From a virus: a stretch of 64,000 nucleotides of DNA. A program made the translations under genes and the position numbers. The notes under the pieces are model-generated. The model was not told the origin of the DNA, ran no database searches, and saw nothing but the letters and a program-made list of their open reading frames with translations. Numbering within the stretch: position 1 is the first letter of the stretch; the number at the start of each line of letters is the position of its first letter. The stretch lies in IMG/VR virus record IMGVR_UViG_3300037510_000343; one strand, given 5' to 3'. Shown piece by piece: positions 1 to 64,000 of this stretch.

Positions 1-760
1 ACTTGTAGCAAGTAGTTTGGCTATCACTAGTGGTAAAGCTTTTCTGCCTACTGTATTACCCAATAGTGGCCGCAAAGTACTGTTAATAGACACTGAAGGT
101 AGAGCTAGAGAGTTCAATAGGCGAGTAAGGAAATTTGGAGGAATAACGGCTAATTACTGTACTGCCAAGCATCCTTTGAAAATATGTGTGTTTTCCTCAA
201 AAGAAGATAGACAGGAAATAGAAAGAGTATTACGGACAGCTTCAATTGACCTTGTTATTGTCGATAGCTTTGCGGGCTTTAGTAATGTCGATGAAAATAC
301 AAATGCCGTATTGCCAGCTTTACAATGGTTATCTGGCTTAGCTTTAGAACATAATGTTGCTATTGTGTTTACACAGTTAGTTAATAAGTCCGAAATAAAA
401 AGCAAAATTACCACTAAAGCTATTCGAGGGTTTAGCGGTATATCTCAATGGTGTGAAATGATATGGGCTTTAGACAAAGATAGTAAAGCTCCAAACGCTA
501 GAAGGTTGTATCAAATTAAAAACAATATTACTAAAGAAGACAACACTGTTTACTTGTTTAATATTGAAGATACTTGTGTGCAGTTTGCTGATAGCTTAAA
601 CACTTTAAATGTTAAGTATCCTAATCGATATAAAATAATTGAAAATAACCCAAAACTAAGCAATAAAGCTATTGCTCAATTAATCCAACAAGAAGAACCT
701 AACACTAAATTAGGCAGCCTAGAAATGTGGCTAAGTCGTAATCGTAGTAAGGTTAATTAA
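1..760 (+). CDS. RecA-fold/AAA_25 (RepA-like) ATPase, 5'-truncated by the window edge
   Basis: The frame is open from the window start. Contains VLLIDTE and Walker B LVIVDS. Clearly paralogous to 60419..61312 (DENT, WALDK, RLYQIKNN). Confidence 0.7.
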   Translation, partial: LVASSLAITSGKAFLPTVLPNSGRKVLLIDTEGRAREFNRRVRKFGGITANYCTAKHPLKICVFSSKEDRQEIERVLRTASIDLVIVDSFAGFSNVDENTNAVLPALQWLSGLALEHNVAIVFTQLVNKSEIKSKITTKAIRGFSGISQWCEMIWALDKDSKAPNARRLYQIKNNITKEDNTVYLFNIEDTCVQFADSLNTLNVKYPNRYKIIENNPKLSNKAIAQLIQQEEPNTKLGSLEMWLSRNRSKVN

Positions 761-1216
761 GTGATCTACTTTTTAATAGAACAAAGCGATTATCGTGCTG
801 TCAAAATAGGATATACAGCTAACCTTGCTATGCGTTTATCTAATCTACAAATAGGTAATGTTAAGCCTTTAGTGTTAGTAGCCATAATTGACGGTAATCA
901 ATTAATGGAAACTATTTTGCATAAACTATTTGAAAAATATCACGTAAGAGGAGAATGGTATAGTTTAACGGGAGATTTATTAAACTTCATTAAGCCCCAC
1001 TTATTGGTTCAAGTCAGTAAAACAATCCTAGATACTCCATTGTTGTCTGAATCTCAAACTAAATTTAAGACTACTAAATCTAAGCGTAATAAAGTATATA
1101 CAGATAACATCTACAAATCGGATAAAGAAATAGCTCTAGCTATTCACAAACTAGAGCCAGATCAACAACTGTATAACTTGATTAACTGGGTACGACGTAA
1201 ACGAGGTAAAAATTAA
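761..1216 (+). CDS. GIY-YIG-like (T5orf172/MUG113) nuclease-domain protein with a C-terminal helical module
   Basis: IYF...VKIGYT...RLSNLQIGN...E..LH..F....VRGEWY signature. Confidence 0.8.
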   Translation: MIYFLIEQSDYRAVKIGYTANLAMRLSNLQIGNVKPLVLVAIIDGNQLMETILHKLFEKYHVRGEWYSLTGDLLNFIKPHLLVQVSKTILDTPLLSESQTKFKTTKSKRNKVYTDNIYKSDKEIALAIHKLEPDQQLYNLINWVRRKRGKN

Positions 1217-1516
1217 ATGCCTTTAATAGATATATCTTACGTCACACATATAGCTACATCTTTGTTGGATAAGCTAATTGGATACCCGCATGTAATAAAG
1301 GTATTAGCGGTACTACCTTCTATTAGTTCTACCGTTATTAATTTTAGGGTATTAGTTAGTACTACAGACCCCGAATTAATTAACAATATTTGGGAGGTAA
1401 GTTCTTCAATAGCACTAGATAAAGAACGACAACTGATAAGAAACTACTCCTTATTTGTGTATGTCACAAACAATATTGATGACATTAAAGATGGAATAAT
1501 ACTTGCTCAAATTTAA
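1217..1516 (+). CDS. hypothetical protein
   Basis: ORF abutting the upstream gene and followed by a terminator. Confidence 0.6.
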   Translation: MPLIDISYVTHIATSLLDKLIGYPHVIKVLAVLPSISSTVINFRVLVSTTDPELINNIWEVSSSIALDKERQLIRNYSLFVYVTNNIDDIKDGIILAQI

Positions 1517-1524
1517 TCATTTTT

Positions 1525-1558
1525 AATCCCCTAATACTTACCTAGGGGATTGTTTTTT
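1525..1558. terminator. intrinsic terminator between convergent genes
   Basis: AATCCCCT...AGGGGATT stem followed by a T-run. Confidence 0.65.
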
Positions 1559-1568
1559 ATTATAGGTG

Positions 1569-3188
1569 TTATCCAAACAAGTTATTATAATACCCCGCAC
1601 TATCATTAATCAGCCTCACATCAAACAAATCAATTGGGGATTGCACATTGCTTGCCTCAACATCAATCGTGTTGTATTGCTTTAATGTTTGCCCGTATTT
1701 CGCTAAATACAGCAAGGCATACGAGGTTGAATCCACGAAGTCGTCCGTCTTACCTTTGGGAAACATCAATAATTCAGCCTTACATTCCCGCACCCACAAC
1801 TTGCCACCATTGCTCAGAGCGGGGAAATACACATTACCTGCCTCAAATTCTGGTGTGCAAGCTATTAGGCGGCTTTCCTTGTCACCCCCATAATCACGTG
1901 GCTCCATTGGAATAAGCCCGCTCACATATCTCTGCAATGTATCAATGGCGGCTTGTCCATTACTTTTTTTCTCGATTAACACAGCCCGGATGTCGGGATA
2001 CTTGGTTTTCAACGATAATATGGCCTCGATTTGCTGCGGGAAAGTCATGCGTCGCCTAATACAATCAATCAAGTACCTACGACTACCTAATTTGCCCCAC
2101 ACAGTCCCGACACAATAATCGTTTTTGTTGCTATTCGCTAAGTCCCAACTCGCCACCATCATGTCAAAGTGAGCTGGCAATCCAGCGTCACTGTATTCCA
2201 TTATTTGTTCGGACTTAACGTATCCCCCTCCCTTCGGTACGGGCTGTTGCTGAAACTGACTCGCCCATCTCCATTCACCTTTTTTCTTTTCACGCGCCAC
2301 CACGTCTTCACTCATTAGATTCGGGGCCAACAATTCGCCAGGTTCACGTCGGGGGTCTTCAAATCCCAAACTAGTCGTGTAACTGTGATCGGGGTCGTAC
2401 TCAATCGGTAGTGCGAAGTATTCCCACCCACTGTCTTCGGTGAGTACACGGCCAATTAAATCGTCTTCCGCTAACCTTTGATGCACAATTAACTGTGTGA
2501 AGGTGTCAGCAGACTCCCAGCGGCTCGACATCGTGTCGAAGTACCAACTACTCACTTTATCCTTCGAGACCCTCGAATGGGCTTCCAGGGCCTTGTGGGG
2601 GTCATCTATGATCAAAGTACGACATCCTTCGCCCGTACCTTTGCCTTCGACCGATGTGGCTAGCCTGAATCCTCCTTTGTCGTTTTCGTAGCGCGACTTT
2701 TGGTTGGTATCACTGCGTAACTTGAATAGTCGGCCAAATCTACGTTGAAACCAAGTTGTGTTGATGAGACGGCGACTAGCTACTGCATCCCTGACCACAA
2801 GACTTTCACCGTAACTCGCTGTGATGAATGTGTGAGTTGCGTCTTGCACCCAACTCCACACAGGAAACGCCACACTACATATGGTGCTTTTTGCGTGACG
2901 TGGAGCTATTCCAATCGCTAACTTCTTGATTTGCCCCGTGCGGAGTGCCATCAAATGTTCGCATATTGCATCGACATACCAATTTTCGCGAAACTCACCA
3001 CGGGCTATGTACTGCCAACTTGCCACCACAAAGTGATACAAATTAGCCTCCGCCAACATCGTGAGTTCTTCTTCGAGTAATTTCTCCAACTCAGTTTCGT
3101 CGTCTTGCCCAGTACTTTCGATCTTTGCTATTTCCGCCTCGATAGTTAGTAATTCTTTTAGTAATACGTCTCGATTCGTTACACTCAT
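1569..3188 (-). CDS. terL: terminase large subunit
   Basis: Walker A-like APRHAKST, LIIDDPHK Walker B, QFQQQP, SWDLA nuclease motif, C-terminal FPKGKTDDFVDS. Confidence 0.92.
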   Translation of the reverse strand: MSVTNRDVLLKELLTIEAEIAKIESTGQDDETELEKLLEEELTMLAEANLYHFVVASWQYIARGEFRENWYVDAICEHLMALRTGQIKKLAIGIAPRHAKSTICSVAFPVWSWVQDATHTFITASYGESLVVRDAVASRRLINTTWFQRRFGRLFKLRSDTNQKSRYENDKGGFRLATSVEGKGTGEGCRTLIIDDPHKALEAHSRVSKDKVSSWYFDTMSSRWESADTFTQLIVHQRLAEDDLIGRVLTEDSGWEYFALPIEYDPDHSYTTSLGFEDPRREPGELLAPNLMSEDVVAREKKKGEWRWASQFQQQPVPKGGGYVKSEQIMEYSDAGLPAHFDMMVASWDLANSNKNDYCVGTVWGKLGSRRYLIDCIRRRMTFPQQIEAILSLKTKYPDIRAVLIEKKSNGQAAIDTLQRYVSGLIPMEPRDYGGDKESRLIACTPEFEAGNVYFPALSNGGKLWVRECKAELLMFPKGKTDDFVDSTSYALLYLAKYGQTLKQYNTIDVEASNVQSPIDLFDVRLINDSAGYYNNLFG

Positions 3189-3191
3189 TGT

Positions 3192-3944
3192 CTATTGTTT
3201 CCTTGCTAACATACTGCCTAGCGCGTCAAATACCCTGACCGACAAACTTCGACTCTCAATGCTAGGCACAATATAACTCTCGATGGTTGCCACCAATTCC
3301 TCAATGCGTGCATTGATTGTGTGTACTCTTTCGAGCGAGTTGTATTGCAAAAATACTGCCCCAATGTCGCAGTCTTCTTTGTTCACATTGCCTCGCAATA
3401 AAAAACAGTAATAACCATCAATCCCCATTCGCAACATACGTTGTTTACTTACTCCACTACTACGCGGATTTGTGAAACTCTCGGGCGTGATGAATGCATA
3501 CTTTGTTGGGCTTTGCTTCACAATCTCCAAGTCCTCGGCATACAAACTTAACGGAATCTCTTTCAAGTTGAACGACAGTGCCCCAACACCAGGCGAGATA
3601 GCTTCGTGTGTCACTGTTAGCTTACTGTAAGAATAACCCCCGTAATAGTTCTGACCATTGTGGAATTGCGCCACTAACACCCGACTTGCTTCTGTCTCGG
3701 CCAGTATACGCCCTAAGATTGTGTTGATCGTTCGCTCAATCTCAACCGGTAACGCCAATGACCTACGCGCACTCTCAATCTTTGGTTGCAATACGTTTCG
3801 CATTACCCACGCAAATACCAACAATACTGTGACACCCATAACTTGTGTCCCAGCTAGAAGGATTTTGTCGCGATATACATCTATTTGGCCTCCCTGTGCA
3901 GTAGTAATTAACTCAGTTTGATCGTGACTGACGTGATTGTTCAC
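3192..3944 (-). CDS. single-TM protein with a GAF-like soluble domain (possible T-type holin)
   Basis: Hydrophobic segment ILLAGTQVMGVTVLLVFAWVM, then a GAF-like ASRVLVAQFHNG...IGAVFLQY pattern. Confidence 0.45.
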   Translation of the reverse strand: MNNHVSHDQTELITTAQGGQIDVYRDKILLAGTQVMGVTVLLVFAWVMRNVLQPKIESARRSLALPVEIERTINTILGRILAETEASRVLVAQFHNGQNYYGGYSYSKLTVTHEAISPGVGALSFNLKEIPLSLYAEDLEIVKQSPTKYAFITPESFTNPRSSGVSKQRMLRMGIDGYYCFLLRGNVNKEDCDIGAVFLQYNSLERVHTINARIEELVATIESYIVPSIESRSLSVRVFDALGSMLARKQ

Positions 3945-4699
3945 TCTTCTAAGTCCTCCATTTGTGATTCAATTTCTCGTTTCTTACGCATCAGGGTTTC
4001 AAGTACTTCTTGTCGGCTTTCGACTGACTTGAGTAAGTTGTTGATGCGAGATCCACTTTTTTGACCAGGCTTGTGTTTCTTCGCAAGTTCTGCTTCTTCG
4101 AGTTGTTGTAACTCCATTAGCTCGTTGACTATCTTCTCGGCGTTTACTGGCTCACCCATTATATTTCGGACTAATGTATGACCTTTGTTTAGCAAGTTTA
4201 TTGCTACTTCGAGATTCTTGATTTTGCGTGTGCGTTCAAATGGGGAAACCGGTGTGTCTGGAGATTCTGTTTGTGATTGTAGGTGTTCATTGTCTAGCCA
4301 AATCTCTAACTGTTCGTAGATCTTGTCGAGTAAGATGAGGTTTTTTGCATCGTAACGTGCACTTTCACTCATTAGGGAATTTACACGCTCTTGTCCTATA
4401 CGTCGCTTGATTTTTTGCTTGTATAACTCTCGGCGTGGTACCCATTTCTCTGTTCGGCTACGTTCTGCAATTCGCCTAGGATCAACTTTGTATTTCTCAC
4501 CGAGTTCCGCTTGTGATGGGAAATGCATCACTCGCGTACCTGTAGTTGGATCTACTGTTAGACATCCATGCACGTATTCCGCCTCGATTGTTATCCAGTC
4601 GATTTGTCGCCTGGGTAGTACTGTATCTGTGACGCTAACTAACGGCTGAGGTACCCCTGTAATACTCTTGATAAACTGTTGGTCATTCTCATTTGGCAT
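3941..4699 (-). CDS. putative terminase small subunit
   Basis: IDW..IE.EYV motif, HTH-like SQAELGEKYKV...IAERS..EKW..RR, coiled-coil tail; first gene of the operon containing terL. Confidence 0.6.
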   Translation of the reverse strand: MPNENDQQFIKSITGVPQPLVSVTDTVLPRRQIDWITIEAEYVHGCLTVDPTTGTRVMHFPSQAELGEKYKVDPRRIAERSRTEKWVPRRELYKQKIKRRIGQERVNSLMSESARYDAKNLILLDKIYEQLEIWLDNEHLQSQTESPDTPVSPFERTRKIKNLEVAINLLNKGHTLVRNIMGEPVNAEKIVNELMELQQLEEAELAKKHKPGQKSGSRINNLLKSVESRQEVLETLMRKKREIESQMEDLEE

Positions 4700-5037
4700 C
4701 TTTATATGTGAAATACTGCTGTTTTACTGTATATCTACTGTAACTGAGAATTTAGATGGATAGATGGGTATCGATATATTGAAAATTCCCCAAAATACTA
4801 CAAAACTGTAACACGCATGTAACCCTTACCCTGTATACGTTACAGCGATTTGGCAACTACCGAGACAATACCGAGTTAGTACAGTACATTGTATACATGG
4901 CAAGCGGATGGCGCTTGTAGCGGTTCAGTTGGTAACTCCCTTCTAATGGTGGAGGTACAAGTAGTTACCTTATCAATCACTCATTTAATTGAGCTAATTA
5001 AGGTTAGTTTTATTGAGTGTAGTGGTTACACTCTGTA

Positions 5038-5757
5038 TTGCCTATCTTGAGGTTTTCTATGTCTATCCAATTACGCTGTGTTGATACTGATTTAGTTCTC
5101 CCTGTTGCAACTAGACTTGAGTCTGGCAGATTAAGGGATATCTACTACAAGGTTGAATTGATTAACGATTTTCCCGAGTTAGCTATTGCCGTGTCTTTAG
5201 GCACACAAGCGACGTTAACACCTAAGGAAGACAAACCAGGCTTTAAGTCTAAAGGTGTTCTAGACACCATTTATCGCCCATTGGTTGTATGCAGATTTAA
5301 TCGACAAATGCAACCAGCCCTGGAAATTAACCCGCTAATGTCTCAGCCAGTAGCAACTAACGGTTCAGAAGTGTATGTGTATCCCGATGGGAAATCCCGT
5401 GAATCTCGTGTGTACGCCAATCATGCAGCATTGATTAATGACTACGTAATGCCTACCGCTGTTAAGGCGTTACTGTCCGAAACATACAAGATGGCTCGCT
5501 TTTCTAGTTGGCTATATGTTGGCTTACTGTTACTCGATCGCGTGCAACATACCATTACCGAGAACGGTGATTCCTTCACTCAAGCACTCAAGCCACTAAC
5601 TCAAGACGATTTGTTTGAGATTGTCACAACAGCTCACAGTGATTTAGTTAAAGCAAAAGCCTACGTGTCTCAATCGCATGCAATGATTGCTGAGAAACTC
5701 AAAAGCAAGCAGTTAGTGGCTGCAACGTCCGAATCAAATAAGTCATCAGCGCAATAG
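5038..5757 (+). CDS. hypothetical protein (likely start ATG 5059)
   Basis: Long ORF, first gene of the divergent plus-strand block. Confidence 0.65.
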   Translation: MPILRFSMSIQLRCVDTDLVLPVATRLESGRLRDIYYKVELINDFPELAIAVSLGTQATLTPKEDKPGFKSKGVLDTIYRPLVVCRFNRQMQPALEINPLMSQPVATNGSEVYVYPDGKSRESRVYANHAALINDYVMPTAVKALLSETYKMARFSSWLYVGLLLLDRVQHTITENGDSFTQALKPLTQDDLFEIVTTAHSDLVKAKAYVSQSHAMIAEKLKSKQLVAATSESNKSSAQ

Positions 5758-5778
5758 TCACTCGTTTCTACCTCTCCC

Positions 5779-8205
5779 TTGATTGGTGAGGTAGACAAGG
5801 GTGATTCCCTTATGTCCTTTACTCTAATGGTGAGTAAAACAATGAATTACAACGACTTATCCAAATCTCAACTTTGGTCTTTAATCAAGCAGCACAACAT
5901 CACTAGCTTAAGTTGGCAGTCAAGTAAGACTGATATGGTAAGGGCATTGACGAAGATAGTCGATAGTGGGGGGGATACCTCGAACGACACTTTAGTTAAC
6001 GATGTAGCCAAACTAAATTTATCAAAAGTTGATGTTATCACAGAACCACAGGATTTAGACCCCACAAACACGCTTAGTAACACACAACCACAAGCTGACT
6101 TTTCCTTATGGGATGAGATACTAAGTGAAACTGGGATATCCATCTACTCACAAACTAAACCAGCTAACAGTCAACCACAAACTAGCAAAGACATTGCTCA
6201 AATTGTGGTGAGTACACAAAAATCAAAAACTACAAAAGAGTCTGTTGCAACAAACACATCTAGTCACATTACTCGCACGCAGATATTTACGTGGTCTTAT
6301 TTAGACCATGAGATGAGTGGCAGTTGGAAAGCCGTTAAAGATGAGTCCGAAACAAATAAGTACATTGAGTTTCTGGAGGCTCTTAACAAGTATCTAGAGG
6401 CAAATAAAGCCAAGACATTCTTGGTACACAATTGCTCTGTATCTATAAAGATGAAACCTCGCATCATTGTCGAGGAAGACGTTAACGGCAGAAAGCTACA
6501 GCGCATTGATCGTAGCCATCAAAAGAACAACTTGTATGCGAACCGTAATCATACCCTAATGAGTACGCAGGAAATAGCGGGACGTAACATAGGGGAAGCT
6601 AGCGTGAAGGCTAGTACACTATTTCAGCGGTCGAGATACATTGCACAACCGATTGAAATTAACGGCGCGTGGAATTTCGAGGGCATTGACACCATTGCGG
6701 TTAACGGGATTCAGGTATATCCAGTTTGTATATCGACGGCTATCGATGAAAGCAGTGTACCGGATAATCAAGTACCCGATGTAATTCTTAAGCGGCGCAA
6801 TATGCTGGCGGAGAAAAGAGTCGAGGCACGGGATTTTGTTTACACACGGGCAAAAATCGATAACGGTTTATCGCCTTCATTCAAAGACGGTAATAAACTA
6901 TTTTGCTTTCAAGTGGATAGCAACAACCGTGTTTCTTTGTGGTTACTCGCTAATGATGTGGGTCACACTGTGAGCGCTTCTGACCTCGTGAAAGGACGTA
7001 AGATGTATGACGTTGGGTATGTGGAAGTAACCCCATACACTAGCAAGGAATTTGTTAACGTCACAATGGACATGATGCGTAATGGTCAAGAGGCTCGATT
7101 AGAACGTTTCGACTGGATACGTAAGCAAATGAACCGTCAGTGGTTACCAACTGATGAAGCTATCCGCAATTTCTTAACCCAACTAAAAAACGCAAAGGGC
7201 GAGGCTCTTGTTATCACAAATCTACAAGTAAATAATGGAGTTGTGACGGGGGAATTGTACGGGTCAAAATTGATTATAAGGAAGCGGGAAGTCACGAAGC
7301 ACAAGGTAGTGTTTCACCCTGTTGGTCAGAGTGGTTACAAGGCAGATAAAAATATCGAGGCTTTTAAACGGGTGCAAGCTTGCGCTCAGACTTGGCTGTT
7401 CTCATTAGCTGCCAGTACTCTCTCGGATTTGAGAGTCGAGCAAGCGGGGATTAAGCATAGGGATGATGTGTTAGGACTCCAGAACGTAAGACGTAACACT
7501 CGAATTAGTAATCGAAACGATGGCAGCAAATTAAAGGTTAGACATCCTAAAGACAGGAAGTACATTGTCAAGCTACTCACTCAGTTCACTAATGAGGGTA
7601 TCTATGCGGATAGAGAGCGCACCCACTATATAGGTAAGCTTGTCAAGACAAATGGAGAGATACTGTCCGAAAAACAAATAAAAGACATTACGGAAGCAGT
7701 AATGAATAACTATCCCCCGGAACAAAAGATAGCACCATTATTCACACCTAGTCACAGTAACAATGTGGATGAGTGGCAGTTCATGTTTTTGAAGTTACTG
7801 AAGCTGTACGCAGGTGTAACGGTATCTATCTTACGTGACGGTAAGTTGATTAACCACAAATCGTCTAATGAAGTATTGGAGGATTATGCTAACGGGATTT
7901 ACAACTACTTACTTAGTATGGGTAAGGAAGTAGACACTCTAACTTTAGGAGATGCTGTTGAGTTACTTAAAAACTCACCTAGTTCACCGTACAAAGAAGT
8001 ACTACTTAAAGTACCTAACGTTGCTCGGCTTAATAGCCACATGTCTTTGGCTATCTTAACGGGTAAAGACAAACAGATAGTTAATGAATTAGCCCAAAAA
8101 CATGTTAATGAGTTAATGGCGTTAGATATAGAGCGTCAAAAACTCAAGGCAATTAATGAAGCTAAACAAGCGAGAATTAAAGCGGCTAGTGAAGCACTCA
8201 AGTAA
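5779..8205 (+). CDS. large orphan protein with an N-terminal Rho-N/HeH-like helical motif (likely start ATG 5842)
   Basis: 808-aa ORF; NDLSKSQLWSLIKQHNI...SKTDMVRAL resembles SAP/Rho-N helix-extension-helix motifs. Confidence 0.6.
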   Translation: MIGEVDKGDSLMSFTLMVSKTMNYNDLSKSQLWSLIKQHNITSLSWQSSKTDMVRALTKIVDSGGDTSNDTLVNDVAKLNLSKVDVITEPQDLDPTNTLSNTQPQADFSLWDEILSETGISIYSQTKPANSQPQTSKDIAQIVVSTQKSKTTKESVATNTSSHITRTQIFTWSYLDHEMSGSWKAVKDESETNKYIEFLEALNKYLEANKAKTFLVHNCSVSIKMKPRIIVEEDVNGRKLQRIDRSHQKNNLYANRNHTLMSTQEIAGRNIGEASVKASTLFQRSRYIAQPIEINGAWNFEGIDTIAVNGIQVYPVCISTAIDESSVPDNQVPDVILKRRNMLAEKRVEARDFVYTRAKIDNGLSPSFKDGNKLFCFQVDSNNRVSLWLLANDVGHTVSASDLVKGRKMYDVGYVEVTPYTSKEFVNVTMDMMRNGQEARLERFDWIRKQMNRQWLPTDEAIRNFLTQLKNAKGEALVITNLQVNNGVVTGELYGSKLIIRKREVTKHKVVFHPVGQSGYKADKNIEAFKRVQACAQTWLFSLAASTLSDLRVEQAGIKHRDDVLGLQNVRRNTRISNRNDGSKLKVRHPKDRKYIVKLLTQFTNEGIYADRERTHYIGKLVKTNGEILSEKQIKDITEAVMNNYPPEQKIAPLFTPSHSNNVDEWQFMFLKLLKLYAGVTVSILRDGKLINHKSSNEVLEDYANGIYNYLLSMGKEVDTLTLGDAVELLKNSPSSPYKEVLLKVPNVARLNSHMSLAILTGKDKQIVNELAQKHVNELMALDIERQKLKAINEAKQARIKAASEALK

Positions 8206-8243
8206 GACTAGTAAATCCCGCGAGAATTAAATAGGTTAATTCC

Positions 8244-8278
8244 CTCACTGACTAATGGTTTAGTCAGTGAGCTTTTTT
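8244..8278 (+). terminator. intrinsic terminator
   Basis: 12-bp perfect stem CTCACTGACTAA/TTAGTCAGTGAG followed by CTTTTTT. Confidence 0.8.
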
Positions 8279-9493
8279 GTGTGAATAAGTAGGGAAATTT
8301 TTTCTTTATTAATTACAGAGGAGATAGACATGATATTCACGCTTACAGTTGACTCGGATAGTGAAGCAAGCGAGATAGCTGTTATTGAAATACAAGGGTA
8401 CACATCTTCGGCTACTTTTAGGTTTGCACTAACATGGCTAAAAAGTATCACACTAAATGAATCCGCCGTAATTGTCACTCTAACAGATGGTACAGAACAT
8501 CAATTGAAAGTATGCGACGAATAATTAGTTAGCAGCAAACTTACACGTCCAAGTGACTTTTGGATTGAGTGATTAATTTTTAAGCCTCCTAAGTCAATAA
8601 CACAGGAGGCTTTTTCTTTAGTTACTTAATCCAATAAGTCGTATGCTTGTTTCTTTTCTTTGTGTAGCCCTGTTGCTTTAGTAAGTTAGCTATTCTAATT
8701 TCAATAATGTCTTTAATGTAGGTTTCTTTTTTATTAGGAGGATTAATATGCTAATTACAGAAGCTACTAATGCGTTAACGCAATTAGGTTATAAGCAGGT
8801 AACTACACAACAAGGAAATATCTATAATTACTACTGTTTTAAGGGTAGTAATCTAACTGTGACATTGGAAGAAGCATTAGATTATGGATTAAGTGGAAAA
8901 GTTAATCAAATAAGAATTCAAGGTAAGTTTAGTTATTCGCCGGCATTAGTAACCTTCATGTACAAAAGTAGGTTATCGGGATGGCAACCTGTAGATACTA
9001 CTAAAACATTCATGATGGATAACACCCTACATCCCATGTATGGACTAAGTGCACTAAAAGAAGTACTGTCAGGCTTGCAAAGTTTTAGATAGTTATGGAA
9101 GACTTATTAGCACTGTTGGCTTGTTAGGGTGGATTATTGAGAAAATAAGAGACCGAAATAAATAGAGGAGTAGTATGCTGCCTTATCTAATGGTTTACGT
9201 TGTTGGTGGAGTAACTACCTACTTTGTGGCAAAATATCGATTTAGCTTTGTTTATCCACAGCATACTAACAAATTGCTATTCTTAACCCCGATTAAGATA
9301 GAACAAAATCCAGCAGCTTTTGAGAAGTGGGTCAAGGATTCCTACGATATGTGTCTAAAGTTAGGTATTGAGTCTGAGCTGGAGGAATTACAGAATGAGG
9401 TTTATGTAGTTGCTCAGTATATTGAGATTTCGCAGTGGGTGTTTTTGTGGTGGTTAATATTGCTTGAGCTAACTGAGATGTAATTTAAGCCCC

Positions 9494-9529
9494 GTCTTAC
9501 TCTGTGTCTTACTCTGTGTCTTACTCTGT
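9494..9529. repeat. 12-bp tandem repeat x3 (GTCTTACTCTGT)
   Basis: Three exact consecutive copies, intergenic, immediately before a CTATTTATTTCGGAC motif copy. Confidence 0.9.
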
Positions 9530-10756
9530 TCACCTATTTATTTCGGACTCTGATCATGGCAAAACTAATTTCACGCACCACAAACAATCTCGGTATGTGC
9601 ATTGTTGATATCTACCGTCAGCCTGGAGATTTGTACGAGAGTTGGGACATTGAGCCATACAACGACGGAAACCCCACTCGACTACCCGATGCTAGGTATG
9701 GTGTAGATCAGCCTGATTACGGGGATTTGATGGTTGAGAGCTACACCCCGATGGAATTGGTTAAAGTTGTCGAAGCTTGGGATCTAAATGGTTGGACTAG
9801 TTACACAACCAGCATTGAAACAATCGATGGTACTGTTCTAGCTGAGAGGACTAGTTAGTACCGTTAAATAACCCCTATTATTTCCCGCAATCTAATAGGG
9901 GTTAATTTTCTTCGTAGTTAACCATGTTGATTAGGTGAAGACTATGCACCACATTTTCCTCGAATATAGTGAGCTTAATTTTGCTTTCTTTTGTTGTATT
10001 AGTGTTTTGGGTTTTAGTACATTCTACTTTGTTAGCAAAAGACCCACTATCACTAACGCCTTAATGTGGATAGTTTTAGGTTACTTAATTGGGTGTGCAG
10101 GTAGAGCTATTAATTTGTTTTAAAACTAGTGAGGTTAATTTCATGCACGCTAATTGTCTTAACGTCAAACAGGTTTTACATACGTTAAAACGCCAAAGAG
10201 ATAACAGCAATGTTCGTATTGTAAAACGAGTACACTATTTACTTACTTCAGATAAGCTAGCCGAAAACGAATCTGAGTTAGTAGATGTAAGTAATCCAGA
10301 TAACTGGTACTACAGTGGACATACTACTAAGTGCTCCAAAGCTGTGGATAAGTATGTCGCAGAAGTCTCACAACGTATTGCCGACAGCCCCGAACTTAAG
10401 GAGCTTATTGTTTCGGACTCAGATGTAAATTTGATCAATAGATTACTCAAGGTAATTGGTGGCGACGAATACTGGTACTGGTTTTTCAATAAGGATTCAT
10501 AATGAGTAGAAGATTGACGGCGGATGACAAAGCTCAACTAAGAGAGTTTACGGATGTATATCTTATGGAATTTACCGACAAGATTATCGATCCAAATGAT
10601 GGCAAAGAATTCCACGAAGGAATGGCAGCAGGGTTACTATTAGCCGTGGAGATTGTTACTAAGACCGGAGAGCTTAGTACAGCAAGCGCACATGCAATAA
10701 ATGCTTGTGTACAAAGGTGTATAACTATAGCAGACTATTCGGCTTAGTTATCGTGT

Positions 10757-10788
10757 GTCCGAAATAAATAGACCTTATTATTTCGGAC
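10757..10788. repeat. inverted pair of the dispersed GTCCGAAATAA motif
   Basis: GTCCGAAATAAATAG-AC-CTTATTATTTCGGAC. Confidence 0.9.
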
Positions 10789-11125
10789 GCATTAAAATTC
10801 CTTACCTATACAAGAGAAAGCAATGCAGACATCTAGGTACAACGGGCTAACAGTCGGTAATTCTTTTTACGGGGATCGCCACATAAGTTTTGTACATCCA
10901 GATCTCCCGGAAGGGTTCACACTAGATTGTGCCAGATGGCATGTGTCTCAAAAGAATCCAGGAGTAATACTGTACAAAGCCAAAGGCAAGCGGTTGATAG
11001 TTGCGGTGAAAGACAACACAATTTTCGATGGCGAAAATTGGGACATGTACGGGCGTGAGTATTTCTATGCTCAAGAAAATATTGAGCAACGTTGGCAGTA
11101 AACACATCTTGTCCCAGGAGATAGT

Positions 11126-11290
11126 ATGCGAGTAATTGGTTTTCTAGTTATTGGTGCGATTTTGGTTGGAAGTACGGTAGTACATTATTCTCAACGTGAG
11201 ATAGTGACAGCCAAGGTAGTAGATACGCAGGTGAAGTGAGTTAGTAGTAATTCAGATCGATACATCGTATCCGTTAGTAGCTGTAAATAA
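11126..11290 (+). pseudogene. truncated membrane-anchored protein gene with in-frame TGA
   Basis: AGGAG RBS; translates MRVIGFLVIGAILVG...TAKVVDTQVK*VSSNSDRYIVS, with TGA at 11237. Confidence 0.4.
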
Positions 11291-11291
11291 A

Positions 11292-11642
11292 ATGGAAGAC
11301 ATTTACTTGACTCCAGAAAAAGCTCAAGCACTAGCAAATGGACTTGATAAAGCTAGTCCGTTGAAAGTAGTTTGCGTGACTACTTACTTGCTGGTAGATA
11401 CTCGTGAACGAGAATTACAACCTACTGAGATACCTTTGCCTAAAACTCCTAGTACCGTACCAGTAGAGTATCGAGATTATTGGCGGATTCTAAATAAGAA
11501 TCAATTTAGCCCCGAAGTAAAGATTCCATTAATTAAGTTGATTCGTTTTTTGAGTAAGCTAGATCTGCGGGCTAGTAAGGAAATAGCCGATTATCTTTGC
11601 AAAGACAGAAACGATTACTTTGAGGAGTTGAAAAGCAAATAA
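11292..11642 (+). CDS. protein with a ribosomal L7/L12 C-terminal-like motif
   Basis: KIPLIKLIRFLSKLDLRASKEIAD resembles KI.VIK.VR..TGLGLKEAKDLV; N-terminus is paralogous to 18238. Confidence 0.5.
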   Translation: MEDIYLTPEKAQALANGLDKASPLKVVCVTTYLLVDTRERELQPTEIPLPKTPSTVPVEYRDYWRILNKNQFSPEVKIPLIKLIRFLSKLDLRASKEIADYLCKDRNDYFEELKSK

Positions 11643-11865
11643 ACAACCAAGGAGGGCTAAAAGGGTATTGTTTTAGCTTTTCTGATGACCATATCTTGCA
11701 GCAGTTTGCTCGAAATTTAGTGGATATCACTTGCCCTAGTTTAGATGAAGAAAAATTGGAGCAACTAGTTGAGCTAATAATTCCAAATAACAACTAGATT
11801 GTACGGGGAGGCTTCTCCCCACTAGAGTCTAGTACTCAAAACTTTACCATACAGAGGTTTTTCTT

Positions 11866-13848
11866 ATGGAGTTTAGACAATTCAAGCAGCAAGTACATCG
11901 CTCTTTCGATGCATTAGGGTTAGATCAATCACATTTGTACTACACAGATATTACCAAGGACGAATTGTGGAACGCCTACATTAATTCGTTCCCCCCAGCA
12001 ACCCGCCAAGAACATAACTGCAATGCTTGTCGGCAGTTCGTTAAAAACTATGGAAATATAGTATCAATTACCTCAGACTACGAGGTAAAAACATTCTGGG
12101 ATTTTGCTATTGACGACCCAGAATACCAACAAGTCGCAAATGCAATGGCTGAGTTGGTGTTATCAAAGCCAATCGTTGGAGTATTTATTCCAACACAGGC
12201 GAAGCTAGGTACGGATTACAACTTCGAGACCCCAACATTAAGGTGGGAACACCTGTTTTATCAGCTACCCGCTCGGTTTATCGGACGAGTAAGTCGAGAC
12301 GAGGTAGAGCTTAAGAAGTCTGAGTACCGGGACAATAAGAACGTATTCAAACGTTCATTGGAAGAATTAACACTAGCTTCTGTTGGAACAGTGCTGGAGC
12401 TTATTAACGATCCTGAAGTAAACCTTTATCGAGGTGTAGAATTTAAACCTCTACTAGAATCTTTTGAGCGACACTTAGTTAGTTTTGGGGAAACCCCAAC
12501 TGAATTGCGAGATAACTATTGTTGGTATTGGGCAACTAAATCTAATCCTGTTACTCGTATCCGTAATATGTCAATTGGCACTTTACTCATTGATTTAAGT
12601 AACGATGTCAACTTAGATGTGGCTATCCGCAAGTTTGAATCACTGATGGACTCAACTAAATATCGTCGCCCTAATAGTCCAGTTATCTCATCGAGGATGA
12701 TTCAGGATGCGAATAAGATAATCAGCGAGCTAGGACTAACCTCAGCATTGAAGCGACGGTTTGCTACTCTCGACGATGTTCCGGTTACTAATATGTTGTG
12801 GGTCAACCGCAACGGTAGTACCCCCGATGTTTTTGGGCAGCTTCAGAAAGATTTGGTCGTGAATCCTAAGTCACTAAAGGCTCAGGAAGTTTCATTAACT
12901 CAGTTTGTGACGAATGTGTTACCCGTGGCGGAAGGCATTGAAGTATTGGTTGAGAACCGCCATACTTCAAACCTGGTTAGTCTTTTCACTGAGACCGAAA
13001 CAAATAGCGGTTCTCTGTTCAAGTGGGATAATCCTTTTAGTTGGTGTTATCGTGAGGGCCTTGCGGACTCACTAAAGGAAAAAGTAAAGAGTGCTGGAGG
13101 GAAAGTTGAAGGCAAGTTAAGGATTAGTCTTGAGTGGTACAACACAGATGACCTTGACCTTCATGTACTCGAATCAAACGGGGCACATATCTACTTTGGT
13201 AACAAGAAAAGTTATTACACTTACGGGGAGCTTGATGTTGACCAGAATGTGAATGGAGAGACCCGTACTCCTGTAGAGAATGTTATCTATCCTTACAACA
13301 GCACCCTAATAGATGGGGAGTACAAGGTGGTAGTTAACAACTACACTCACCGGGAGAACAAAGATGTGGGGTTTCGTGTGGAGGTTGAATACGAGGGGGA
13401 AATCTATGAGTTCACTTACGATGTATCGCCGGCATACAAACGGAATACTGATGTTGTTAGTTTCACTGTAACTAAAGAACAAGTAAAATTAAACGCACAA
13501 TCTACTGGAAAAGTAAACAGTAAAAATGTGTGGGGAATTAACACTAACAAATTCTATCCCGTTAATGCAGTAATGTGGTCTCCAAATTACTGGAACAATA
13601 ATGGTGTAGGTAACAAGCATCTAATCCTCGGGATTAATGAGGCTAAAAACAATGAGCCGGTAAGAGCACTATTTAATGAGTTCTTAAGGGCGGATTTGAA
13701 TAAGCATAGTAAAGTGTTTGAGACTTTAGCCAGTAAGCTAGTAGTACCTTATTGTGATGATCAACTAAGCGGTTTGGGCTTTAGCACAACAATGAAAAAT
13801 GATTTTGTTGTACGAGCTAATAGTAGATTAATCAAAGTAGTTGTTTAA
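11866..13848 (+). CDS. large conserved-type phage protein with HNCNAC motif and a YfaP/DUF2135-like DLDLHV domain
   Basis: QEHNCNACRQFV, W.NTDDLDLHV, GELDVDQN, PVENV motifs. Confidence 0.65.
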   Translation: MEFRQFKQQVHRSFDALGLDQSHLYYTDITKDELWNAYINSFPPATRQEHNCNACRQFVKNYGNIVSITSDYEVKTFWDFAIDDPEYQQVANAMAELVLSKPIVGVFIPTQAKLGTDYNFETPTLRWEHLFYQLPARFIGRVSRDEVELKKSEYRDNKNVFKRSLEELTLASVGTVLELINDPEVNLYRGVEFKPLLESFERHLVSFGETPTELRDNYCWYWATKSNPVTRIRNMSIGTLLIDLSNDVNLDVAIRKFESLMDSTKYRRPNSPVISSRMIQDANKIISELGLTSALKRRFATLDDVPVTNMLWVNRNGSTPDVFGQLQKDLVVNPKSLKAQEVSLTQFVTNVLPVAEGIEVLVENRHTSNLVSLFTETETNSGSLFKWDNPFSWCYREGLADSLKEKVKSAGGKVEGKLRISLEWYNTDDLDLHVLESNGAHIYFGNKKSYYTYGELDVDQNVNGETRTPVENVIYPYNSTLIDGEYKVVVNNYTHRENKDVGFRVEVEYEGEIYEFTYDVSPAYKRNTDVVSFTVTKEQVKLNAQSTGKVNSKNVWGINTNKFYPVNAVMWSPNYWNNNGVGNKHLILGINEAKNNEPVRALFNEFLRADLNKHSKVFETLASKLVVPYCDDQLSGLGFSTTMKNDFVVRANSRLIKVVV

Positions 13849-13863
13849 CTAAGGAAAAACATC

Positions 13864-14244
13864 ATGGAATTATTTGCACAAGCCACTAAACAACGTTTAC
13901 GGTTTAAGTCCAACAAAGTAGCGGGTAACTTAAGCGTTGAAGATTTATGGCGGTTAGACTTAGATCCGCTAAATCATTTAGCAGTAGAGCTGGTTAAGGA
14001 ATTAGAAAGCCAACAAATTAGCTTTATAGATGATGTAAAAACGGACAAGGTTACGCAGCTAAAATTCGATGTAGTTAAATACATCATTGACTTCCGTAAG
14101 CAAGAGTTAGCTAATCGTCAGTTAGCGCAAGAAACGGCTACATACAAACAGCAATTGATGGAACTAAGGTATCAAAAAGAAAAAGAGCAAATGCAGCAAA
14201 TGTCTATTGCAGAAATTGACAAAAAGTTGGCTGAACTTGAGTAA
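13864..14244 (+). CDS. conserved-type phage coiled-coil protein (partner of the upstream gene)
   Basis: LF..AT..RLRF.S..G.LSVEDLW.L pattern; adjacent to 11866. Confidence 0.65.
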   Translation: MELFAQATKQRLRFKSNKVAGNLSVEDLWRLDLDPLNHLAVELVKELESQQISFIDDVKTDKVTQLKFDVVKYIIDFRKQELANRQLAQETATYKQQLMELRYQKEKEQMQQMSIAEIDKKLAELE

Positions 14245-14255
14245 GTAGCAGTGGA

Positions 14256-14289
14256 GTCCGAAATAACAAGATCTCTATTTATTTCGGAC
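14256..14289. repeat. inverted pair of the dispersed motif (terminator-like)
   Basis: GTCCGAAATAACAAG-ATCT-CTATTTATTTCGGAC followed by a T-rich tract. Confidence 0.9.
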
Positions 14290-14341
14290 TTCCTTTGTTT
14301 TGGGTGCATCTCATTTATTAATTTAATTAAAAGGAAAAACA

Positions 14342-15079
14342 ATGACTGAATTTAACTTGGATTTAGCAAAACAATTAAGTAGTTCTAAAGATGAATTCCC
14401 TGTCAATTTCGAGCAAGCTTATGTGTGGTTAGAATATTCGAGAAAAGATGTAGCTAAAAGAGCGTTTCTTAATGCGGGATTTATTGAGGGTGTAGATTTT
14501 GTCTCACTCCGCAGAAGTGTGGAGCGAGAAATTGGTGCAACTTCTGTGGAAGAAATTAAGCTAACTATTGACTGTTTTAAACAATGGGGTATGTTGTGTG
14601 GCAATGATAAAGGAAAACAAATTCGCCGCTACTTTATTGAGTGTGAAAAGATTGCTAAGCAAGTAGTTAGCATTCCGCAAGAAGTATTGCAGTTTATGCA
14701 GACGATGCAACTAGAGATGACTTTGTTACGAGAGCGAACAGAGAAACTAGATCAAGTACAAGCTGAAAACCTAGCACTAACCACTGAATTAACAGCGAGT
14801 AATACTCATCTTCAATTGTTAGATCAAGCGGGTTACGAGCACAAAGGGTGTCACAACATTATTAATCAAGCTGTTGTTGAACCAAAACAAAAATTGTACA
14901 CAGCGTATAAGTTCTTAGATGTAAATGGGTATGATACGGGTTTTGCTAACGTATTAGCGAGAAGAACCGCGGCTTTTTACCGTACTAGCAAAAAAGTAGA
15001 ACCCCACCGTGATGCAGATAATAATCTTCTGTTTGAAGAGAGTTATTTAGATGAAGTATACGAGGCACTAAAGCAATGA
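14342..15079 (+). CDS. antirepressor-like (AntA/KilA-type N-domain) DNA-binding protein
   Basis: FPVNFEQAYVWLEYSRKD.AK, GFIEGVDF, LTIDCFK, KGKQIRRYFIECEK. Confidence 0.75.
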   Translation: MTEFNLDLAKQLSSSKDEFPVNFEQAYVWLEYSRKDVAKRAFLNAGFIEGVDFVSLRRSVEREIGATSVEEIKLTIDCFKQWGMLCGNDKGKQIRRYFIECEKIAKQVVSIPQEVLQFMQTMQLEMTLLRERTEKLDQVQAENLALTTELTASNTHLQLLDQAGYEHKGCHNIINQAVVEPKQKLYTAYKFLDVNGYDTGFANVLARRTAAFYRTSKKVEPHRDADNNLLFEESYLDEVYEALKQ

Positions 15080-15256
15080 AAAGAAAAGACATTAGTAAGA
15101 TGTCTAGCAAGGATATTGCCCTATATTACGAGGCGTTGATTTAAATAAAGAATCCATCTAATGATGCAGAACAAGCCTTATTGGAGATTCTACATAAAGC
15201 ATCTTTTGACAGGGAATTAAGTAACTTATTGCAAATAGTAGATAGTAGGTTATCGC

Positions 15257-18200
15257 ATGGAAGCTAATATTGATGTTAAAAGTCCAACTACCCTACTGAT
15301 TAGTTTTAGTAATACACCAGATAGCACCGTTATTAGCGCTATTAAAGGATTGCTTAACGTAACCGTATTAAAGAGTACTAACACCAGCTATTTAGTTAGT
15401 AGTAATACTGTTACTTTACGGGTCTTACTACAAAAGATTGTAATGACCTTGGCTTTTCAAGGTGTTACTTGCTTATGTCCTAATATGGGGGGTTTCGAGT
15501 GAAATTATTTAGTAACGAAGTCCACTTAAGGACTGACAGGCATCTACTGCATATTTATTTCAGACAAGTACCAAGCTTTCAACTCGAACGAGAAATTTGG
15601 AAGTTATCGAATGCCCCCGGATTTGATGGATGGCAAGAAGAAGGAAGATATTTTGTTATCTCAAAACCTACTGATGTTTCTTGGGACACAGTAATAAGTC
15701 ATCTAACAAAAGTTTTCAGTACCCATAGTTTAAACACAAAACTACTATGAACAACACAAATCCTAAATTAGTACAAGCTCAAGAGTTATTAAGTAAAGCA
15801 ATATTTCGAGAGTATCCCGGTGAAACGTTTCCAGAGTATGTACAAGAAGCTACGAAGCTAATCTATGAGGCATCTGTGGAAGACTCCAAAGAACAGTTAA
15901 AGCAAATGGTTGCAGATCAAGTCACAAAACTAACACGGCAACTAATAGTAGACGAAGCTTTGCGGAATGCTTTTCTGGGATCTGAAGAAGATTTCTAAGC
16001 TCCCTCTCACACTTAGCATTTTGGTCAAAGCTAGTGGACTAAGAGTAGTGGTTGAATAACATGGCAACATTCGACTTGAGTAATGGATCGAAACCTAATC
16101 AAGACCCTTATATTTTGTGGCAGCAGCTAGCAACAAGAGTCCGAAACAACCAGCAATACAACGGAATAGTTACCGTATCTGTAACGCCAGCAGGACTCCA
16201 AGTGCAGTTTGAGGGGTCTACTAAGTTGTACAACTACAAAGACAAGAAAGCAATCGCCAGGTTACTGTCAAAGGTTGACGCTGAGTGGTGGCTTAATCTA
16301 CCTTTTTAGGTAGAGAAGTTTATGTGAGGATGAGATGCCACCAAGTTGTTGTCACTGCGGTAGTTGCACATTGCGATTCGTAAAACAATACGTAACTACC
16401 GCAGTTTTTATTGTCTACGCATGTAGTAAATGCAATAAACGTACTACGGTTAGTGAGACAAAGAAATGATAATAGGGATTGAGGTAATCGCAGCAGTTCC
16501 AGCCAAAAGAATAAAAGCAAGGTATTTAGCTCATGATGGATCAACCACGTGGCTTCTCAATGAAGCCAAGCAGTTTTCTTCATTGGAAGCTGCTGAGAAA
16601 TATGCCGAAATAAGTGGCGGAAAGGCTAAAGAGTTACCTGACATTAGCGAGGAAACTACTTTTGGTTAAGCTACAACCATCTATTGCTGGGGGATGTTTT
16701 ATAGCCGAGAGTTCCCCTGGAGATTACGCACTAATGCGGAGAGTGTTGGTTGCTATGTCTCAATTAGGAAAGATTAAGATTAGTCTGTTGTCTGAGATGT
16801 TAGTTAACCGTAGCCAGCCGAACTACATCTTGGACGATTATCCTAGGTGTGGTAATAGTGTCCAGATTGTTGCTTGGAAAAGTGGAGCTAAAACTCCACC
16901 AGAAATAAAGGGGTTAGCGACAACGGTGGCTAATGAATTAAAGCAGTTTGGGTTACAAGTAGTAGTTCAGCTTTAAGCAGTAAGTGTTTAAGGGTATTGG
17001 TAGTTGAGGCTATTAATGCCCTTATTTTTTGTACAAATTAAGGAGATTAAAATGTTCGAGATTAACACAAGTAATTCTCAAGGCTTCATCACACAATGGT
17101 GGTGGCAAATACAGACTAATTGGATAGATGAATTTGAACAAAGGGTAGCTAAAGTTATGATGCTTAAAAAGAAAGAGGAAGAGCGCAAACAATTTTTTCT
17201 ACACCTAGGCAGGTTAAATTGTGTGCCAAAGTTAGTGCATTGTCCGAAAACAAATAGAAGTGTTTTGGTAGTACCTTTAGTTAACTTGCTAAAGGTTGGT
17301 TTGTTAAATAGACAAGGAAAGTTACCTGCTAAATACGTTATCAAAAAAACGTATCTACGAGGTATCGAGGAAAAAGAAGTAGTAGTGCCTTACATAAGGT
17401 TGAGTTATGTTAAAAGATTAGTTAGTGCATCGAATGGAAGACCTAAATCTTTAGTTGCCTAAATTACTTATGGTCAACAAGATTGAACTAGCAATAGACA
17501 AAGTGGAAGAAACTTTGTACCAAGAGTTGCGTATAGTAATTCCTGGATACAAAATGCCCGTACTTTTAGATGCTTTGAATACTGGTAAAGTCTTCAAATC
17601 AACCAAGGAAAATCTTGAAATTCAAGTGTGGTTAGATAATAATCACTACCCACACTGGATGTATTTGCAAGTTCGCGACAACAGCAACAGAGAACTTTTA
17701 GTTAATAAATCTTTCCCGTTATGAAACTAGTCCTGAAAGTCCGCCACACTCCATATTATTTCAGCGCGAATACAGAGACAGGATTAACTAAGTCCGCAAA
17801 TAAAGCAACTAATGTCAACATTGGACATGTACTTAGCAATCGCCCAGAATTGTTAGACTACATGGAATTTTACGTTATTGAGCGTCGTGGCGCTACACCT
17901 ACACCATTAGTTGGGTTGAAGAAATTGTCAGATAACAAAGTACCCCAAATACCTCAAGTAGATATTGACCCCCACTCGGACGACATGTTATTTGTGTTAT
18001 CTCGCAAGCCAGGAGATACCGTATACGAAAACTTCACTTCAGGTAACTCCAAGGAATACCGACAGGACATCGTTAAAGATGTGCAGATTGACCAAAACGG
18101 GGAATACAGATCGGGTGTAATGGTGAGCTTAGTAGGTTATCCCGAACCAATCGACGCGGGATATATTTCCGCCGAGCCTAAGTAGAGCACCTATTTATTT

Positions 18201-18585
18201 CGGACTCTGCACTCATTACAAAGTTAGAGGAAAACTAATGCAAGACTTATATCTTACAGAAGAACAAGCATTAGAGCTACAAAAAAGCTTGAAAGAAGGA
18301 GGATTGTTACAAGTTACAGTACAGAAGGTATACCGGTTAGTTAATCTAAAAGATCGGCAACTTTTGGAGAACGAAGAGTTGTTGAGCTGGGTGCAGACAC
18401 AAAAAAAGAATTCACAGATAAGCGAAACTTGGGAAATTGAGAATAATTTAATTGCAGAGCTGTCTGACAATGATTTTACGGATGAACTGCGTTACCAGCT
18501 TCAGTCTGTAATATCTATAGTTACAGAGGGAAGATTGTCCCAACAGCAAGCAAAGGAATTAGCTACCTTAATCATCCAACTTTAA
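15257..18585 (+). other. cluster of small hypothetical CDSs (15257, 15499, 15747, 16052, 16466, 16614, 17004, 17455, 17721, 18238)
   Basis: Tightly packed co-oriented ORFs, many with overlapping stop/start codons. Confidence 0.6.
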
Positions 18586-18717
18586 TATGGCACAATGCCC
18601 GCACTGTAGTGGGACACTAACGTTCATAGGTATTATTACGTTGTACTCAAAAAAATACCGTGACCATTGGTGTCCCACTTGCAAGAAAAATATCGCGTTA
18701 TCTGTTGAGGGGAGATA

Positions 18718-18942
18718 ATGACTATCAAGATACTACATAGTCCAGATTCGCAAGTACTTAAGTTTGCTGTGTTTGATCGAGAGCAATACAAGCTTCATGC
18801 TTTTATTGGAGAAAAGTATTATTGCTACTTTGGGATTACGAACTTAGTCTGGACTGAATTATTTGAGGCTGAATCGAAAGGGGTATACTTTAACACCCGC
18901 ATTAAGAACCGTTATCAATTTAAGGAAATTACAATACTGTAA
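18718..18942 (+). CDS. KTSC domain protein
   Basis: Y.YFGI...VW.ELFEAESKG.YFN.RIKN.Y signature. Confidence 0.8.
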   Translation: MTIKILHSPDSQVLKFAVFDREQYKLHAFIGEKYYCYFGITNLVWTELFEAESKGVYFNTRIKNRYQFKEITIL

Positions 18943-18969
18943 CAATTAGTCGCGCTGAATAATAGCAGA

Positions 18970-19002
18970 GTCCGAAATAAATAGACCTTTATTATTTCGG
19001 AC
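18970..19002. repeat. inverted pair of the dispersed motif
   Basis: GTCCGAAATAAATAG-ACC-TTTATTATTTCGGAC. Confidence 0.9.
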
Positions 19003-19529
19003 TTGTTCAAGGAGGGTTAATGCAACCAGTCTATGTTATTTATTACTCCGATCATTGTGCATACCCCGCTAACTTCGAGGATGGTTGGGTAACTATTAAA
19101 GGAGTTTACTTTTCTAGGGAGTTAGCAGAAAAAGAATTTGCGAAGTTATCCGAGAAAGATCCAGGGTATTATTTTATGCAAGCCACAGTGCTAGATAGCG
19201 GGAGTGCTAATGAAGACTTACCTATACATAGCTAGTATTGCCGTTACCAAAAACGGAGGCAATACCATAATCACCTTTCCGATCGTGGGTCATGTTGACG
19301 CATTTAACAGTCTTACTCATTTTGGAGACAAAATTAGACAAGTATTACAAACTAGGGACGATTATACTTCGTCAGATTTTTTAGCTAATCTTACTTACGT
19401 TTGTGTTGAGGAAAATAATGCGGTAATAATTCTACGGGAGTTAATTATCAGCATTAATAACATGATAGCCGGTAAAGCGGTTGGATTTAATTAGTTAGTT
19501 TAGGTAGTGTAGTAAAAAGGAAAAGTAAT

Positions 19530-20438
19530 ATGACTAATCACAGTAACTCACTACCTAAACTAGGATTATGTTGTTTAACTAGTGATGGGGTTATTTCGTA
19601 TAAGACTATCACCAAGAAACGATTTGATAGTCTTAGTGATAAAGATAAATACACAGCCTTAGCTAAGATTTACAAAGCCAACATTGATATGTTTGTTAGT
19701 GCAATTAACTACTGTGCTACTAACGACATTAAAATGTATCGCGTTACCAGTCATTTGTTTCCGTTTTATGAAACAGAAATAGGGGTATCTATTTTAGCTA
19801 CGTTATCTAATGAACTCAAGACAATAGGTAATACCGCTAAAACTCTAGATATTAGAGTTGTTATGCATCCCGATCAGTGGGTTGTATTAAGCTCTGATTC
19901 GTCCGAAACAATAAGTAGGTCTGTTGACGAATTAATACATCACGCTATCATGTTCGACCTAATGGGTTTTAGTCGAACTCATTTTAATCTACTTAATGTG
20001 CATGGAGGTAAACGCGGTAATTCAACAACATTAATTAAGGTAATAAACGACTTACCGCACAGAATTAAAAGTAGATTAACACTGGAAAATGATGAACGCT
20101 GTTACTCAACTAAGGAGTTATTCAAAGTACACGAACTAACTAATGTGCCAATACTTTTTGATTTTCATCATTCATTAGTCAACAATAAACTGTGTAGTTA
20201 CAACCATCGAATTATTAAGCAGGAGTTTGAACTTGCAAAATCAACGTGGGGCAACTCTACGGATGTTACTACTCATATTAGTAATGGAACTACTGGTTTG
20301 CTTGACAGTCGTCATTCTGACTATATTACTAATTTCCCAGAGGTTATGTTAGACGCTCCTTGGGTAGAGGTCGAAGCACGAAGTAAAGAACTAGCATTAA
20401 GGCAATTAGAAAATGATTTAGAAAACTACTATGCTTAA
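19530..20438 (+). CDS. uvsE: UV DNA damage endonuclease
   Basis: LGLCC, YRVTS.LFP, MHPDQWVVLSS, NVHGG, RLTLENDE, FDFHH, HSDYI, VEARSKE. Confidence 0.92.
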   Translation: MTNHSNSLPKLGLCCLTSDGVISYKTITKKRFDSLSDKDKYTALAKIYKANIDMFVSAINYCATNDIKMYRVTSHLFPFYETEIGVSILATLSNELKTIGNTAKTLDIRVVMHPDQWVVLSSDSSETISRSVDELIHHAIMFDLMGFSRTHFNLLNVHGGKRGNSTTLIKVINDLPHRIKSRLTLENDERCYSTKELFKVHELTNVPILFDFHHSLVNNKLCSYNHRIIKQEFELAKSTWGNSTDVTTHISNGTTGLLDSRHSDYITNFPEVMLDAPWVEVEARSKELALRQLENDLENYYA

Positions 20439-21080
20439 AACTCACGAAGAATTATTCAAGGGCGAATACGGAACCCACAACGAAGTCGAACCTTTTGTGG
20501 GTTCAATTCAACGCACGGGCAATTGCACTTACTATGTGCAGTCTGACGAAACATTAGGCTTGTTTGTTATCCCTCACAACATGGATATAAACAAAAAGCA
20601 TTTACATTTACAAGTTCAGGGTAGTGCCACATTAGGTGGTGCTCGTGGTTGGACAGGCAAAGTTAACAATTTGCAGATAACTTACGTGTAACAACATGGA
20701 ACAACAAATAATTTATAACACCGCCGCTGGTATTTACGTACTGGTGGCGGTTTGGTATTGGGGAAGTGTATTCTCTCATGTCATCAAAGATCCCGCACTG
20801 AACACCGTCGATAAAGCAGGCAGTATATTCCTGGCTACTATTTTTGCCCCGTGCTGGCTAATAGTGGCGATATTGATGTTTGTATTAATCATCCTGGAAG
20901 ATAATTGGTACAACGATTGAGGTTTTCTTTCTTAGTTTAGGCAGGTAGTCATGGGTATAATAGTAGTCACCCCTAGTATCTCTGCGTTTGTGCAACAGTT
21001 AGCTAGATTCCACAAGATACCCCCACAGACCCTCATTGAAGCCCATGGAGGGTTAGTCCCATTATTAGAGGACTACGGTT

Positions 21081-21425
21081 ATGACGACGATTAATGTATC
21101 CCACAAAGGTCAAAATTTTCAACTTGTGATTGCACGTCGCCCAATCACGCTGGAGTTTTTGTATCGAGTATGCCAAGGTGCATACAACATCTCATTGTTT
21201 GAGTATGTCCGAAACAATCAGGGTGATGAGGATTCGCCGTACCACATCGAGGGATTGCGCGACTTTTGGCTAACAGCATTAAGCCCCGACCAAGACATTC
21301 TGGTGAGTCCTTCACCAGGGGAGTCCCTATTATTTTCGGACTTCTTAGTTCCCCTTATCGGCTACAAGCCAGAACTTTGGACACCTGAGCAAGTGTTCGA
21401 GTTGTTTCTTTCTCAGACCGCTTGA
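21081..21425 (+). CDS. hypothetical protein directly upstream of the Ubl operon
   Basis: 114-aa ORF with a GAGG RBS. Confidence 0.6.
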   Translation: MTTINVSHKGQNFQLVIARRPITLEFLYRVCQGAYNISLFEYVRNNQGDEDSPYHIEGLRDFWLTALSPDQDILVSPSPGESLLFSDFLVPLIGYKPELWTPEQVFELFLSQTA

Positions 21426-21457
21426 TTTGTTTTCTTTGCACTTTACTAAGTAACATC

Positions 21458-21811
21458 ATGTCTAATTTCTTTTCTCGCTTTGTTAACAACCTTGTCGGTA
21501 ATCAGTCTGCTGTCACTCCCGAAGTTGAGGCTCAACTTCCGGTTGAAACCGTGGGTGTGGATACCGTAGGTGTCACAGAAGACACGGTAACTCTCCAAGC
21601 CAACATTGGGCTTCGCACTATCGAGCTGAGTGTATCCCCCAATACGACTTATCGAGAAATCATTAAGTTAGCCCAGGCGCAAGTGCCCGGTATGAACGTT
21701 GCCGAGGTTACTGTTCTGAATATTGATAACAATCAAATTGTTCAGAACTTAGATCAGCCAGTCACCGCATCGCGTGTTTCGCTCGAAAGTACTGCTGGCA
21801 CTGCTGGCTAG
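21458..21811 (+). CDS. ubiquitin-like (beta-grasp) protein 1
   Basis: Start inferred at ATG 21458 from identity with paralogue 2 (MSNFFSRFVN). Beta-grasp-like pattern VTLQANIG..TIELSV.PNTTYREII...; ends STAGTAG; lies upstream of JAB/E2/E1. Confidence 0.7.
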   Translation: MSNFFSRFVNNLVGNQSAVTPEVEAQLPVETVGVDTVGVTEDTVTLQANIGLRTIELSVSPNTTYREIIKLAQAQVPGMNVAEVTVLNIDNNQIVQNLDQPVTASRVSLESTAGTAG

Positions 21812-21835
21812 AATCTCTGCATTGAGTTGTCTGGG

Positions 21836-21863
21836 GGAGGGTACCAATATCCTCCTTTTCTTT
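21836..21863 (+). terminator. intrinsic terminator after Ubl-1
   Basis: GGAGGGTA-CCAA-TATCCTCC followed by TTTTCTTT. Confidence 0.65.
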
Positions 21864-21891
21864 GTCCACTATTACCTAAAACACAAATATC

Positions 21892-22254
21892 ATGTCTAAC
21901 AACTTTTTCTCTCGCTTCGTTAACAAATTCTCCAACAACAACTCTGCTGAAACTTTAATTGGTGTGGAGTCTGTTACGGCAGAAGTTAGTTCTACTTCCT
22001 CAGAAACCTCGGACACTATTAACGTGAAGGTTCGCTATCGTCTTCGCAGTGAAGAGTTTTCCGTAAAAGCCGGGACAAAAATGTCGGAGCTTTTCCGTTT
22101 GGTCACAAAACGGTTTTCAATTGGTAATCTCGAAACCGTTAGTGTCCTCAACGAAGAGACTAACAATGTTCAAAGCTACTCAGAAGTTGCGGACGAAGAA
22201 ATCACCGAGGAACAGTCCATTTCTGTTGAGGATACATCTGGCACTGCTGGTTGA
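21892..22254 (+). CDS. ubiquitin-like (beta-grasp) protein 2
   Basis: INVKVRY...SEEFSVKAGTKMSELFRLV..RF pattern is SUMO/Ub-like; ends TSGTAG. Confidence 0.72.
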   Translation: MSNNFFSRFVNKFSNNNSAETLIGVESVTAEVSSTSSETSDTINVKVRYRLRSEEFSVKAGTKMSELFRLVTKRFSIGNLETVSVLNEETNNVQSYSEVADEEITEEQSISVEDTSGTAG

Positions 22255-22274
22255 TTAATGGTTGAGTAAATTCG

Positions 22275-22305
22275 GGTCTGGGAGGTTAATCTCTCAGACC
22301 TTTTT
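22275..22305 (+). terminator. intrinsic terminator after Ubl-2
   Basis: GGTCTGGGAG-GTTAAT-CTCTCAGACC followed by TTTTT. Confidence 0.75.
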
Positions 22306-22316
22306 ATTGTCCAAAT

Positions 22317-23237
22317 ATGGAGATAGGTATGAGATTAGTTAGTGGACAAAGAATTAAGATTGAAACAATTCCTCCTTATGGAAATTATATTTGCAAGGAT
22401 ATTACGCCAGAACCAAATGGGTTAGATATAAGTTGTTTAAACTCGCTAGAACCCAACCCACAACTGCCAAAGATTCCCCGAGCACTATTTCAGAAACTCG
22501 GAAAGTTTTTCTATGATTATGCCAGCAAAAACCTAGAAGTACATGCCAGGGTAGTATTTAATCCCACCAATAATGAGTTCCGGGTGTTTGTTCCTACACA
22601 AACTATTGCTGGTGCTAGTGTTGAGGAATTTGACTACACGCAAGCTGTAGATCTGGAAACGGGTGAGTCAGTATCCCTGCCACATCGAAATTACGTAACG
22701 TTATGGCAGTTTCATGTGCATCCATTTCATATGCCAGGGCCATCTGGCATTGATGATAATGGATTCCCTGGACGACCAGGAACAGGTGAATTAGATCGCC
22801 CTGGGGGATACGGGATTTTTAGTTGTTGGCGTAAACAAGACGGATATCAAAGCTACACTTTACGTTGCACAGTAGTTGTGTCTGATGGTTTTCAGTCTTG
22901 CAACAAACGACTGGCAATTCCTACAGATTCTGTAGTTGAAGGTGTTAGCGACGGGGAATGTATTCGGGTATACAACGCTAGGTATCACGAAAACGCTCAC
23001 TCTGTGATAAGTCAGTACGTGCCAAAACCAGTCACACAGTACTTAACTACTGCCCCACATCAACCTCACAATATTCAAGGAATCGACGCTCGATATTGGG
23101 ATTGGAATGTAAAATATTCGCCAATCACACTGGAGGGTATTATTTCGGACTATTCTCTACAAGAGATTTTGGCTGTACTGGCTGAAAAACACAGCAAAGC
23201 AGAAATTTTAGATCTACTTAACCAGGTAGAGGAATAA
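22317..23237 (+). CDS. JAB/JAMM metallopeptidase (Prok-JAB, PRTRC protein A-like)
   Basis: LPKIP..L, upstream Glu (LEVHARV), exact JAMM spacing H-x-H-x7-S-x2-D (HVHPFHMPGPSGIDD). Confidence 0.85.
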   Translation: MEIGMRLVSGQRIKIETIPPYGNYICKDITPEPNGLDISCLNSLEPNPQLPKIPRALFQKLGKFFYDYASKNLEVHARVVFNPTNNEFRVFVPTQTIAGASVEEFDYTQAVDLETGESVSLPHRNYVTLWQFHVHPFHMPGPSGIDDNGFPGRPGTGELDRPGGYGIFSCWRKQDGYQSYTLRCTVVVSDGFQSCNKRLAIPTDSVVEGVSDGECIRVYNARYHENAHSVISQYVPKPVTQYLTTAPHQPHNIQGIDARYWDWNVKYSPITLEGIISDYSLQEILAVLAEKHSKAEILDLLNQVEE

Positions 23238-23241
23238 TGGA

Positions 23242-24009
23242 ATGGTATTAGTCACAACTCCTCCTAATGTTACGGGGATCTTAGTATCCCCCGAAGAAGA
23301 TTACACTAGGCGAAAATTCATAATACTTTGTGAAAGTATTGATGTAAGGTTTCAGATCCAAGAGCGCTACGTATCCGATGCATTTTACTACGAACATTGC
23401 AGATCATGTGAGTACCGAATTCATGACAAGTGTATTGGCGGCAAGCAAGTTGTATTGAATAGGAGTTGTGCAATAGGTCTGGACAGGGAAACTCGTACGA
23501 TGTACGTGCCAAAAACTATTCCCCCACACGTTGTTCGTGTTAGTCCTTATGGAGAGTATTCACTCTTTTTTGTGGAAGAAGCTACAGATACTGATTTTGT
23601 TTTAGCTCCATTACTATTGGGCAATGTAACTACATACGGGTCATTGTGCGGTGGTGACATGCGTGTATCTCGCTACAACTTTGTAGCGTATTACGAAGCA
23701 ATTTGGTCTTTAGTTTGGACTGGGGATTATAGATACTTTCGTGGTGCAAGTCAGAAAACAATTACAGAAAATTGGTCGCCCGAATGGCAAAGAGAGAATT
23801 ACGACTCACCCCACAGTTACAATAACTTATTTGTAAAATCATCTGAACTTCTTGATGTGAACTCTTTAGAGTCTTGCATATTTCTTAGTCCGGGGAGTTA
23901 CGATATTTTAAATGCAGACACACTGTCCGCTAGACAGACCAGCACTTTATTAGACGACGGTTATATCGGATTAAATTCTCGTACGCTCGTTAAATCAAAT
24001 GGAACTTAA
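23242..24009 (+). CDS. putative prokaryotic E2-like conjugating enzyme (Prok-E2_D/PRTRC B-like)
   Basis: LAPLLLGNVTTYGSLCGG resembles the E2 P..NV...G..C catalytic signature; sits between JAB and E1; extra Cys cluster CRSC...C...C. Confidence 0.6.
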   Translation: MVLVTTPPNVTGILVSPEEDYTRRKFIILCESIDVRFQIQERYVSDAFYYEHCRSCEYRIHDKCIGGKQVVLNRSCAIGLDRETRTMYVPKTIPPHVVRVSPYGEYSLFFVEEATDTDFVLAPLLLGNVTTYGSLCGGDMRVSRYNFVAYYEAIWSLVWTGDYRYFRGASQKTITENWSPEWQRENYDSPHSYNNLFVKSSELLDVNSLESCIFLSPGSYDILNADTLSARQTSTLLDDGYIGLNSRTLVKSNGT

Positions 24010-24877
24010 AAACACTACTGTCTACATTGTTGGTGTTGGTGGCACCGGCGGCAGGTTGTGCGAACTACTTGCCGATTACATCTCTTTCTCTAACAACAAA
24101 CCTCGACGGTTAGTATTGGTAGATGATGACAAAGTAGAAGAGCGCAATGCCGAAAGACAGTGCTTTGATCGCTTAGATGCTGGCAAATACAAAGTGGAAG
24201 TAATGAAAAACCGGCTTATAGCAAGGTCGGGATTTGGCAATATTGAAGCTCTCCCAGTAAGATTTACCCCCGAGACATTGCCTCATGACTTGGGCATCAT
24301 GAGCAATCAAGATGCCTCTGTGGCCATACTAATTTGTGTTGATTCTGCACGAGCACGCAACGCTATCTGGTCTGAGATGATCGGGCGATTTGACCCACAA
24401 AAAAGACAATACATAGAGTCCGAAATAAAATATAAGGGGAATTTTATGATTGTCGATGGTGGGAATACAACCTACACCGGGCAAGTAACAACATGCCTTC
24501 GTATGAAATGCGATGAGTTTGAATGTATTCTGGGTCAAGATCCCAGAGTTTTATTCGAGAATGTGCGAAACGCTGATCCTACTGTGATGGGATGTGCAGC
24601 GGCTCCAGAAGAACAAGTGCAGCAGACTGTAATGGCAAATATGCAAGTCGCCACCTGTATGTTCAATGAATTTATTGCGGCAATAAATACGCATTCATTT
24701 TACCCATTAGTTAAGTTTGATTTGGAACAACGGGTGATGTTTCCAGTTGGCACCAAATGCGACTTAAAAGAAGAGTATTTGAGATACCTCAAAGAAAAAG
24801 CTGAGCAACTCGAAGCTCAATCGCACCCCATTGAATCTGCCCTTCCAGAAGTAAACGTTAGTCAAGAGCAAGAATAA
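23999..24877 (+). CDS. ThiF/E1 family Ubl-activating enzyme
   Basis: IVGVGGTGG, LVDDDKVEERNAERQ, GKYKVE, ICVDSARAR, VDGGN, candidate catalytic Cys in VMGCA, Q..MAN..VA. Confidence 0.9.
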   Translation: MELKNTTVYIVGVGGTGGRLCELLADYISFSNNKPRRLVLVDDDKVEERNAERQCFDRLDAGKYKVEVMKNRLIARSGFGNIEALPVRFTPETLPHDLGIMSNQDASVAILICVDSARARNAIWSEMIGRFDPQKRQYIESEIKYKGNFMIVDGGNTTYTGQVTTCLRMKCDEFECILGQDPRVLFENVRNADPTVMGCAAAPEEQVQQTVMANMQVATCMFNEFIAAINTHSFYPLVKFDLEQRVMFPVGTKCDLKEEYLRYLKEKAEQLEAQSHPIESALPEVNVSQEQE

Positions 24878-25545
24878 TGAACCAACTACTATACGACCGC
24901 TTAATTGCACAAGGCTTAAATGAAGAGACGGCTAGTGCTTTAGCTGCCGAATTCGTGAATACAAAACCAGTGTCGCAAAAGTCCAAACCTACTCTCGGTG
25001 CTTGGGCAGATAAATACGCGGACACTAATATCCGGCTGAGACTTCAAGCCGTGATGACCTTAATCTCTACATTGGGAATTACCGTTTCGACTGAGATGGT
25101 CAATGAATTAAAGCAAGTGGAAAAAGCCCCGCTAGAAACATTGCGACGATTAAGTCAGCTAATGGATAGTAAATGGATTCCACAACGAGATGCGGGAGGT
25201 AAGCTTTCTAAGTTAGTTGATGAATTGCTAGGCACAAAATCCAGCCCCGAACCTACCACAAACAACCCCGAAGTAGATGAGTTGCTAAATCTAGTTAGTA
25301 GTGTGACAAGTGTGGAGAAAGTCAATGATAATACTTTTGCTGTCGAGATAGTTCCTCAGACTGAAGAGACTGTTGATACGGAAGAGATGTCCGAAATAAA
25401 TAGTGATGGTGATAAGGAAGACGGGATAGTAGAAATTCTCACAGAAGAAGACGAAGAGATTATTATGCACATGGTAGGTATGCCAGTACCCCCAAAACCG
25501 CTTAGCACATCTAGTGAAGAAATAGATATTACCAAGTTCATGTAA
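24877..25545 (+). CDS. hypothetical protein with an acidic disordered C-terminus (coupled to E1)
   Basis: Start overlaps the E1 stop (TAATG); Glu/Asp-rich tail. Confidence 0.65.
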   Translation: MNQLLYDRLIAQGLNEETASALAAEFVNTKPVSQKSKPTLGAWADKYADTNIRLRLQAVMTLISTLGITVSTEMVNELKQVEKAPLETLRRLSQLMDSKWIPQRDAGGKLSKLVDELLGTKSSPEPTTNNPEVDELLNLVSSVTSVEKVNDNTFAVEIVPQTEETVDTEEMSEINSDGDKEDGIVEILTEEDEEIIMHMVGMPVPPKPLSTSSEEIDITKFM

Positions 25546-25593
25546 CTGTGTGGGGCTAATTATTATACAGATAGTTAGCCCTACTTAAAATCT

Positions 25594-27027
25594 ATGGACA
25601 AAGATCAGTTAACAGATTTTCTACTTAATGCAATAAACGATTATTCACTTGCAGAGATATTACGAACAACTAATGGGGTATTATCTGGAGATTATTTAGG
25701 GGGTTTAATTTTTAATGAGTTATATCAATTAAATATACAGCTCGCTAAACCGACTATTTACAAATTAAATAACGGCAACTACCGCAAAGTGTTTGTTAGT
25801 GATAATTACACAATAATAGAGATACAGCAAGATACTCCGTTTAATTACACTAATTTTAATAGTATTTTAGCTGAGTTCGATAGTGACACTAATAATTTAA
25901 AGGTAACTATTGATAACTCTTTCATAGAATTAATTCAAACAAAACAACTAGAGATAACAAGGTTTAATCCGCTAGGAAAAGCATTAGTAGAACTAATTAG
26001 ATTATCTAACACTTACAAAGGTGTGCTATACGCAGACATCAATAAAGCCATAGCTATGCTTAATGACTTAACCAGTGTAGTTAATTTCAAAAACTTGGCT
26101 ATATCCTACAAAGATGTGGAAACAGTTAAGTCAATAAATTACTTAGATATAGAAGAAATAATTCCAGTAGACTATCCAGGTACAACAATACCCGTAATAA
26201 AACTGCCCAAGAGTAACTTACTATCTCCTTACTTACTTAACGCAATTAAAGGTTTAGGGGGTGTAAATTGCTTTAATAGATATTTGATGGTAGTAAAGTA
26301 TCTGTATGGTAGTGGGGTTAAAAAGTCTACTAGAGAAACAAGATTAATAGTTCTGGATTATCCAGAACTAGTCTCTTTTGCGTTACTTACACCTAATTAT
26401 CTAGACAATTTACCCAACAATTGGAAAGCCAAATTACCAGCATTAAACAAGTTTTTAGGTGAACACAATTTATTGCCTATTTTTTCAGGGAAAACATTAC
26501 CGGAACAAATTAGGTTGTTAGATGAACTTAGACAGTTAATTAAACAATATGGTCTGTGGATAATAGGCTTATTGGAACAACACCTACATCATTACCAATA
26601 CAACAAACAAGAGTTCATCAAACTAATTGAGTTCAAGAAGCTAGAAAATTCTAAGTGGTTAGTTAAGCCACTTAAATTACCAGAACTACCTTTCGGTTTA
26701 AAGTCTACTTGGAAGGTAGTCGAGCTACATACTCGCCAGCAATTAATCCAAGAAGGCGAATATCAACGACATTGTGTGGGAGGTTACACAGTGTCCGAAA
26801 CACATAGAATATGGTCACTAAGGAAAGACAATCTTAGATACACAGTAGAGGTAAGTTATTACAATTCTACCTGGCGAGTAAATCAAGCCCGTGGTAGACA
26901 CAATTCCCGCATAGAAAGTTATGACGAGGTAACGCAACGAGACCTAAATATACTTGTTACTTGGTTGATTAGTTCAATTCCACGTCCTGCTGATAGTATA
27001 CTCACCATTCGTAATCCATTTAATTGA
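25594..27027 (+). CDS. PcfJ-like domain protein
   Basis: C-terminal EL.T..QL..EGEYQRHCVGGY...IWSLR...TVEV...QARGRHN. Confidence 0.75.
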   Translation: MDKDQLTDFLLNAINDYSLAEILRTTNGVLSGDYLGGLIFNELYQLNIQLAKPTIYKLNNGNYRKVFVSDNYTIIEIQQDTPFNYTNFNSILAEFDSDTNNLKVTIDNSFIELIQTKQLEITRFNPLGKALVELIRLSNTYKGVLYADINKAIAMLNDLTSVVNFKNLAISYKDVETVKSINYLDIEEIIPVDYPGTTIPVIKLPKSNLLSPYLLNAIKGLGGVNCFNRYLMVVKYLYGSGVKKSTRETRLIVLDYPELVSFALLTPNYLDNLPNNWKAKLPALNKFLGEHNLLPIFSGKTLPEQIRLLDELRQLIKQYGLWIIGLLEQHLHHYQYNKQEFIKLIEFKKLENSKWLVKPLKLPELPFGLKSTWKVVELHTRQQLIQEGEYQRHCVGGYTVSETHRIWSLRKDNLRYTVEVSYYNSTWRVNQARGRHNSRIESYDEVTQRDLNILVTWLISSIPRPADSILTIRNPFN

Positions 27028-27036
27028 GGTTTTCTA

Positions 27037-27495
27037 ATGACTAGCAAAAAGCACAATATCGAAATTCTGAAATCTACCTTACTACCTATTATTTCGGACG
27101 AAACAGCATCTCTCTCCATATTGAGAGATGTATATGGAGATGTAGGCTCAGTATTCTTGGAGTACCAAGGTCAAAGTTTAACTCGAACTGGGCTTATGGC
27201 TAAATGGTTCAATGTGTGTCCTACGGCTTTATCTTCCCGAAGACAAGCACATTCTGACTTATTTCTAAAGTTAGGTTGCATGCGTGAAGAAAGTCAAGGA
27301 TTGCGGGGCTTGCTACTTAAGTCTTATAAGTCACACACGGTAGTATGGGGGATGAATCCGAGAGCTGTAGTTTGCTTGTTACTGAATCTTAGTTCAGATT
27401 TCAACAATCTTCTTGGATTATTGCTAGATGTTGAGCTGCCTCCAGCCATTTCGCTAGGTCTACTTGAGGATATGCTAGAACAGAATACACAATGA
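27037..27495 (+). CDS. possible ORF6N/KilA-like DNA-binding protein
   Basis: LEYQGQ..TRT..MAKWFNV...L.SRRQ.H.D.F and PRAV..L pattern. Confidence 0.35.
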   Translation: MTSKKHNIEILKSTLLPIISDETASLSILRDVYGDVGSVFLEYQGQSLTRTGLMAKWFNVCPTALSSRRQAHSDLFLKLGCMREESQGLRGLLLKSYKSHTVVWGMNPRAVVCLLLNLSSDFNNLLGLLLDVELPPAISLGLLEDMLEQNTQ

Positions 27496-27689
27496 TATAA
27501 AGTAATGTAGGGCAATATGTTCAACTCCACCTCGCTAGAATCTCCATACTCCATACAAAAGGAGATACAACAAACCGAAACAGCTTTATCTGGCAAATTG
27601 TCGGAAATGGAACGGTACGCTAAGAGTAGGTACCTTGCCACACTAAGGCAAAAACTTATTCGGTGCCAGGTGAGCAACGCTTGAACAAT

Positions 27690-27715
27690 AAAGGAGGTGT
27701 AACAGCCTCCTTTTT
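27690..27715 (+). terminator. intrinsic terminator
   Basis: AAAGGAGG...CCTCCTTTTT. Confidence 0.65.
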
Positions 27716-27786
27716 ACTAGATAACATCCTATACTAGTAGAACAAAGAGTATTTATGATCCACCTCATTTTCCAACTTAAATCCAA

Positions 27787-28119
27787 ATGCTACGCTACGA
27801 CCAAGTGTGTGTACTCGAAGGTGATCGCGTCAGACAAGTAAACGGAAAAACCCGCATCTATACTGTGGAATTTAGCGAGAGAGAATACGTCTCGCTTTTT
27901 GATGTACCAGGTGTGCTGTTTGACCGAACGACTGGCAGAGTGTCAAGATGTTCCCCAGTAGATCGATTTCCGTTTGACTGGAAAGAGAAACTAACTGAAA
28001 ATTCTGTTATTAGGACTAATGTTAACTGGGACAATAATTCTCGGTTGATATATGCCTGCGCGTTAACAAATAAAGATCTATATAGTAAAGAAGCTATTAA
28101 TGAAGAAAGTACTATTTGA
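27787..28119 (+). CDS. hypothetical protein
   Basis: ORF overlapping the start of the Sak4-like gene. Confidence 0.55.
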   Translation: MLRYDQVCVLEGDRVRQVNGKTRIYTVEFSEREYVSLFDVPGVLFDRTTGRVSRCSPVDRFPFDWKEKLTENSVIRTNVNWDNNSRLIYACALTNKDLYSKEAINEESTI

Positions 28120-29077
28120 AAAAGCCACTCGCAAGAAACTAAAAGCAAGAATTTGTATTTACGGCTTATCAGGCGGGGGCAAAAGTTTCACGGCACTGCA
28201 AATCGCTACGTTGTTGGCTCAGGGTAAGCCAGTAGTGGTGATCGATACCGAGAACGGCACTTCATCAATCTACGCCAAAGGAGACGATGGAGTAGGCTTT
28301 GACTTTGATACACTAATCCTCGACGGGGATTACAGTATGGATACATTGTCGAATGTATTCCAGCAAGCTGAGAATCACGTTGGGGAAGCTGGAGTTATTA
28401 TCGTTGACTCTACTTCCAAGTTCTGGGCAGGAACGGGAGGCGCACTAGACGAAGTTAACAAGCTAACTGGAGGAAACCAAGCCAAAAACCGTGATGCTTG
28501 GAATACAGTAACTCCTAAGATATCAAAAGCAATTGAGGTGTTATCTAGCTCAAAATCGGCGCACGTAATTTGCACATTTCGGTGTAAGTCCGAAACAATA
28601 ATGGAGGAGTACACTGATTTCAGGGGCAAGACAAAAACCAAGTCACTCAAGGTAGGGTTAGCTCCTGTATTTAAGGATGGGATTGAATATGAGTTCGATG
28701 TTGCCTTAGAAGCATCGCTAGTTACCAACAAAGACGGTACTGACAGTCAGGTTATCCGTGTATCGAAACCCCCACGTTTCCGTGAATTTGCAAATCTGAA
28801 TACCTCAATCTTGGGTGACGTGGAAGGTACTACACTGTGGGACGCTGAGTCTTTTGTCAAGACACTACTGTATCGCCTCGATCAAGGTGAAGATCCTCAG
28901 CAAAAACAAAAAGACAAAGCTCGTCAAATGATTGGGGAGTTATTATCCAAATACGAGGAAATCAAGCAAGAAAGTTATCCTAAACCACTCAATCCCGAAG
29001 CTAGTTTGGTAGAGTTACGGGAGTACTACGTAAAGATATTAGAGGAGGTAAAACAACTTGAGTCAGTCCCGCAGTAA
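28100..29077 (+). CDS. Sak4-like AAA_24 ssDNA-annealing ATPase
   Basis: FEKATRKKLKARI, GLSGGGKS, VIDTENG, IIVDSTS..W.G.GG.L, GIEYEFD; followed by SSB and exonuclease genes. Confidence 0.85.
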   Translation: MKKVLFEKATRKKLKARICIYGLSGGGKSFTALQIATLLAQGKPVVVIDTENGTSSIYAKGDDGVGFDFDTLILDGDYSMDTLSNVFQQAENHVGEAGVIIVDSTSKFWAGTGGALDEVNKLTGGNQAKNRDAWNTVTPKISKAIEVLSSSKSAHVICTFRCKSETIMEEYTDFRGKTKTKSLKVGLAPVFKDGIEYEFDVALEASLVTNKDGTDSQVIRVSKPPRFREFANLNTSILGDVEGTTLWDAESFVKTLLYRLDQGEDPQQKQKDKARQMIGELLSKYEEIKQESYPKPLNPEASLVELREYYVKILEEVKQLESVPQ

Positions 29078-29179
29078 ACAATTCGATGTAAGTAATAAAG
29101 AGATTATTATCAAAGGCAAGCCAGTTAAATACGAAGATGTATTTGGCAAGCCAAAACAAAATAAATAAGTAAAAGTATA

Positions 29180-29216
29180 GTCCGAAATAATAAGTCGATA
29201 CCTATTTATTTCGGAC
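29180..29216. repeat. inverted pair of the dispersed motif
   Basis: GTCCGAAATAATAAG-TCGATAC-CTATTTATTTCGGAC. Confidence 0.9.
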
Positions 29217-29253
29217 TCTTAATTTATCTATGTAAATCTAAGACAAGAGTATT

Positions 29254-29633
29254 ATGTCTAATTTAGTTTGATACGATCAAGACGGCTTAGAGTTAGTCAT
29301 TGATAGTGACACCGGTGAAAGTTTTGCAACTATTTCTGGGTATGCTCGGATGGTAGGTAAAGATAAATCAATAATATCTAGAAGATGTCAATCAGTTGCA
29401 GAAGGAGCTATTAAAACGTCTGAAATTCCTACCAGCCAAGGCATACGAACCGTTGCTCAGTATCTCAAACTAAAGAACCTCGAAGGTGATACCCTTTATC
29501 ATAAACTTACCAAAAAAGCAGCTCAATACTACCGTTTTACCCACCAAAGAATAGTAAGCAACAAACAGTGTATCAAGGTAGTGCTATTCTGTATTTAGAC
29601 GAAGCACTCAAATCAGTTCTCGGATTAGCATAA
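29254..29633 (+). pseudogene. degenerate antirepressor-like gene
   Basis: MSNLV*YDQDGLELVIDSDTGESFATISGYARMVG (TGA at 29269). The C-terminal KLTKKAAQYYR and the out-of-frame YLDEALKSVLGLA match the tails of 14342, 37850 and 50692. Confidence 0.7.
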
Positions 29634-29678
29634 GTGTAGGTTTTCATCTATCAATTCACTTTATTTAAGGAACATATA

Positions 29679-30116
29679 ATGTCTACAATCATTAAAGGCG
29701 TTTATCGGATAGCTTTCATTCGTCGCTCAGACAAACTAGCTGTAGTAAACTTTAAAGCAAGTGCGCCAATTGGCAGCAAAGATGCTCAAGGTAAATATGA
29801 GTACGTAAATCTCGAAGTAGCAGCTTGGGGAGAATACTACGTTAAAATGTTCTTCCCTACTGATGATAAATCTCCGCTAATCAAGGAAAAAGATTCGGTA
29901 GATTTAACGTTGAAACTTGAAAAAATTGAGACTTGGGAAGGCAAAGATAAGTCTGGTGTTACTCTTAAAACCAAGTTACTAGATTTAGGCTTGATTTACC
30001 AGCAATCGGATTCATCTAGCGAACCGTCGGCTGACGACTTAGCTGCTGCTACATCGCAAGCATCTAGCAATCCGTCGGTATCAGATGCCGCCAAAGATCC
30101 CACTATTCCCTTCTAA
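29679..30116 (+). CDS. ssb: single-stranded DNA-binding protein
   Basis: OB-fold-like pattern (EVAAWG, IETWEGKD), acidic disordered tail ending DPTIPF, recombination-module context. Confidence 0.7.
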   Translation: MSTIIKGVYRIAFIRRSDKLAVVNFKASAPIGSKDAQGKYEYVNLEVAAWGEYYVKMFFPTDDKSPLIKEKDSVDLTLKLEKIETWEGKDKSGVTLKTKLLDLGLIYQQSDSSSEPSADDLAAATSQASSNPSVSDAAKDPTIPF

Positions 30117-30181
30117 TTTCACTAGGTAAGTAAGCCTCAAGACAAACGGTTAGACTAGTCATTAGTATCTCATTATTACTA

Positions 30182-31093
30182 ATGACTAGTTTTTCTTTTG
30201 ATGACTCGTTTATTACACAGGGCGAAAGTAATGGTGTTCGCCATTATCAAGTACAATCACCGAAACATGGGGCACGGAAGTATCCTAGTGTATCGACATT
30301 AGTAGGAAGTTTCCAGAACAAAGACGGACTGAAACACTGGGCTGAGAGTCTGGGGCGTAACCTAATAACGGAGGAGGAGAAGTCGGCATACTCGACCGAA
30401 ACAATAAGTGAGTTGATTCGTGAGCGAGGTAATGCGGCGGCTAATGAAGTTAAGAATACTGCGGCTAAGCGGGGCACAAAAGTACACCAGTTATGTGAAG
30501 ATTATTTCCAATACAATAGGGTATCTGACGATCCATGCTTTAGACGATTATTGCCATTTTTGCAGATATGCGAACCTATCGCAGTGGAAACAAAGGTGAA
30601 ATGGGAGTGGGAAACTAACGATACGGTAGTAGGTTGGGCCGGTAGATTTGATAACGTTAGTTTAGTTGATGTAAGTAAGTTAGTTACCGATACACAACAA
30701 CCATTAGGCTTGGAACCTGTACCGGCAATAATTGATTACAAGACTTGGAATAAAGTTAAGTACAACAAAGGTCAGACTAAAGACGGTAGTACTTACTATC
30801 CCCTATTAAGTTATTACTTACAACTAACAGCTTATTTGGCAGCATTTAATCAATGTCGTTATTATCCTACCTTGGTTAAAGACTGTTTTTTAGTAGGTGT
30901 TACTGAAACATGTAAAGAAGCTTGGCTATATCACTTATCGCTGCATAAAATCAATCTACTATTTATTGAGTTAAAAAAGATGGTATTAGCTCACAACAAA
31001 TTAGGTAGTTATTCATGGGAAGAATTAGAAGAACAAGCTGAACAAATGTTAGGCGAAAGAGTGTATTTAACTGCCCCTAAATTACCCTTTTAG
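30182..31093 (+). CDS. PD-(D/E)XK exonuclease
   Basis: YPSVSTL, RGTKVHQLCE, AGRFD, IIDYKT, LQLTAY. Confidence 0.85.
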   Translation: MTSFSFDDSFITQGESNGVRHYQVQSPKHGARKYPSVSTLVGSFQNKDGLKHWAESLGRNLITEEEKSAYSTETISELIRERGNAAANEVKNTAAKRGTKVHQLCEDYFQYNRVSDDPCFRRLLPFLQICEPIAVETKVKWEWETNDTVVGWAGRFDNVSLVDVSKLVTDTQQPLGLEPVPAIIDYKTWNKVKYNKGQTKDGSTYYPLLSYYLQLTAYLAAFNQCRYYPTLVKDCFLVGVTETCKEAWLYHLSLHKINLLFIELKKMVLAHNKLGSYSWEELEEQAEQMLGERVYLTAPKLPF

Positions 31094-31100
31094 TTTAGTT

Positions 31101-31520
31101 ATGGAAACAAGAATAGCTGACTTGGTTACATTAAAGAATGTAAAAGTTAACGATGTTATTTATTGGAAGGAATTATCTACGCAACATCTAGTAAGAATAG
31201 ACAGAATTGAATTACCTTCTAAAACAAGACTTATTCCGGTTATTGAGTATGATAAACATCCCAGAGCATTTAGCCAATCAATAGTACGTATAATACACAA
31301 AAGTCTCATTGATCATTCTGTCTTTAGATTTAATCAAACAAATGTGTCAATTAGGTGGACAAATAAACCTTACTTAAAAGGTGACGAATACGTACTGACA
31401 TCGAATAATATATACAACTTAGCCACATCAAAAGAAGTCTTTTATTTACTAGGTCTTGTAGTTCCAGTTATAGACATATTAGAGCCAACAACTCCCGATA
31501 ACTTAAGCTTTGTATTCTGA
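31101..31520 (+). CDS. hypothetical protein ending TPDNLSFVF
   Basis: ORF in the replication operon. Confidence 0.6.
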   Translation: METRIADLVTLKNVKVNDVIYWKELSTQHLVRIDRIELPSKTRLIPVIEYDKHPRAFSQSIVRIIHKSLIDHSVFRFNQTNVSIRWTNKPYLKGDEYVLTSNNIYNLATSKEVFYLLGLVVPVIDILEPTTPDNLSFVF

Positions 31521-31522
31521 AC

Positions 31523-31912
31523 ATGAAAGACTATGAGTTAATTGAAGCAAGGGCTATTGACGTAGATGACACGATATTGTGGACGTATTTTAAGGGGATA
31601 TCTCCAGTTGTTGTTGAAGAGATTATTGAAGAAGAGAATAGGGTTGATATTTGGTACGGTAAAGGTAAGTGGGCGAACTGGCAACAATTTGAGGGTTCCC
31701 AGTTAGTATTACGTATAAATAGTCCTACAATTACAGCGCAAAAAGTGCTTAAATCCAATCTCAGGGGAAATGAGATGGTTTATGCCTTGAGTCAAATAGT
31801 CAACCTATCTCACTACCCCAACTTTGATAATTTATTTTTACCCGAGTATGTTTGGGTATTGCTAGACACAACAAAACTCTTCTCTCCAGAAAATCTTAGT
31901 TTCGTGTTCTAA
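31523..31912 (+). CDS. hypothetical protein ending SPENLSFVF
   Basis: ORF in the replication operon. Confidence 0.6.
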   Translation: MKDYELIEARAIDVDDTILWTYFKGISPVVVEEIIEEENRVDIWYGKGKWANWQQFEGSQLVLRINSPTITAQKVLKSNLRGNEMVYALSQIVNLSHYPNFDNLFLPEYVWVLLDTTKLFSPENLSFVF

Positions 31913-31953
31913 TGAAAAGAGGCAGTCGTCACACTACCTCTTCATAAACATTT

Positions 31954-32769
31954 ATGTCAGATATTACTCGATACCTCGGAGAGCCTATATACCGCATAGG
32001 CAACACCGTTAAGGCTTACACATGCCCATGTTGCAACAAACCCTCGCTAAAAGTTAATATAGCATCTCCAACTAAGCCTTATGCATGTTGGAGTGGGGGA
32101 TGCAGTAAAGAAGACATCAGAAAATCGTTGCGACTAACCGTTCAGAAGTCCGAAATAATAAGGCCTGCGAGTTATAATATACAGCCTATTAAGCTAGAAA
32201 CAATTGAGCCACTATTTGTTTCGGACTATATTCCACCAATAACAGTTAGGCATAACGTTACTCACGACAATAAATTGGCTAATGTTACGACATACAGATA
32301 CTCTGATACTCATCAAGTCGAGCGAATAGACTTCCATGATGGCAGTAAGAAGAAATTTCTACCTTCATATTTTAAGGACAATAAACGTATCTACGGGGCG
32401 GATTATAACTGCCCCTTATTTAATGAGTATCTATTAGTCGGTAAGAAAACAGTGTACGTAGTTGAGGGAGAAAAGTGTGCTGTGGAATTCACTAGAGAGC
32501 TGGGTATGTTAGCAGTTAGTCCGCCAGGTTTTGGTTGGACTGAAAAATTTTTAAGACCCAAGCTACAATCACTATCTAGTAAAGTAAGTGGTTTAGTTAT
32601 TGTGCCAGACAAAGACAAAGCAGGTTTATTGAAAGCCCAAACACTTAGAACAATAGCTTGGTCAGTTGGTTTACCTTGTAGAATCATTAATCTTCCCAAT
32701 GCAGCACAAGGAGAAGATATTGTGGACTTACTTGCAAGAAATGTAGACGTATTACCTTATTTAAAATAA
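31954..32769 (+). CDS. DNA primase (Zn finger + TOPRIM)
   Basis: CPCC...CWSGGC, VYVVEGEKC, IVPDKDKAG, GEDIVD. Confidence 0.85.
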   Translation: MSDITRYLGEPIYRIGNTVKAYTCPCCNKPSLKVNIASPTKPYACWSGGCSKEDIRKSLRLTVQKSEIIRPASYNIQPIKLETIEPLFVSDYIPPITVRHNVTHDNKLANVTTYRYSDTHQVERIDFHDGSKKKFLPSYFKDNKRIYGADYNCPLFNEYLLVGKKTVYVVEGEKCAVEFTRELGMLAVSPPGFGWTEKFLRPKLQSLSSKVSGLVIVPDKDKAGLLKAQTLRTIAWSVGLPCRIINLPNAAQGEDIVDLLARNVDVLPYLK

Positions 32770-34487
32770 TGATTAGTAATTTATTGCTGATGCTCTCCAA
32801 TGAGCCAGATTCTGCACGACGTTCAGCACTAATGCATGATTGGCTAGAAGATAATCCTAATACTTATTCTCAAGAAGAATTAGAGGAATTATTTTTTCAG
32901 TATTTAGTTAATGTAACCCGTGAGAAATTAGTAATTGTTAGAAACACAACTAATATATTCAAAGCTGTTTCTTTAAAGACTGATTTAGTTAACTGGCTCA
33001 AACTATTTGTTTCGGACAAGCAAGACATTCAGAAACTGATTGAGATTTACTCAACTGAGATTAAGGAAAATGAAGTATACAACTTAAGACAATTACGCTC
33101 TATTGCTTTAGAACATAAAGATAATTACTTGGTTCAGGGCTTATTTAGGAAAGGAGTATTATTTTTAGTTGCGGGTGCTCCCAAGACTGGCAAAAGTTTG
33201 TTGGCCACTAATCTCGGGGTGTGCTTAATACAAGGAACTCCTTTTCTTAATCGAGCAACATTGAAAAGTAGAGTAGTTTTTATTCAAAACGAAGAACCAC
33301 TCCCCGGCACCTATCACCGCATTTACAATAATGGTCTTCAGTTTTTAGAAGCTAGTCAGCCCGAACTATTTGAAGAATTACTAGATAGTCATGATTTAAT
33401 TGTTGCAAAGCATTTAGACTTAAGTGTTGATAAGGCTAGTATTGTTAAAGTCATTGAAGACCACGAAGCTGATGTGCTGATAGTTGATAGTCTAGGTGCT
33501 AGCATTCGCCGTAGTGGACTAACAGAATACAGTACAGAATTGATCCCACTTCTTTATGAGTGGCAAGATTATGCACATACTCACAACGTAAATATTTTCA
33601 TTTTGCATCACACCACCAAGATGAATGCAGGGCGTCAGTCTTCAGATGAAAGCAAAGCAGTACCTACACAGACTCGGCTTATTGGAGCTACAGCAGGGCA
33701 CAACGGTATCATGAGGGCAAATGATGGGGCTGTGTTTTTGCAGCCAGGAAAGACTCCTGGAACAGTTGTTCTGTATACAATTCCGAGAGATGGTGTTCCT
33801 GAAGAATTGTTATTAGAACATGAAGAGGACGAGGCATCGTTCTGGAATTTCAAAGTGAAGAAAGAAAATACTCTGACTTCTGAGAATATTCAATTACAGA
33901 ACAGTGTGTTGCGATTGTTATTGGAGCAATACAATTTATGGCAGGAAAGTGACGATGAAAAAGTGTATGGGTACACACTAACCGAGTTGATGGATATTCT
34001 AGGTGTGCCTCGACCTGATTTAGTGAAACGTTTGAATCAAATGACAGATACACAAGGTATTAGTCGAAGAACAGAAAAAGGTAGATTCATCTACCACATT
34101 CCTGCTAATGGGGAGAGTTGGTTACTTGCTTATCTTGAAATAGAAGAAGCTGAGCAAGCTAAGGCACAACAACAACTAGAAATTGATGCCCGAATGGCAA
34201 ACGCTGTCCGAAACACAAGGACTCGTGAAGAGTTTTTGCAATTACTTCAAGGATGGTCTGATGAAGAAAAAAAGCGAGTCTTTAATTTAATTGATCCACA
34301 GACTAGGATTGACAAGATGCTGTTGGTAAACCCGCCACGATATAGTGTCGGAGCGAGCGTGCGTGTCGAGGGAATTGAAGTCCAGGTGTCAGCCGTGACC
34401 CTGAAGGACGGTAAGCATATGTACACAATTCAAGATAGTCAGGGGAACCAGATTCCCGACTATCTCGAAGAACAGTTGGAGGGATAA
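32769..34487 (+). CDS. RecA-family (AAA_25/RepA-like) replicative helicase
   Basis: AGAPKTGKS, FIQNEE, LIVDSL, ILHHTTK; translationally coupled to primase and DnaE. Confidence 0.85.
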   Translation: MISNLLLMLSNEPDSARRSALMHDWLEDNPNTYSQEELEELFFQYLVNVTREKLVIVRNTTNIFKAVSLKTDLVNWLKLFVSDKQDIQKLIEIYSTEIKENEVYNLRQLRSIALEHKDNYLVQGLFRKGVLFLVAGAPKTGKSLLATNLGVCLIQGTPFLNRATLKSRVVFIQNEEPLPGTYHRIYNNGLQFLEASQPELFEELLDSHDLIVAKHLDLSVDKASIVKVIEDHEADVLIVDSLGASIRRSGLTEYSTELIPLLYEWQDYAHTHNVNIFILHHTTKMNAGRQSSDESKAVPTQTRLIGATAGHNGIMRANDGAVFLQPGKTPGTVVLYTIPRDGVPEELLLEHEEDEASFWNFKVKKENTLTSENIQLQNSVLRLLLEQYNLWQESDDEKVYGYTLTELMDILGVPRPDLVKRLNQMTDTQGISRRTEKGRFIYHIPANGESWLLAYLEIEEAEQAKAQQQLEIDARMANAVRNTRTREEFLQLLQGWSDEEKKRVFNLIDPQTRIDKMLLVNPPRYSVGASVRVEGIEVQVSAVTLKDGKHMYTIQDSQGNQIPDYLEEQLEG

Positions 34488-37400
34488 TGGATAACTATGT
34501 ATGTTTGCACACTCACTCTCATTACAGTGATGGTAGTTCTAAAGTCGAGGAATTAGTAGAGAAAGCAGCATCACTTGGACAGCCAGCACTTGCTATAACC
34601 GATCATGGCACAATGGCAGGTTGCATAGATCTTTACAAGGCTTGCAAAAGATTTGGCATTAAGCCGATTATCGGTAATGAAATGTATCTCGAACATCCAC
34701 TATCAGATGTTCTCAAAGAAAAAGATGTTAGTCATTTGACGGGTGACTACAAGCCCGGTAATCGATTTCACCAGATTGTGTTGGCCAAAGACTTGACGGG
34801 ATACAAGAATTTGTCTCGGTTAACAACATGGTCAGAACTAGAAAACAAAAAAGCCGCTAACAACAAAGGTAAGGCTTATCCATTAATTACACTTGAAAAA
34901 TTAAAGGAACATCATGAAGGACTAATAGTTACAACAGGATGTATCGGTTCATTAGTACCACAATTAATTATTTTTAATGAAATAGAGTTAGCAGAACAAG
35001 TTTTACTAGAGTATTTATCAGTATTTAAAGATGATTATTATATTGAGTTACAATACCATGATCAGCAAGAGATTTATTTAAACCTTAATAATGTACTAGT
35101 TAATCTAGCTAATAAATACAATATTAAGTGCATCATTAGTCCTGACACTCATTACTTAACACCAGAACACTACAAAATACATAATGTTCTGTATGCAATT
35201 AAGTATGGCAAAAAATTAAGTGAATTAGTTAATCAAAAATTTAGCTACGATAAAGACTTGTTTTTTGGAAGTAGTGATGAACTAAAACAAAGATTTGCTA
35301 ATACATTACCTGAATATGTTATTAATGAAGCAATCAACAATACAGTAGAGTTGTCCGAAAAAATACAGCACTACGAGTTATTCAGAAAACCAACTGCTCC
35401 TAATTATGAACCGCCTAACAATCACACACAAGAAAGTTACTTAAGGCAATTAGCTGCTGATGGTTTAACTAAATTATTTGTTAATCAATCAGTTCCACAA
35501 GAATACATAGACAGAATCGACTACGAATTAGAAGTAATTAACAGAATGGGTTTTGCTAGTTACTTTTTAATCGTGATTGATTACATTACTTGGGCTGAAA
35601 ACAATGACATTATGGTAGGCCCCGGTAGAGGTAGTGTGGCGGGTTCTTTGGTCGCATACACAACGGGCATCACTAAAGTCAATCCACTTAAGTACAAGCT
35701 ATCATTTGAGAGATTCTTAAACCCCGACCGTGCAAGTATGCCGGACATTGATGTTGACTTTGATGTTGATGGTAGACAGAAAGTAATTAACTACATCAGT
35801 GAGAAATATGGAAAGAAACGAGTAAGTCAGATTATCACTTCGAGCACGTTAACTAGTAAAGCTGCAATTCGCAGCGTAGCTACTGTACTTGGAATTGGCT
35901 TCGCTGACGCACTAAATATCAGCAATATGATTCCAGTAAATCGAGGTAAGAGTGAAGAATTGACTAAGATGATTTCTCACGACACTCCTAGCCCCGAATT
36001 CAAGAGAATGTATGAAACAGATCCAAACTTCAAAGACTGGATTGATATTGCTCTTAAATTAGAAGGTTGTATTCGTGGTTACGGTGTGCATGCTGCCGGG
36101 GTTGTTATTGGCGACGTAGATATTGAAGAGTATTGTCCATTAATGCTCTCGAAGAATAATCAGGTTTGCACTCAATACGAGATGAGTACAGTTGAAGAAC
36201 TTGGTTTCATCAAGATGGATTTCTTGGGGTTAAACAACCTAAGTATTATTTCGGACGCTCTCAAATCTATTTCTGACAATATAGACATCAATAACATTCC
36301 ACTTGATGATTCTCAGGCCTATACAGTATTTGCATCAGGCAATACGGAAGGCATTTTTCAGTTTGAAAGCCCTGGTATGCAAGATGTACTAAAACAATTG
36401 AGACCTTCTTCAATTGAAGATTTAGCAGTTGCCAATGCGCTGTATAGACCTGGTGCATTAGACTCTGGAATGATACCAGAATATATTGCCCGGAAGCATA
36501 ACAGAAAAGAAGTTGTGTATGATTTCCCTGAACTTCAAGAAGTATTGAATGATACTTTTGGAATTCTTGTTTTCCAAGAAAGTGTGATGAGAGCAAGTCA
36601 AGTAATTGCGGGTTTTAGTGCAACTCGTGCTGATGAATTAAGGAAAGTAGTTGGCAAGAAATTAGTCCACAAAATGGTCAAGGAACGAGAAGAATTTGTT
36701 GAGGGTGCTGTTGAGCGAGGTTATTCGCCACTGTTAGTGAGTAGATTCTTTGACAAGATAGAAACATTTGGTAGTTACGGATTCAACAAAAGTCATTCTG
36801 TCGCTTATTCATTAATCGCTTACCAGTGTGCTTATCTAAAAGTGCATTACAAATGTGAATTTATGGCGGCTTTATTGTCGCGTCAGAATGACAATACTAA
36901 AGTAGCGAAGTATCTTAATTCAGCTCGTCAATTAGGTATTCAGATACTACCACCTAGTATCAATAATTCAGATTACAGTTTCAAGAGTGAGACCGAAACA
37001 AATAGTATTTACTTTGGGTTTAAAGCCATTAAGGGATTAGGTGAATCTAGTATTGATTTAATCATTAATGAGCGTAACAAAAAACCTTTTAGTAGCATAT
37101 TAGACTTTTGTGAAAGAACCAACATAGACACTAGTGGTTTAACGTCATTAATACTATGTGGTAGCTTAGATGATTTTGGTTATTCACGTAAAGACTTAGT
37201 TAACAATATACCTAAAATAAAGAAGTTTATTAATGACAAGAAAAAAGCAACAACAGAGTTAGTGCAATTAAATACTGAGTTAAATGAGTTATTAAAAGAT
37301 GAGGAGACTAACAGTAAGATAATCAAGCGTAGGCGCAAGTCAATACAAACTAGAGAACAAAAACTATTAGTTAATTTTGATGATCTATTTACTTGCTTTA

Positions 37401-37774
37401 ACGAAGAATATGATGTTGTTGAAATACTAAAGAATGAATACGAATTAGTTGGACATTTTGTTAGTAGCAATCCTGTTTCACTATTACCTCAGTATGAATT
37501 ATTCCCAGTAGATAGTGTAAACAAAAAGTATTTAGTAGTAGCGGCAAATATCCTAGAAAAAGAGTTCCGGGTATCTAAAAATGGTAATAACTATTTATCA
37601 TGTAAATTTGAGGACACTAAAGGAACTATTGTTAGTGGCTTAATTTTTAGCAAGTTATTAAATGAGAATTTAGATACACTAAAATCTGCATTAGCTATTG
37701 TAGGTAAATTTAATGTATCTATCGAGGATGAAAGCATTAAGGCTATTTGCAATGAAATATTAGAAGTATTTTAA
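34487..37774 (+). CDS. dnaE: DNA polymerase III alpha subunit (family C)
   Basis: PHP domain LHTHSHYS/AITDHG, GPGRGSVAGS, MPDIDVDF, HAAGVVI, KMDFLGL, YGFNKSHSVAY. Confidence 0.97.
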   Translation: MDNYVCLHTHSHYSDGSSKVEELVEKAASLGQPALAITDHGTMAGCIDLYKACKRFGIKPIIGNEMYLEHPLSDVLKEKDVSHLTGDYKPGNRFHQIVLAKDLTGYKNLSRLTTWSELENKKAANNKGKAYPLITLEKLKEHHEGLIVTTGCIGSLVPQLIIFNEIELAEQVLLEYLSVFKDDYYIELQYHDQQEIYLNLNNVLVNLANKYNIKCIISPDTHYLTPEHYKIHNVLYAIKYGKKLSELVNQKFSYDKDLFFGSSDELKQRFANTLPEYVINEAINNTVELSEKIQHYELFRKPTAPNYEPPNNHTQESYLRQLAADGLTKLFVNQSVPQEYIDRIDYELEVINRMGFASYFLIVIDYITWAENNDIMVGPGRGSVAGSLVAYTTGITKVNPLKYKLSFERFLNPDRASMPDIDVDFDVDGRQKVINYISEKYGKKRVSQIITSSTLTSKAAIRSVATVLGIGFADALNISNMIPVNRGKSEELTKMISHDTPSPEFKRMYETDPNFKDWIDIALKLEGCIRGYGVHAAGVVIGDVDIEEYCPLMLSKNNQVCTQYEMSTVEELGFIKMDFLGLNNLSIISDALKSISDNIDINNIPLDDSQAYTVFASGNTEGIFQFESPGMQDVLKQLRPSSIEDLAVANALYRPGALDSGMIPEYIARKHNRKEVVYDFPELQEVLNDTFGILVFQESVMRASQVIAGFSATRADELRKVVGKKLVHKMVKEREEFVEGAVERGYSPLLVSRFFDKIETFGSYGFNKSHSVAYSLIAYQCAYLKVHYKCEFMAALLSRQNDNTKVAKYLNSARQLGIQILPPSINNSDYSFKSETETNSIYFGFKAIKGLGESSIDLIINERNKKPFSSILDFCERTNIDTSGLTSLILCGSLDDFGYSRKDLVNNIPKIKKFINDKKKATTELVQLNTELNELLKDEETNSKIIKRRRKSIQTREQKLLVNFDDLFTCFNEEYDVVEILKNEYELVGHFVSSNPVSLLPQYELFPVDSVNKKYLVVAANILEKEFRVSKNGNNYLSCKFEDTKGTIVSGLIFSKLLNENLDTLKSALAIVGKFNVSIEDESIKAICNEILEVF

Positions 37775-37783
37775 ATTAATAAA

Positions 37784-37815
37784 GTCCGAAATAAATAGCC
37801 CTTATTATTTCGGAC
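37784..37815. repeat. inverted pair of the dispersed motif
   Basis: GTCCGAAATAAATAG-CC-CTTATTATTTCGGAC. Confidence 0.9.
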
Positions 37816-37849
37816 AGACTTTATTTACCATAATTAAGGAAGAAACCTA

Positions 37850-38593
37850 ATGTTGCAAGTAATTGAAAAAGATAGTGTATTAGTAGTTGATTCTAGATTA
37901 ATTGCAGAAGAATTGGGAATAGAGCACCGTAGTTTTAAAGATACTGTACAGGGAAACATTACAGATTTAGAGTTGCATTTTGGGGAGTTGCGGCGTGAAA
38001 CCGCATCGTCAAAAGCAAATGGTGGTGGGGGTTTTGGTGAAACATACTACCTGCTCAACGAAGAACAAGCCACTTATCTAATGACTTTATCTCGTAACAC
38101 CGATCAAGTTAAGAAAGCCAAACTTAGTTTAGTCAAAGCTTTTAGTGCTGCTAAGTCTGCATTAAAAAATATAGATAATAATGCATTAATTTCATCACTA
38201 AATAACTTAGCTAATTTAGTTACACAACAGCAGCAACAACTCAATACACTAACAGAGCGTACTCAACAACTAGATATAGTTACAGAAGAAAATAAGCAAT
38301 TAACCACTACAATAGCTTCTATTAATACAGCCGGATTAGCACATCAAGGTTGTTATAACATCATTCAATCAGAATTAACTAAAGAAGATACTACACTAAT
38401 AACCGCGTATGACTTTTTACTTGAAGTAAATCAACCAACTGAATACGCTCAGTTATTAGCACGTAGAGCAGCTAGTCTATTTCGTTGCAGTCGTAAAGCT
38501 GAGCCATTTAAGAACAAACAAAATCAGCTACTATTTGAACGCAAATATCTCCGCGAAGCACTAACATCTATTGCAGACTTACTAGTGGATTAA
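37850..38593 (+). CDS. Rha family regulatory protein
   Basis: VVDSRLIAEELGIEH, LLNEEQATYLMTLSRNT..V..AK..LVKAF. Confidence 0.85.
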   Translation: MLQVIEKDSVLVVDSRLIAEELGIEHRSFKDTVQGNITDLELHFGELRRETASSKANGGGGFGETYYLLNEEQATYLMTLSRNTDQVKKAKLSLVKAFSAAKSALKNIDNNALISSLNNLANLVTQQQQQLNTLTERTQQLDIVTEENKQLTTTIASINTAGLAHQGCYNIIQSELTKEDTTLITAYDFLLEVNQPTEYAQLLARRAASLFRCSRKAEPFKNKQNQLLFERKYLREALTSIADLLVD

Positions 38594-38795
38594 TTACTAT
38601 GCACAAGAAAGTAACACTATACCGTATTAAGTTTAATGGTCTTTATTTAGTAGGTAAAAAAACTAAAGCCCCGTATTGGTCAGAACACGATTATTTAGCA
38701 TCCTATACAGAACACAAAATAGTAGCTGATGCATGGGCAAGACAACATGGTGGTGCAGTTGAAGCTTTTTAACTTATTAAAAAGGAGTATAAAGT

Positions 38796-39785
38796 ATGCG
38801 TAAACTAGCTACGATCAGACAAATAAGTGAGATTAAGCAGATTCCCAATGCAGACTTACTGGAGTTAGCCATTATAGATGGATGGCAAGCTGTAATTAAA
38901 AAAGGAGAATTTAAGGTCGGAGATTTGGTGGTTTATTGTGAGATTGATTCCTTTTTACCGATAATCCCTGAATATGAGTTCCTAAGAAAAAACTGCTACC
39001 GTAAACTATCGGATGGGAGTGAGGGATTTTTAATTAAGACTGTTAAATTACGGGGACAACTTTCGCAAGGTTTAGTTCTACCGTTAGTGAATAAACATTG
39101 GGAATTAAACCAAGACGTAACTGAGGCTCTGGGTATTACACTCTATGATCAATTGGCAGGCAGGGAAAAAATTGGTACTGATATTAGTGGTAAATTTCCT
39201 TACTTTATTCCTAAAACAGATGAAGAAAGAATACAGAATTTATCTGCTAAATTCGAGCAACTTAAACAACGAGGTTATACCGTTACTGAGAAGCTAGATG
39301 GCACTAGCTTTACCTGTTACAAGTGGAATGAGAAGTTTGGGGTTTGTTCGCGTAATTGGGAAATAGAAGAAGCAGAGAACTCAATGTATTGGAAAATAGC
39401 TAAGCAGTATAACTTAGCACAGACACTCCCAGAGGGATTAGCTATTCAGGGGGAGGTAATTGGCCCCGGCATTCAAGGCAATAAATATGAACTAAAAGAT
39501 ACAGACCTTTATGTATTTAACGTTTACGACATTAAACAGCAACAGTATTTAACTCAACAAAACGCACAATATACGGCAACTAAATTAGGTATAAAATTTG
39601 TACCAGTAATTGAGCAATCTACTTTGTTGCCAAATACAGTTAATGAGGTTCTACAGTTAGCGATAGGTAAAAGTTGTCTTAATAAACACGCAGAAAGAGA
39701 AGGATTAGTTTTTGTTAGTGATATAGATCCACGAATATCATTTAAGGTCATTTCTAATTCCTTTCTTCTAAAGGATAAAAATTAG
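38796..39785 (+). CDS. RNA ligase (Rnl2/DRB0094 family)
   Basis: MRKLATIRQI, YCEIDS, LRGQLSQGL, FIPKTDEERIQN, TEKLDGTS, QGEVIGPGIQGN, REGLV, SFKVISN. Confidence 0.92.
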   Translation: MRKLATIRQISEIKQIPNADLLELAIIDGWQAVIKKGEFKVGDLVVYCEIDSFLPIIPEYEFLRKNCYRKLSDGSEGFLIKTVKLRGQLSQGLVLPLVNKHWELNQDVTEALGITLYDQLAGREKIGTDISGKFPYFIPKTDEERIQNLSAKFEQLKQRGYTVTEKLDGTSFTCYKWNEKFGVCSRNWEIEEAENSMYWKIAKQYNLAQTLPEGLAIQGEVIGPGIQGNKYELKDTDLYVFNVYDIKQQQYLTQQNAQYTATKLGIKFVPVIEQSTLLPNTVNEVLQLAIGKSCLNKHAEREGLVFVSDIDPRISFKVISNSFLLKDKN

Positions 39786-39794
39786 TAGTAATAT

Positions 39795-39829
39795 GTCCGA
39801 AATAAGTAGTGAGCCTTATTATTTCGGAC
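39795..39829. repeat. inverted pair of the dispersed motif
   Basis: GTCCGAAATAAGTAG-TGAGC-CTTATTATTTCGGAC. Confidence 0.9.
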
Positions 39830-39857
39830 TATTGTATTAACTAACGGGAAAATTACT

Positions 39858-40259
39858 ATGTCTAAATTAGATGAATTAATTAATCAAGCTAAGGCTAATC
39901 AATTAACAGAAGAACAACTACGTATTGCTAAAAATAAACGTATTTACAGAGAATTATTTAATAGTATATTTGGGGGCGAACTATTTGAAGCATTAATCGA
40001 GGCGGGATTTAAGTACATTGAAGATAAGCATTGTTTAACTTCCCTAAATTATTACAAGTGTACTGTAACAATTAGTTTGCAGAGTACGTTATTAAAAGAT
40101 ACTAACAACATATCCACTAAGGCTACTTTATTTGTTAAACCTAATGACCATGCTATCCTTGCTAGATCAAAAGTAATTTCAGTTGGGGAAAATAGTCGTC
40201 TTAATACCGATACTTTGCTATTAGCATTATCTACCATGATTAGCAGTTTTAAGCCATGA
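39858..40259 (+). CDS. hypothetical protein
   Basis: ORF coupled to the next gene. Confidence 0.55.
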   Translation: MSKLDELINQAKANQLTEEQLRIAKNKRIYRELFNSIFGGELFEALIEAGFKYIEDKHCLTSLNYYKCTVTISLQSTLLKDTNNISTKATLFVKPNDHAILARSKVISVGENSRLNTDTLLLALSTMISSFKP

Positions 40260-40639
40260 GAAAAATAGAACAAGAAATGCTTGAGGCTATTGCAGCCAAG
40301 AAAGCATGGCGAAAGGATAATACTGAAGTATCTGTTTTGTATCTCAATAACGCAATAAGAGTTTCGTTGCATGGTAACCTTATTGCAATAATATCGCCAA
40401 ATAAAAACACACTAACACTGTATGACTGTGGCTACAGAACAGCAACAACTAAGTCTCGTCTTAATGCATTACTAAGTCATTACAATAAAGGCTTTATTTG
40501 GCAGGTTCAAGGAACATGGTTCTATCGTGATTATTTTGAAGGTATTACTCAGTTATGGAATAGTGGCTTAGTAGTACCTTTGTATACTGCCGGAGTTAAT
40601 ATGGCTAAAACCCCCGACAATTTGGAGTTTGTTTTCTAA
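40256..40639 (+). CDS. conserved-type phage hypothetical protein ending TPDNLEFVF
   Basis: MRKIEQEM...LHGNLIA...TTKSRLNALL, a pattern familiar from cyanophage hypotheticals. Confidence 0.6.
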   Translation: MRKIEQEMLEAIAAKKAWRKDNTEVSVLYLNNAIRVSLHGNLIAIISPNKNTLTLYDCGYRTATTKSRLNALLSHYNKGFIWQVQGTWFYRDYFEGITQLWNSGLVVPLYTAGVNMAKTPDNLEFVF

Positions 40640-40830
40640 TGACTGTACAATTATCTATCGAGCAACAATTTACTTTAGAAAAAATAGTATTACTATTTAA
40701 CGAATTATCGCCAGAAGACAAAGCAAAAGCGTACAAGGTTTTAGTGTTTCATTATCTAAACCAACAAAACTGTATCAACGAATTAATGCGAGAAAAGTTA
40801 ATTGGCAATGAATCATTTATGCCCTCATGA
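40639..40830 (+). CDS. nblA: NblA-like phycobilisome degradation protein
   Basis: 63 aa; LSIEQQF matches the NblA hallmark LSLEQQF, followed by a two-helix pattern (LSPED...NELMREK). Confidence 0.65.
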   Translation: MTVQLSIEQQFTLEKIVLLFNELSPEDKAKAYKVLVFHYLNQQNCINELMREKLIGNESFMPS

Positions 40831-41266
40831 AAAAAGTCTTTGTATGCTCCTTAAGTAACTTAGCAGGTCAGCCTATCTCTCCTACTACATTTGAGGTATG
40901 TGAGTCGCATGACGCCTTGTTGCCCGTTAGTAGAGCACGTATCATGATTGAGCGCAATAAACCGGGCAGATATCGTTATGACTTCGGCACGATTACTGTC
41001 GAGGATAATGTAGCTGCACAGATGGAACAACAAGGTTACACTATTTGCGAAGAATCGCCGTGATGCTTACATCTATTAAGCTTGGAATCAATAAACACCA
41101 ACATTACGTGATACATGTGCAACTATACGGCAACCAAAACAAGTTAGAGGTTAATTATTACTCTACTACTGACAAGACTATCATAGGTCATAACATGGGA
41201 TTTTGTTCACTGGAAGAAGTCAGGGTGTTTTTGAATCGAGAAGTAATTGAGAAGAGTCCGAAATAA
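40827..41266 (+). other. two small hypothetical CDSs (40827, 41045), paralogous to 42914 and 43149
   Basis: MKKVFVCSLSNLAGQPIS vs MKKILVTYLTDLAGNYIS; FCSLEEV vs FDSLDEI. Confidence 0.6.
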
Positions 41267-41275
41267 ATGGTTGGT

Positions 41276-41305
41276 GAGCCTCTCAGTTGTCCGGGAGGCT
41301 CTTTT
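41276..41305. terminator. terminator between convergent genes
   Basis: GAGCCTCTC...GGGAGGCTC followed by TTTT. Confidence 0.65.
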
Positions 41306-41309
41306 GTAT

Positions 41310-41942
41310 TTATTGCAAAGCTGCGTTTACCAAGTCGAGCAACTCGTCGGCGCTATTCTTACCTAAATTATATACATTGTGGTTCACTGGTTCACTTTCG
41401 TCTGTACTGCTTGTGCTGTAAGGGTTTGCGAGTGAACCACCTTTGTATGTTCGGTTGTTCTCTGGTTCACTTGGTTTGATCCAAACTCGATAGATAACTT
41501 TATCTATTTTCCTACGGTATTTACAGTACCCTAACTGCTTAAGACATTTCGAGATTCGCATCTCTAACGACTTGTTGATTATGTCGAATCCCCGCTTACC
41601 ATCATGTGCTTCAATAATTTCTCGCACTGATACTTCAGCTTTGTCTGAGACGTACTCAGCAACCAATTCAAGGAGTACTTCTTCTTCGTTAACCTTGGGG
41701 CTGTTTACTCTGGCAATACCGTTCAGGAGGGTATACAGCATCTGATTAGGGAACATTGCGCGGTACTCAGATTTAATATGTTCCGCCAAAGCAATAAAAT
41801 CAGTATCTTCCCCGTTAAGCAGTGCTCTACGTTGTTGGTAGTCAAAAGTTAATTGCTTGTCCCAACCTAGTTCTTCTACAATTTGGCGTAACTGATCTTC
41901 ATCTATTCTTTCAGCACGAGACACAGGTATTCTTTTAGTCAT
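41310..41942 (-). CDS. putative DNA-binding protein resembling VapE N- and C-terminal parts without the ATPase
   Basis: MRISKCLKQLGYCKYRRK...RVWIKP winged-helix-like tail; no Walker motif; lone intact minus-strand gene in the block. Confidence 0.45.
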   Translation of the reverse strand: MTKRIPVSRAERIDEDQLRQIVEELGWDKQLTFDYQQRRALLNGEDTDFIALAEHIKSEYRAMFPNQMLYTLLNGIARVNSPKVNEEEVLLELVAEYVSDKAEVSVREIIEAHDGKRGFDIINKSLEMRISKCLKQLGYCKYRRKIDKVIYRVWIKPSEPENNRTYKGGSLANPYSTSSTDESEPVNHNVYNLGKNSADELLDLVNAALQ

Positions 41943-42029
41943 GTTAAAATGCGAGTAGTTCGCTGGTAAATTGTGGCCTACAATGATGCTAGCGCAAAAG
42001 CCCTGAGTAAAAGTACTTGGGGCTTGTTT

Positions 42030-42150
42030 TATTAGTATATAGATACTAATACTTATTTATATTAATAATAATAATAATAATAATAATGATGTTAATAATA
42101 GTAATAGTTAAATAGATACTTAGTAATGGTAATAACCAAATACAATACTA
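42030..42150. repeat. AT-rich (TAA)n tract, candidate origin/regulatory region
   Basis: TAATAATAATAATAATAATAATAATG run in a divergent intergenic region. Confidence 0.6.
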
Positions 42151-42154
42151 CTTA

Positions 42155-44020
42155 TTGTTTCGGACTAAAAAGAAAAAAAGTATATTTAAAACAACACCCC
42201 CGCGACACACTGCCATGCTCAAATATTTTGGTTTCGGACGTACAGAAGTTGCTTGGTACGAGGAATGTCCTCCTGATTACGGTATTGCAGTAGCTATTGG
42301 ATGGTTATCTTTTCGGATTGGAAACTCAGTAGTTTACAATAAACGCTTTAAACTAACGGAGCTTATATTTATTCAAATTAATTATCTTGTGCGAGGTAGA
42401 TATGGGATTATCAAACAAGACTGTTGTGTGACGTATAACAAAAGTACAGGATGGTATATATCTATTCCTTATTTAGATATAAGCCTAACTACCTTAGACT
42501 TTAAGGCTTTACTAATAGCTATTTGCAGAAAACTGAAAGGAGAAACAGTACTAGATGGTTATCGCGATAACCCCACTAATATCTACATAGAAAACGATAC
42601 GTCTATTGACTGGAATTCTCGCATTAAAGACAATGAGTCCACTCCATAGACACGAACACGACTTATTGCCAGTATGGAACAGAGATCATTTACTAATCGC
42701 TGACTTTGAAAATCAAATGATAGCGTGTAATTGGCATAAAGTAAAAACTAGCAATGCACCGGGAGATCCAGGTGGTGCTTGTAAATCTGTTGAATGGCGA
42801 CACAAACAATATTCTGGCATTACAGCTTATTCAATTCACACAGCTTATTTGGGAGAATTAGATAGTGAGCTTACCCACATGATGTCTAGAGATAATTTTA
42901 AGGACTTGTTCACATGAAAAAAATTCTCGTTACTTACTTAACAGATTTAGCCGGTAACTACATTAGTGACCCCGTACTACTTACACGTTGTAGTAAAGAA
43001 CAAGCTAGGCGTACTTTGCGAGAAGCTACTAAGTTAATTAGTCAACACAATGGTAAATTCACCTTTGAGAACGAAACTCTCGTTGTTGACGACGAAGTAG
43101 CTTTAACCATGATTAAGCAAGGTCATTTTTTAGTAGAGGTAAAATCCTATGGAGATCTTTCTTAGATATGGGCTTAACTATCTTCCAGGCATACGGATAA
43201 TGCTGTATTCTTACCTAAAAATTAATCCAGCCAACACAGTACTGTCTACCAACAAACTAGGCATGAAGTATTGGCGTGGTGAAGAAAAACCAGTAGTGAT
43301 TGAAGATTTTGACAGCTTAGATGAGATCAACGAATACGTAAATAAACACTTAGTAAACTAAGGAAACTATGGAACCCACTGAATTTTGTTACTGGCTTCA
43401 GGGATTTTTCGAGTTAAGCGATAGTAGTGAACTAACCCCAAGGCAAATCAACTTAATTCGTCGTCATCTTAATACGGTATTTGTTCACCATATTGATCCA
43501 AGTTATCCTACACAACAACAAGAAGCCCTGAACAAAGCTCACAATCCTCTCACAGATCCATACACTGGAGCAAGATGCTAATGTCATATTCGATATCCAA
43601 GTTAATTCAGGCGGCCTTAAACAAGGGCTATACTTTGCATGTTGTAACTACCGTCACAACTTATACTCCTGACCGATTGCCTAGCCCAAGAGAGATTGGT
43701 AATATACTTGCTTACTCTGTCTCCAAAGATGGGAAGGTTGTTTTAAACTCCTCTAAGCTGGAGGAAATCTGCAAGTTCCTACGTATTCCACTAACCGAGA
43801 TAGAATAATGCCCCACACACAACTCATTTCAGCACGCAAACTCAGAGCCGGTCACAAGTTAGTTAATGAGTACGACCCAACTAAACCAAGTGTAGTTACA
43901 GTGACTGGAGTATTTGTTCAAGAGACTGACAATCGCACTATGTATTCAGTACACATCAAGGAATCCGTGGGGGACTTCATTTTCTCTGGTAGTGATTCTG
44001 TGACAATAGTACTGGACTAA
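42155..44020 (+). other. cluster of small hypothetical CDSs (42155, 42606, 42914, 43149, 43369, 43575, 43808)
   Basis: Overlapping co-oriented ORFs; 43369 has the common phage motif FCYWLQGFFEL. Confidence 0.6.
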
Positions 44021-44127
44021 TAATTTTCCCCTTATTATTTCGGACTCTACTGCGCCGTAGAAGCGGACTCTTACTAAATCCTCCACAGGGTGCGCTACAT
44101 TAAATTTTATGCATACACACAAGATAT

Positions 44128-47100
44128 ATGACTTTGTTATCTACAGACAGTTTGCGGCATTACTTTGACCTACTAAATCCCAAGTACATTTCGTGGGATT
44201 TTTATCAAAAATATCTAGAAATTGAACCTCCATTTGGTCAGTTGGGAGTTATTGTATTTCTCCGGACTTACAGTCGATTTATCCCCGAGCTGAAACGCCG
44301 CGAGAAGTTCGCTGAGACGTGCTTACGGGTCGTAGAGTATAGTTTGTCCCTCGACACAGTGAGTGACTTACAGGCGAAAGTAGCCGAGGCTGAGCAACTG
44401 TTTGATTGTTTGTTCAATCTCAGGGGATTTGCTTCTGGACGTGCGTATTGGATTGCTGGCACTAAGCAAACTGAGAAGTGTGGAAGTGCCACATGGAACT
44501 GTTGCTTCCGTATAATGGACGACATTTCTGCTTTTAGTGAAGTGTTTTACTGGTTATTACTCGGAGCTGGTGTTGGATTCAGTGTGGAAAATAAATACAT
44601 TAGTAAACTACCTAAGTTTTACACCAACAAAGTAATTAACCATTATGACTATGATTTCAACAGTTCCCGTTTTCCACATACAGAGGTTGAGGGAAATAGT
44701 GCACCCCACTTTAATGGTCAAAACTATGTGGCGTTAACAGAAAACTTACTTATTGTTTCGGACGAAGAGTTCCTACGTTATCTTCCTAAAGAAACTCACT
44801 ACTTAATTACGGTTGGAGATAGTAAAGAAGGTTGGTGCAATGCATTGCGAGCACTAATGCATTTGATGACATTACCTAATGTTCAATCGATCACATTTAA
44901 TTACAACAATATCCGTCCCAAGGGTGAACGTATAAAAACTTTTGGTGGTCGTGCTAGCGGTCATGTGAACATCCAGGAAGTACTACAACGTACTTTTGAT
45001 ATCATCTGCGCTAGTGACGGGCGACTTAGTTCTGTTGATGTGTTAGATGAAGTCAACTCAATTGGCGTTGGTGTAGTGTCTGGCGGGGTGAGGCGTACTG
45101 CTGAAATTGGATTAGGTGATGTAGACGATGCGGAATACATCGATGCGAAGTTGAATTTGTGGACTGACCCTGCAAAAGCTAAGTATCGCAGTATTCGGGT
45201 TATGTCGAATAACTCAGTCGTGCCATACGAGAAGTTAAGTCTGTCCGAAATACAAAACTTGGTTGAGCGCATCAAGACAAATGGTGAGCCGGGGTTTTGG
45301 ATTCTTGGTAACGCACAGAAACACGACCCAAATATCAAAGGCACCAACCCTTGCTTCCGAGGAGATATGAAATTACTTACGGTAGAAGGATATAAAACCT
45401 TTGAAGAACTCAACGGAACAGAGCCTTTGATTGTTAACGCTTTTGGGGAAGTTTCTCAATCGAAGGTCTGGTGTTCTGGAGAAAAAGATATTGTAAAGCT
45501 AACTCTAACTACTCCCAAACCAATTTACTGTACTGCTGACCATGTATTTTTAACAGACAATGGTGAATTTCCTGCTGAGCAATGTAAAGGAAAGCGTCTA
45601 ATTCCTTATTTAAAAGCACCTAATCACAACGTACATGAGCGTATTCTTGGATTTATTCAAGGGGATGGACAACTATCTGAAACAAATTTTACTAAAGGTT
45701 GTCTAGGTGTAGTTGTAAATTTAGGCAAGAAAGATACCGATATTTTGAACCTACTGGAGCAGTACGGTTATGAATATACTTGGCACGGCGATCGAAGAGT
45801 TTATGTGCATGGATTCACCTCAGATATTTTTAAGAAAGAGTTTGATTTGGTTCCGTTGCCCTATCGCAAGTTACCTAACATGTACAGAGATTGGGATAAA
45901 TCCGATAAAGCCGCATTTTTAAATGGGTTATATTCTGCTAACGGGTCAGTGATAGCTAGTGGTCGAATTACATTTAAAACGACTTCTTTTGCGTTGGTGC
46001 CACAATTAATAGACACTTTAAATACGGATTTTGGTATAGAAGCCTACTACACTACTAACAAACCTAGAGCTGTAGAATTCACTAATGGTATTTACCAGTG
46101 CCGAGAAAGCTACGATGTAAATATTCAACAGTACGCGCATCGCTGCACTTTCTTTAATGAGATAGGCTTTTCTATTCAGTATAAAGAAGAGACACTAGCT
46201 AAGTGTCTACTAGACTCTGCCCCTTTAGTTAGAAGCATAAAATCGGCAGGTGTTGCTAAAGTTTATGATTTTGCAGAGCCTTTAGAACACTGGGGAGTAG
46301 TCGAAGGTATTGTGACGCATAATTGTGGGGAGGCTAGTTTGGATTCCCGGCAATCGTGCAACTTGGTCACGCAAAACCTAGCTGCTCACGTTATCAACAA
46401 ACAGCTAGATCATCAATTACTAGAACGCACGTTAAAGCTGATTACACGAGTAGCTTGTCGTCAAACTACAGCTACACAATGGCATCCGGATTGGGATTTA
46501 GTACAAAAACGAGATCGTCTCATCGGTGTCTCAATGACAGGTGTCGAAGATGCTTTTGATGTTCTGAATTGGGACGAGCAAATGATCGAGGATTTCTACA
46601 ATTGGGCAGCAGACATTGTGCGAGATGAAGCTGACAAGTACAACGCACATTTAGGTATTGAACGCTCAAAACGAGTTACTCTTGTGAAGCCAGAGGGGAC
46701 ACTTTCACAACTACCTACCGTATCAAGTGGTATTGGCAAAGCATATGCACCATACTATTTGCGGCGGGTAAGATTTTCTAGTTTAGATCCGCTTGCTGTA
46801 GCTTTAGAAAAGTTAGGCGTACCTGTAGTTCCGGAGAATGAACAAGGTGATAATTTATTTGATGAGAAATGTAATACTTGGGTATTTACTTTTCCGATTA
46901 AAACGAATGCCAAAATTCGTGCAATTGATGAACCCGTAGAATCTCAGTTTGAGCGGTACGTCCGAATACAAAATAGCTATGTGAGGGAAGGCTACAACGC
47001 CAGTAACACAATTACGGTGTCCCCAGACGAATGGGATAAAGTGCCGCAACTCATTTACAATAACTGGGACAAGATAATTGGGGTGACTTTTTTACCTCGT

Positions 47101-47304
47101 TTTGATCCTCGCGAGGGAGGTAAAGCGGCTTATCCAAACATGCCTTATGAGCCTTGTGAGCAACATGAGTACGAGGAGTTATTCGCGGATTTACCTAAGC
47201 TTAGTGAAAATGAGCTAATTCAATTAGTCGCACAATACGAACACGTAGAAGAAGAACAATCGTTAGAAGATAGTTGTTCGACAGGTATGTGCCCCGTGCG
47301 TTGA
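44128..47304 (+). CDS. nrdJ: class II (adenosylcobalamin-dependent) ribonucleotide reductase with intein
   Basis: RTYSR, GAGVGF, FGGRASG, VVSGGVRRTA, TNP|CGE active site, CNL, VKPEGTLS, C-terminal CSTGMCPVR. Confidence 0.93.
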   Translation: MTLLSTDSLRHYFDLLNPKYISWDFYQKYLEIEPPFGQLGVIVFLRTYSRFIPELKRREKFAETCLRVVEYSLSLDTVSDLQAKVAEAEQLFDCLFNLRGFASGRAYWIAGTKQTEKCGSATWNCCFRIMDDISAFSEVFYWLLLGAGVGFSVENKYISKLPKFYTNKVINHYDYDFNSSRFPHTEVEGNSAPHFNGQNYVALTENLLIVSDEEFLRYLPKETHYLITVGDSKEGWCNALRALMHLMTLPNVQSITFNYNNIRPKGERIKTFGGRASGHVNIQEVLQRTFDIICASDGRLSSVDVLDEVNSIGVGVVSGGVRRTAEIGLGDVDDAEYIDAKLNLWTDPAKAKYRSIRVMSNNSVVPYEKLSLSEIQNLVERIKTNGEPGFWILGNAQKHDPNIKGTNPCFRGDMKLLTVEGYKTFEELNGTEPLIVNAFGEVSQSKVWCSGEKDIVKLTLTTPKPIYCTADHVFLTDNGEFPAEQCKGKRLIPYLKAPNHNVHERILGFIQGDGQLSETNFTKGCLGVVVNLGKKDTDILNLLEQYGYEYTWHGDRRVYVHGFTSDIFKKEFDLVPLPYRKLPNMYRDWDKSDKAAFLNGLYSANGSVIASGRITFKTTSFALVPQLIDTLNTDFGIEAYYTTNKPRAVEFTNGIYQCRESYDVNIQQYAHRCTFFNEIGFSIQYKEETLAKCLLDSAPLVRSIKSAGVAKVYDFAEPLEHWGVVEGIVTHNCGEASLDSRQSCNLVTQNLAAHVINKQLDHQLLERTLKLITRVACRQTTATQWHPDWDLVQKRDRLIGVSMTGVEDAFDVLNWDEQMIEDFYNWAADIVRDEADKYNAHLGIERSKRVTLVKPEGTLSQLPTVSSGIGKAYAPYYLRRVRFSSLDPLAVALEKLGVPVVPENEQGDNLFDEKCNTWVFTFPIKTNAKIRAIDEPVESQFERYVRIQNSYVREGYNASNTITVSPDEWDKVPQLIYNNWDKIIGVTFLPRFDPREGGKAAYPNMPYEPCEQHEYEELFADLPKLSENELIQLVAQYEHVEEEQSLEDSCSTGMCPVR
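45352..46323 (+). mobile_element. intein with LAGLIDADG homing endonuclease
   Basis: Starts CFRGD after TNP and ends VTHN before CGE; block B CTADHVF; LGFIQGDG and FLNGLYSANG motifs; 324 codons. Confidence 0.92.
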
Positions 47305-47308
47305 GACA

Positions 47309-47349
47309 GTTTAAGCTACTTAAGTATTAACTATTTAAGTAGCTTAAAC
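47309..47349. terminator. 15-bp perfect inverted repeat after nrdJ
   Basis: GTTTAAGCTACTTAA...TTAAGTAGCTTAAAC. Confidence 0.55.
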
Positions 47350-47491
47350 ACTACTTTCTTGATATGTCTAAATTGATTACTAAGCAAACACTACAGTTAG
47401 GTAAGTTGGAAGTTGAACTAAAAACAGCTTCTACAAACACTAAGAGAATTAAACGCTTAATACGTTTAATCAAAGAAGAGGAATCTGAATA

Positions 47492-47851
47492 ATGCTTATA
47501 TCTGAAGCATTTAATAAACTTGATACTAACTCTTTTGTTGAATTAATAAATAAAGTACTTAGTGAAAATACTTGGTTACAGGCATCTCAGATAGATGATT
47601 TGGTTGTATTTAAATTAGCTAAATTATGGAGTAACAACAATGTGACAGAATACCCTTGTTCTAGTAACGTTTATTGTTATACCAACAATAACTATACTAG
47701 TGTGACTAGAATTTTCCATAACAAAGAAGAAGCTGAAATATATTTACAAGATGCTACTACTGAGTTAACTAAATTTGGTTATGGCTTAGTAAATAGCAAA
47801 ATAGATACCATCAATAAAAAGTTTGTGGTTAGCTACACAGTAGTTGAATAA
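47492..47851 (+). CDS. hypothetical protein
   Basis: ORF abutting the next gene. Confidence 0.55.
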   Translation: MLISEAFNKLDTNSFVELINKVLSENTWLQASQIDDLVVFKLAKLWSNNNVTEYPCSSNVYCYTNNNYTSVTRIFHNKEEAEIYLQDATTELTKFGYGLVNSKIDTINKKFVVSYTVVE

Positions 47852-48547
47852 ATGAGACTAACTAAAACAAGAACCCGCACAGGTAATAGCGGCTTTACCG
47901 AGTTAATTAAAGGACATCGTATTCCCAAAAGTGACAGTATTTGTTTCATTAATAATGAAATACAAAAAGCCGCCGTATTAATACAGTTTTATATTCACGA
48001 TTACAAACACTTATTAGATGCAAAAGACCTAGAATTACTAAGTACGTTAGTTAACCCAGAATCCAACAAATTAATAGGTAGTCTGTGGGCAAAATTAGAG
48101 CTTAGTCAATTAGTCCCGGACAATAACTTAATTATTGAATTCGAGGAAAGACTGTCCGAAATAAATAGTCAGTTCAAGTCGGCCCAGGAATTTGTAGTAT
48201 TCAAGTCAATCGCGGCGCTCGAATTCTACTACATCACACTATTCTTCCGTAATATTGAGCATTTTGTTTGGGTGGTTGTGCATCGCTTTTACTCGTTTAC
48301 CCCCGAGAATTACACCGACGAAGTTAATATCACGGGTAGCTTCTATAACTTACTTGGGGATTACTTATTCAATTTGACTCGTTTGATTGAGAAAAAAATG
48401 ACCTCAACAGAAGAGTATTGGCAGAATCCACTTGCACCACCCGAAACCTCACTAATTATTTCGGACGACACTACTCTGTCTAATCTTGACTCAGCTATAA
48501 TTAACTCAGCAGATAGCAAGGACAGTGAAGATGAGTGCAACCAGTGA
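47852..48547 (+). CDS. PduO-type ATP:cob(I)alamin adenosyltransferase-like protein (divergent)
   Basis: N-terminal TRTGNSGFTELIKGHRIPKSD matches the PduO TRTGD.G.T.L..G.RV.K.D motif; also R.IEH (cf. RRAER) and YNLLGDYLFNLTR (cf. YLNRLSDLLF..AR). Confidence 0.7.
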   Translation: MRLTKTRTRTGNSGFTELIKGHRIPKSDSICFINNEIQKAAVLIQFYIHDYKHLLDAKDLELLSTLVNPESNKLIGSLWAKLELSQLVPDNNLIIEFEERLSEINSQFKSAQEFVVFKSIAALEFYYITLFFRNIEHFVWVVVHRFYSFTPENYTDEVNITGSFYNLLGDYLFNLTRLIEKKMTSTEEYWQNPLAPPETSLIISDDTTLSNLDSAIINSADSKDSEDECNQ

Positions 48548-49064
48548 TTTATTAATAGCATTGAGTCGTTTACTTGTCGAGGCTGAAGCTGTTGCTACTC
48601 TGCGATTACAAAAGATTTTATCTGAATCACCTTTCAATTTAAAGGAAGTCCCGAATATGTCTCTAAGCGACACAATTACTTTGCTCGAACAACTTGTTGC
48701 CAAAGTCAACGAAGAAGAAGTCAAGGAAGACGCAGAAGCAAAACGCCAAGCCGAAGACCTACAGCGTCAAATTACTGAGCTACAATCCAAAGCTGTGACT
48801 GACCAGGACATGGCACGTCTCGATGCACTCAAGGATCAACTAGAATCTTTGCTCCCTAAGCAAGATACCCAACCTTCAGATACCCCAGACGTTCCTCCTG
48901 TCGATCAACCTGTGACACCTGCTCCAGGCAGTGAGGTCACTCCTGGTGAACCAGTGCCAGCGCCAGTACCCCCTGTCACGCCGAATCCTGAAATCCCGGC
49001 TGTACCTGGCAATCCGATTGAGCCTCCTCTGACACCTTCTGAGCCAGTGATTGTCGAGGAATAA
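48525..49064 (+). CDS. coiled-coil plus Pro-rich disordered protein (likely start ATG 48657)
   Basis: AAGGA RBS before MSLSD; PV/PE-rich tail. Confidence 0.55.
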   Translation: MKMSATSDLLIALSRLLVEAEAVATLRLQKILSESPFNLKEVPNMSLSDTITLLEQLVAKVNEEEVKEDAEAKRQAEDLQRQITELQSKAVTDQDMARLDALKDQLESLLPKQDTQPSDTPDVPPVDQPVTPAPGSEVTPGEPVPAPVPPVTPNPEIPAVPGNPIEPPLTPSEPVIVEE

Positions 49065-49094
49065 TTCTCTGTAGTTTGCTGTCCGAATAATCAA

Positions 49095-49125
49095 GTAGCC
49101 CTGGAGTAATCTGGGGCTACATTTT
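49095..49125 (+). terminator. intrinsic terminator
   Basis: GTAGCCCTGG...CTGGGGCTAC followed by ATTTT. Confidence 0.6.
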
Positions 49126-49140
49126 GCGTAGGTATAAGTA

Positions 49141-49605
49141 GTGTACGATCAGAAAGCAGGCATAGCTATACAAGATTTGCGTGAGTTAATATCTCGTCAA
49201 CCTTACTTAAGCGAGATGAAAAATCCCCAACAACAGTTGATTGCATTGTTGGGATTAGTAGAAGAAGCTAATGAGGTAGCAACTGAGATACTTAATAACT
49301 TGGATATCTTTGCTACAGATACTACAGGTAATAAAGTAGCTGAAGAACTGCAAAGTACTATTGAGGTTAGTCTATCTATTGGTAAAGAGTTAGGGACTTA
49401 CAAGAAAAGGTTACTAAAAGAAGACTTACATATCGATGTACAAAGCAAGAATAATCCTTGGTACGAAGTTACTCAAGTAAGTGAGGAATGTTTTGATGTA
49501 CTGTATTACTGGTTATTGATATTAAGTAGTAACGATATTAACTTACTTACGTTATTAGAGTTAGGAATTAATAAGGTTAAAAGAAAAGACCCTAATGTAC
49601 GGTAA
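49141..49605 (+). CDS. MazG-like NTP pyrophosphohydrolase
   Basis: LGLVEEANEV and EECFDVLYY (EExxE ... ExxD) motifs. Confidence 0.65.
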   Translation: MYDQKAGIAIQDLRELISRQPYLSEMKNPQQQLIALLGLVEEANEVATEILNNLDIFATDTTGNKVAEELQSTIEVSLSIGKELGTYKKRLLKEDLHIDVQSKNNPWYEVTQVSEECFDVLYYWLLILSSNDINLLTLLELGINKVKRKDPNVR

Positions 49606-49806
49606 TGCCCCACAAATTAGACCCCATATTAAAAGGGTTACTACGTGTATATATTGAACTAATACAAGCTGAGCAAAAACGTGACTTAAGTTTACTCGAA
49701 GAAGAGAACTTAAATTTAATTCGTAGACGTGCTAAACGTGATTACGAATTAAGGGTGTTATTAAAAGCAGCAGATAAAGCAATTAGTTACACACTAGAGG
49801 AAGATC

Positions 49807-50523
49807 ATGATTGAAGTTGAACTAAAAGCATTAGTTAATAATCACAACAAAGAAGCGCTTCTTAATGCGTTAAACAAGGACTACACTTTCGAGTCTAAGG
49901 AAATTCAGTTAAACCATTACTTTGAGTTTCAATATAGTGAGGCCTTGATTCATCTCCGACACGCATTAACGCCGTATCTTTCTCAAGAGATGGATAAGCA
50001 ATTAGAAACCGCATTATTGTCTGATAACTTGAGCATCCGCACAAGGCAGATTAATACTGATAAGGTTTTATTCATTGTTAAGTATTCTATTGAAGACAAT
50101 AACTCTGCTAATGGTAATGTAAGAAAAGAATTAGAAGTAGAGATAGATACTGACCTTTACACATTAGATAACTTACTACTAAGTAGTGGTCTTACTTACG
50201 CCAGTAAATGGTCACGCGAGCGAGAGATTTATCGCAACTACACTAATAGCTTTAATCACTTAGTATGTGTAGATACTAATGCGGGTTATGGACAATTAGT
50301 TGAAGTAGAAACTATGGTGAGTAAACCCGAAGAAGTCCCGCCAAATAAGGAGTTACTGTATAAGGTATTAGATTACTTAGGGTTAGACGAATTAGATAGT
50401 GTACTACTTAACGAGATGTTTAAGTTTTACGAAAACAACTGGGAAAAGTTCTATGGCACTAACAAACTAATCTGGGATGACCCGCAATTTATTAACAGGT
50501 TAATCGAACTGGCCACTAACTAG
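49807..50523 (+). CDS. CYTH (triphosphate tunnel) domain protein
   Basis: N-terminal EVELK, QLNHYF, SIRTR, RKELEV, KWSRERE.Y, VEVE. Confidence 0.8.
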   Translation: MIEVELKALVNNHNKEALLNALNKDYTFESKEIQLNHYFEFQYSEALIHLRHALTPYLSQEMDKQLETALLSDNLSIRTRQINTDKVLFIVKYSIEDNNSANGNVRKELEVEIDTDLYTLDNLLLSSGLTYASKWSREREIYRNYTNSFNHLVCVDTNAGYGQLVEVETMVSKPEEVPPNKELLYKVLDYLGLDELDSVLLNEMFKFYENNWEKFYGTNKLIWDDPQFINRLIELATN

Positions 50524-50546
50524 TAAGAAAAGTAATTGGTAATGGA

Positions 50547-50585
50547 GTCCGAAATAATAAGCCCCCTATTTATTTCGGACTCTTT
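50547..50585. repeat. inverted pair of the dispersed motif with U-tract (terminator-like)
   Basis: GTCCGAAATAATAAG-CCCC-CTATTTATTTCGGAC followed by TCTTTTT. Confidence 0.9.
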
Positions 50586-50691
50586 TTGGTATTTACTGAG
50601 TCTTTATTGATACTAATAAAAACATTTTCCCACGGATGTCAACAGGTAAGTAATTACCTATATTGAAAGTACATTCACTCAACACAAACCA

Positions 50692-51405
50692 ATGTTAGAA
50701 ATACAGAACAAAGACGGAGTATTACTTGTGGATTCACGACTAGTAGCCGAGGCTCTTGGTATTCAACATGAGTCTTTAATGAGAACTATTCAAAATTACG
50801 AGACAGAGATAAGCTTTGCATTTGGACACCTCCGATTTCAAATCGGAACTGTCAAAAACACGGCTGGAGCAGTTAATGAGCATAAGTATTGTTTCTTAAC
50901 AGAAGACCAAACAATCTTTTTAATGACTTTGAGTCGCAATACAGAGCAAGTGGTACAAGCTAAACTTAATCTAGTTAAGGCGTTTTCTACAGCTAAAGAA
51001 GCACTAAAAACTCAACAGACAGATCTGAACACTATGTTTGCTCTCATGCAAGAAATGCATCAGAAAATGCAACAGCAAGAACAGAACATGTACGTACTAA
51101 CAGAGCGCACCCAACGTCTCGATCGTGTCGAGCAAGATCTCGCTCAAATCGAAGAAGCTAGTGTTGAGCATCCTGGTTGTGCTGGTGTATTGTTTGACGA
51201 TGATGATAGTGTCGAAATGACTGCTAGTGAGTTTGTTGAGCTTAAAGGAATTGATACTCGTCACACGCACACCCTAAGTAAACGGGCGGCTCAATTCCAA
51301 AGGGTGGGGAAAGGTAAAGGCCCTGCTCAGAAGCGTAATGGTAAAGTCTTACTTGAAGTAAGATATCTCAAGCAAGCCGCTAAATCTGTGTTGAACTTAG
51401 ATTGA
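50692..51405 (+). CDS. Rha family regulatory protein
   Basis: LVDSRLVAEALGIQH, FLTEDQTIFLMTLSRNT; paralogue of 37850. Confidence 0.85.
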   Translation: MLEIQNKDGVLLVDSRLVAEALGIQHESLMRTIQNYETEISFAFGHLRFQIGTVKNTAGAVNEHKYCFLTEDQTIFLMTLSRNTEQVVQAKLNLVKAFSTAKEALKTQQTDLNTMFALMQEMHQKMQQQEQNMYVLTERTQRLDRVEQDLAQIEEASVEHPGCAGVLFDDDDSVEMTASEFVELKGIDTRHTHTLSKRAAQFQRVGKGKGPAQKRNGKVLLEVRYLKQAAKSVLNLD

Positions 51406-51560
51406 CATGCTAAAGGATTTTAGATTCGATGGTATTCTTATTCAAGAGCCAAAGTATAGATACATAGGCTATGAGAAACTTTGGTATGACGGTTATTATC
51501 ATAGTTTTGGTCTTTACTTAATATCTATACACTGGCATTACAAAGGTCATTATAAATAGA

Positions 51561-51814
51561 TTATTTTCTAGCGCCTCGCACTACCAAGAACTTAGTCGGC
51601 ACATTACTGTGAATTACAGCTAATAATCTATGTGCGCCATTAAATAACTTATTATCTTAAAGCAGCGCCTAATCCCCATTCATTGTTAAGTATTCTATCG
51701 GAGTACTTAGTTACTCTATCTAAATCTGGGATTCTATTGTGAGCTTGTTCATCTAAATATTGTTGTGCTAATTCAGGAGTAATTAGTTCAACACTTAATG
51801 TTGGTTTTTTACAT
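51561..51814 (-). pseudogene. frameshifted ParB-N-like domain gene (not in the ORF track)
   Basis: Minus strand reads VELITPELAQQYLDEQAHNR...VTKYSDRILNNEWG, then after a frameshift DNKLFNGAHRLLAVIHSNVPTKFLVVRG (cf. DGQHRL..V...VVRG). Confidence 0.65.
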
Positions 51815-52289
51815 ATTAAATAAGATGTTTATTAAAGATAGATACCGTAAAGATGCTTTCAAGTTACAGTATCAAATAGATGAGAAATTGTCCCCGCTAT
51901 TTAATGATTATATTAGACGGGGTTATTCAATACGAGAAATAAGCCATTTAATTTTATTGACTGTATTTGAGCTAGAACTAGATAACGTAATGGAGTATAG
52001 CAACTTTAATGATTTCCGCGAAGATTACTACGCTTATTTAGAACAAGAAAAATCCCACTTACAAACTACCTTATTATTTCGGACTCTTATTGGCTTAACT
52101 ATCGGTTTATTTTTAGGCATATTAAGTGGTGTAATACTTTAATAAACTAATGCGAGTTAAAGCAGAAGAAATAAAAGTAGGTAGTACTGTATTACATCCT
52201 GAACTAAGTTACTACGGTAAGGTTACTTATGTGCTTGTGAAAGGTAATGAAGTGTCTATTGGTTTAGCTACAGGATACTACAATCAAGT

Positions 52290-52673
52290 TTGTGCGTTTG
52301 TTGTAAACAAAGAAACATTATTAGAGGTATCAAAATGAATCAAGAACAGTTTCTACAGTTCCACCGCGAAACAGTAGATAAGATGCACGAGATTTGTCGT
52401 GCTAAAAACTCCGATTATTGTGGAGGTAAGAGTAACAATAATGCCTTTGCTAATTTCGAGCTAATTGAAGTATTTGGTGTAACTACTACAGAGGTGGGTT
52501 TATTTACTCGGTTATTAGACAAAATGTCCCGCATTGCTAGTTATCTTAAGCAAGGTAGTTTACAAGTAGTAAATGAATCAGTAATTGATACGTTATTAGA
52601 CGCTGCTAATTACTGTATTTTGTTAGCCGCTTATTTGCAATCTAAGAAAGAGTCCGAAAATAATAGAGGATGA
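52290..52673 (+). CDS. DUF1599 / nucleotide-modification-associated all-alpha NTP-PPase-like protein (likely start ATG 52335)
   Basis: KNSDY.G...AFANF, RLLDKMSRI, ESVIDTLLDAANYCIL. Confidence 0.7.
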   Translation: MCVCCKQRNIIRGIKMNQEQFLQFHRETVDKMHEICRAKNSDYCGGKSNNNAFANFELIEVFGVTTTEVGLFTRLLDKMSRIASYLKQGSLQVVNESVIDTLLDAANYCILLAAYLQSKKESENNRG

Positions 52674-53431
52674 TTATGGCAGATTTTACTTTAGAGTTAG
52701 CCAAGGAATTAGTTACCTCGCAAGAACAGTTTCCAATTGATTTTGAAGATGCTTATTTGTGGCTAGATTATTCTAGAAAGGATAATGCAAAAACAAGTTT
52801 TTTGAAGTGTGGTTTTATTGAGGGCGTAGATTACACACTCCTGCGAGTTAAGGAGCGTGTCAATGGCAACAATGGTGGTGGCATAGTTTCCAAAGAAACA
52901 ATTTATTTAACTGTAGATTGTTTTAAGCATTGGGGAATGATGATAAATAGCGAAAAAGGTCGTCAGATACGATTATATTTCTTGGAATGTGAGAAGCAAT
53001 TAAAAACTATTACTACTAAACCCAAATCTGCTATTGAATTGTTTGAGTACCACTTAAATATTGCTAAAGAACACGAACAACGCCTTCTACAAATAGAAGA
53101 AAACAACAAACGTTTAACGGAATCTCAAGAAGTTCTAGAAGCTGAAACTGATTTCATTAAAGAAACGCTCATCGCAATAGACGAAGAACTTTCAGCCAAC
53201 ACAGCGGAGCTAGAGAGGTTCAGCAATGGTCATGGGACTTTTTACTCTATTGCTGGTTGGTGTAGCAAGATAGGACTGAAAAAAGATTTACCTTGGATGA
53301 CTCGTCAAGGCCGTTTAGCATCTGCCCGTACTCGTAACTTGGGCATCACACCAGTCAAGGTAAATGACCCTCGGTATGGTACTGTTAACACGTATCCTGA
53401 CTCCGTACTAGAAACACTTAATTGGGAATAA
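52670..53431 (+). CDS. antirepressor-like protein (same N-domain as 14342)
   Basis: FPIDFEDAYLWLDYSRKDNAK, KGRQIRLYFLECEK; C-terminal DPRYGTVNTYP. Confidence 0.75.
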   Translation: MIMADFTLELAKELVTSQEQFPIDFEDAYLWLDYSRKDNAKTSFLKCGFIEGVDYTLLRVKERVNGNNGGGIVSKETIYLTVDCFKHWGMMINSEKGRQIRLYFLECEKQLKTITTKPKSAIELFEYHLNIAKEHEQRLLQIEENNKRLTESQEVLEAETDFIKETLIAIDEELSANTAELERFSNGHGTFYSIAGWCSKIGLKKDLPWMTRQGRLASARTRNLGITPVKVNDPRYGTVNTYPDSVLETLNWE

Positions 53432-53435
53432 AAAT

Positions 53436-53846
53436 ATGGCTAGTGTATTGCAATCCTGGGTAGCAGATCTACCGCTAATGCAACAAAGTGTTTTGTTATC
53501 TGCTGTACGTGGAGTAGATGGTGTTAGTAAGGAAAACTACACTAAATACATTACTCGTAGAATAAGGAACTTAGTTCTAGTAGACGCTAGACCAATGTCA
53601 GATCACTCATTTATGCGAGCTAATGAAGGTCGCTTAATTGATGAGGTGGCGCAGTTCTTGCGCGATTATGATGCTTATCCTGTTCATTATATGTTGCATT
53701 TGCTCCAAGCAATGGAAGTAATTGGATATAAGCATCCCGTCTCCATCGTCAGAGAAACATGGATAACGGCTTACCAAGAAATTGTTCATTCGTTTCATTT
53801 GAATATCGAGACAGAAGAACAGCTAGACTTAAGACTACCTAACTAA
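53436..53846 (+). CDS. conserved-type hypothetical protein
   Basis: SVLQSWV..LPLMQQSVLLSAVRG.DG...P.HY..HL..A.EVIGYKHP pattern. Confidence 0.65.
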   Translation: MASVLQSWVADLPLMQQSVLLSAVRGVDGVSKENYTKYITRRIRNLVLVDARPMSDHSFMRANEGRLIDEVAQFLRDYDAYPVHYMLHLLQAMEVIGYKHPVSIVRETWITAYQEIVHSFHLNIETEEQLDLRLPN

Positions 53847-53888
53847 TTATTATTTCGGACTCTTTTTCCACACACTTAAGGTTTTACT

Positions 53889-54875
53889 ATGTCAGAAGAA
53901 ATTCAATACCTACAATTGCTCGACCGCGTTTTGAAGACAGGAAGCAAGAAAACTATCTTCTCTCCCACAGATAAGCTAGGCACAATCGAGCGCAACAAAT
54001 ACAAAGAAGTAGACAAAGATAGCAAATACATTCTGTCTGTATTTGGGGCAATGCTTACATTTGATTGCTCGAACGGTACAATCCCTATCTACACAAGTAA
54101 GGCTGTGTACTACCCTGGAGCCTTCAAAGAGATGCTCTGGTTTCTGACAGGGAATGGCAATGTAGCGGCTTTACATCAACAGAAAGTCCCGATCTGGAAT
54201 GGGTTTGCGTATAAGTATTGGTTGAAGAAAAATAATTTAACAGCCGACAAGTTTGCATTCGAGGATTTTGTGAATTGTTACCTGAACAAAGAGAAGTTCA
54301 TCATTCCTGTGCCGTATACCGATTTCACAGACTACTGTACGAGCCAAGGACACATCGATCAGACTCGTTGGGTGATTGATACCGTTCAGAAAACTCCTGA
54401 CCGTAAGAGCTTCGTGGTATCTGCCTGGAATCCTGCTCGACTGTATGGGATGTCTGAGATATCAGGGCTAGAGAGTGTCGTGCTAGCCGCTTGTCACTGC
54501 GAGCACCAAGTAGTGGTGAATGATGGAAGGTTGAATTTGCGCGTTAGCATCAGATCGTCAGATACAATTTTGGGTTTACCATTCAATGTTTGTCAATACG
54601 GTCTTTTGTTGCACATGTATGCAAAGTGTACTGGATTCGAGCCAGGGACTTTGCTTATTCATTTAACAGATGCTCACATATATAGCGACCAAATTGAGAA
54701 CTCTCTGGTGCAAATTGCCAAGAAAGATACTGAACTCAAGCCCTTTCCCACACTATCTATCGTTGATCGAGGACAAAAGTATCTAACTGATTTTGTGTAC
54801 AGCGACTTCAAAGTACACAGTTATTATCCTGAAGAATCACTATCATTTCCGTTAACATTAGTAGGGGGTTATTAA
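53889..54875 (+). CDS. thyA: thymidylate synthase
   Basis: EMLWFLTG, SAWNP, LAACH, RSSDTILGLPFN, DAHIY. Confidence 0.93.
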   Translation: MSEEIQYLQLLDRVLKTGSKKTIFSPTDKLGTIERNKYKEVDKDSKYILSVFGAMLTFDCSNGTIPIYTSKAVYYPGAFKEMLWFLTGNGNVAALHQQKVPIWNGFAYKYWLKKNNLTADKFAFEDFVNCYLNKEKFIIPVPYTDFTDYCTSQGHIDQTRWVIDTVQKTPDRKSFVVSAWNPARLYGMSEISGLESVVLAACHCEHQVVVNDGRLNLRVSIRSSDTILGLPFNVCQYGLLLHMYAKCTGFEPGTLLIHLTDAHIYSDQIENSLVQIAKKDTELKPFPTLSIVDRGQKYLTDFVYSDFKVHSYYPEESLSFPLTLVGGY

Positions 54876-55469
54876 TGGTAATAACATATCAGATAATAAG
54901 CACCATTTACCAGTTAATAGACATGCTTCAACATGAAGATATCATGCCAGAGATCTCCAAGATATTAAAGCAACTAAAAGATGGGCAAGTTAAAGAAGCT
55001 TATCGGAATTTGCAGTACGTAATAGAGAAACCCGATTTAGATCCCCAGCTAAAAGCTGAACTAGCTAATATTAGTCTGTCATTATCTATCCGCATACTAA
55101 GTCAAAAGTAATGACTAATTTTGACGACATTCAGAAACAGATTAGTAATTTAAAAGCCGAAGGAGTAGACGTATCTAGATTGGAGCATCAACTACATTGG
55201 GCTAGACGATTAAGGAAAACGTCCGCAAATCTCAAACAATTACAAGACGAAGTACAACACTTAATAGATAAAGGAACTAACTGATGTCTGACGATTTTCG
55301 CAACGAAGCCAAGGTTGTTCGCATTCAAAAAGAAAGTGAGCAATCTGTTCAACCAGAATCAGACAAGGATGTAGATAAGGAAGAGTTACTTAAGACTAAC
55401 AAAAAAATTGCTCAACACGATATAGAGACAATAAAAGAAATAACCCTCGACAATCAAGACTAAGTAAAT

Positions 55470-55521
55470 GTCCGAAATAAATAGGATATGTATTTATCTG
55501 ACCCCCCTATTTATTTCGGTC
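55470..55521. repeat. inverted pair of the dispersed motif (long spacer)
   Basis: GTCCGAAATAAATAG...CTATTTATTTCGGTC. Confidence 0.8.
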
Positions 55522-55543
55522 TCATTTCATTACCTGATTTATT

Positions 55544-56089
55544 ATGACTAACAATTTAGGATGCATGACAGCTCAAGAACCAATAGTTGAGTATTATTGT
55601 GATGATTTATTCTTTACAGGAGAAGTTACACCTAGCTCAGCTCATCAACTAGCTAAGTTAGTAAGGAAAATTGAAGCTGAGAGAGAAAATTCAACAGACA
55701 AGGATATTACCTTATATTTATCTTCTCCTGGTGGGGAAGTAAATTCCTCCATGAGAACCCACGACATTATCAAAAAGTCTAGTTTGAATGTTGCGATAAT
55801 TGCAGAGGGTATGGTTGCTTCAGGGGCTACCTTATTGATGTGTGCTGGAAAGTCTGTTTGTATAGCAGAGAATGCTTTCTTGATGTTGCACGAAGCTCAG
55901 TCTTACTTTCAAAATACATATACTAATAACAAAAATTACTTAGCTTATGTTGATCGCTTAATGACTAAGATTGTGGATATTTATAATACTAGGCTCAAGC
56001 AACCCATCAGTAAAAGTGATTTAGCATTTGATTGGTTTATTGACTCAAGGACAGCACTAGATCTTGGTTTAGTAGATAAGGTAATTTAG
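55544..56089 (+). CDS. ClpP-like serine protease
   Basis: LSSPGGEV, VASGAT (Ser), LMLHE (His), DWFID..ALDLGLVDKVI. Confidence 0.85.
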   Translation: MTNNLGCMTAQEPIVEYYCDDLFFTGEVTPSSAHQLAKLVRKIEAERENSTDKDITLYLSSPGGEVNSSMRTHDIIKKSSLNVAIIAEGMVASGATLLMCAGKSVCIAENAFLMLHEAQSYFQNTYTNNKNYLAYVDRLMTKIVDIYNTRLKQPISKSDLAFDWFIDSRTALDLGLVDKVI

Positions 56090-56892
56090 TTATGTTGGAT
56101 AGTACGAGTAAGTCTTTCCAGGCGATTAATTCAGTATTAACTTCCGATGATCCGTATTTAGCTATTGATAAGGATAGTCCCATAGCTATTATTTTTAGTG
56201 CTACATCTCAGCCTGATAATATCTCACTTGTCAAATTTCTTCAAGTTTACAAAGATAATAAAATAACTGATTGTATTATTGCTTGTAAGACCGTTAGCTT
56301 TCTTTCGGTATGTCCTGAGCTATGGGACTATCCGATGTGCATTGTGAATGGTGAGCACCAATGTGTAGTCGCTTATATTTTGTTGCCGAACAAAGAAATA
56401 GAAGACGACCAAGTTAGAACATTTGCACAACAATTTTCTCAGTTTGGTAAAGTAGGTATTTTCTGTGAGATAGCAGGATGAAAAAATCAGAGTTATTAGC
56501 AAAACTCGAGACAATCCCCGATGATGCTGAGTTATTTATCCTAGACGAAGAATTTGATGTGTGGGTTAAGGTCACACATGTGGGAGCTACTACATTACAC
56601 AAGTTTGATACAACAGACCGCTATATTGAACAAGAAAATTGGGTGTACGACCCCACTGAATTACATTCGCCTATTAACGCTATTTGTATGTTATGAGTGA
56701 GACGCCCGAAAATAATAAGGCACCATGGGTAATACCTGTGATTCGATGGTGCAACATAAATAATTGGACACAACCAGAGTATCGAGAGCTAGAAGGTATG
56801 TGGTATGCTTTTCCTCCTTATGAGGATTCTAAACAGCCCGTACCTTATTTTGTTGATTTGTGTCAGAGATATTTAGGACGAGACAATAACTT

Positions 56893-57381
56893 ATGACAAT
56901 TAGCATAATTGCGGCTGTTGCGCTTAACGGGATTATTGGTAATGGTGGGAAACTACCTTGGCGGAGAATTGATGTAGATATGCAGCACTTCTTTGACACA
57001 ACAGTGAACAATACAGTGATTATGGGGGCTACTACGTTTCTTGATGACTTAAAAGGAAGATCCTTGTACGACCGTCAAAATGTGGTGTTAACTAATAATC
57101 GCGTAAATGAAGTATCTCGTTATGTGAATATTGAGGTAGCCACCAATCCAGAACAAGCACTTGGCCTTAGTTCTGAATTTAATGATGTATTTGTTATTGG
57201 TGGAGCGAAAATATACCAAGTTTTTCTACCAATGGTAAACACTATGTACATCTCCCACGTTTTAAGTGTTTACGAAGGAGATACTTACTTTCCAGCAATA
57301 GATTGGAGTGAATGGAAGTTAGAGTCCGAAATAAATAGGGATGATGTGGTACATATAAATAAGTACGTAAGGAAAGTGTAA
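56893..57381 (+). CDS. folA: dihydrofolate reductase
   Basis: IIAAVALNGIIG..GKLPW, DMQHF, VIMG..T, R.NVVLT, VIGGAKIY, EGDTYFP. Confidence 0.95.
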   Translation: MTISIIAAVALNGIIGNGGKLPWRRIDVDMQHFFDTTVNNTVIMGATTFLDDLKGRSLYDRQNVVLTNNRVNEVSRYVNIEVATNPEQALGLSSEFNDVFVIGGAKIYQVFLPMVNTMYISHVLSVYEGDTYFPAIDWSEWKLESEINRDDVVHINKYVRKV

Positions 57382-57384
57382 TTA

Positions 57385-57861
57385 ATGTTGTTAGCAATTG
57401 ATCCGGGATATCGTAATATGGGCTACTGTGTGGGGGATTCAAGCACACTAAAAGTAGTTGTCAGTGGCACCATAGTTACTAAAGGGGATAATTTTCCGGA
57501 TCAATTGCGACAACTATATCAAGAATTAGGGTACTTAATTTGTGAGCACAATATTGTTAGTTTGGTTTATGAGAAACCTGTTTATGCAGTAGGGCATAAA
57601 ACCGGCAATAAAGTACAACAGTCTATTGCTATATTGTTATTGCTTTGCGCTATTTACAGTATTCAAGATATAACCACATATACTCCTAGTGAAATTAAGC
57701 TATTACTAACTAACAGTGGTAAGGCATCTAAAATAGATATCCAGCAAAGCATATTAAAATACTTACCAGATAGTACATTTAAAGTAGATCACGAAAGTGA
57801 TGCTATTGGAATGTACATTTGTTGGTATAACAGTTGTGTTAATACTGTTCTTAAACCATAA
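57385..57861 (+). CDS. ruvC: Holliday junction resolvase
   Basis: LAIDPG...GYC, VYEKP, YTPSEIK...SGKASK, DHESDAI. Confidence 0.9.
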   Translation: MLLAIDPGYRNMGYCVGDSSTLKVVVSGTIVTKGDNFPDQLRQLYQELGYLICEHNIVSLVYEKPVYAVGHKTGNKVQQSIAILLLLCAIYSIQDITTYTPSEIKLLLTNSGKASKIDIQQSILKYLPDSTFKVDHESDAIGMYICWYNSCVNTVLKP

Positions 57862-59208
57862 AGGGATTATTGCGGGTAAATTACACACCGAAAACACCTT
57901 TAATAGAAATGGAGATTATATTACTAATCGCAAAGCTATTCAAGCTAAATGCCGCGAAGAAGTATACAACTTAGTACTGCTAACTACTTCAGATATAGAA
58001 GAACGCTTAATTGGTAATCAAAAAGATTTATTAGTATCTAATTACCCCAAGTCATTAGATGACTATTACTTTAAGGTAGGTAATACTAAGTTGTTTCCGA
58101 TTGAAGCATTAGTAATACCGATTTACGGTAAGTGGCATTATATGGACAGATTTGAACCACCTACTGAACCTATGACACCCGAGGATTATGCAAGATGCAA
58201 ACTAGAGCTAGAGACTTGATGGAATGGCTGGTATTAGACGATATACCCCTGGGTAGCACTATTACATTAGATGAGATTTATAGCCTGTACTTTTATGCCC
58301 GCATTCCTCCTGATCAAAATAAAGAAAAGATAGTAGGAACAGTGATTAACAACTTAATAGACAGAGGATTTATTACAAGAGAAGAGAACACATTTACTAA
58401 GCGTTACTATATGGATCGCTAACAGTATGGCAGTAACACTAATTCACGCAGAAGCTACAGATGAGCTTCTAGCTTCGCTGTGTGTACACAACAACAAAGC
58501 ATTTAATTTAGGCACAATAAAACAACAATATCCTATCTGGGATAAGAATGGTAAAAAGTATCAAGACATAGCAGAAGCTTATTTGACTTACTACAAAGAG
58601 ATATCTAGTTACCGTAGAGAAGAATTTTGTGGCAGACTTTATTTTAAACGATTTACGTTGTATCCACATTTAGTTACTCAAATAACTAATCAAGGTGGAT
58701 TACATTGGTTTTCTGGTAAATCAATACCAGATAATGAATTACCGGATATTAGCAATTACTCATTACGTCGTAAGTTAATATCTGCGTACAAGTCAGCTTT
58801 AGATCAACCCCCACACAGATTTATTCTTTAGTTATGTCAAAAGTCCCAGCAATAGATGTTTGGTTAGATCAAATATTGTCTTCTTATTTAATGCAGTATC
58901 CTTATTCTTATCAAAGATTTTTTAGAAACGAGATAAGTGTAACTAAATATCGTACTGAAGATTCTATAATTACTTACAAAAATAAAATAATATCTACTTT
59001 TAATTCAGACACAAAAGAAGGTGTTATCTATTTAGTAAGCCCCGAAATTACTTACCTTAGACGCATTAATTCAATACTTAGATGTCTCGACTTTCAACAA
59101 AAGCAGTTTACTATTAAGAGCAATAAATATTACAGCAACAATATTGAGTATCCGTATACCGAGTATCGGTTTGTAATCAAACACGAATTAGAGGATATTG
59201 TATTTTAA
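57797..59208 (+). other. cluster of hypothetical CDSs (57797, 58195, 58427, 58834)
   Basis: Co-oriented, abutting ORFs. Confidence 0.55.
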
Positions 59209-59984
59209 TGAATGATATTGTAGTAAAACCTAAATTGGAAGTAGAAAGTTTGTCAACAAATCAATACTTTATTTACGAGATATACAAACAAAGTAATTTG
59301 ACAAACCTTAATAACTTATCTGTTCTGGCATACAAAGAGTGGTTGTGGAAGAATATTTGTGCTGCTACTAGCAATTCGTCCGAAATAAAGACTGAGCTAT
59401 TCAAGTTATTGTCCTTTTCTACTAGATATCCCAATAAGGTACTCACAGTAATATGTGACGATTCAGAAGTGTCTCATGGGGAAACAATAATCGAATGCTT
59501 AAATTGGTTAAGGAAACCAACACTAACTAAGATAATCTCAGGAGGTCAACACGGAGCTGACTTAGCGGGATTACAAGCTGCTAAGGAATTAGGTATACCT
59601 ACTGGTGGTACTGCTCCAAAACATTATCGAGTATGTTTACCTGATGGTAGTGATTCTACTAATCCAGAATTAAAGGAATATGGATTAACAGAGTCCGATA
59701 GTTATTCGTATCAACCCAGAACAATTAAGAATGTATTGGATAGTGATGGTACTGTTTGGTTTGAATACGATAAATCTCCTGGTGGTAAATTAACTATTAG
59801 TACGTGTCGTAAACATGATAAACCTTATTTAATTAACCCAAGTGCTATTGATTTATTTTATTGGGTTAAGACTAAACATATTACTACGCTTAATGTAGCT
59901 GGAAATAGAGTAAGTGATTTAAACCCCGATATTGTTGCAACTACTTTTAATACTATTAAGGAAGCTTTCAGATATACTACTTAA
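59208..59984 (+). CDS. SLOG-family (putative MoCo-carrier-like) protein with a degenerate DUF4326-like N-part
   Basis: KIISGGQHGADLAGL..A..LGIPTGG.AP, RT..NV.DSDGT, LNVAGNR. Confidence 0.8.
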   Translation: MNDIVVKPKLEVESLSTNQYFIYEIYKQSNLTNLNNLSVLAYKEWLWKNICAATSNSSEIKTELFKLLSFSTRYPNKVLTVICDDSEVSHGETIIECLNWLRKPTLTKIISGGQHGADLAGLQAAKELGIPTGGTAPKHYRVCLPDGSDSTNPELKEYGLTESDSYSYQPRTIKNVLDSDGTVWFEYDKSPGGKLTISTCRKHDKPYLINPSAIDLFYWVKTKHITTLNVAGNRVSDLNPDIVATTFNTIKEAFRYTT

Positions 59985-60418
59985 TCATGTTAGAAATTAA
60001 ATACATTTCAGCCACATCACTAAGTGCTTTAGAAGAAATACTCAATTCGCAGTATCTTAATAACGGTTATTCCCCAGTGGGTAACGTTACTTATCTCGAA
60101 GACAGATTAATGCATTATGTGCAGGCCGTAATTAAGCCCGTTAAAGAACCTCGCCCAACAATCTCACTAGAACCGCCAGCACTAAATAAGCCCCGCTTGA
60201 GTTGATACTTACTTATTGTTTCGGACTCCTATTATCTCCCTCTATTATTAAAAATGAAGAAAAAATTGCCACTCCCCTTTTTTATAATAATTTGCTAATA
60301 TTATTATTATTACCTTTAATCCCTAGACAATAATAGAAAATAATAATGTATACGCGATAAGGGTTTCAGGCTATGAATTATTAATTGTGAAACTTGAATA
60401 ATAAAAATAATAGAGCGT

Positions 60419-61312
60419 ATGAGAAAGATGATCAAGGATTATTCAGAGATGCCAGTGTTACCCACTCAGTACGTGGCAGGGATGTTTCCCATAGGTAAAG
60501 TAAGTGCCCTAATTGGCAATGGGGGAGTCGGAAAAAGTTTTAGCTTGTTGCTGGCTAGTATGTCTGTAACAAGCGGGTATACTTTCTTACCTAGAGAGGA
60601 CTACCCTATTTGGGACGACAAGAAAGTCATGCTAATAGAGACCGAAAATCGCAGCAGGACTTTTTATGACCGCTTAGTACTAGCAGGTGCGACTATTGAA
60701 AACTACTATGTTCCTACTGACTGCTTAACTAACACAATTTGTTTTTCGGACGATAAAGATAGAACTTCGATAGAAGAAGAAATTCAAGATCCAGAAACAG
60801 TTATGGTAATAGTTGATTCTTTAGCTGGATTTAACGGAGGTATCGACGAAAATACAGTTGCTGCTAGTGCCTCAATTAAGTGGTTAGGTAACTTGGCCCA
60901 GAAATACCACAAGGCGGTAGTTATAAGTCATTTCCTGAATAAAACAGAAATAGCTAGCAAAATAACTACTGAGAATATGCGAGGGCATAGTAGTTGCCAA
61001 CAGTATATTGAGTTAATTTGGGCGATTGATAAAGAAAAAGGTTCTGAAAAAGTAAAAAGACTTTATCAGATTAAAAACAATGTTAGTGAGTTGGATGATA
61101 CTGTCTACAAATTTAAACTCACCAATGCTAGTGCGGAGTTTTTAAATGAACCTTCGGCAGCCGAGTTAAAGGGTAAAGCATTGCGAATTAAAATCTATGA
61201 GTCAAATATACAGAAATCCGATAAAGAGATAGCTGAGTTAATTCATGCTACTGAGCCAGACAGTATTATCTACAACTTAATTGCTTGGGTAAAACGTCGT
61301 CGCAAAGGTTAA
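60419..61312 (+). CDS. RecA-fold/AAA_25 (RepA-like) ATPase
   Basis: GNGGVGKS, LIETEN, VIVDSL, ISHFLNK; paralogue of 1..760. Confidence 0.8.
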   Translation: MRKMIKDYSEMPVLPTQYVAGMFPIGKVSALIGNGGVGKSFSLLLASMSVTSGYTFLPREDYPIWDDKKVMLIETENRSRTFYDRLVLAGATIENYYVPTDCLTNTICFSDDKDRTSIEEEIQDPETVMVIVDSLAGFNGGIDENTVAASASIKWLGNLAQKYHKAVVISHFLNKTEIASKITTENMRGHSSCQQYIELIWAIDKEKGSEKVKRLYQIKNNVSELDDTVYKFKLTNASAEFLNEPSAAELKGKALRIKIYESNIQKSDKEIAELIHATEPDSIIYNLIAWVKRRRKG

Positions 61313-61605
61313 TATATGTCTTCTTTATTTATTAACAGAAGAGTAGTCGCAAGCAGACAGCTAAGACATAATATTCACGAAGGAACTGTTGGGTTGATTG
61401 TTGAGTATAGAGCTTCAGATAACAAGTTAGGAATTGAGTGGAGTACAGGTTATTCTGGGTGGCACGATTGGTCTGATGTAGTAATATTACAACCTTAAAG
61501 GATGATTATGGAAACTTTAGCAATTGCAGTGTTGGTGGTACTATTACCTGTTATGTTTATCTTGGGATGGATCTCGGCAAGTATTTTACTGGAGAGTAAA
61601 TAGTA

Positions 61606-62076
61606 ATGGTAATTATTTTAAATAAAAATACTGATATATTTAAGTGGAGATTTCAGGAACCTTATTCAACAGCTTTGGTTGTACCGGTTAATGGATTAGG
61701 AGTTGCTGGAGCAGGACTAGCTAAACAGTTTAAGAATAGATATCCTAATTGGTATGAAGATTACAACCAACAATGTAATTTGAGTAAAGACTTATACAAC
61801 GGAAAGCCTAGTCTGTATAAAGAGCCAAGTATTAAACAGTACTTTATTAATTTTCCAACCAAACAGAATTGGCTGAATAATAGTCAGTTAGAGTTTATTG
61901 AATTAGGACTACGTAATTTAGTTGAATTAATAGAACCTAACCACGAATTAGTTGAGATAGTATTTCCTGCCATTGGATGTGGATTGGGGCGGTTAAAGTT
62001 TGAAGATGTCCGAAATGAAATAGACGTTGCATTTGACGGCTCACCACTTGATGTTTATCTTATTCCACCAAAATGA
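61606..62076 (+). CDS. macro domain protein (ADP-ribose binding/hydrolysis)
   Basis: VPVN..GVAGAGLAKQFK..YP, INFPTK..W, FPAIGCGLG.L. Confidence 0.9.
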   Translation: MVIILNKNTDIFKWRFQEPYSTALVVPVNGLGVAGAGLAKQFKNRYPNWYEDYNQQCNLSKDLYNGKPSLYKEPSIKQYFINFPTKQNWLNNSQLEFIELGLRNLVELIEPNHELVEIVFPAIGCGLGRLKFEDVRNEIDVAFDGSPLDVYLIPPK

Positions 62077-62660
62077 CTACTAGATACTTGATGGTAATTG
62101 ATGTCGAATCAATGGGATTGTATGGCGAAGGTTTCGCTGTAGCTACTGTTATTTATGACAGATTGAATAAAGAGTTTCTAGAGAAAAGGTTAATTGTTTG
62201 CCCACACGATACAGCTACTAATGGGCATTACACTAAAAGTGATTACGAATGGATTGAAGCTAATGTAATTCCTTATCTAGTTGAAGATGATGATCGAATA
62301 GATCTGGATTCTCCGCGAGAAGTTCGTGATACTTGGTATCACCATTACCAAATGGATAAGCTGTACTGTGGCCCAGAGAATATATCTATTACAGATAATC
62401 TGTCCGTATGGGCAGACTGTGGTTATCCTGTAGAGAGCAATTTCCTAAGACAAGTAGCGATAGAGAATCTAAGAGACAGATCTTGGTTGATGCCTTACCC
62501 CCTTAATGAGATAGCTACTGTTAGGGCATTAGTTGGGTTGCATCCTACTGCTAGTTACGACTTACCAAAAGAACAACAACATAATCCATTATCAGAGTGC
62601 AACTATATTGCTGTGAAGTTGGCTGAATGGTTAGATACATTAGCACCCCTAACAATGTGA
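62073..62660 (+). CDS. DEDDh-type 3'-5' exonuclease-like protein
   Basis: VIDVESMGL and HNPLSE motifs. Confidence 0.6.
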   Translation: MTTRYLMVIDVESMGLYGEGFAVATVIYDRLNKEFLEKRLIVCPHDTATNGHYTKSDYEWIEANVIPYLVEDDDRIDLDSPREVRDTWYHHYQMDKLYCGPENISITDNLSVWADCGYPVESNFLRQVAIENLRDRSWLMPYPLNEIATVRALVGLHPTASYDLPKEQQHNPLSECNYIAVKLAEWLDTLAPLTM

Positions 62661-62666
62661 GGTTGT

Positions 62667-62960
62667 ATGCCCATAACTGCATTGCCAGAACAAATAACAA
62701 TACCTGATTTTTTTCCTACCCCTAGTCTTGACCATGGCTGGAATGTTATCTTGCATAACGATGATATTACGCCTTTCCAAATAGTTGTCGAAGCACTAAT
62801 GATTGTGTTGGGATACGACAAACCCCGCAGTGAAGCTATTATGTGGGAAGCTCACACACTAGGTAAAGCGTCAGTTATTGTGACCTCCAAAGTGTTGGCC
62901 GAACAATACAAAGAACGCTTAGAAGCTTATCGTTTAACTATTACTATCGAGGAAATTTAG
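62667..62960 (+). CDS. clpS: Clp protease adaptor ClpS
   Basis: VILHNDDITPFQIVV..L, IMWEAH..GKASV, AE.Y...L..Y.LT.TIE. Confidence 0.9.
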   Translation: MPITALPEQITIPDFFPTPSLDHGWNVILHNDDITPFQIVVEALMIVLGYDKPRSEAIMWEAHTLGKASVIVTSKVLAEQYKERLEAYRLTITIEEI

Positions 62961-62962
62961 TC

Positions 62963-63779
62963 ATGGGAATTATTAACAGATCGCAGTCAGTATCCGATCA
63001 CAAGAACAACCGCAATAACAAGGCAGATGTTATCAAGCACATCGTGCCTCAGTTACGAGCTGCCCGTGCAGAACACCAACGCTTACTAGACGCCCACACA
63101 CGTATCTGTGCTGAGCTAGACGGAGACTCGGGGTCTATACGCCAGCGTGAGTATAACTCTGAACAGAAAGTCAAGGCACTCGAAAACGAATTACGTGCCG
63201 TGGGACTGAATCCGGCTGACTATTAATTTTGTACAATTTCGATTAAGGCCTGCTGAACAGGTAGGCCTTGTGTTTGTACCTGGGAAAAACTATGTTCGAG
63301 CAACCAATCTGTTATAAATACACTTCTTTGGGTGTACTACATCAAATTACTCCGGCAACTGAAGAAGGAAAGAATTTTTTGTTACGGGAAGGCTGGAGTA
63401 CTTCAAAAGAAGAAGCTATGAGGGTGTATTTGAATGTGCCCGACATAACAAAATGTGATGAAAAGAATAAATGAGTAAGTACAAAGTAGTATTAGTAGAC
63501 GATAGATTTTATCGAGAATCAATCACTTCTTACAGAATTCACGATACAGACACATGGGAAGGCATAGCCATAGTCCGAAATAATAAGGACGCTTATCTTT
63601 TTGTAAATGCGGCTAATTTGATTTCTGAATTAGAGAAGTTAGTAATACACTGGCGAAATATTAGCAGTTATACTGGAGATCCTCAATACGATTCAGGTTG
63701 TGATTCTACTTACGGTATTTGTGCGGATTCACTAGAAGAATTGATACAAGAATATGGAAACACAACAAGTAGTAGATAG
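62963..63779 (+). other. small hypothetical CDSs (62963, 63268, 63471)
   Basis: Co-oriented short ORFs. Confidence 0.55.
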
Positions 63780-64000
63780 CAAATTACAGTTAATTGAATA
63801 CAAAGTAAATAGTAGACAAGTTAATACACCAAGACAACAACTAGAACAACAGTTAGAAAGCAACAATATTAAGCAGTTATTGGAGAAGAAAAATAACCAT
63901 GTTAAGGGATGAATATAATATGTTTTATGTATTTAAACACGACAGTACTAAGTATTATATTACTAAAGTTAAATACAACAGTTTACCTGATGAAACTAAG

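Follow-up and report, generated by a model that had tools for sequence, protein, structure and literature searches.

A polar word spaced strand by strand along a probable cyanophage genome, and its predicted reading by a T7-type primase

Why should one short word recur on both strands of a viral genome, within conserved genes as well as between them? The question was raised by a first-pass annotation of the 64,000-nucleotide stretch of DNA analysed here (the window), which is from an uncultured lytic siphovirus-like phage, probably of cyanobacteria; no integrase match was found among the proteins scanned. That annotation had counted about 57 exact cores by eye against a chance expectation of one or two. 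We found exactly 57 copies of GTCCGAAA (31 plus, 26 minus), including every position that it had listed, and 100 dinucleotide shuffles gave a mean of 1.15 and a maximum of 5. The enrichment is about 50-fold, at a density of about 0.9 per kb over both strands. The word has an information content of about 22 bits, with eight nearly invariant bases. Core variants, which had also been noticed, were recovered: the GAC variant GACCGAAA occurs six times in the window versus 0.9 expected.

388..63580, 31 copies on the plus and 26 on the minus strand: dispersed polar 15-base word with consensus (A)GTCCGAAA(T/C)AA(A/T)(A/T)AG, 57 copies
9151..60647, plus strand: five GACCGAAA variants, at 9151, 12993, 30394, 36991 and 60640, each in a gap between same-strand cores

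Within ORFs of at least 200 bp, 37 GTCCGAAA cores were observed versus a mean of 1.73 (maximum 6) in 300 synonymous-codon shuffles, which keep every protein unchanged, and 1.16 in codon-order shuffles. The earlier claim of selection at the DNA level thus stands. The genic copies include those in dnaE (35353, 36249), nrdJ (44756, 45243), folA (57324), ThiF/E1 (24418) and uvsE (19901), and, as had been described, they read as SE[IT], VRN, [IV]SD or FRT depending on the frame. While 37 of the 57 sites (65%) lie inside ORFs, the other 20 fall in the 7.7% of the window that is non-coding. Coding bases are 93% on the plus strand, yet the sites are divided 31 to 26; genic sites including the GAC variants are 28 sense versus 13 antisense, and the orientation of the word is independent of the direction of transcription. 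At the gathering score Rfam gave no match to a structured RNA family, the tRNA scan found none, and sigma-70 promoters showed no excess in 9000-20000.

Some of the intergenic copies are arranged as convergent plus/minus pairs, with the two members 24-29 bp apart. The window holds seven such pairs, all of them intergenic hairpins, and no divergent pair.

10757..10788, plus/minus: convergent pair whose hairpin lies 10 nt downstream of a stop codon, z -5.5
14256..14289, plus/minus: convergent pair with a U-rich tail, just upstream of the Ant-like gene at 14342
18970..19002, plus/minus: convergent pair, intergenic
29180..29216, plus/minus: convergent pair, intergenic, after a Sak4-like gene
37784..37815, plus/minus: convergent pair between dnaE and the Rha-like gene at 37850
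39795..39829, plus/minus: convergent pair after an RNA ligase gene
50547..50580, plus/minus: convergent pair with a U-rich tail, upstream of the Rha-like gene at 50692
55470..55521: looser pair of a GTCCGAAA core on the plus strand and a GACCGAAA variant on the minus strand (55514-55521)

A terminator scan of 9000-20000 called none of the three convergent pairs there. The pairs likely give each strand one site without coding cost, and they may serve a second role as hairpins of the terminator or stabilising kind. The pairs, the excess outside ORFs and the even spacing on each strand are traits beyond those in the first-pass annotation.

Mean same-strand gaps in the window were 2106 and 2263 bp. 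The gap CVs of the two strands were 0.48/0.68 in the window, 0.59/0.60 in the relative G001 and 0.61/0.61 in the relative G002, in each case more even than random placement (P 0.028 to <0.001); for 290 abundance-matched control 6-mers the median CV was 0.97. Shuffling the strand labels with the pairs fixed removed the evenness, none of 5000 shuffles being as even in G001 and P being 0.0002 in G002; for the window alone this comparison was non-significant (P 0.13), and in G021 it was significant for only three of six patterns tried. In the combined data of six genomes we counted 89 same-strand pairs no more than 750 bp apart, where 214 were expected; on opposite strands, at distances of 100-750 bp, there were 172 pairs for an expected 187. 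Copies on the same strand therefore avoid each other up to about 1 kb and copies on opposite strands do not, as judged from the pooled data; in the window alone opposite-strand pairs at 100-750 bp were also under expectation (ratios 0.44, 0.79, 0.40). The GACCGAAA variants (n = 18) kept their distance from cores on the same strand (P 1e-5, with a mean percentile of 0.78) and showed no distancing from opposite-strand cores (0.49). A polar signal at fragment-length spacing was found in G001, G002, G006, G011, G021 and the pooled set and not in phage Pam2, whose enriched word is uneven: its best z was about -2.1 to -2.2 among 2,573-3,004 GAA patterns, versus -3.8 to -4.5 in G001, G006, G011 and G021. 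No genome examined had a strand switch of the word along its length. Spacing kept on each strand separately suggests a part in DNA replication, a role outside the list that had been put forward initially.

Two relatives keep the GTCCGAAA word, and most relatives examined carry a version of their own. In these versions, which belong to the more distant relatives, GAA plus a purine tail is common to all and is preceded by GTAA- in G006, CRTA- in G011, GRTA- in G021 and KRCA- in Pam2 and PA-SR01, giving KRCAGAAAARR in the last case. Own-word copies numbered 66 in Pam2 (reversed control 2) and 56 in PA-SR01 (reversed control 3); the portion of the Pam2 paper available to us makes no mention of the word (PMC9382816). 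Among window sites in aligned orthologous genes, 14 of 29 were kept at the same place in G001, although identity holds for just 4.9% of aligned 8-mers. Single copies are under purifying selection, and positions turn over at roughly constant density. By DnaE and TerL search no close cultured relatives were found (best matches at most 40% identity). The TerL scan of genome and metagenome contigs gave distant matches only, with at most one core in each of five loci checked. A profile search returned 48 primase clusters at E<=1e-30, and among 80 primase-related loci the 52 that reach 8 kb, which were the ones scanned, held no clear enriched word beyond G001, G011 and one unrelated group.

The window encodes replication proteins from which a reader could be drawn.

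30182..31093, plus strand: exonuclease of the replication/recombination module, a candidate reader in a Chi-like scheme
31954..32769, plus strand: T7 gp4-type DNA primase, 271 aa, with a Cys4 zinc ribbon and Toprim (EGEK, DxD), the putative reader
32769..34487, plus strand: helicase of the RecA/RepA family (AAA_25) with 572 aa, the gene next after the primase, a possible co-reader
34487..37774, plus strand: DnaE polymerase, with PolA instead in G001

Because the word is unchanged in G001 across the replacement of DnaE by PolA, DnaE is not the reader. The best structural match of gene 31954 is T7 gp4 primase (1nui, E 8e-7), and all word carriers whose genomes were checked for the primase-helicase pair have it. 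The expectation that every genome of this primase clade carries a word failed: G016 and G020, two of nine genomes with the pair, have no enriched, evenly spaced word. As candidates there, the G016 seed TAAGAGAT was rejected for uneven spacing and the ACGAAA patterns of G020 were neither clearly above the reversed control nor evenly spaced. G020 joins the present clade in the terminase tree (99/98), as its sister, and not in the helicase tree (100/100); its lack of such a word weakens the packaging role that had been among the initial suggestions and counts in favor of a reader in the replication module, such as the primase.

On balance we favor reading the word as the predicted recognition site of the phage's own T7-type primase/helicase, an assignment drawn from sequence. 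The primase, probably with the adjacent helicase, would start RNA primers at the word on the lagging-strand template and would need a site of 8-15 nt rather than a trinucleotide. If forks run in both directions everywhere, both strands would need sites; a second site on the same strand within about 1 kb would add little and decay, and with a code of its own the phage would restrict priming to its own DNA. Counting against this, paired copies would fold into hairpins when single-stranded and could then be hidden from the primase. Two registers are conceivable. GTC may act as in T7, with a pppAC primer and with the flank on its 3' side rich in A/T; or the complement, rich in pyrimidines, may be read, with a variable 4-nt block left uncopied before a pppGAAA... 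primer. The GTC, GTA, RTA and RCA versions fit a central-pyrimidine template triplet from which a purine primer starts, with a one-base register shift, as does the opposite strand, and the GAC variant misfits both the strict T7 GTC register and that triplet.

In the available sections of PMC12839067, the T7 gp4 priming site is given as 5'-(G/T)2GTC-3' with an A/T-rich 3' discriminator, an 8-nt flank, and the intervals between priming sites as about 1-6 kb, none under 1 kb. The word likewise opens with GTC and is A/T-rich on the 3' side of it, and its same-strand gaps match the T7 intervals, which counts in favor of a primase. Its eight nearly invariant bases, 22 bits and 50-fold enrichment distinguish it from the T7 pentanucleotide, as do its presence on both strands throughout and the lack of a G/T preference 5' of GTC; priming here is a prediction. 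Also in favor, GTC and GCA are given as the T7 and SP6 primase triplets in the parts of PMC5737085 at hand. Counting against a primase, zinc-ribbon/Toprim enzymes are described there as reading 3-5 nt. The same text attributes a two-base uncopied element to AtTwinkle (PMC5737085), so that more than one uncopied base can be read by a primase. An 8-nt word is within the reach of a primase too, as illustrated by the NrS-1 primase-polymerase, whose site is 5'-TTTGGTTA-3' in the accessible text of PMC8718748; unlike the zinc-ribbon/Toprim enzyme of the window, with a word tiling both strands, NrS-1 belongs to the AEP enzymes, and the proposal for its long site is that it marks a specific initiation site (PMC8718748). 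Changes in the word and divergence of the primase both track phylogeny, so their match is no proof of co-variation.

More tentatively, large cyanophages of one family may use a private genome-wide priming code, in which a T7-type primase reads a lineage-specific 8-15 nt word, only phage DNA is primed, and about 100 sites, genic ones included, are rewritten per lineage as the specificity drifts. Primer start points and fragment length would then be written into the genome. If so, the start code would be far more specific than those used by known primases of the T7 type, priming-site choice and fragment-length control would be readable from sequence as a per-strand grid, and a virus would practice self-recognition in replication. 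Five versions occur in nature, each with its matched primase, so that what sets specificity can be tested directly, and Pam2 and PA-SR01 are cultured. Should another protein read the word, it would still be a strand-specific genome signal for which we found no description in the main texts of the openly accessible papers searched.

The strongest competitor to the primase, in our view rather unlikely, is a Chi-like or loading signal, required in both orientations, for a phage exonuclease, recombinase or helicase at work in fork restart or recombination-dependent replication. Chi of RecBCD/AddAB is a polar 8-nt signal over-represented in genes, and the word resembles it in polarity, 8-nt core and genic excess; its presence on both strands and independence of transcription also fit. 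Exonuclease and helicase occur in nine of nine genomes compared, and a reader from the replication module accommodates the G020 result equally as well as the primase. However, the same-strand dead zone of about 1 kb is better explained by fragment-length control: Chi sites are 5-8 nt and recognized stochastically, and we know of no mutual avoidance among them. Chi is also read by the host and biased toward the leading strand, whereas the word is specific to phage lineages and has no strand switch along any genome examined. Annotation of the window and of the 82 G002 proteins scanned yielded no RecBCD/AddAB-like gene.

We regard as unlikely a phage double-strand DNA-binding protein that tiles the genome, either a nucleoid organiser or a stoperator-like regulator (Rha/Ant, XRE, HU-like). 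The asymmetry of the 15-bp site and its A/T tail would suit it, as would the intergenic enrichment, a copy just upstream of all four Rha/Ant genes in the window, and the HU-like and XRE genes of most relatives. Mycobacteriophage L5 stoperators are similar in being many asymmetric 13-15 bp sites genome-wide with lineage-specific versions, but are intergenic and oriented with transcription in the sections of PMC9283540 available; the window sites, largely genic and indifferent to transcription, are neither. Avoidance limited to one strand is not predicted by a double-strand binder. The HU-like gene failed as a tracker of the signal. HU-like is present in G020 and XRE in G016, neither of which shows the word. 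Two binders suggested at the outset are likewise disfavored: small AAA_25-HTH (RepA-like) proteins are missing from the carriers G011 and G021, and the 808-aa ORF 5779, which has no Pfam, PHROG or Atlas match, was seen in no genome besides the window, G001 and G002. Of the initial overall reading, DNA-level selection and a phage-specific cis-code are supported, these binders are not favored and packaging is weakened.

Programmed single-strand nicking of virion DNA, known from T5, phiKMV-like phages and phage tf, seems improbable. The nick motifs, 7-17 nt long, resemble the word in being asymmetric, dispersed and specific to a lineage, but in the consulted portion of PMC3517423 they lie in one strand only, at about 4-14 per genome, against about 0.9 per kb equally on both strands here. 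Convergent pairs 24-29 bp apart would risk breaks, and no dedicated nickase was seen among the genes common to carriers.

Uptake sequences come in dialects and form hairpin pairs after genes (terminator pairs), and the intergenic enrichment and hairpins of the word resemble them. Those of Neisseria and Pasteurellaceae also share a density of about 1 per kb, an 8-10 nt core and preferred protein frames (available text of PMC2817400), but the word differs in sequence, resides in a phage, shows same-strand avoidance and tracks phage lineage rather than host. A host-read signal accumulated by the phage (an uptake sequence, host Chi or HIP1-like repeat) is highly improbable, given the lack of an Rfam match, the absence of HIP1 from the window (0 copies) when it, and not GTCCGAAA, is the top word of Nodularia phage 2AV2, and the Pam2 comparison, made for the Pam2 version only. 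Pam1, Pam3 and Pam5 infect the same host strain as Pam2, according to the part of PMC9382816 seen, and the Pam2 word, with its 66 copies, numbers 0, 0 and 1 in their 130 kb, in agreement with the initial proposal of a phage-specific cis-code.

The core GTCCGAAA, counted by eye in the first-pass annotation at about 57 copies against one or two expected by chance, occurs exactly 57 times (31 on the + strand, 26 on the − strand), at every coordinate listed there and others, and dinucleotide shuffles gave an expectation of 1.15. The codon-preserving control that it had proposed left the enrichment intact; when synonymous codons were shuffled with the proteins fixed, 1.73 cores were expected in coding DNA and 37 were present. 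The consensus of the word in the window is (A)GTCCGAAA(T/C)AA(A/T)(A/T)AG. The base 5' of the core is never G because GGWCC is wholly avoided in the window (0 versus 29.5 expected). In S-E-[ITKN] peptides 17 of the 33 serines are encoded by TCC, versus 8% of serines overall.

On the two strands of the window the word recurs every 2.1 and 2.3 kb, with a gap CV of 0.48 (P<0.001) and 0.68 (P 0.028); control 6-mers (n=290) had a median gap CV of 0.97. The relatives G001 (111 kb, 101 cores) and G002 (127 kb, 85 cores) share the word, and its gap CV in them is about 0.6 per strand. Shuffling strand labels with the pairs fixed abolished the evenness in G001 (0/5000) and G002 (P 0.0002); for the window alone the loss was not significant (P 0.13). 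With six carriers pooled, same-strand cores lay within 750 bp of each other 89 times versus 214 expected, whereas opposite-strand pairs at 100-750 bp numbered 172 versus 187 expected; in the window by itself the opposite-strand pairs were somewhat below expectation too. In none of the genomes tested did the word switch strands along the genome or depend on the direction of transcription. The 18 copies of the variant GACCGAAA in the window, G001 and G002 keep their distance from same-strand cores (mean percentile 0.78, P 1e-5), but their placement with respect to opposite-strand cores is random (mean percentile 0.49), and these variants therefore behave as working members.

We infer that the word is, on balance, probably a lagging-strand priming site of the phage's T7-type primase, encoded in the following region:

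31954-32769, T7 gp4-type primase
32769-34487, helicase
34487-37774, DnaE, also found in G002; at the same place in G001, PolA (L104:920-2653)

Lagging-strand priming would predict that each strand has its own signal at intervals of 1-3 kb, a second copy within 1 kb being redundant. Active priming sites of T7, according to the accessible text of PMC12839067, consist of GTC with an A/T-rich 3' flank at intervals of 1-6 kb. The accessible part of PMC5737085 includes GTC and GCA among known primase triplets and describes one T7-type primase with two uncopied bases. An 8-nt primase site is on record for NrS-1, but that enzyme is an AEP (PMC8718748, accessible part). Among the papers listed by searches of main texts free of subscription, none dealt with this word or with phage words spaced strand by strand.

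A phage Chi-like or loading site is a possible but rather unlikely explanation. We consider a double-strand binder or stoperator (cf. the accessible part of PMC9283540) somewhat less probable still. Nick sites in the virion (cf. the accessible part of PMC3517423) are improbable.

Pairs of words within 60 bp (7 in the window, 11 in G001, 8 in G002) are convergent in all three genomes and divergent in none, and 24 of the 26 lie wholly or partly outside ORFs. Folding z-scores of the window pairs range from -3.3 to -5.5, and six of the seven start 10-28 nt past a stop codon. Since a U-rich tail follows only some pairs and G006, a more distant relative, has one such pair, the pairs appear to be a lineage-specific second use. 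At 29180-29216, three other runs yielded contigs with an additional A immediately after the core at 29187, and a short way downstream their sequence diverges; the core is thus kept while tail and neighbour vary.

Nine genomes with this primase-helicase pair were compared, the versions being aligned on the common GAA plus purine tail.

Versions of the word
GTCC: window, G001, G002
GTAA: G006, 87 sites, label shuffle P 0.0006
CRTA: G011, 143 sites, label shuffle P<0.001
GRTA: G021, 122-159 sites, P<=0.001 in 3/6 patterns tried
KRCA: cultured phages Pam2 (66 sites) and PA-SR01 (56 sites)

A scan on spacing only, scoring 1,488-3,004 GAA patterns per genome, re-found the same words in G001, G006, G011 and G021 (z -3.8 to -4.5); no pattern in Pam2, G016 or G020 went beyond z of about -2.2. 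Overall, an evenly spaced word is present in six genomes, one is enriched without clear spacing, and none was found in two. Individual copies persist over short times and are replaced over long ones, with density constant at 0.7-0.9 per kb. In aligned orthologous genes 14 of 29 window sites occupy an identical position in G001, against a background of 0.36 fourfold-degenerate identity and 4.9% identical aligned 8-mers; only 3 of 25 are common with G002.

The word and the primase have one common phylogeny; against the primase, two genomes that carry it show no word. One of these, G020, is sister to the carrier clade by terminase (99/98) and falls in the other helicase clade (100/100), so that the signal is weakly tied to the replication module. 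The polymerase was rejected as reader, G001 having PolA in place of DnaE, an exchange of the replicative enzyme between close relatives. HU-like and XRE genes are found in non-carriers too. Two binders suggested in the first-pass annotation fell away: the RepA-like proteins (small AAA_25-HTH paralogs) and ORF 5779 are missing from some carriers. A host-read repeat (cf. the accessible part of PMC2817400) is very improbable. The host is probably not the reader, as Pam2's word has 0, 0 and 1 copies in three other phages of its host strain, although two of these carry lysogeny genes. The candidates left are the primase, the helicase and the exonuclease. A Cys4 zinc ribbon and Toprim motifs are present in the primase, and the best match of its model (pLDDT 84) is the T7 gp4 primase.

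Gene content (terminase, DnaE, primase, helicase, exonuclease, NrdJ, ThyA, FolA, RuvC, UvdE, four Rha/Ant genes) indicates a large lytic phage. G002 (127 kb, 99% complete) also has capsid, portal and a long tape measure; no sheath or integrase match occurred among its 82 proteins scanned. The host is probably a cyanobacterium: helicase and capsid have their closest cultured matches in the Pseudanabaena phages Pam2 and PA-SR01 (24% and 31%), NrdJ best matches Nodularia phages (37%) among cultured ones, and Rha a Planktothrix plasmid (52%). Restriction sites avoided in the window include TTCGAA, GGWCC and TGCGCA, which are typical of filamentous cyanobacteria. HIP1 is absent from the window, and the runs containing it are labelled soil metagenome.

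All four Rha/Ant-family genes (14342-15079, 37850-38593, 50692-51405, 52670-53431) have a word or pair immediately upstream, and the family has about ten paralogs in G001. Small AAA_25 ATPases (60419-61312, 17-760, 761-1216) end in a helix-turn-helix-like tail, which is found joined to a T5orf172 nuclease domain as well. The one at 60419 shares 92% identity with its orthologue in G001, more than the terminase's 84%, which points to recent exchange or strong constraint. A conserved cluster with a ThiF/E1-like and a PcfJ-like gene (22317-27027), which G001 and G002 share and G011 has in part, resembles a PRTRC-type ubiquitin-like cassette. ORFs of 239 and 808 aa adjoining the terminase region (5038-8205) were found in the window, G001 and G002 alone and have no Pfam or PHROG match, nor the 808-aa ORF an Atlas match. 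The class II ribonucleotide reductase (44128-47304), followed by a cobalamin adenosyltransferase gene, contains a likely intein, a LAGLIDADG-like insert spanning residues 594-647. In a different phage group (primase-related loci L177, L178, L184, L188, L198, L206, L208) CCGAACAATT is dense, with 28 CGAACAA in 17.5 kb of L177, and a long AAA_25-bearing ORF (>700 aa) at the primase match is probably a fused primase-helicase. Some CCGAACAATT copies in L198 are full palindromes resembling a LexA/DinR box.

Follow-up and report, generated by a model that had tools for sequence, protein, structure and literature searches.

A divergent phage-borne cassette of the type 6d/PRTRC line encoding the predicted parts of a ubiquitin-like conjugation cascade

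The type 6d operon described by Iyer, Burroughs and Aravind in 2006 (PMC1779556) is the PRTRC cassette, the parts of which include a ThiF protein (NCBIfam TIGR03736), proteins A, B, C, E, and F, and ParB, with Prok-E2_D, Prok-JAB, Prok_Ub, and alpha-hel2 as associated Pfam families. Plasmid PRTRC cassettes adjoin ParB or Gp157-like genes. PRTRC cassettes are also carried by the Burkholderia gladioli prophage AB2, where the cassette was read as a partitioning cassette (PMC13366799), and by a Phocaeicola vulgatus prophage (10.64898/2026.10.01.756045); the accessible parts of both texts do not treat these kits as ubiquitin-like, and neither main text contains the word ubiquitin. No functional test of a type 6d/PRTRC system was found in the literature. 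The tested bacterial ubiquitin-like (Ubl) conjugation systems that we found, namely CBASS, Bil, and Bub, are all host-encoded, and each has either an established or a suggested anti-phage role according to the accessible parts of their descriptions.

We analyzed a window of 64,000 nt (IMG/VR record IMGVR_UViG_3300037510_000343), the whole stretch of DNA available to us from an uncultured soil phage. A sequence-only reading of this window had proposed that five consecutive genes at 21458..24877, encoding two Ubls, a JAB, an E2-like protein, and an E1, form a phage-encoded protein-tagging cascade. The five genes were present at these positions, all on the + strand, and the terminase, DnaE, and RNR genes in the same window confirmed the phage origin of the cassette, which lies among replication and early-type genes. 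The proposed extent of the unit did not hold, as three further conserved genes flank the five. A search for the same synteny, suggested in that reading, recovered the gene run in two related phage contigs (L001 and L002), such that the cassette was present in all three phages of the group examined. Sequence comparison identified the cassette as a diverged offshoot of the type 6d/PRTRC operon; its novelty had been overstated, given that type 6d/PRTRC was described in 2006 and that prophage PRTRC cassettes, as seen in the accessible texts, are already in print.

The cassette resembles the type 6d/PRTRC operon in encoding stand-alone Ubls with a terminal Gly, an E2-like protein with a conserved Cys, a predicted JAB, an E1 lacking a rhodanese domain, and an extra conserved gene (X). 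The gene order was Ubl-Ubl-JAB-E2-E1-X, in contrast to E-C-F-B-A-ThiF in plasmid PRTRC. Unlike PRTRC, the cassette has two tags with an N-terminal extension, its E2 contains a four-Cys insert and has Asp in place of His, and no ParB family was found among the 70 scanned ORFs of the window, which represents part of the genome. The phage belongs to a 110–130 kb class, whereas the PRTRC/type 6d cassette used for comparison resides on a plasmid. The AB2 and P. vulgatus prophage cassettes, as far as their accessible descriptions go, are phage-borne members of the same line but are annotated as canonical PRTRC and not as the divergent form. The E1 and E2 demonstrably belong to the PRTRC/type 6d line. 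No cassette gene reached the curated NCBIfam PRTRC cut-offs, and cassette genes other than that for E1 showed no match at E ≤ 1 to the NCBIfam PRTRC A, B, C, and F models. The features new here are the four-Cys insert of the E2, the Phe-rich N-terminal helix of the tags, and the concentration of strain variation in the E2.

The two tag genes encode proteins of 117 aa (counted from ATG; 21458..21811, +) and 120 aa (21892..22254, +). As had been noted, they are paralogous (39% identical to each other) and both end in GTAG-stop. Among the 101 + strand ORFs of at least 60 aa, this ending occurred only in these two (expected 7.9e-6 per ORF), and it was retained by all six tags of the three phages at 29–74% identity, leaving the terminal Gly exposed in each and agreeing with the view that these Ubls need no maturation. 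Structural prediction of tag 2 yielded a beta-grasp fold at residues 42–114 (AF2 pLDDT 82–88 for residues 41–110), preceded by a predicted helix (residues 6–12) and a low-confidence linker (11–39). Foldseek returned 25 matches to this model at E ≤ 0.001, led by SUMO, the ubiquilin UBL, and a bacterial Ubl; the alignment with the bacterial Ubl 8tyx_A had a TM score of 0.74 by target and an rmsd of 2.6, and the Bil Ubl was among the matches. Tag 1 is predicted to comprise a Phe-rich N-terminal helix, a linker, and, by homology to tag 2, a beta-grasp domain. The amphipathic moment of the N-terminal helix was high in four of the six tags only. The tags did not match Pfam Prok_Ub, nor did their sequence profiles match any PDB entry. 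Terminator-like hairpins followed all six tag genes. In the window, these hairpins, each with a T-run, lie at 21833..21858 (+) and 22274..22301 (+). The hairpin after tag 1 had z-scores of -0.27 (window), -2.62 (L001), and -1.74 (L002), that of the window being no more stable than shuffles, and the hairpin after tag 2 had z-scores of -3.45, -2.94, and -4.25, respectively.

The 306-aa product of the gene at 22317..23237 (+) is a predicted JAB/JAMM metallopeptidase. The HxHx7SxxD spacing on which this assignment had first been based was verified from H133 onward and occurred once in the 101 + strand ORFs (0.024 expected); the match to the JAB family was one of motif order only. Residues E74, H133, H135, S143, and D146 were invariant in all three JABs, and the motifs were collinear with those of PRTRC-A JABs in a joint alignment. 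Searches of Pfam, NCBIfam, and PADLOC returned no JAB family, including Prok-JAB and DUF2016; the hhalign probability against reference JABs was 0.08, which is not significant; an HMM built from four JAB sequences did not recover the window JAB; and its sequence profile matched nothing in the PDB. Its Atlas neighbors were unnamed viral clusters and DUF4329. A single-sequence search gave three relatives, tblastn against cultured phages gave none, and pattern scans of metagenome contigs and GTDB genomes based on the alignment, which required exact short words and therefore do not imply absence, gave no relative. The JAB can fairly be inferred to act as a deconjugase, because all six tags already end in Gly and leave nothing to trim.

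The E1-like adenylating enzyme (23999..24877, +; 292 aa) is a single-domain protein with a ThiF fold and no rhodanese domain. The nucleotide-binding loop and candidate catalytic Cys proposed for it were recovered as GxGGxG and C199 (Pfam ThiF, E 2.3e-18). C199, R120, and Q209 are shared with plasmid PRTRC ThiFs, and C199 and R120 were invariant in 10/10 aligned E1s, plasmid PRTRC ThiFs among them. The best NCBIfam match was the PRTRC ThiF model TIGR03736 (E 1.5e-13), at 50.6 bits where the model's cut-off is 144.75, and the BilD model matched in part only (E 0.0011). Three relatives were found by single-sequence search and one weak match by tblastn against cultured phages. Prediction of the E1–E2 complex scored 0.39, 0.01, and 0.00 in separate runs and counts neither for nor against an interaction.

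The E2-like protein (23242..24009, +; 255 aa) is assigned to the Prok-E2_D/PRTRC-B line. The NV..GSLC motif reported for it is present at N128–C136, and comparison with the plasmid PRTRC-B/Prok-E2_D profile (hhalign probability 94.7, E 5.7e-8) placed Cys136 in register. The predicted structure aligned with UBC folds in VIA, where 28 of the first 30 rows were E2 enzymes by title; Z reached a modest 5.3, with about 113 residues superposed at an rmsd of about 3.5, a range of Z that the tool calls common and for which its output does not show the residue overlying C136. Foldseek gave no match to the model at E ≤ 0.001 in PDB or BFVD, the best E2 row being UbcH8 (E 0.95). Among its Atlas neighbors, viral clusters of Prok-E2_D predominated (score 0.94), with a family share of 14–22%. 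Three of 40 profile relatives passed the Prok-E2_D (PF14460) gathering score and four more matched below it; after removal of P0030, a 1102-aa carboxylesterase and likely false match, 39 sequences were aligned. The candidate catalytic C136 was kept in all 39. Asp162 aligned to the His that is reported to be absolutely conserved downstream of the Cys in this family, with Asp in 36/39 and His in 3/39. The insert contains C53, C56, C64, and C76 and probably binds zinc. A single-sequence search with the E2 found only itself, and tblastn of its two distant relatives against cultured phages found none.

Strain variants of the cassette differed in where their codon changes fell. Non-synonymous and synonymous changed codons numbered 13 and 4 in the E2, 1 and 10 in the JAB, and 3 and 13 in the E1 (Fisher p 7.6e-5), such that 13/17 changed codons altered the amino acid in the E2 compared with 4/27 in the JAB and E1 together. 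None of the E2 variant codons fell at a conserved Cys, and five lay within residues 130–143. The E2 pN/pS was near 0.9, a value estimated from two runs whose contigs were of low depth and covered the region in part, and it is as compatible with relaxed selection as with an arms race; the E1 is under strong purifying selection. Between phages, E2 identity was 45, 27, and 29%, compared with 55–65% for the JAB and E1, making the E2 the most divergent enzyme, and L002 carries the E2 in duplicate as two distant paralogs. The dN/dS relative to L001 was uninformative because synonymous sites were saturated. In the accessible part of a preprint, PRTRC protein B of a gut prophage is reported to be a repeated mutation hotspot (10.64898/2026.10.01.756045).

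Of the flanking genes, a 47-aa ORF of unassigned function (20951..21094, +) heads the cassette and is apparently conserved, since a similar reading was seen by eye upstream of the next gene in L001 and L002; it had no Pfam match. The following gene encodes a 114-aa conserved protein (21081..21425, +), orthologs of which immediately precede the first tag in L001 (53% identity) and L002 (44%); family searches gave no match for it. As a candidate third tag it was rejected, as it showed no profile match to the tags. Downstream, the start of a gene for a 222-aa protein (24877..25545, +), a candidate adaptor or substrate, overlaps the E1 stop. Its N-terminal ~140 residues are conserved and are followed by an acidic tail (23 acidic and 4 basic residues at 135–222), and its orthologs lie directly 3' of the E1 gene in L001 (44%) and L002 (35%). 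By position, this gene is a candidate for the alpha-helical PRTRC F protein; no family matched it, including Pfam alpha-hel2. A hairpin without a T-run (25553..25581, +; folding energy rank 7/109 after stops) closes the gene run and follows the 222-aa ortholog in L001 and L002 too. Promoter scans of the window, L001, and L002 gave nothing clearly above shuffles.

On balance, we consider it likely that this phage-owned, type 6d/PRTRC-like cassette encodes a conjugation cascade of the ubiquitin type, with the E2 predicted to pick the targets, most likely host proteins; the protein-tagging cascade proposed earlier is partly supported. The tags would be made in excess over the enzymes, as suggested by the terminator-like hairpin after each Gly-ended tag gene. 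From the conserved residues, the E1 would use ATP and R120 to adenylate the terminal Gly and would then hold the tag in a thioester at C199, the tag would move to C136 of the E2, and the E2 would place it on a target lysine with no recognizable E3. The four-Cys insert and the variable surface of the E2 would set specificity, the 222-aa protein may serve as an adaptor, and the JAB would remove tags. More speculatively, the Phe-rich helix on its flexible linker could be the working end of the tag, delivering the protein that bears it to a protease or membrane or making that protein clump. In a fuller scheme, which we put forward tentatively as a possibility, a zinc-insert E2 under arms-race selection would need no E3 to pick host proteins of defense or regulation and would attach to them one of the two distinct tags, the Phe-rich helix of which would send the victim to a protease or membrane, as a viral mirror of Bil and CBASS.

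Alternatively, the cascade could be a housekeeping switch of a kind also present in plasmid PRTRC cassettes, with the phage's own proteins, such as those of replication or the 222-aa protein, as its targets. The fixation of the cassette in all three phages examined, its place among replication and early-type genes, the ParB or Gp157-like neighbors of the plasmid versions, and the conserved accessory gene coupled to the E1 are consistent with such a role; however, it leaves unexplained the bulk of amino-acid changes in the E2 and the E2 duplication in L002, and we consider it rather unlikely. A different acceptor, such as a lipid, a nucleic acid, or a Ser/Thr/Tyr hydroxyl, would suit the Phe-rich, membrane-binding-type helix of four of the six tags and the replacement of the E2 His by Asp, and Bub, in the accessible part of its description, shows that other chemistry is possible in bacterial pathways. 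Nevertheless, neither the E1 nor the E2 has lost its Cys, a trait shared with the Bil pathway (as accessible), which conjugates to lysine, and we regard a non-lysine acceptor as improbable.

The following comparisons draw on the accessible parts of the published descriptions. Bil and Bub conjugate through parts related to those of the cassette. Bil (BilABCD) likewise comprises a Ubl, E2, JAB, and E1, uses Cys chemistry, and has no E3, its E2 being proposed to recognize targets by itself (10.1101/2023.09.26.559546). Unlike the cassette, it is a host-encoded defense locus with a Ubl that needs trimming and a multidomain E1 (IAD-AAD-CYS) carrying a four-Cys structural Zn site, whereas the E1 here is single-domain. 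Bub (type 6e) and type II CBASS Cap2/Cap3 also have bacterial E1/E2/JAB conjugation parts, but both are host-encoded; Bub forms Tyr/Ser oxyesters with an E1 and E2 lacking the catalytic Cys, in contrast to C199 and C136 here, and in CBASS the E1 and E2 are fused and the cyclase serves as the tag. The DUF6527 protease, a mark of Bub, had no match among the 70 scanned ORFs. The cassette could act on such defenses as a jammer, with the tags as decoys for Bil/CBASS E1/E2 or the JAB stripping host tags off phage proteins; this is similarly improbable, as a jammer needs no cognate E1 or E2, yet both are kept with intact catalytic residues and the E1 under purifying selection, and this E1 resembles PRTRC ThiF more than it does the BilD or CBASS E1-E2 models. 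A sulfur relay, with ThiS/MoaD-like tags converted by the E1 to thiocarboxylates for nucleotide, tRNA, or cofactor modification, would fit the ThiF/MoeB fold of the E1 and conserved Cys residues in the E2-like protein that could bind metal or carry sulfur, but it is likewise improbable, because such carriers are catalytic and need neither excess nor duplicate, their mark is a GG end whereas 6/6 tags end in TAG, the partner has a predicted E2 fold and an E2 motif, and, as the sequence-only reading had remarked for adjacent sulfur-transfer, thiamine, and Moco genes, no desulfurase, rhodanese, ThiG, MoaE, or acceptor enzyme family was found among the 70 Pfam-scanned ORFs.

If phages tag host proteins through the cascade that we favor, this would be a new class of counter-defense, and some phage genes labeled "thiamine biosynthesis" would be mis-annotated. 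The kit is compact, its tags being already mature and its enzymes single-domain, and makes an easy reconstitution target; the naturally occurring E2 alleles allow a direct test of whether the E2 alone sets specificity. A Kyano_Gp96 match among the window ORFs and two cyanobacterial plasmids among the five E1 matches hint at a cyanobacterial host; the host is not settled, because the sole GTDB relative of UvsE found was from a Tepidisphaeraceae bin (43%) and no cultured phage had a relative of the terminase or DnaE at more than 40%. A jumbo-phage review does not mention JAB or Ubl. The Kolpuevirus "frurule" (OQ198718), a crAss-like isolate from a phage group unrelated to the window phage, has adjacent Prok-JAB and ThiF genes, annotated as "metalloprotease domain" and "thiamine biosynthesis protein", the latter with the same catalytic Cys motif as the E1. 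As a separate observation, the two genes preceding this pair, which had no Pfam support, appeared by eye to be Ubl-like and E2-like.

The five genes of a putative ubiquitin-like (Ubl) conjugation cassette were confirmed on the + strand at the places where a sequence-only reading had put them: two small Ubl genes, termed tags (tag 1, 21458..21811; tag 2, 21892..22254), followed by genes for JAB (22317..23237), E2 (23242..24009), and E1 (23999..24877). The GTAG end of the tags and the HxHx7SxxD motif, both reported in that reading, were far above chance expectation within the window. Two related IMG/VR contigs (L001 and L002; 111 and 127 kb), with terminases 85% and 70% identical to that of the window, shared with it the order 114-aa gene, tag, tag, JAB, E2, E1, and ~200-aa gene (222 aa in the window; 24877..25545). 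Tag matches numbered exactly two per record of these relatives. In L002, four unrelated genes separated the tags from JAB, and two E2 genes were present; an antirepressor/Rha-like gene was also among the genes inserted into this cassette. A fourth cassette copy is probably present on a 6851-base Logan contig, because relatives of E1, E2, and JAB each come from a Logan contig of that length. A PcfJ-like 477-aa protein (25594-27027) is encoded directly 3' of the cassette in the window and L001, and was left out of the cassette because in L002 the two are ~20 kb apart. The gene for a UvsE UV endonuclease (19530-20438) is near the cassette in the window and L001.

Pfam assigned the window E1 to ThiF (E 2.3e-18), and the best NCBIfam model was PRTRC_ThiF, at 50.6 bits far below the cut-off of 144.75. 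We aligned four phage E1s with four plasmid type 6d/PRTRC E1s and two other phage E1s; invariant positions (n = 10) were the Gly loop, D42, N50, Q54, K65, D115, R120, D153, C199, and Q209. By the ThiF/MoeB fold, R120 is the predicted adenylation Arg and C199 the candidate catalytic Cys.

The window E2 had no match in Pfam, and a significant Foldseek match was not found for its model (mean pLDDT 86). VIA comparison of the model returned E2 enzymes by title in 28 of the first 30 rows (Z 3.6-5.3), the two remaining rows being FTS and FANCL, which are E2-like folds; these Z values are modest, and the weight for the predicted E2 fold rests on the consistency of the list. The Atlas placed the protein near mostly viral clusters, 14-22% of whose members carry Prok-E2_D, a placement that serves as a lead because its recognition value was low. 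A four-sequence E2 profile searched against 1.84 billion representatives retrieved 40 proteins, three of which passed the Prok-E2_D cut-off. Of the 39 that were aligned, all had C136 and 38 had N128. A CxxC-x7-C-x11-C insert occurred in 37-39, a frequency biased upward because the search profile was seeded with the insert. The family profile matched four plasmid PRTRC-B-type proteins (probability 94.7, E 5.7e-8), with the Cys residues aligned and Asp162 opposite the His of the family.

Statistical tests of the window JAB against reference JABs and JAB models gave no support. E74, H133, H135, S143, and D146 were invariant in the three phage JABs, and in a joint alignment with three plasmid JABs these five residues were in register, as were the Glu strand, the PxQ motif, and the DD..E..G stretch. 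On motif and synteny, 22317..23237 likely encodes a JAB.

All six tags of the three phages ended in GTAG at pairwise identities of 29-74%. Tags 1 and 2 of the window were each closest to the L001 tag in the same position (46% and 49%; cross-position, 32-39%), so the two tag types predate the divergence of the phages. In L002, the two tags were 74% identical to each other. The tag 2 model had a predicted beta-beta-alpha-beta-beta-beta order (pLDDT 82-88 over residues 41-110) and 25 Foldseek matches at E<=0.001, with SUMO and ubiquilin domains on top and the bacterial Ubl 8tyx included. The beta-grasp is preceded by ~40 residues, in which an invariant NFFxxF motif was modelled as a short helix followed by a low-confidence linker. 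Three to four Phe residues occurred within the first 14 residues in 6/6 tags vs 4/99 other window ORFs, and the hydrophobic moment of four tags was equalled by 0-7 of the 99 control ORFs and that of the two L002 tags by 17. A terminator-like hairpin lay 3' of each of the six tag genes, and these were the two longest + strand hairpins found per locus. Compared with shuffles, four beat nearly all (z -2.6 to -4.3), one was borderline (-1.7), and that of window tag 1 did not (-0.3). From a hairpin after each tag gene we infer that tag mRNA may exceed enzyme mRNA, as a consumed substrate would need.

Contigs from two other soil runs differed from the window in at least 48 places in the four large genes. 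Among the listed differences, non-synonymous and synonymous codon changes were 13/4 in E2, 1/10 in JAB, 3/13 in E1, and 1/1 in the 222-aa gene (E2 vs JAB plus E1, Fisher p 7.6e-5), with rough pN/pS values of 0.92, 0.03, and 0.06 for E2, JAB, and E1. The contigs had low depth (2.5-12.5) and partial cover, and changes inside one contig are non-independent; the variation therefore shows a between-gene contrast, not positive selection. None of the listed E2 changes affected a conserved Cys, N128, G138, or D162; five fell within residues 130-143 and another seven within 195-238. Two alleles over the active-site stretch occurred within one soil run. The between-gene contrast agrees with E2 being, by sequence comparison, the most divergent enzyme between the phages and duplicated in L002, and with a gut prophage in which PRTRC protein B is described as one of two repeated mutation hotspots (preprint 10.64898/2026.10.01.756045).

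According to Iyer et al. (2006; PMC1779556), operon type 6d encodes a terminal-Gly Ub-like protein, a JAB with JAB-N, an E1, an E2-like protein whose Cys is followed by a His, and also a helical protein; plasmid examples annotated PRTRC were used for comparison. The window cassette would work like these but differs in the E2 His, ParB, and score marks, all three of which came out negative, and we therefore file it as a divergent variant of type 6d/PRTRC and not as a member. The tested relatives Bil (10.1101/2023.09.26.559546) and Bub are described as host systems, and a prophage PRTRC as a partitioning cassette (PMC13366799). Our literature search found no paper describing or testing a phage-encoded Ubl-E1-E2-JAB cascade; the Aravind and Corbett survey supplements may list phage members. 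The line is known, and the divergent phage-borne variant appears new.

The cassette is real and coherent, its genes, motifs, synteny, hairpins, and strain differences being observed and the folds of tag 2 and E2 predicted, and it is probably functional. The tag would be adenylated, carried through two thioesters, on E1 then E2, and conjugated to lysine, with specificity set by E2 and the JAB acting as a deconjugase; host proteins might be the targets, and the N-terminal helix of the tag might have a role. A ClpP-like protein is encoded in the window (55544-56089), L001, and L002; the relatives' copies are only 29-32% identical to that of the window, and a link to degradation is thus without support beyond co-occurrence.

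Ten of 18 distant E1 loci were examined (L005, L006, L009, L014, L016, L017, and L019-L022). These small phage or prophage contigs carried a reduced run of a KKG-ending small protein, ThiF, a 170-290 aa protein, and a ~205-aa protein, the last matching Prok-E2_D in L009 (E 3.9e-6); no adjoining JAB was seen in the 10 loci. The cultured crAss-like phage Kolpuevirus 'frurule' (OQ198718; 1370-5618 of locus L027) has consecutive Prok-JAB and ThiF genes, preceded 5' by two genes that by eye appear Ubl-like and E2-like; its E1 is annotated 'thiamine biosynthesis protein'. Being culturable, this phage offers a model for such cassettes in phages. Cyanobacterial plasmids (L023, 1112-5699; L024, 1-5723) carry type 6d cassettes (E2, JAB, and ThiF) without PRTRC names, a few genes 3' of a Gp157-family gene.

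The gene content of the window indicates part of a tailed-phage genome, with a terminase large subunit (PHROG, E 1.5e-87), DnaE, primase/helicase, ribonucleotide reductase, thymidylate synthase, DHFR, RuvC, RNA ligase, the ClpP-like protease, and several antirepressor-like genes. No tRNA was found in the 64 kb, and no terminase or DnaE relatives >40% among the cultured phages searched. At least half of the sampled words of the cassette were present in each of four soil metagenome runs, one of which may be the source. A LAGLIDADG domain inside the ribonucleotide reductase (44128-47304; Class II-type, 1058 aa) is probably an intein, and a cobalamin adenosyltransferase-like gene lies 3' of the reductase gene (47852-48547). 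Four antirepressor/Rha-like genes are scattered (14342-15079, 37850-38593, 50692-51405, and 52670-53431). Three genes are AAA_25 helicase-like (17-760, 32769-34487, and 60419-61312); a T5orf172/MUG113 gene comes after the first, and the C-terminus of the third is similar. A PHROG 1735/2018 pair and RNA ligase, CYTH, circularly permuted YpsA SLOG, and Macro domain genes (11866-14244, 38796-39785, 49807-50523, 59208-59984, and 61606-62076) are, as a group, characteristic of counter-defence and nucleotide handling in phages. Three small proteins (31101-31912 and 40256-40639) have in common a DNLxFVF-like C-terminal motif.
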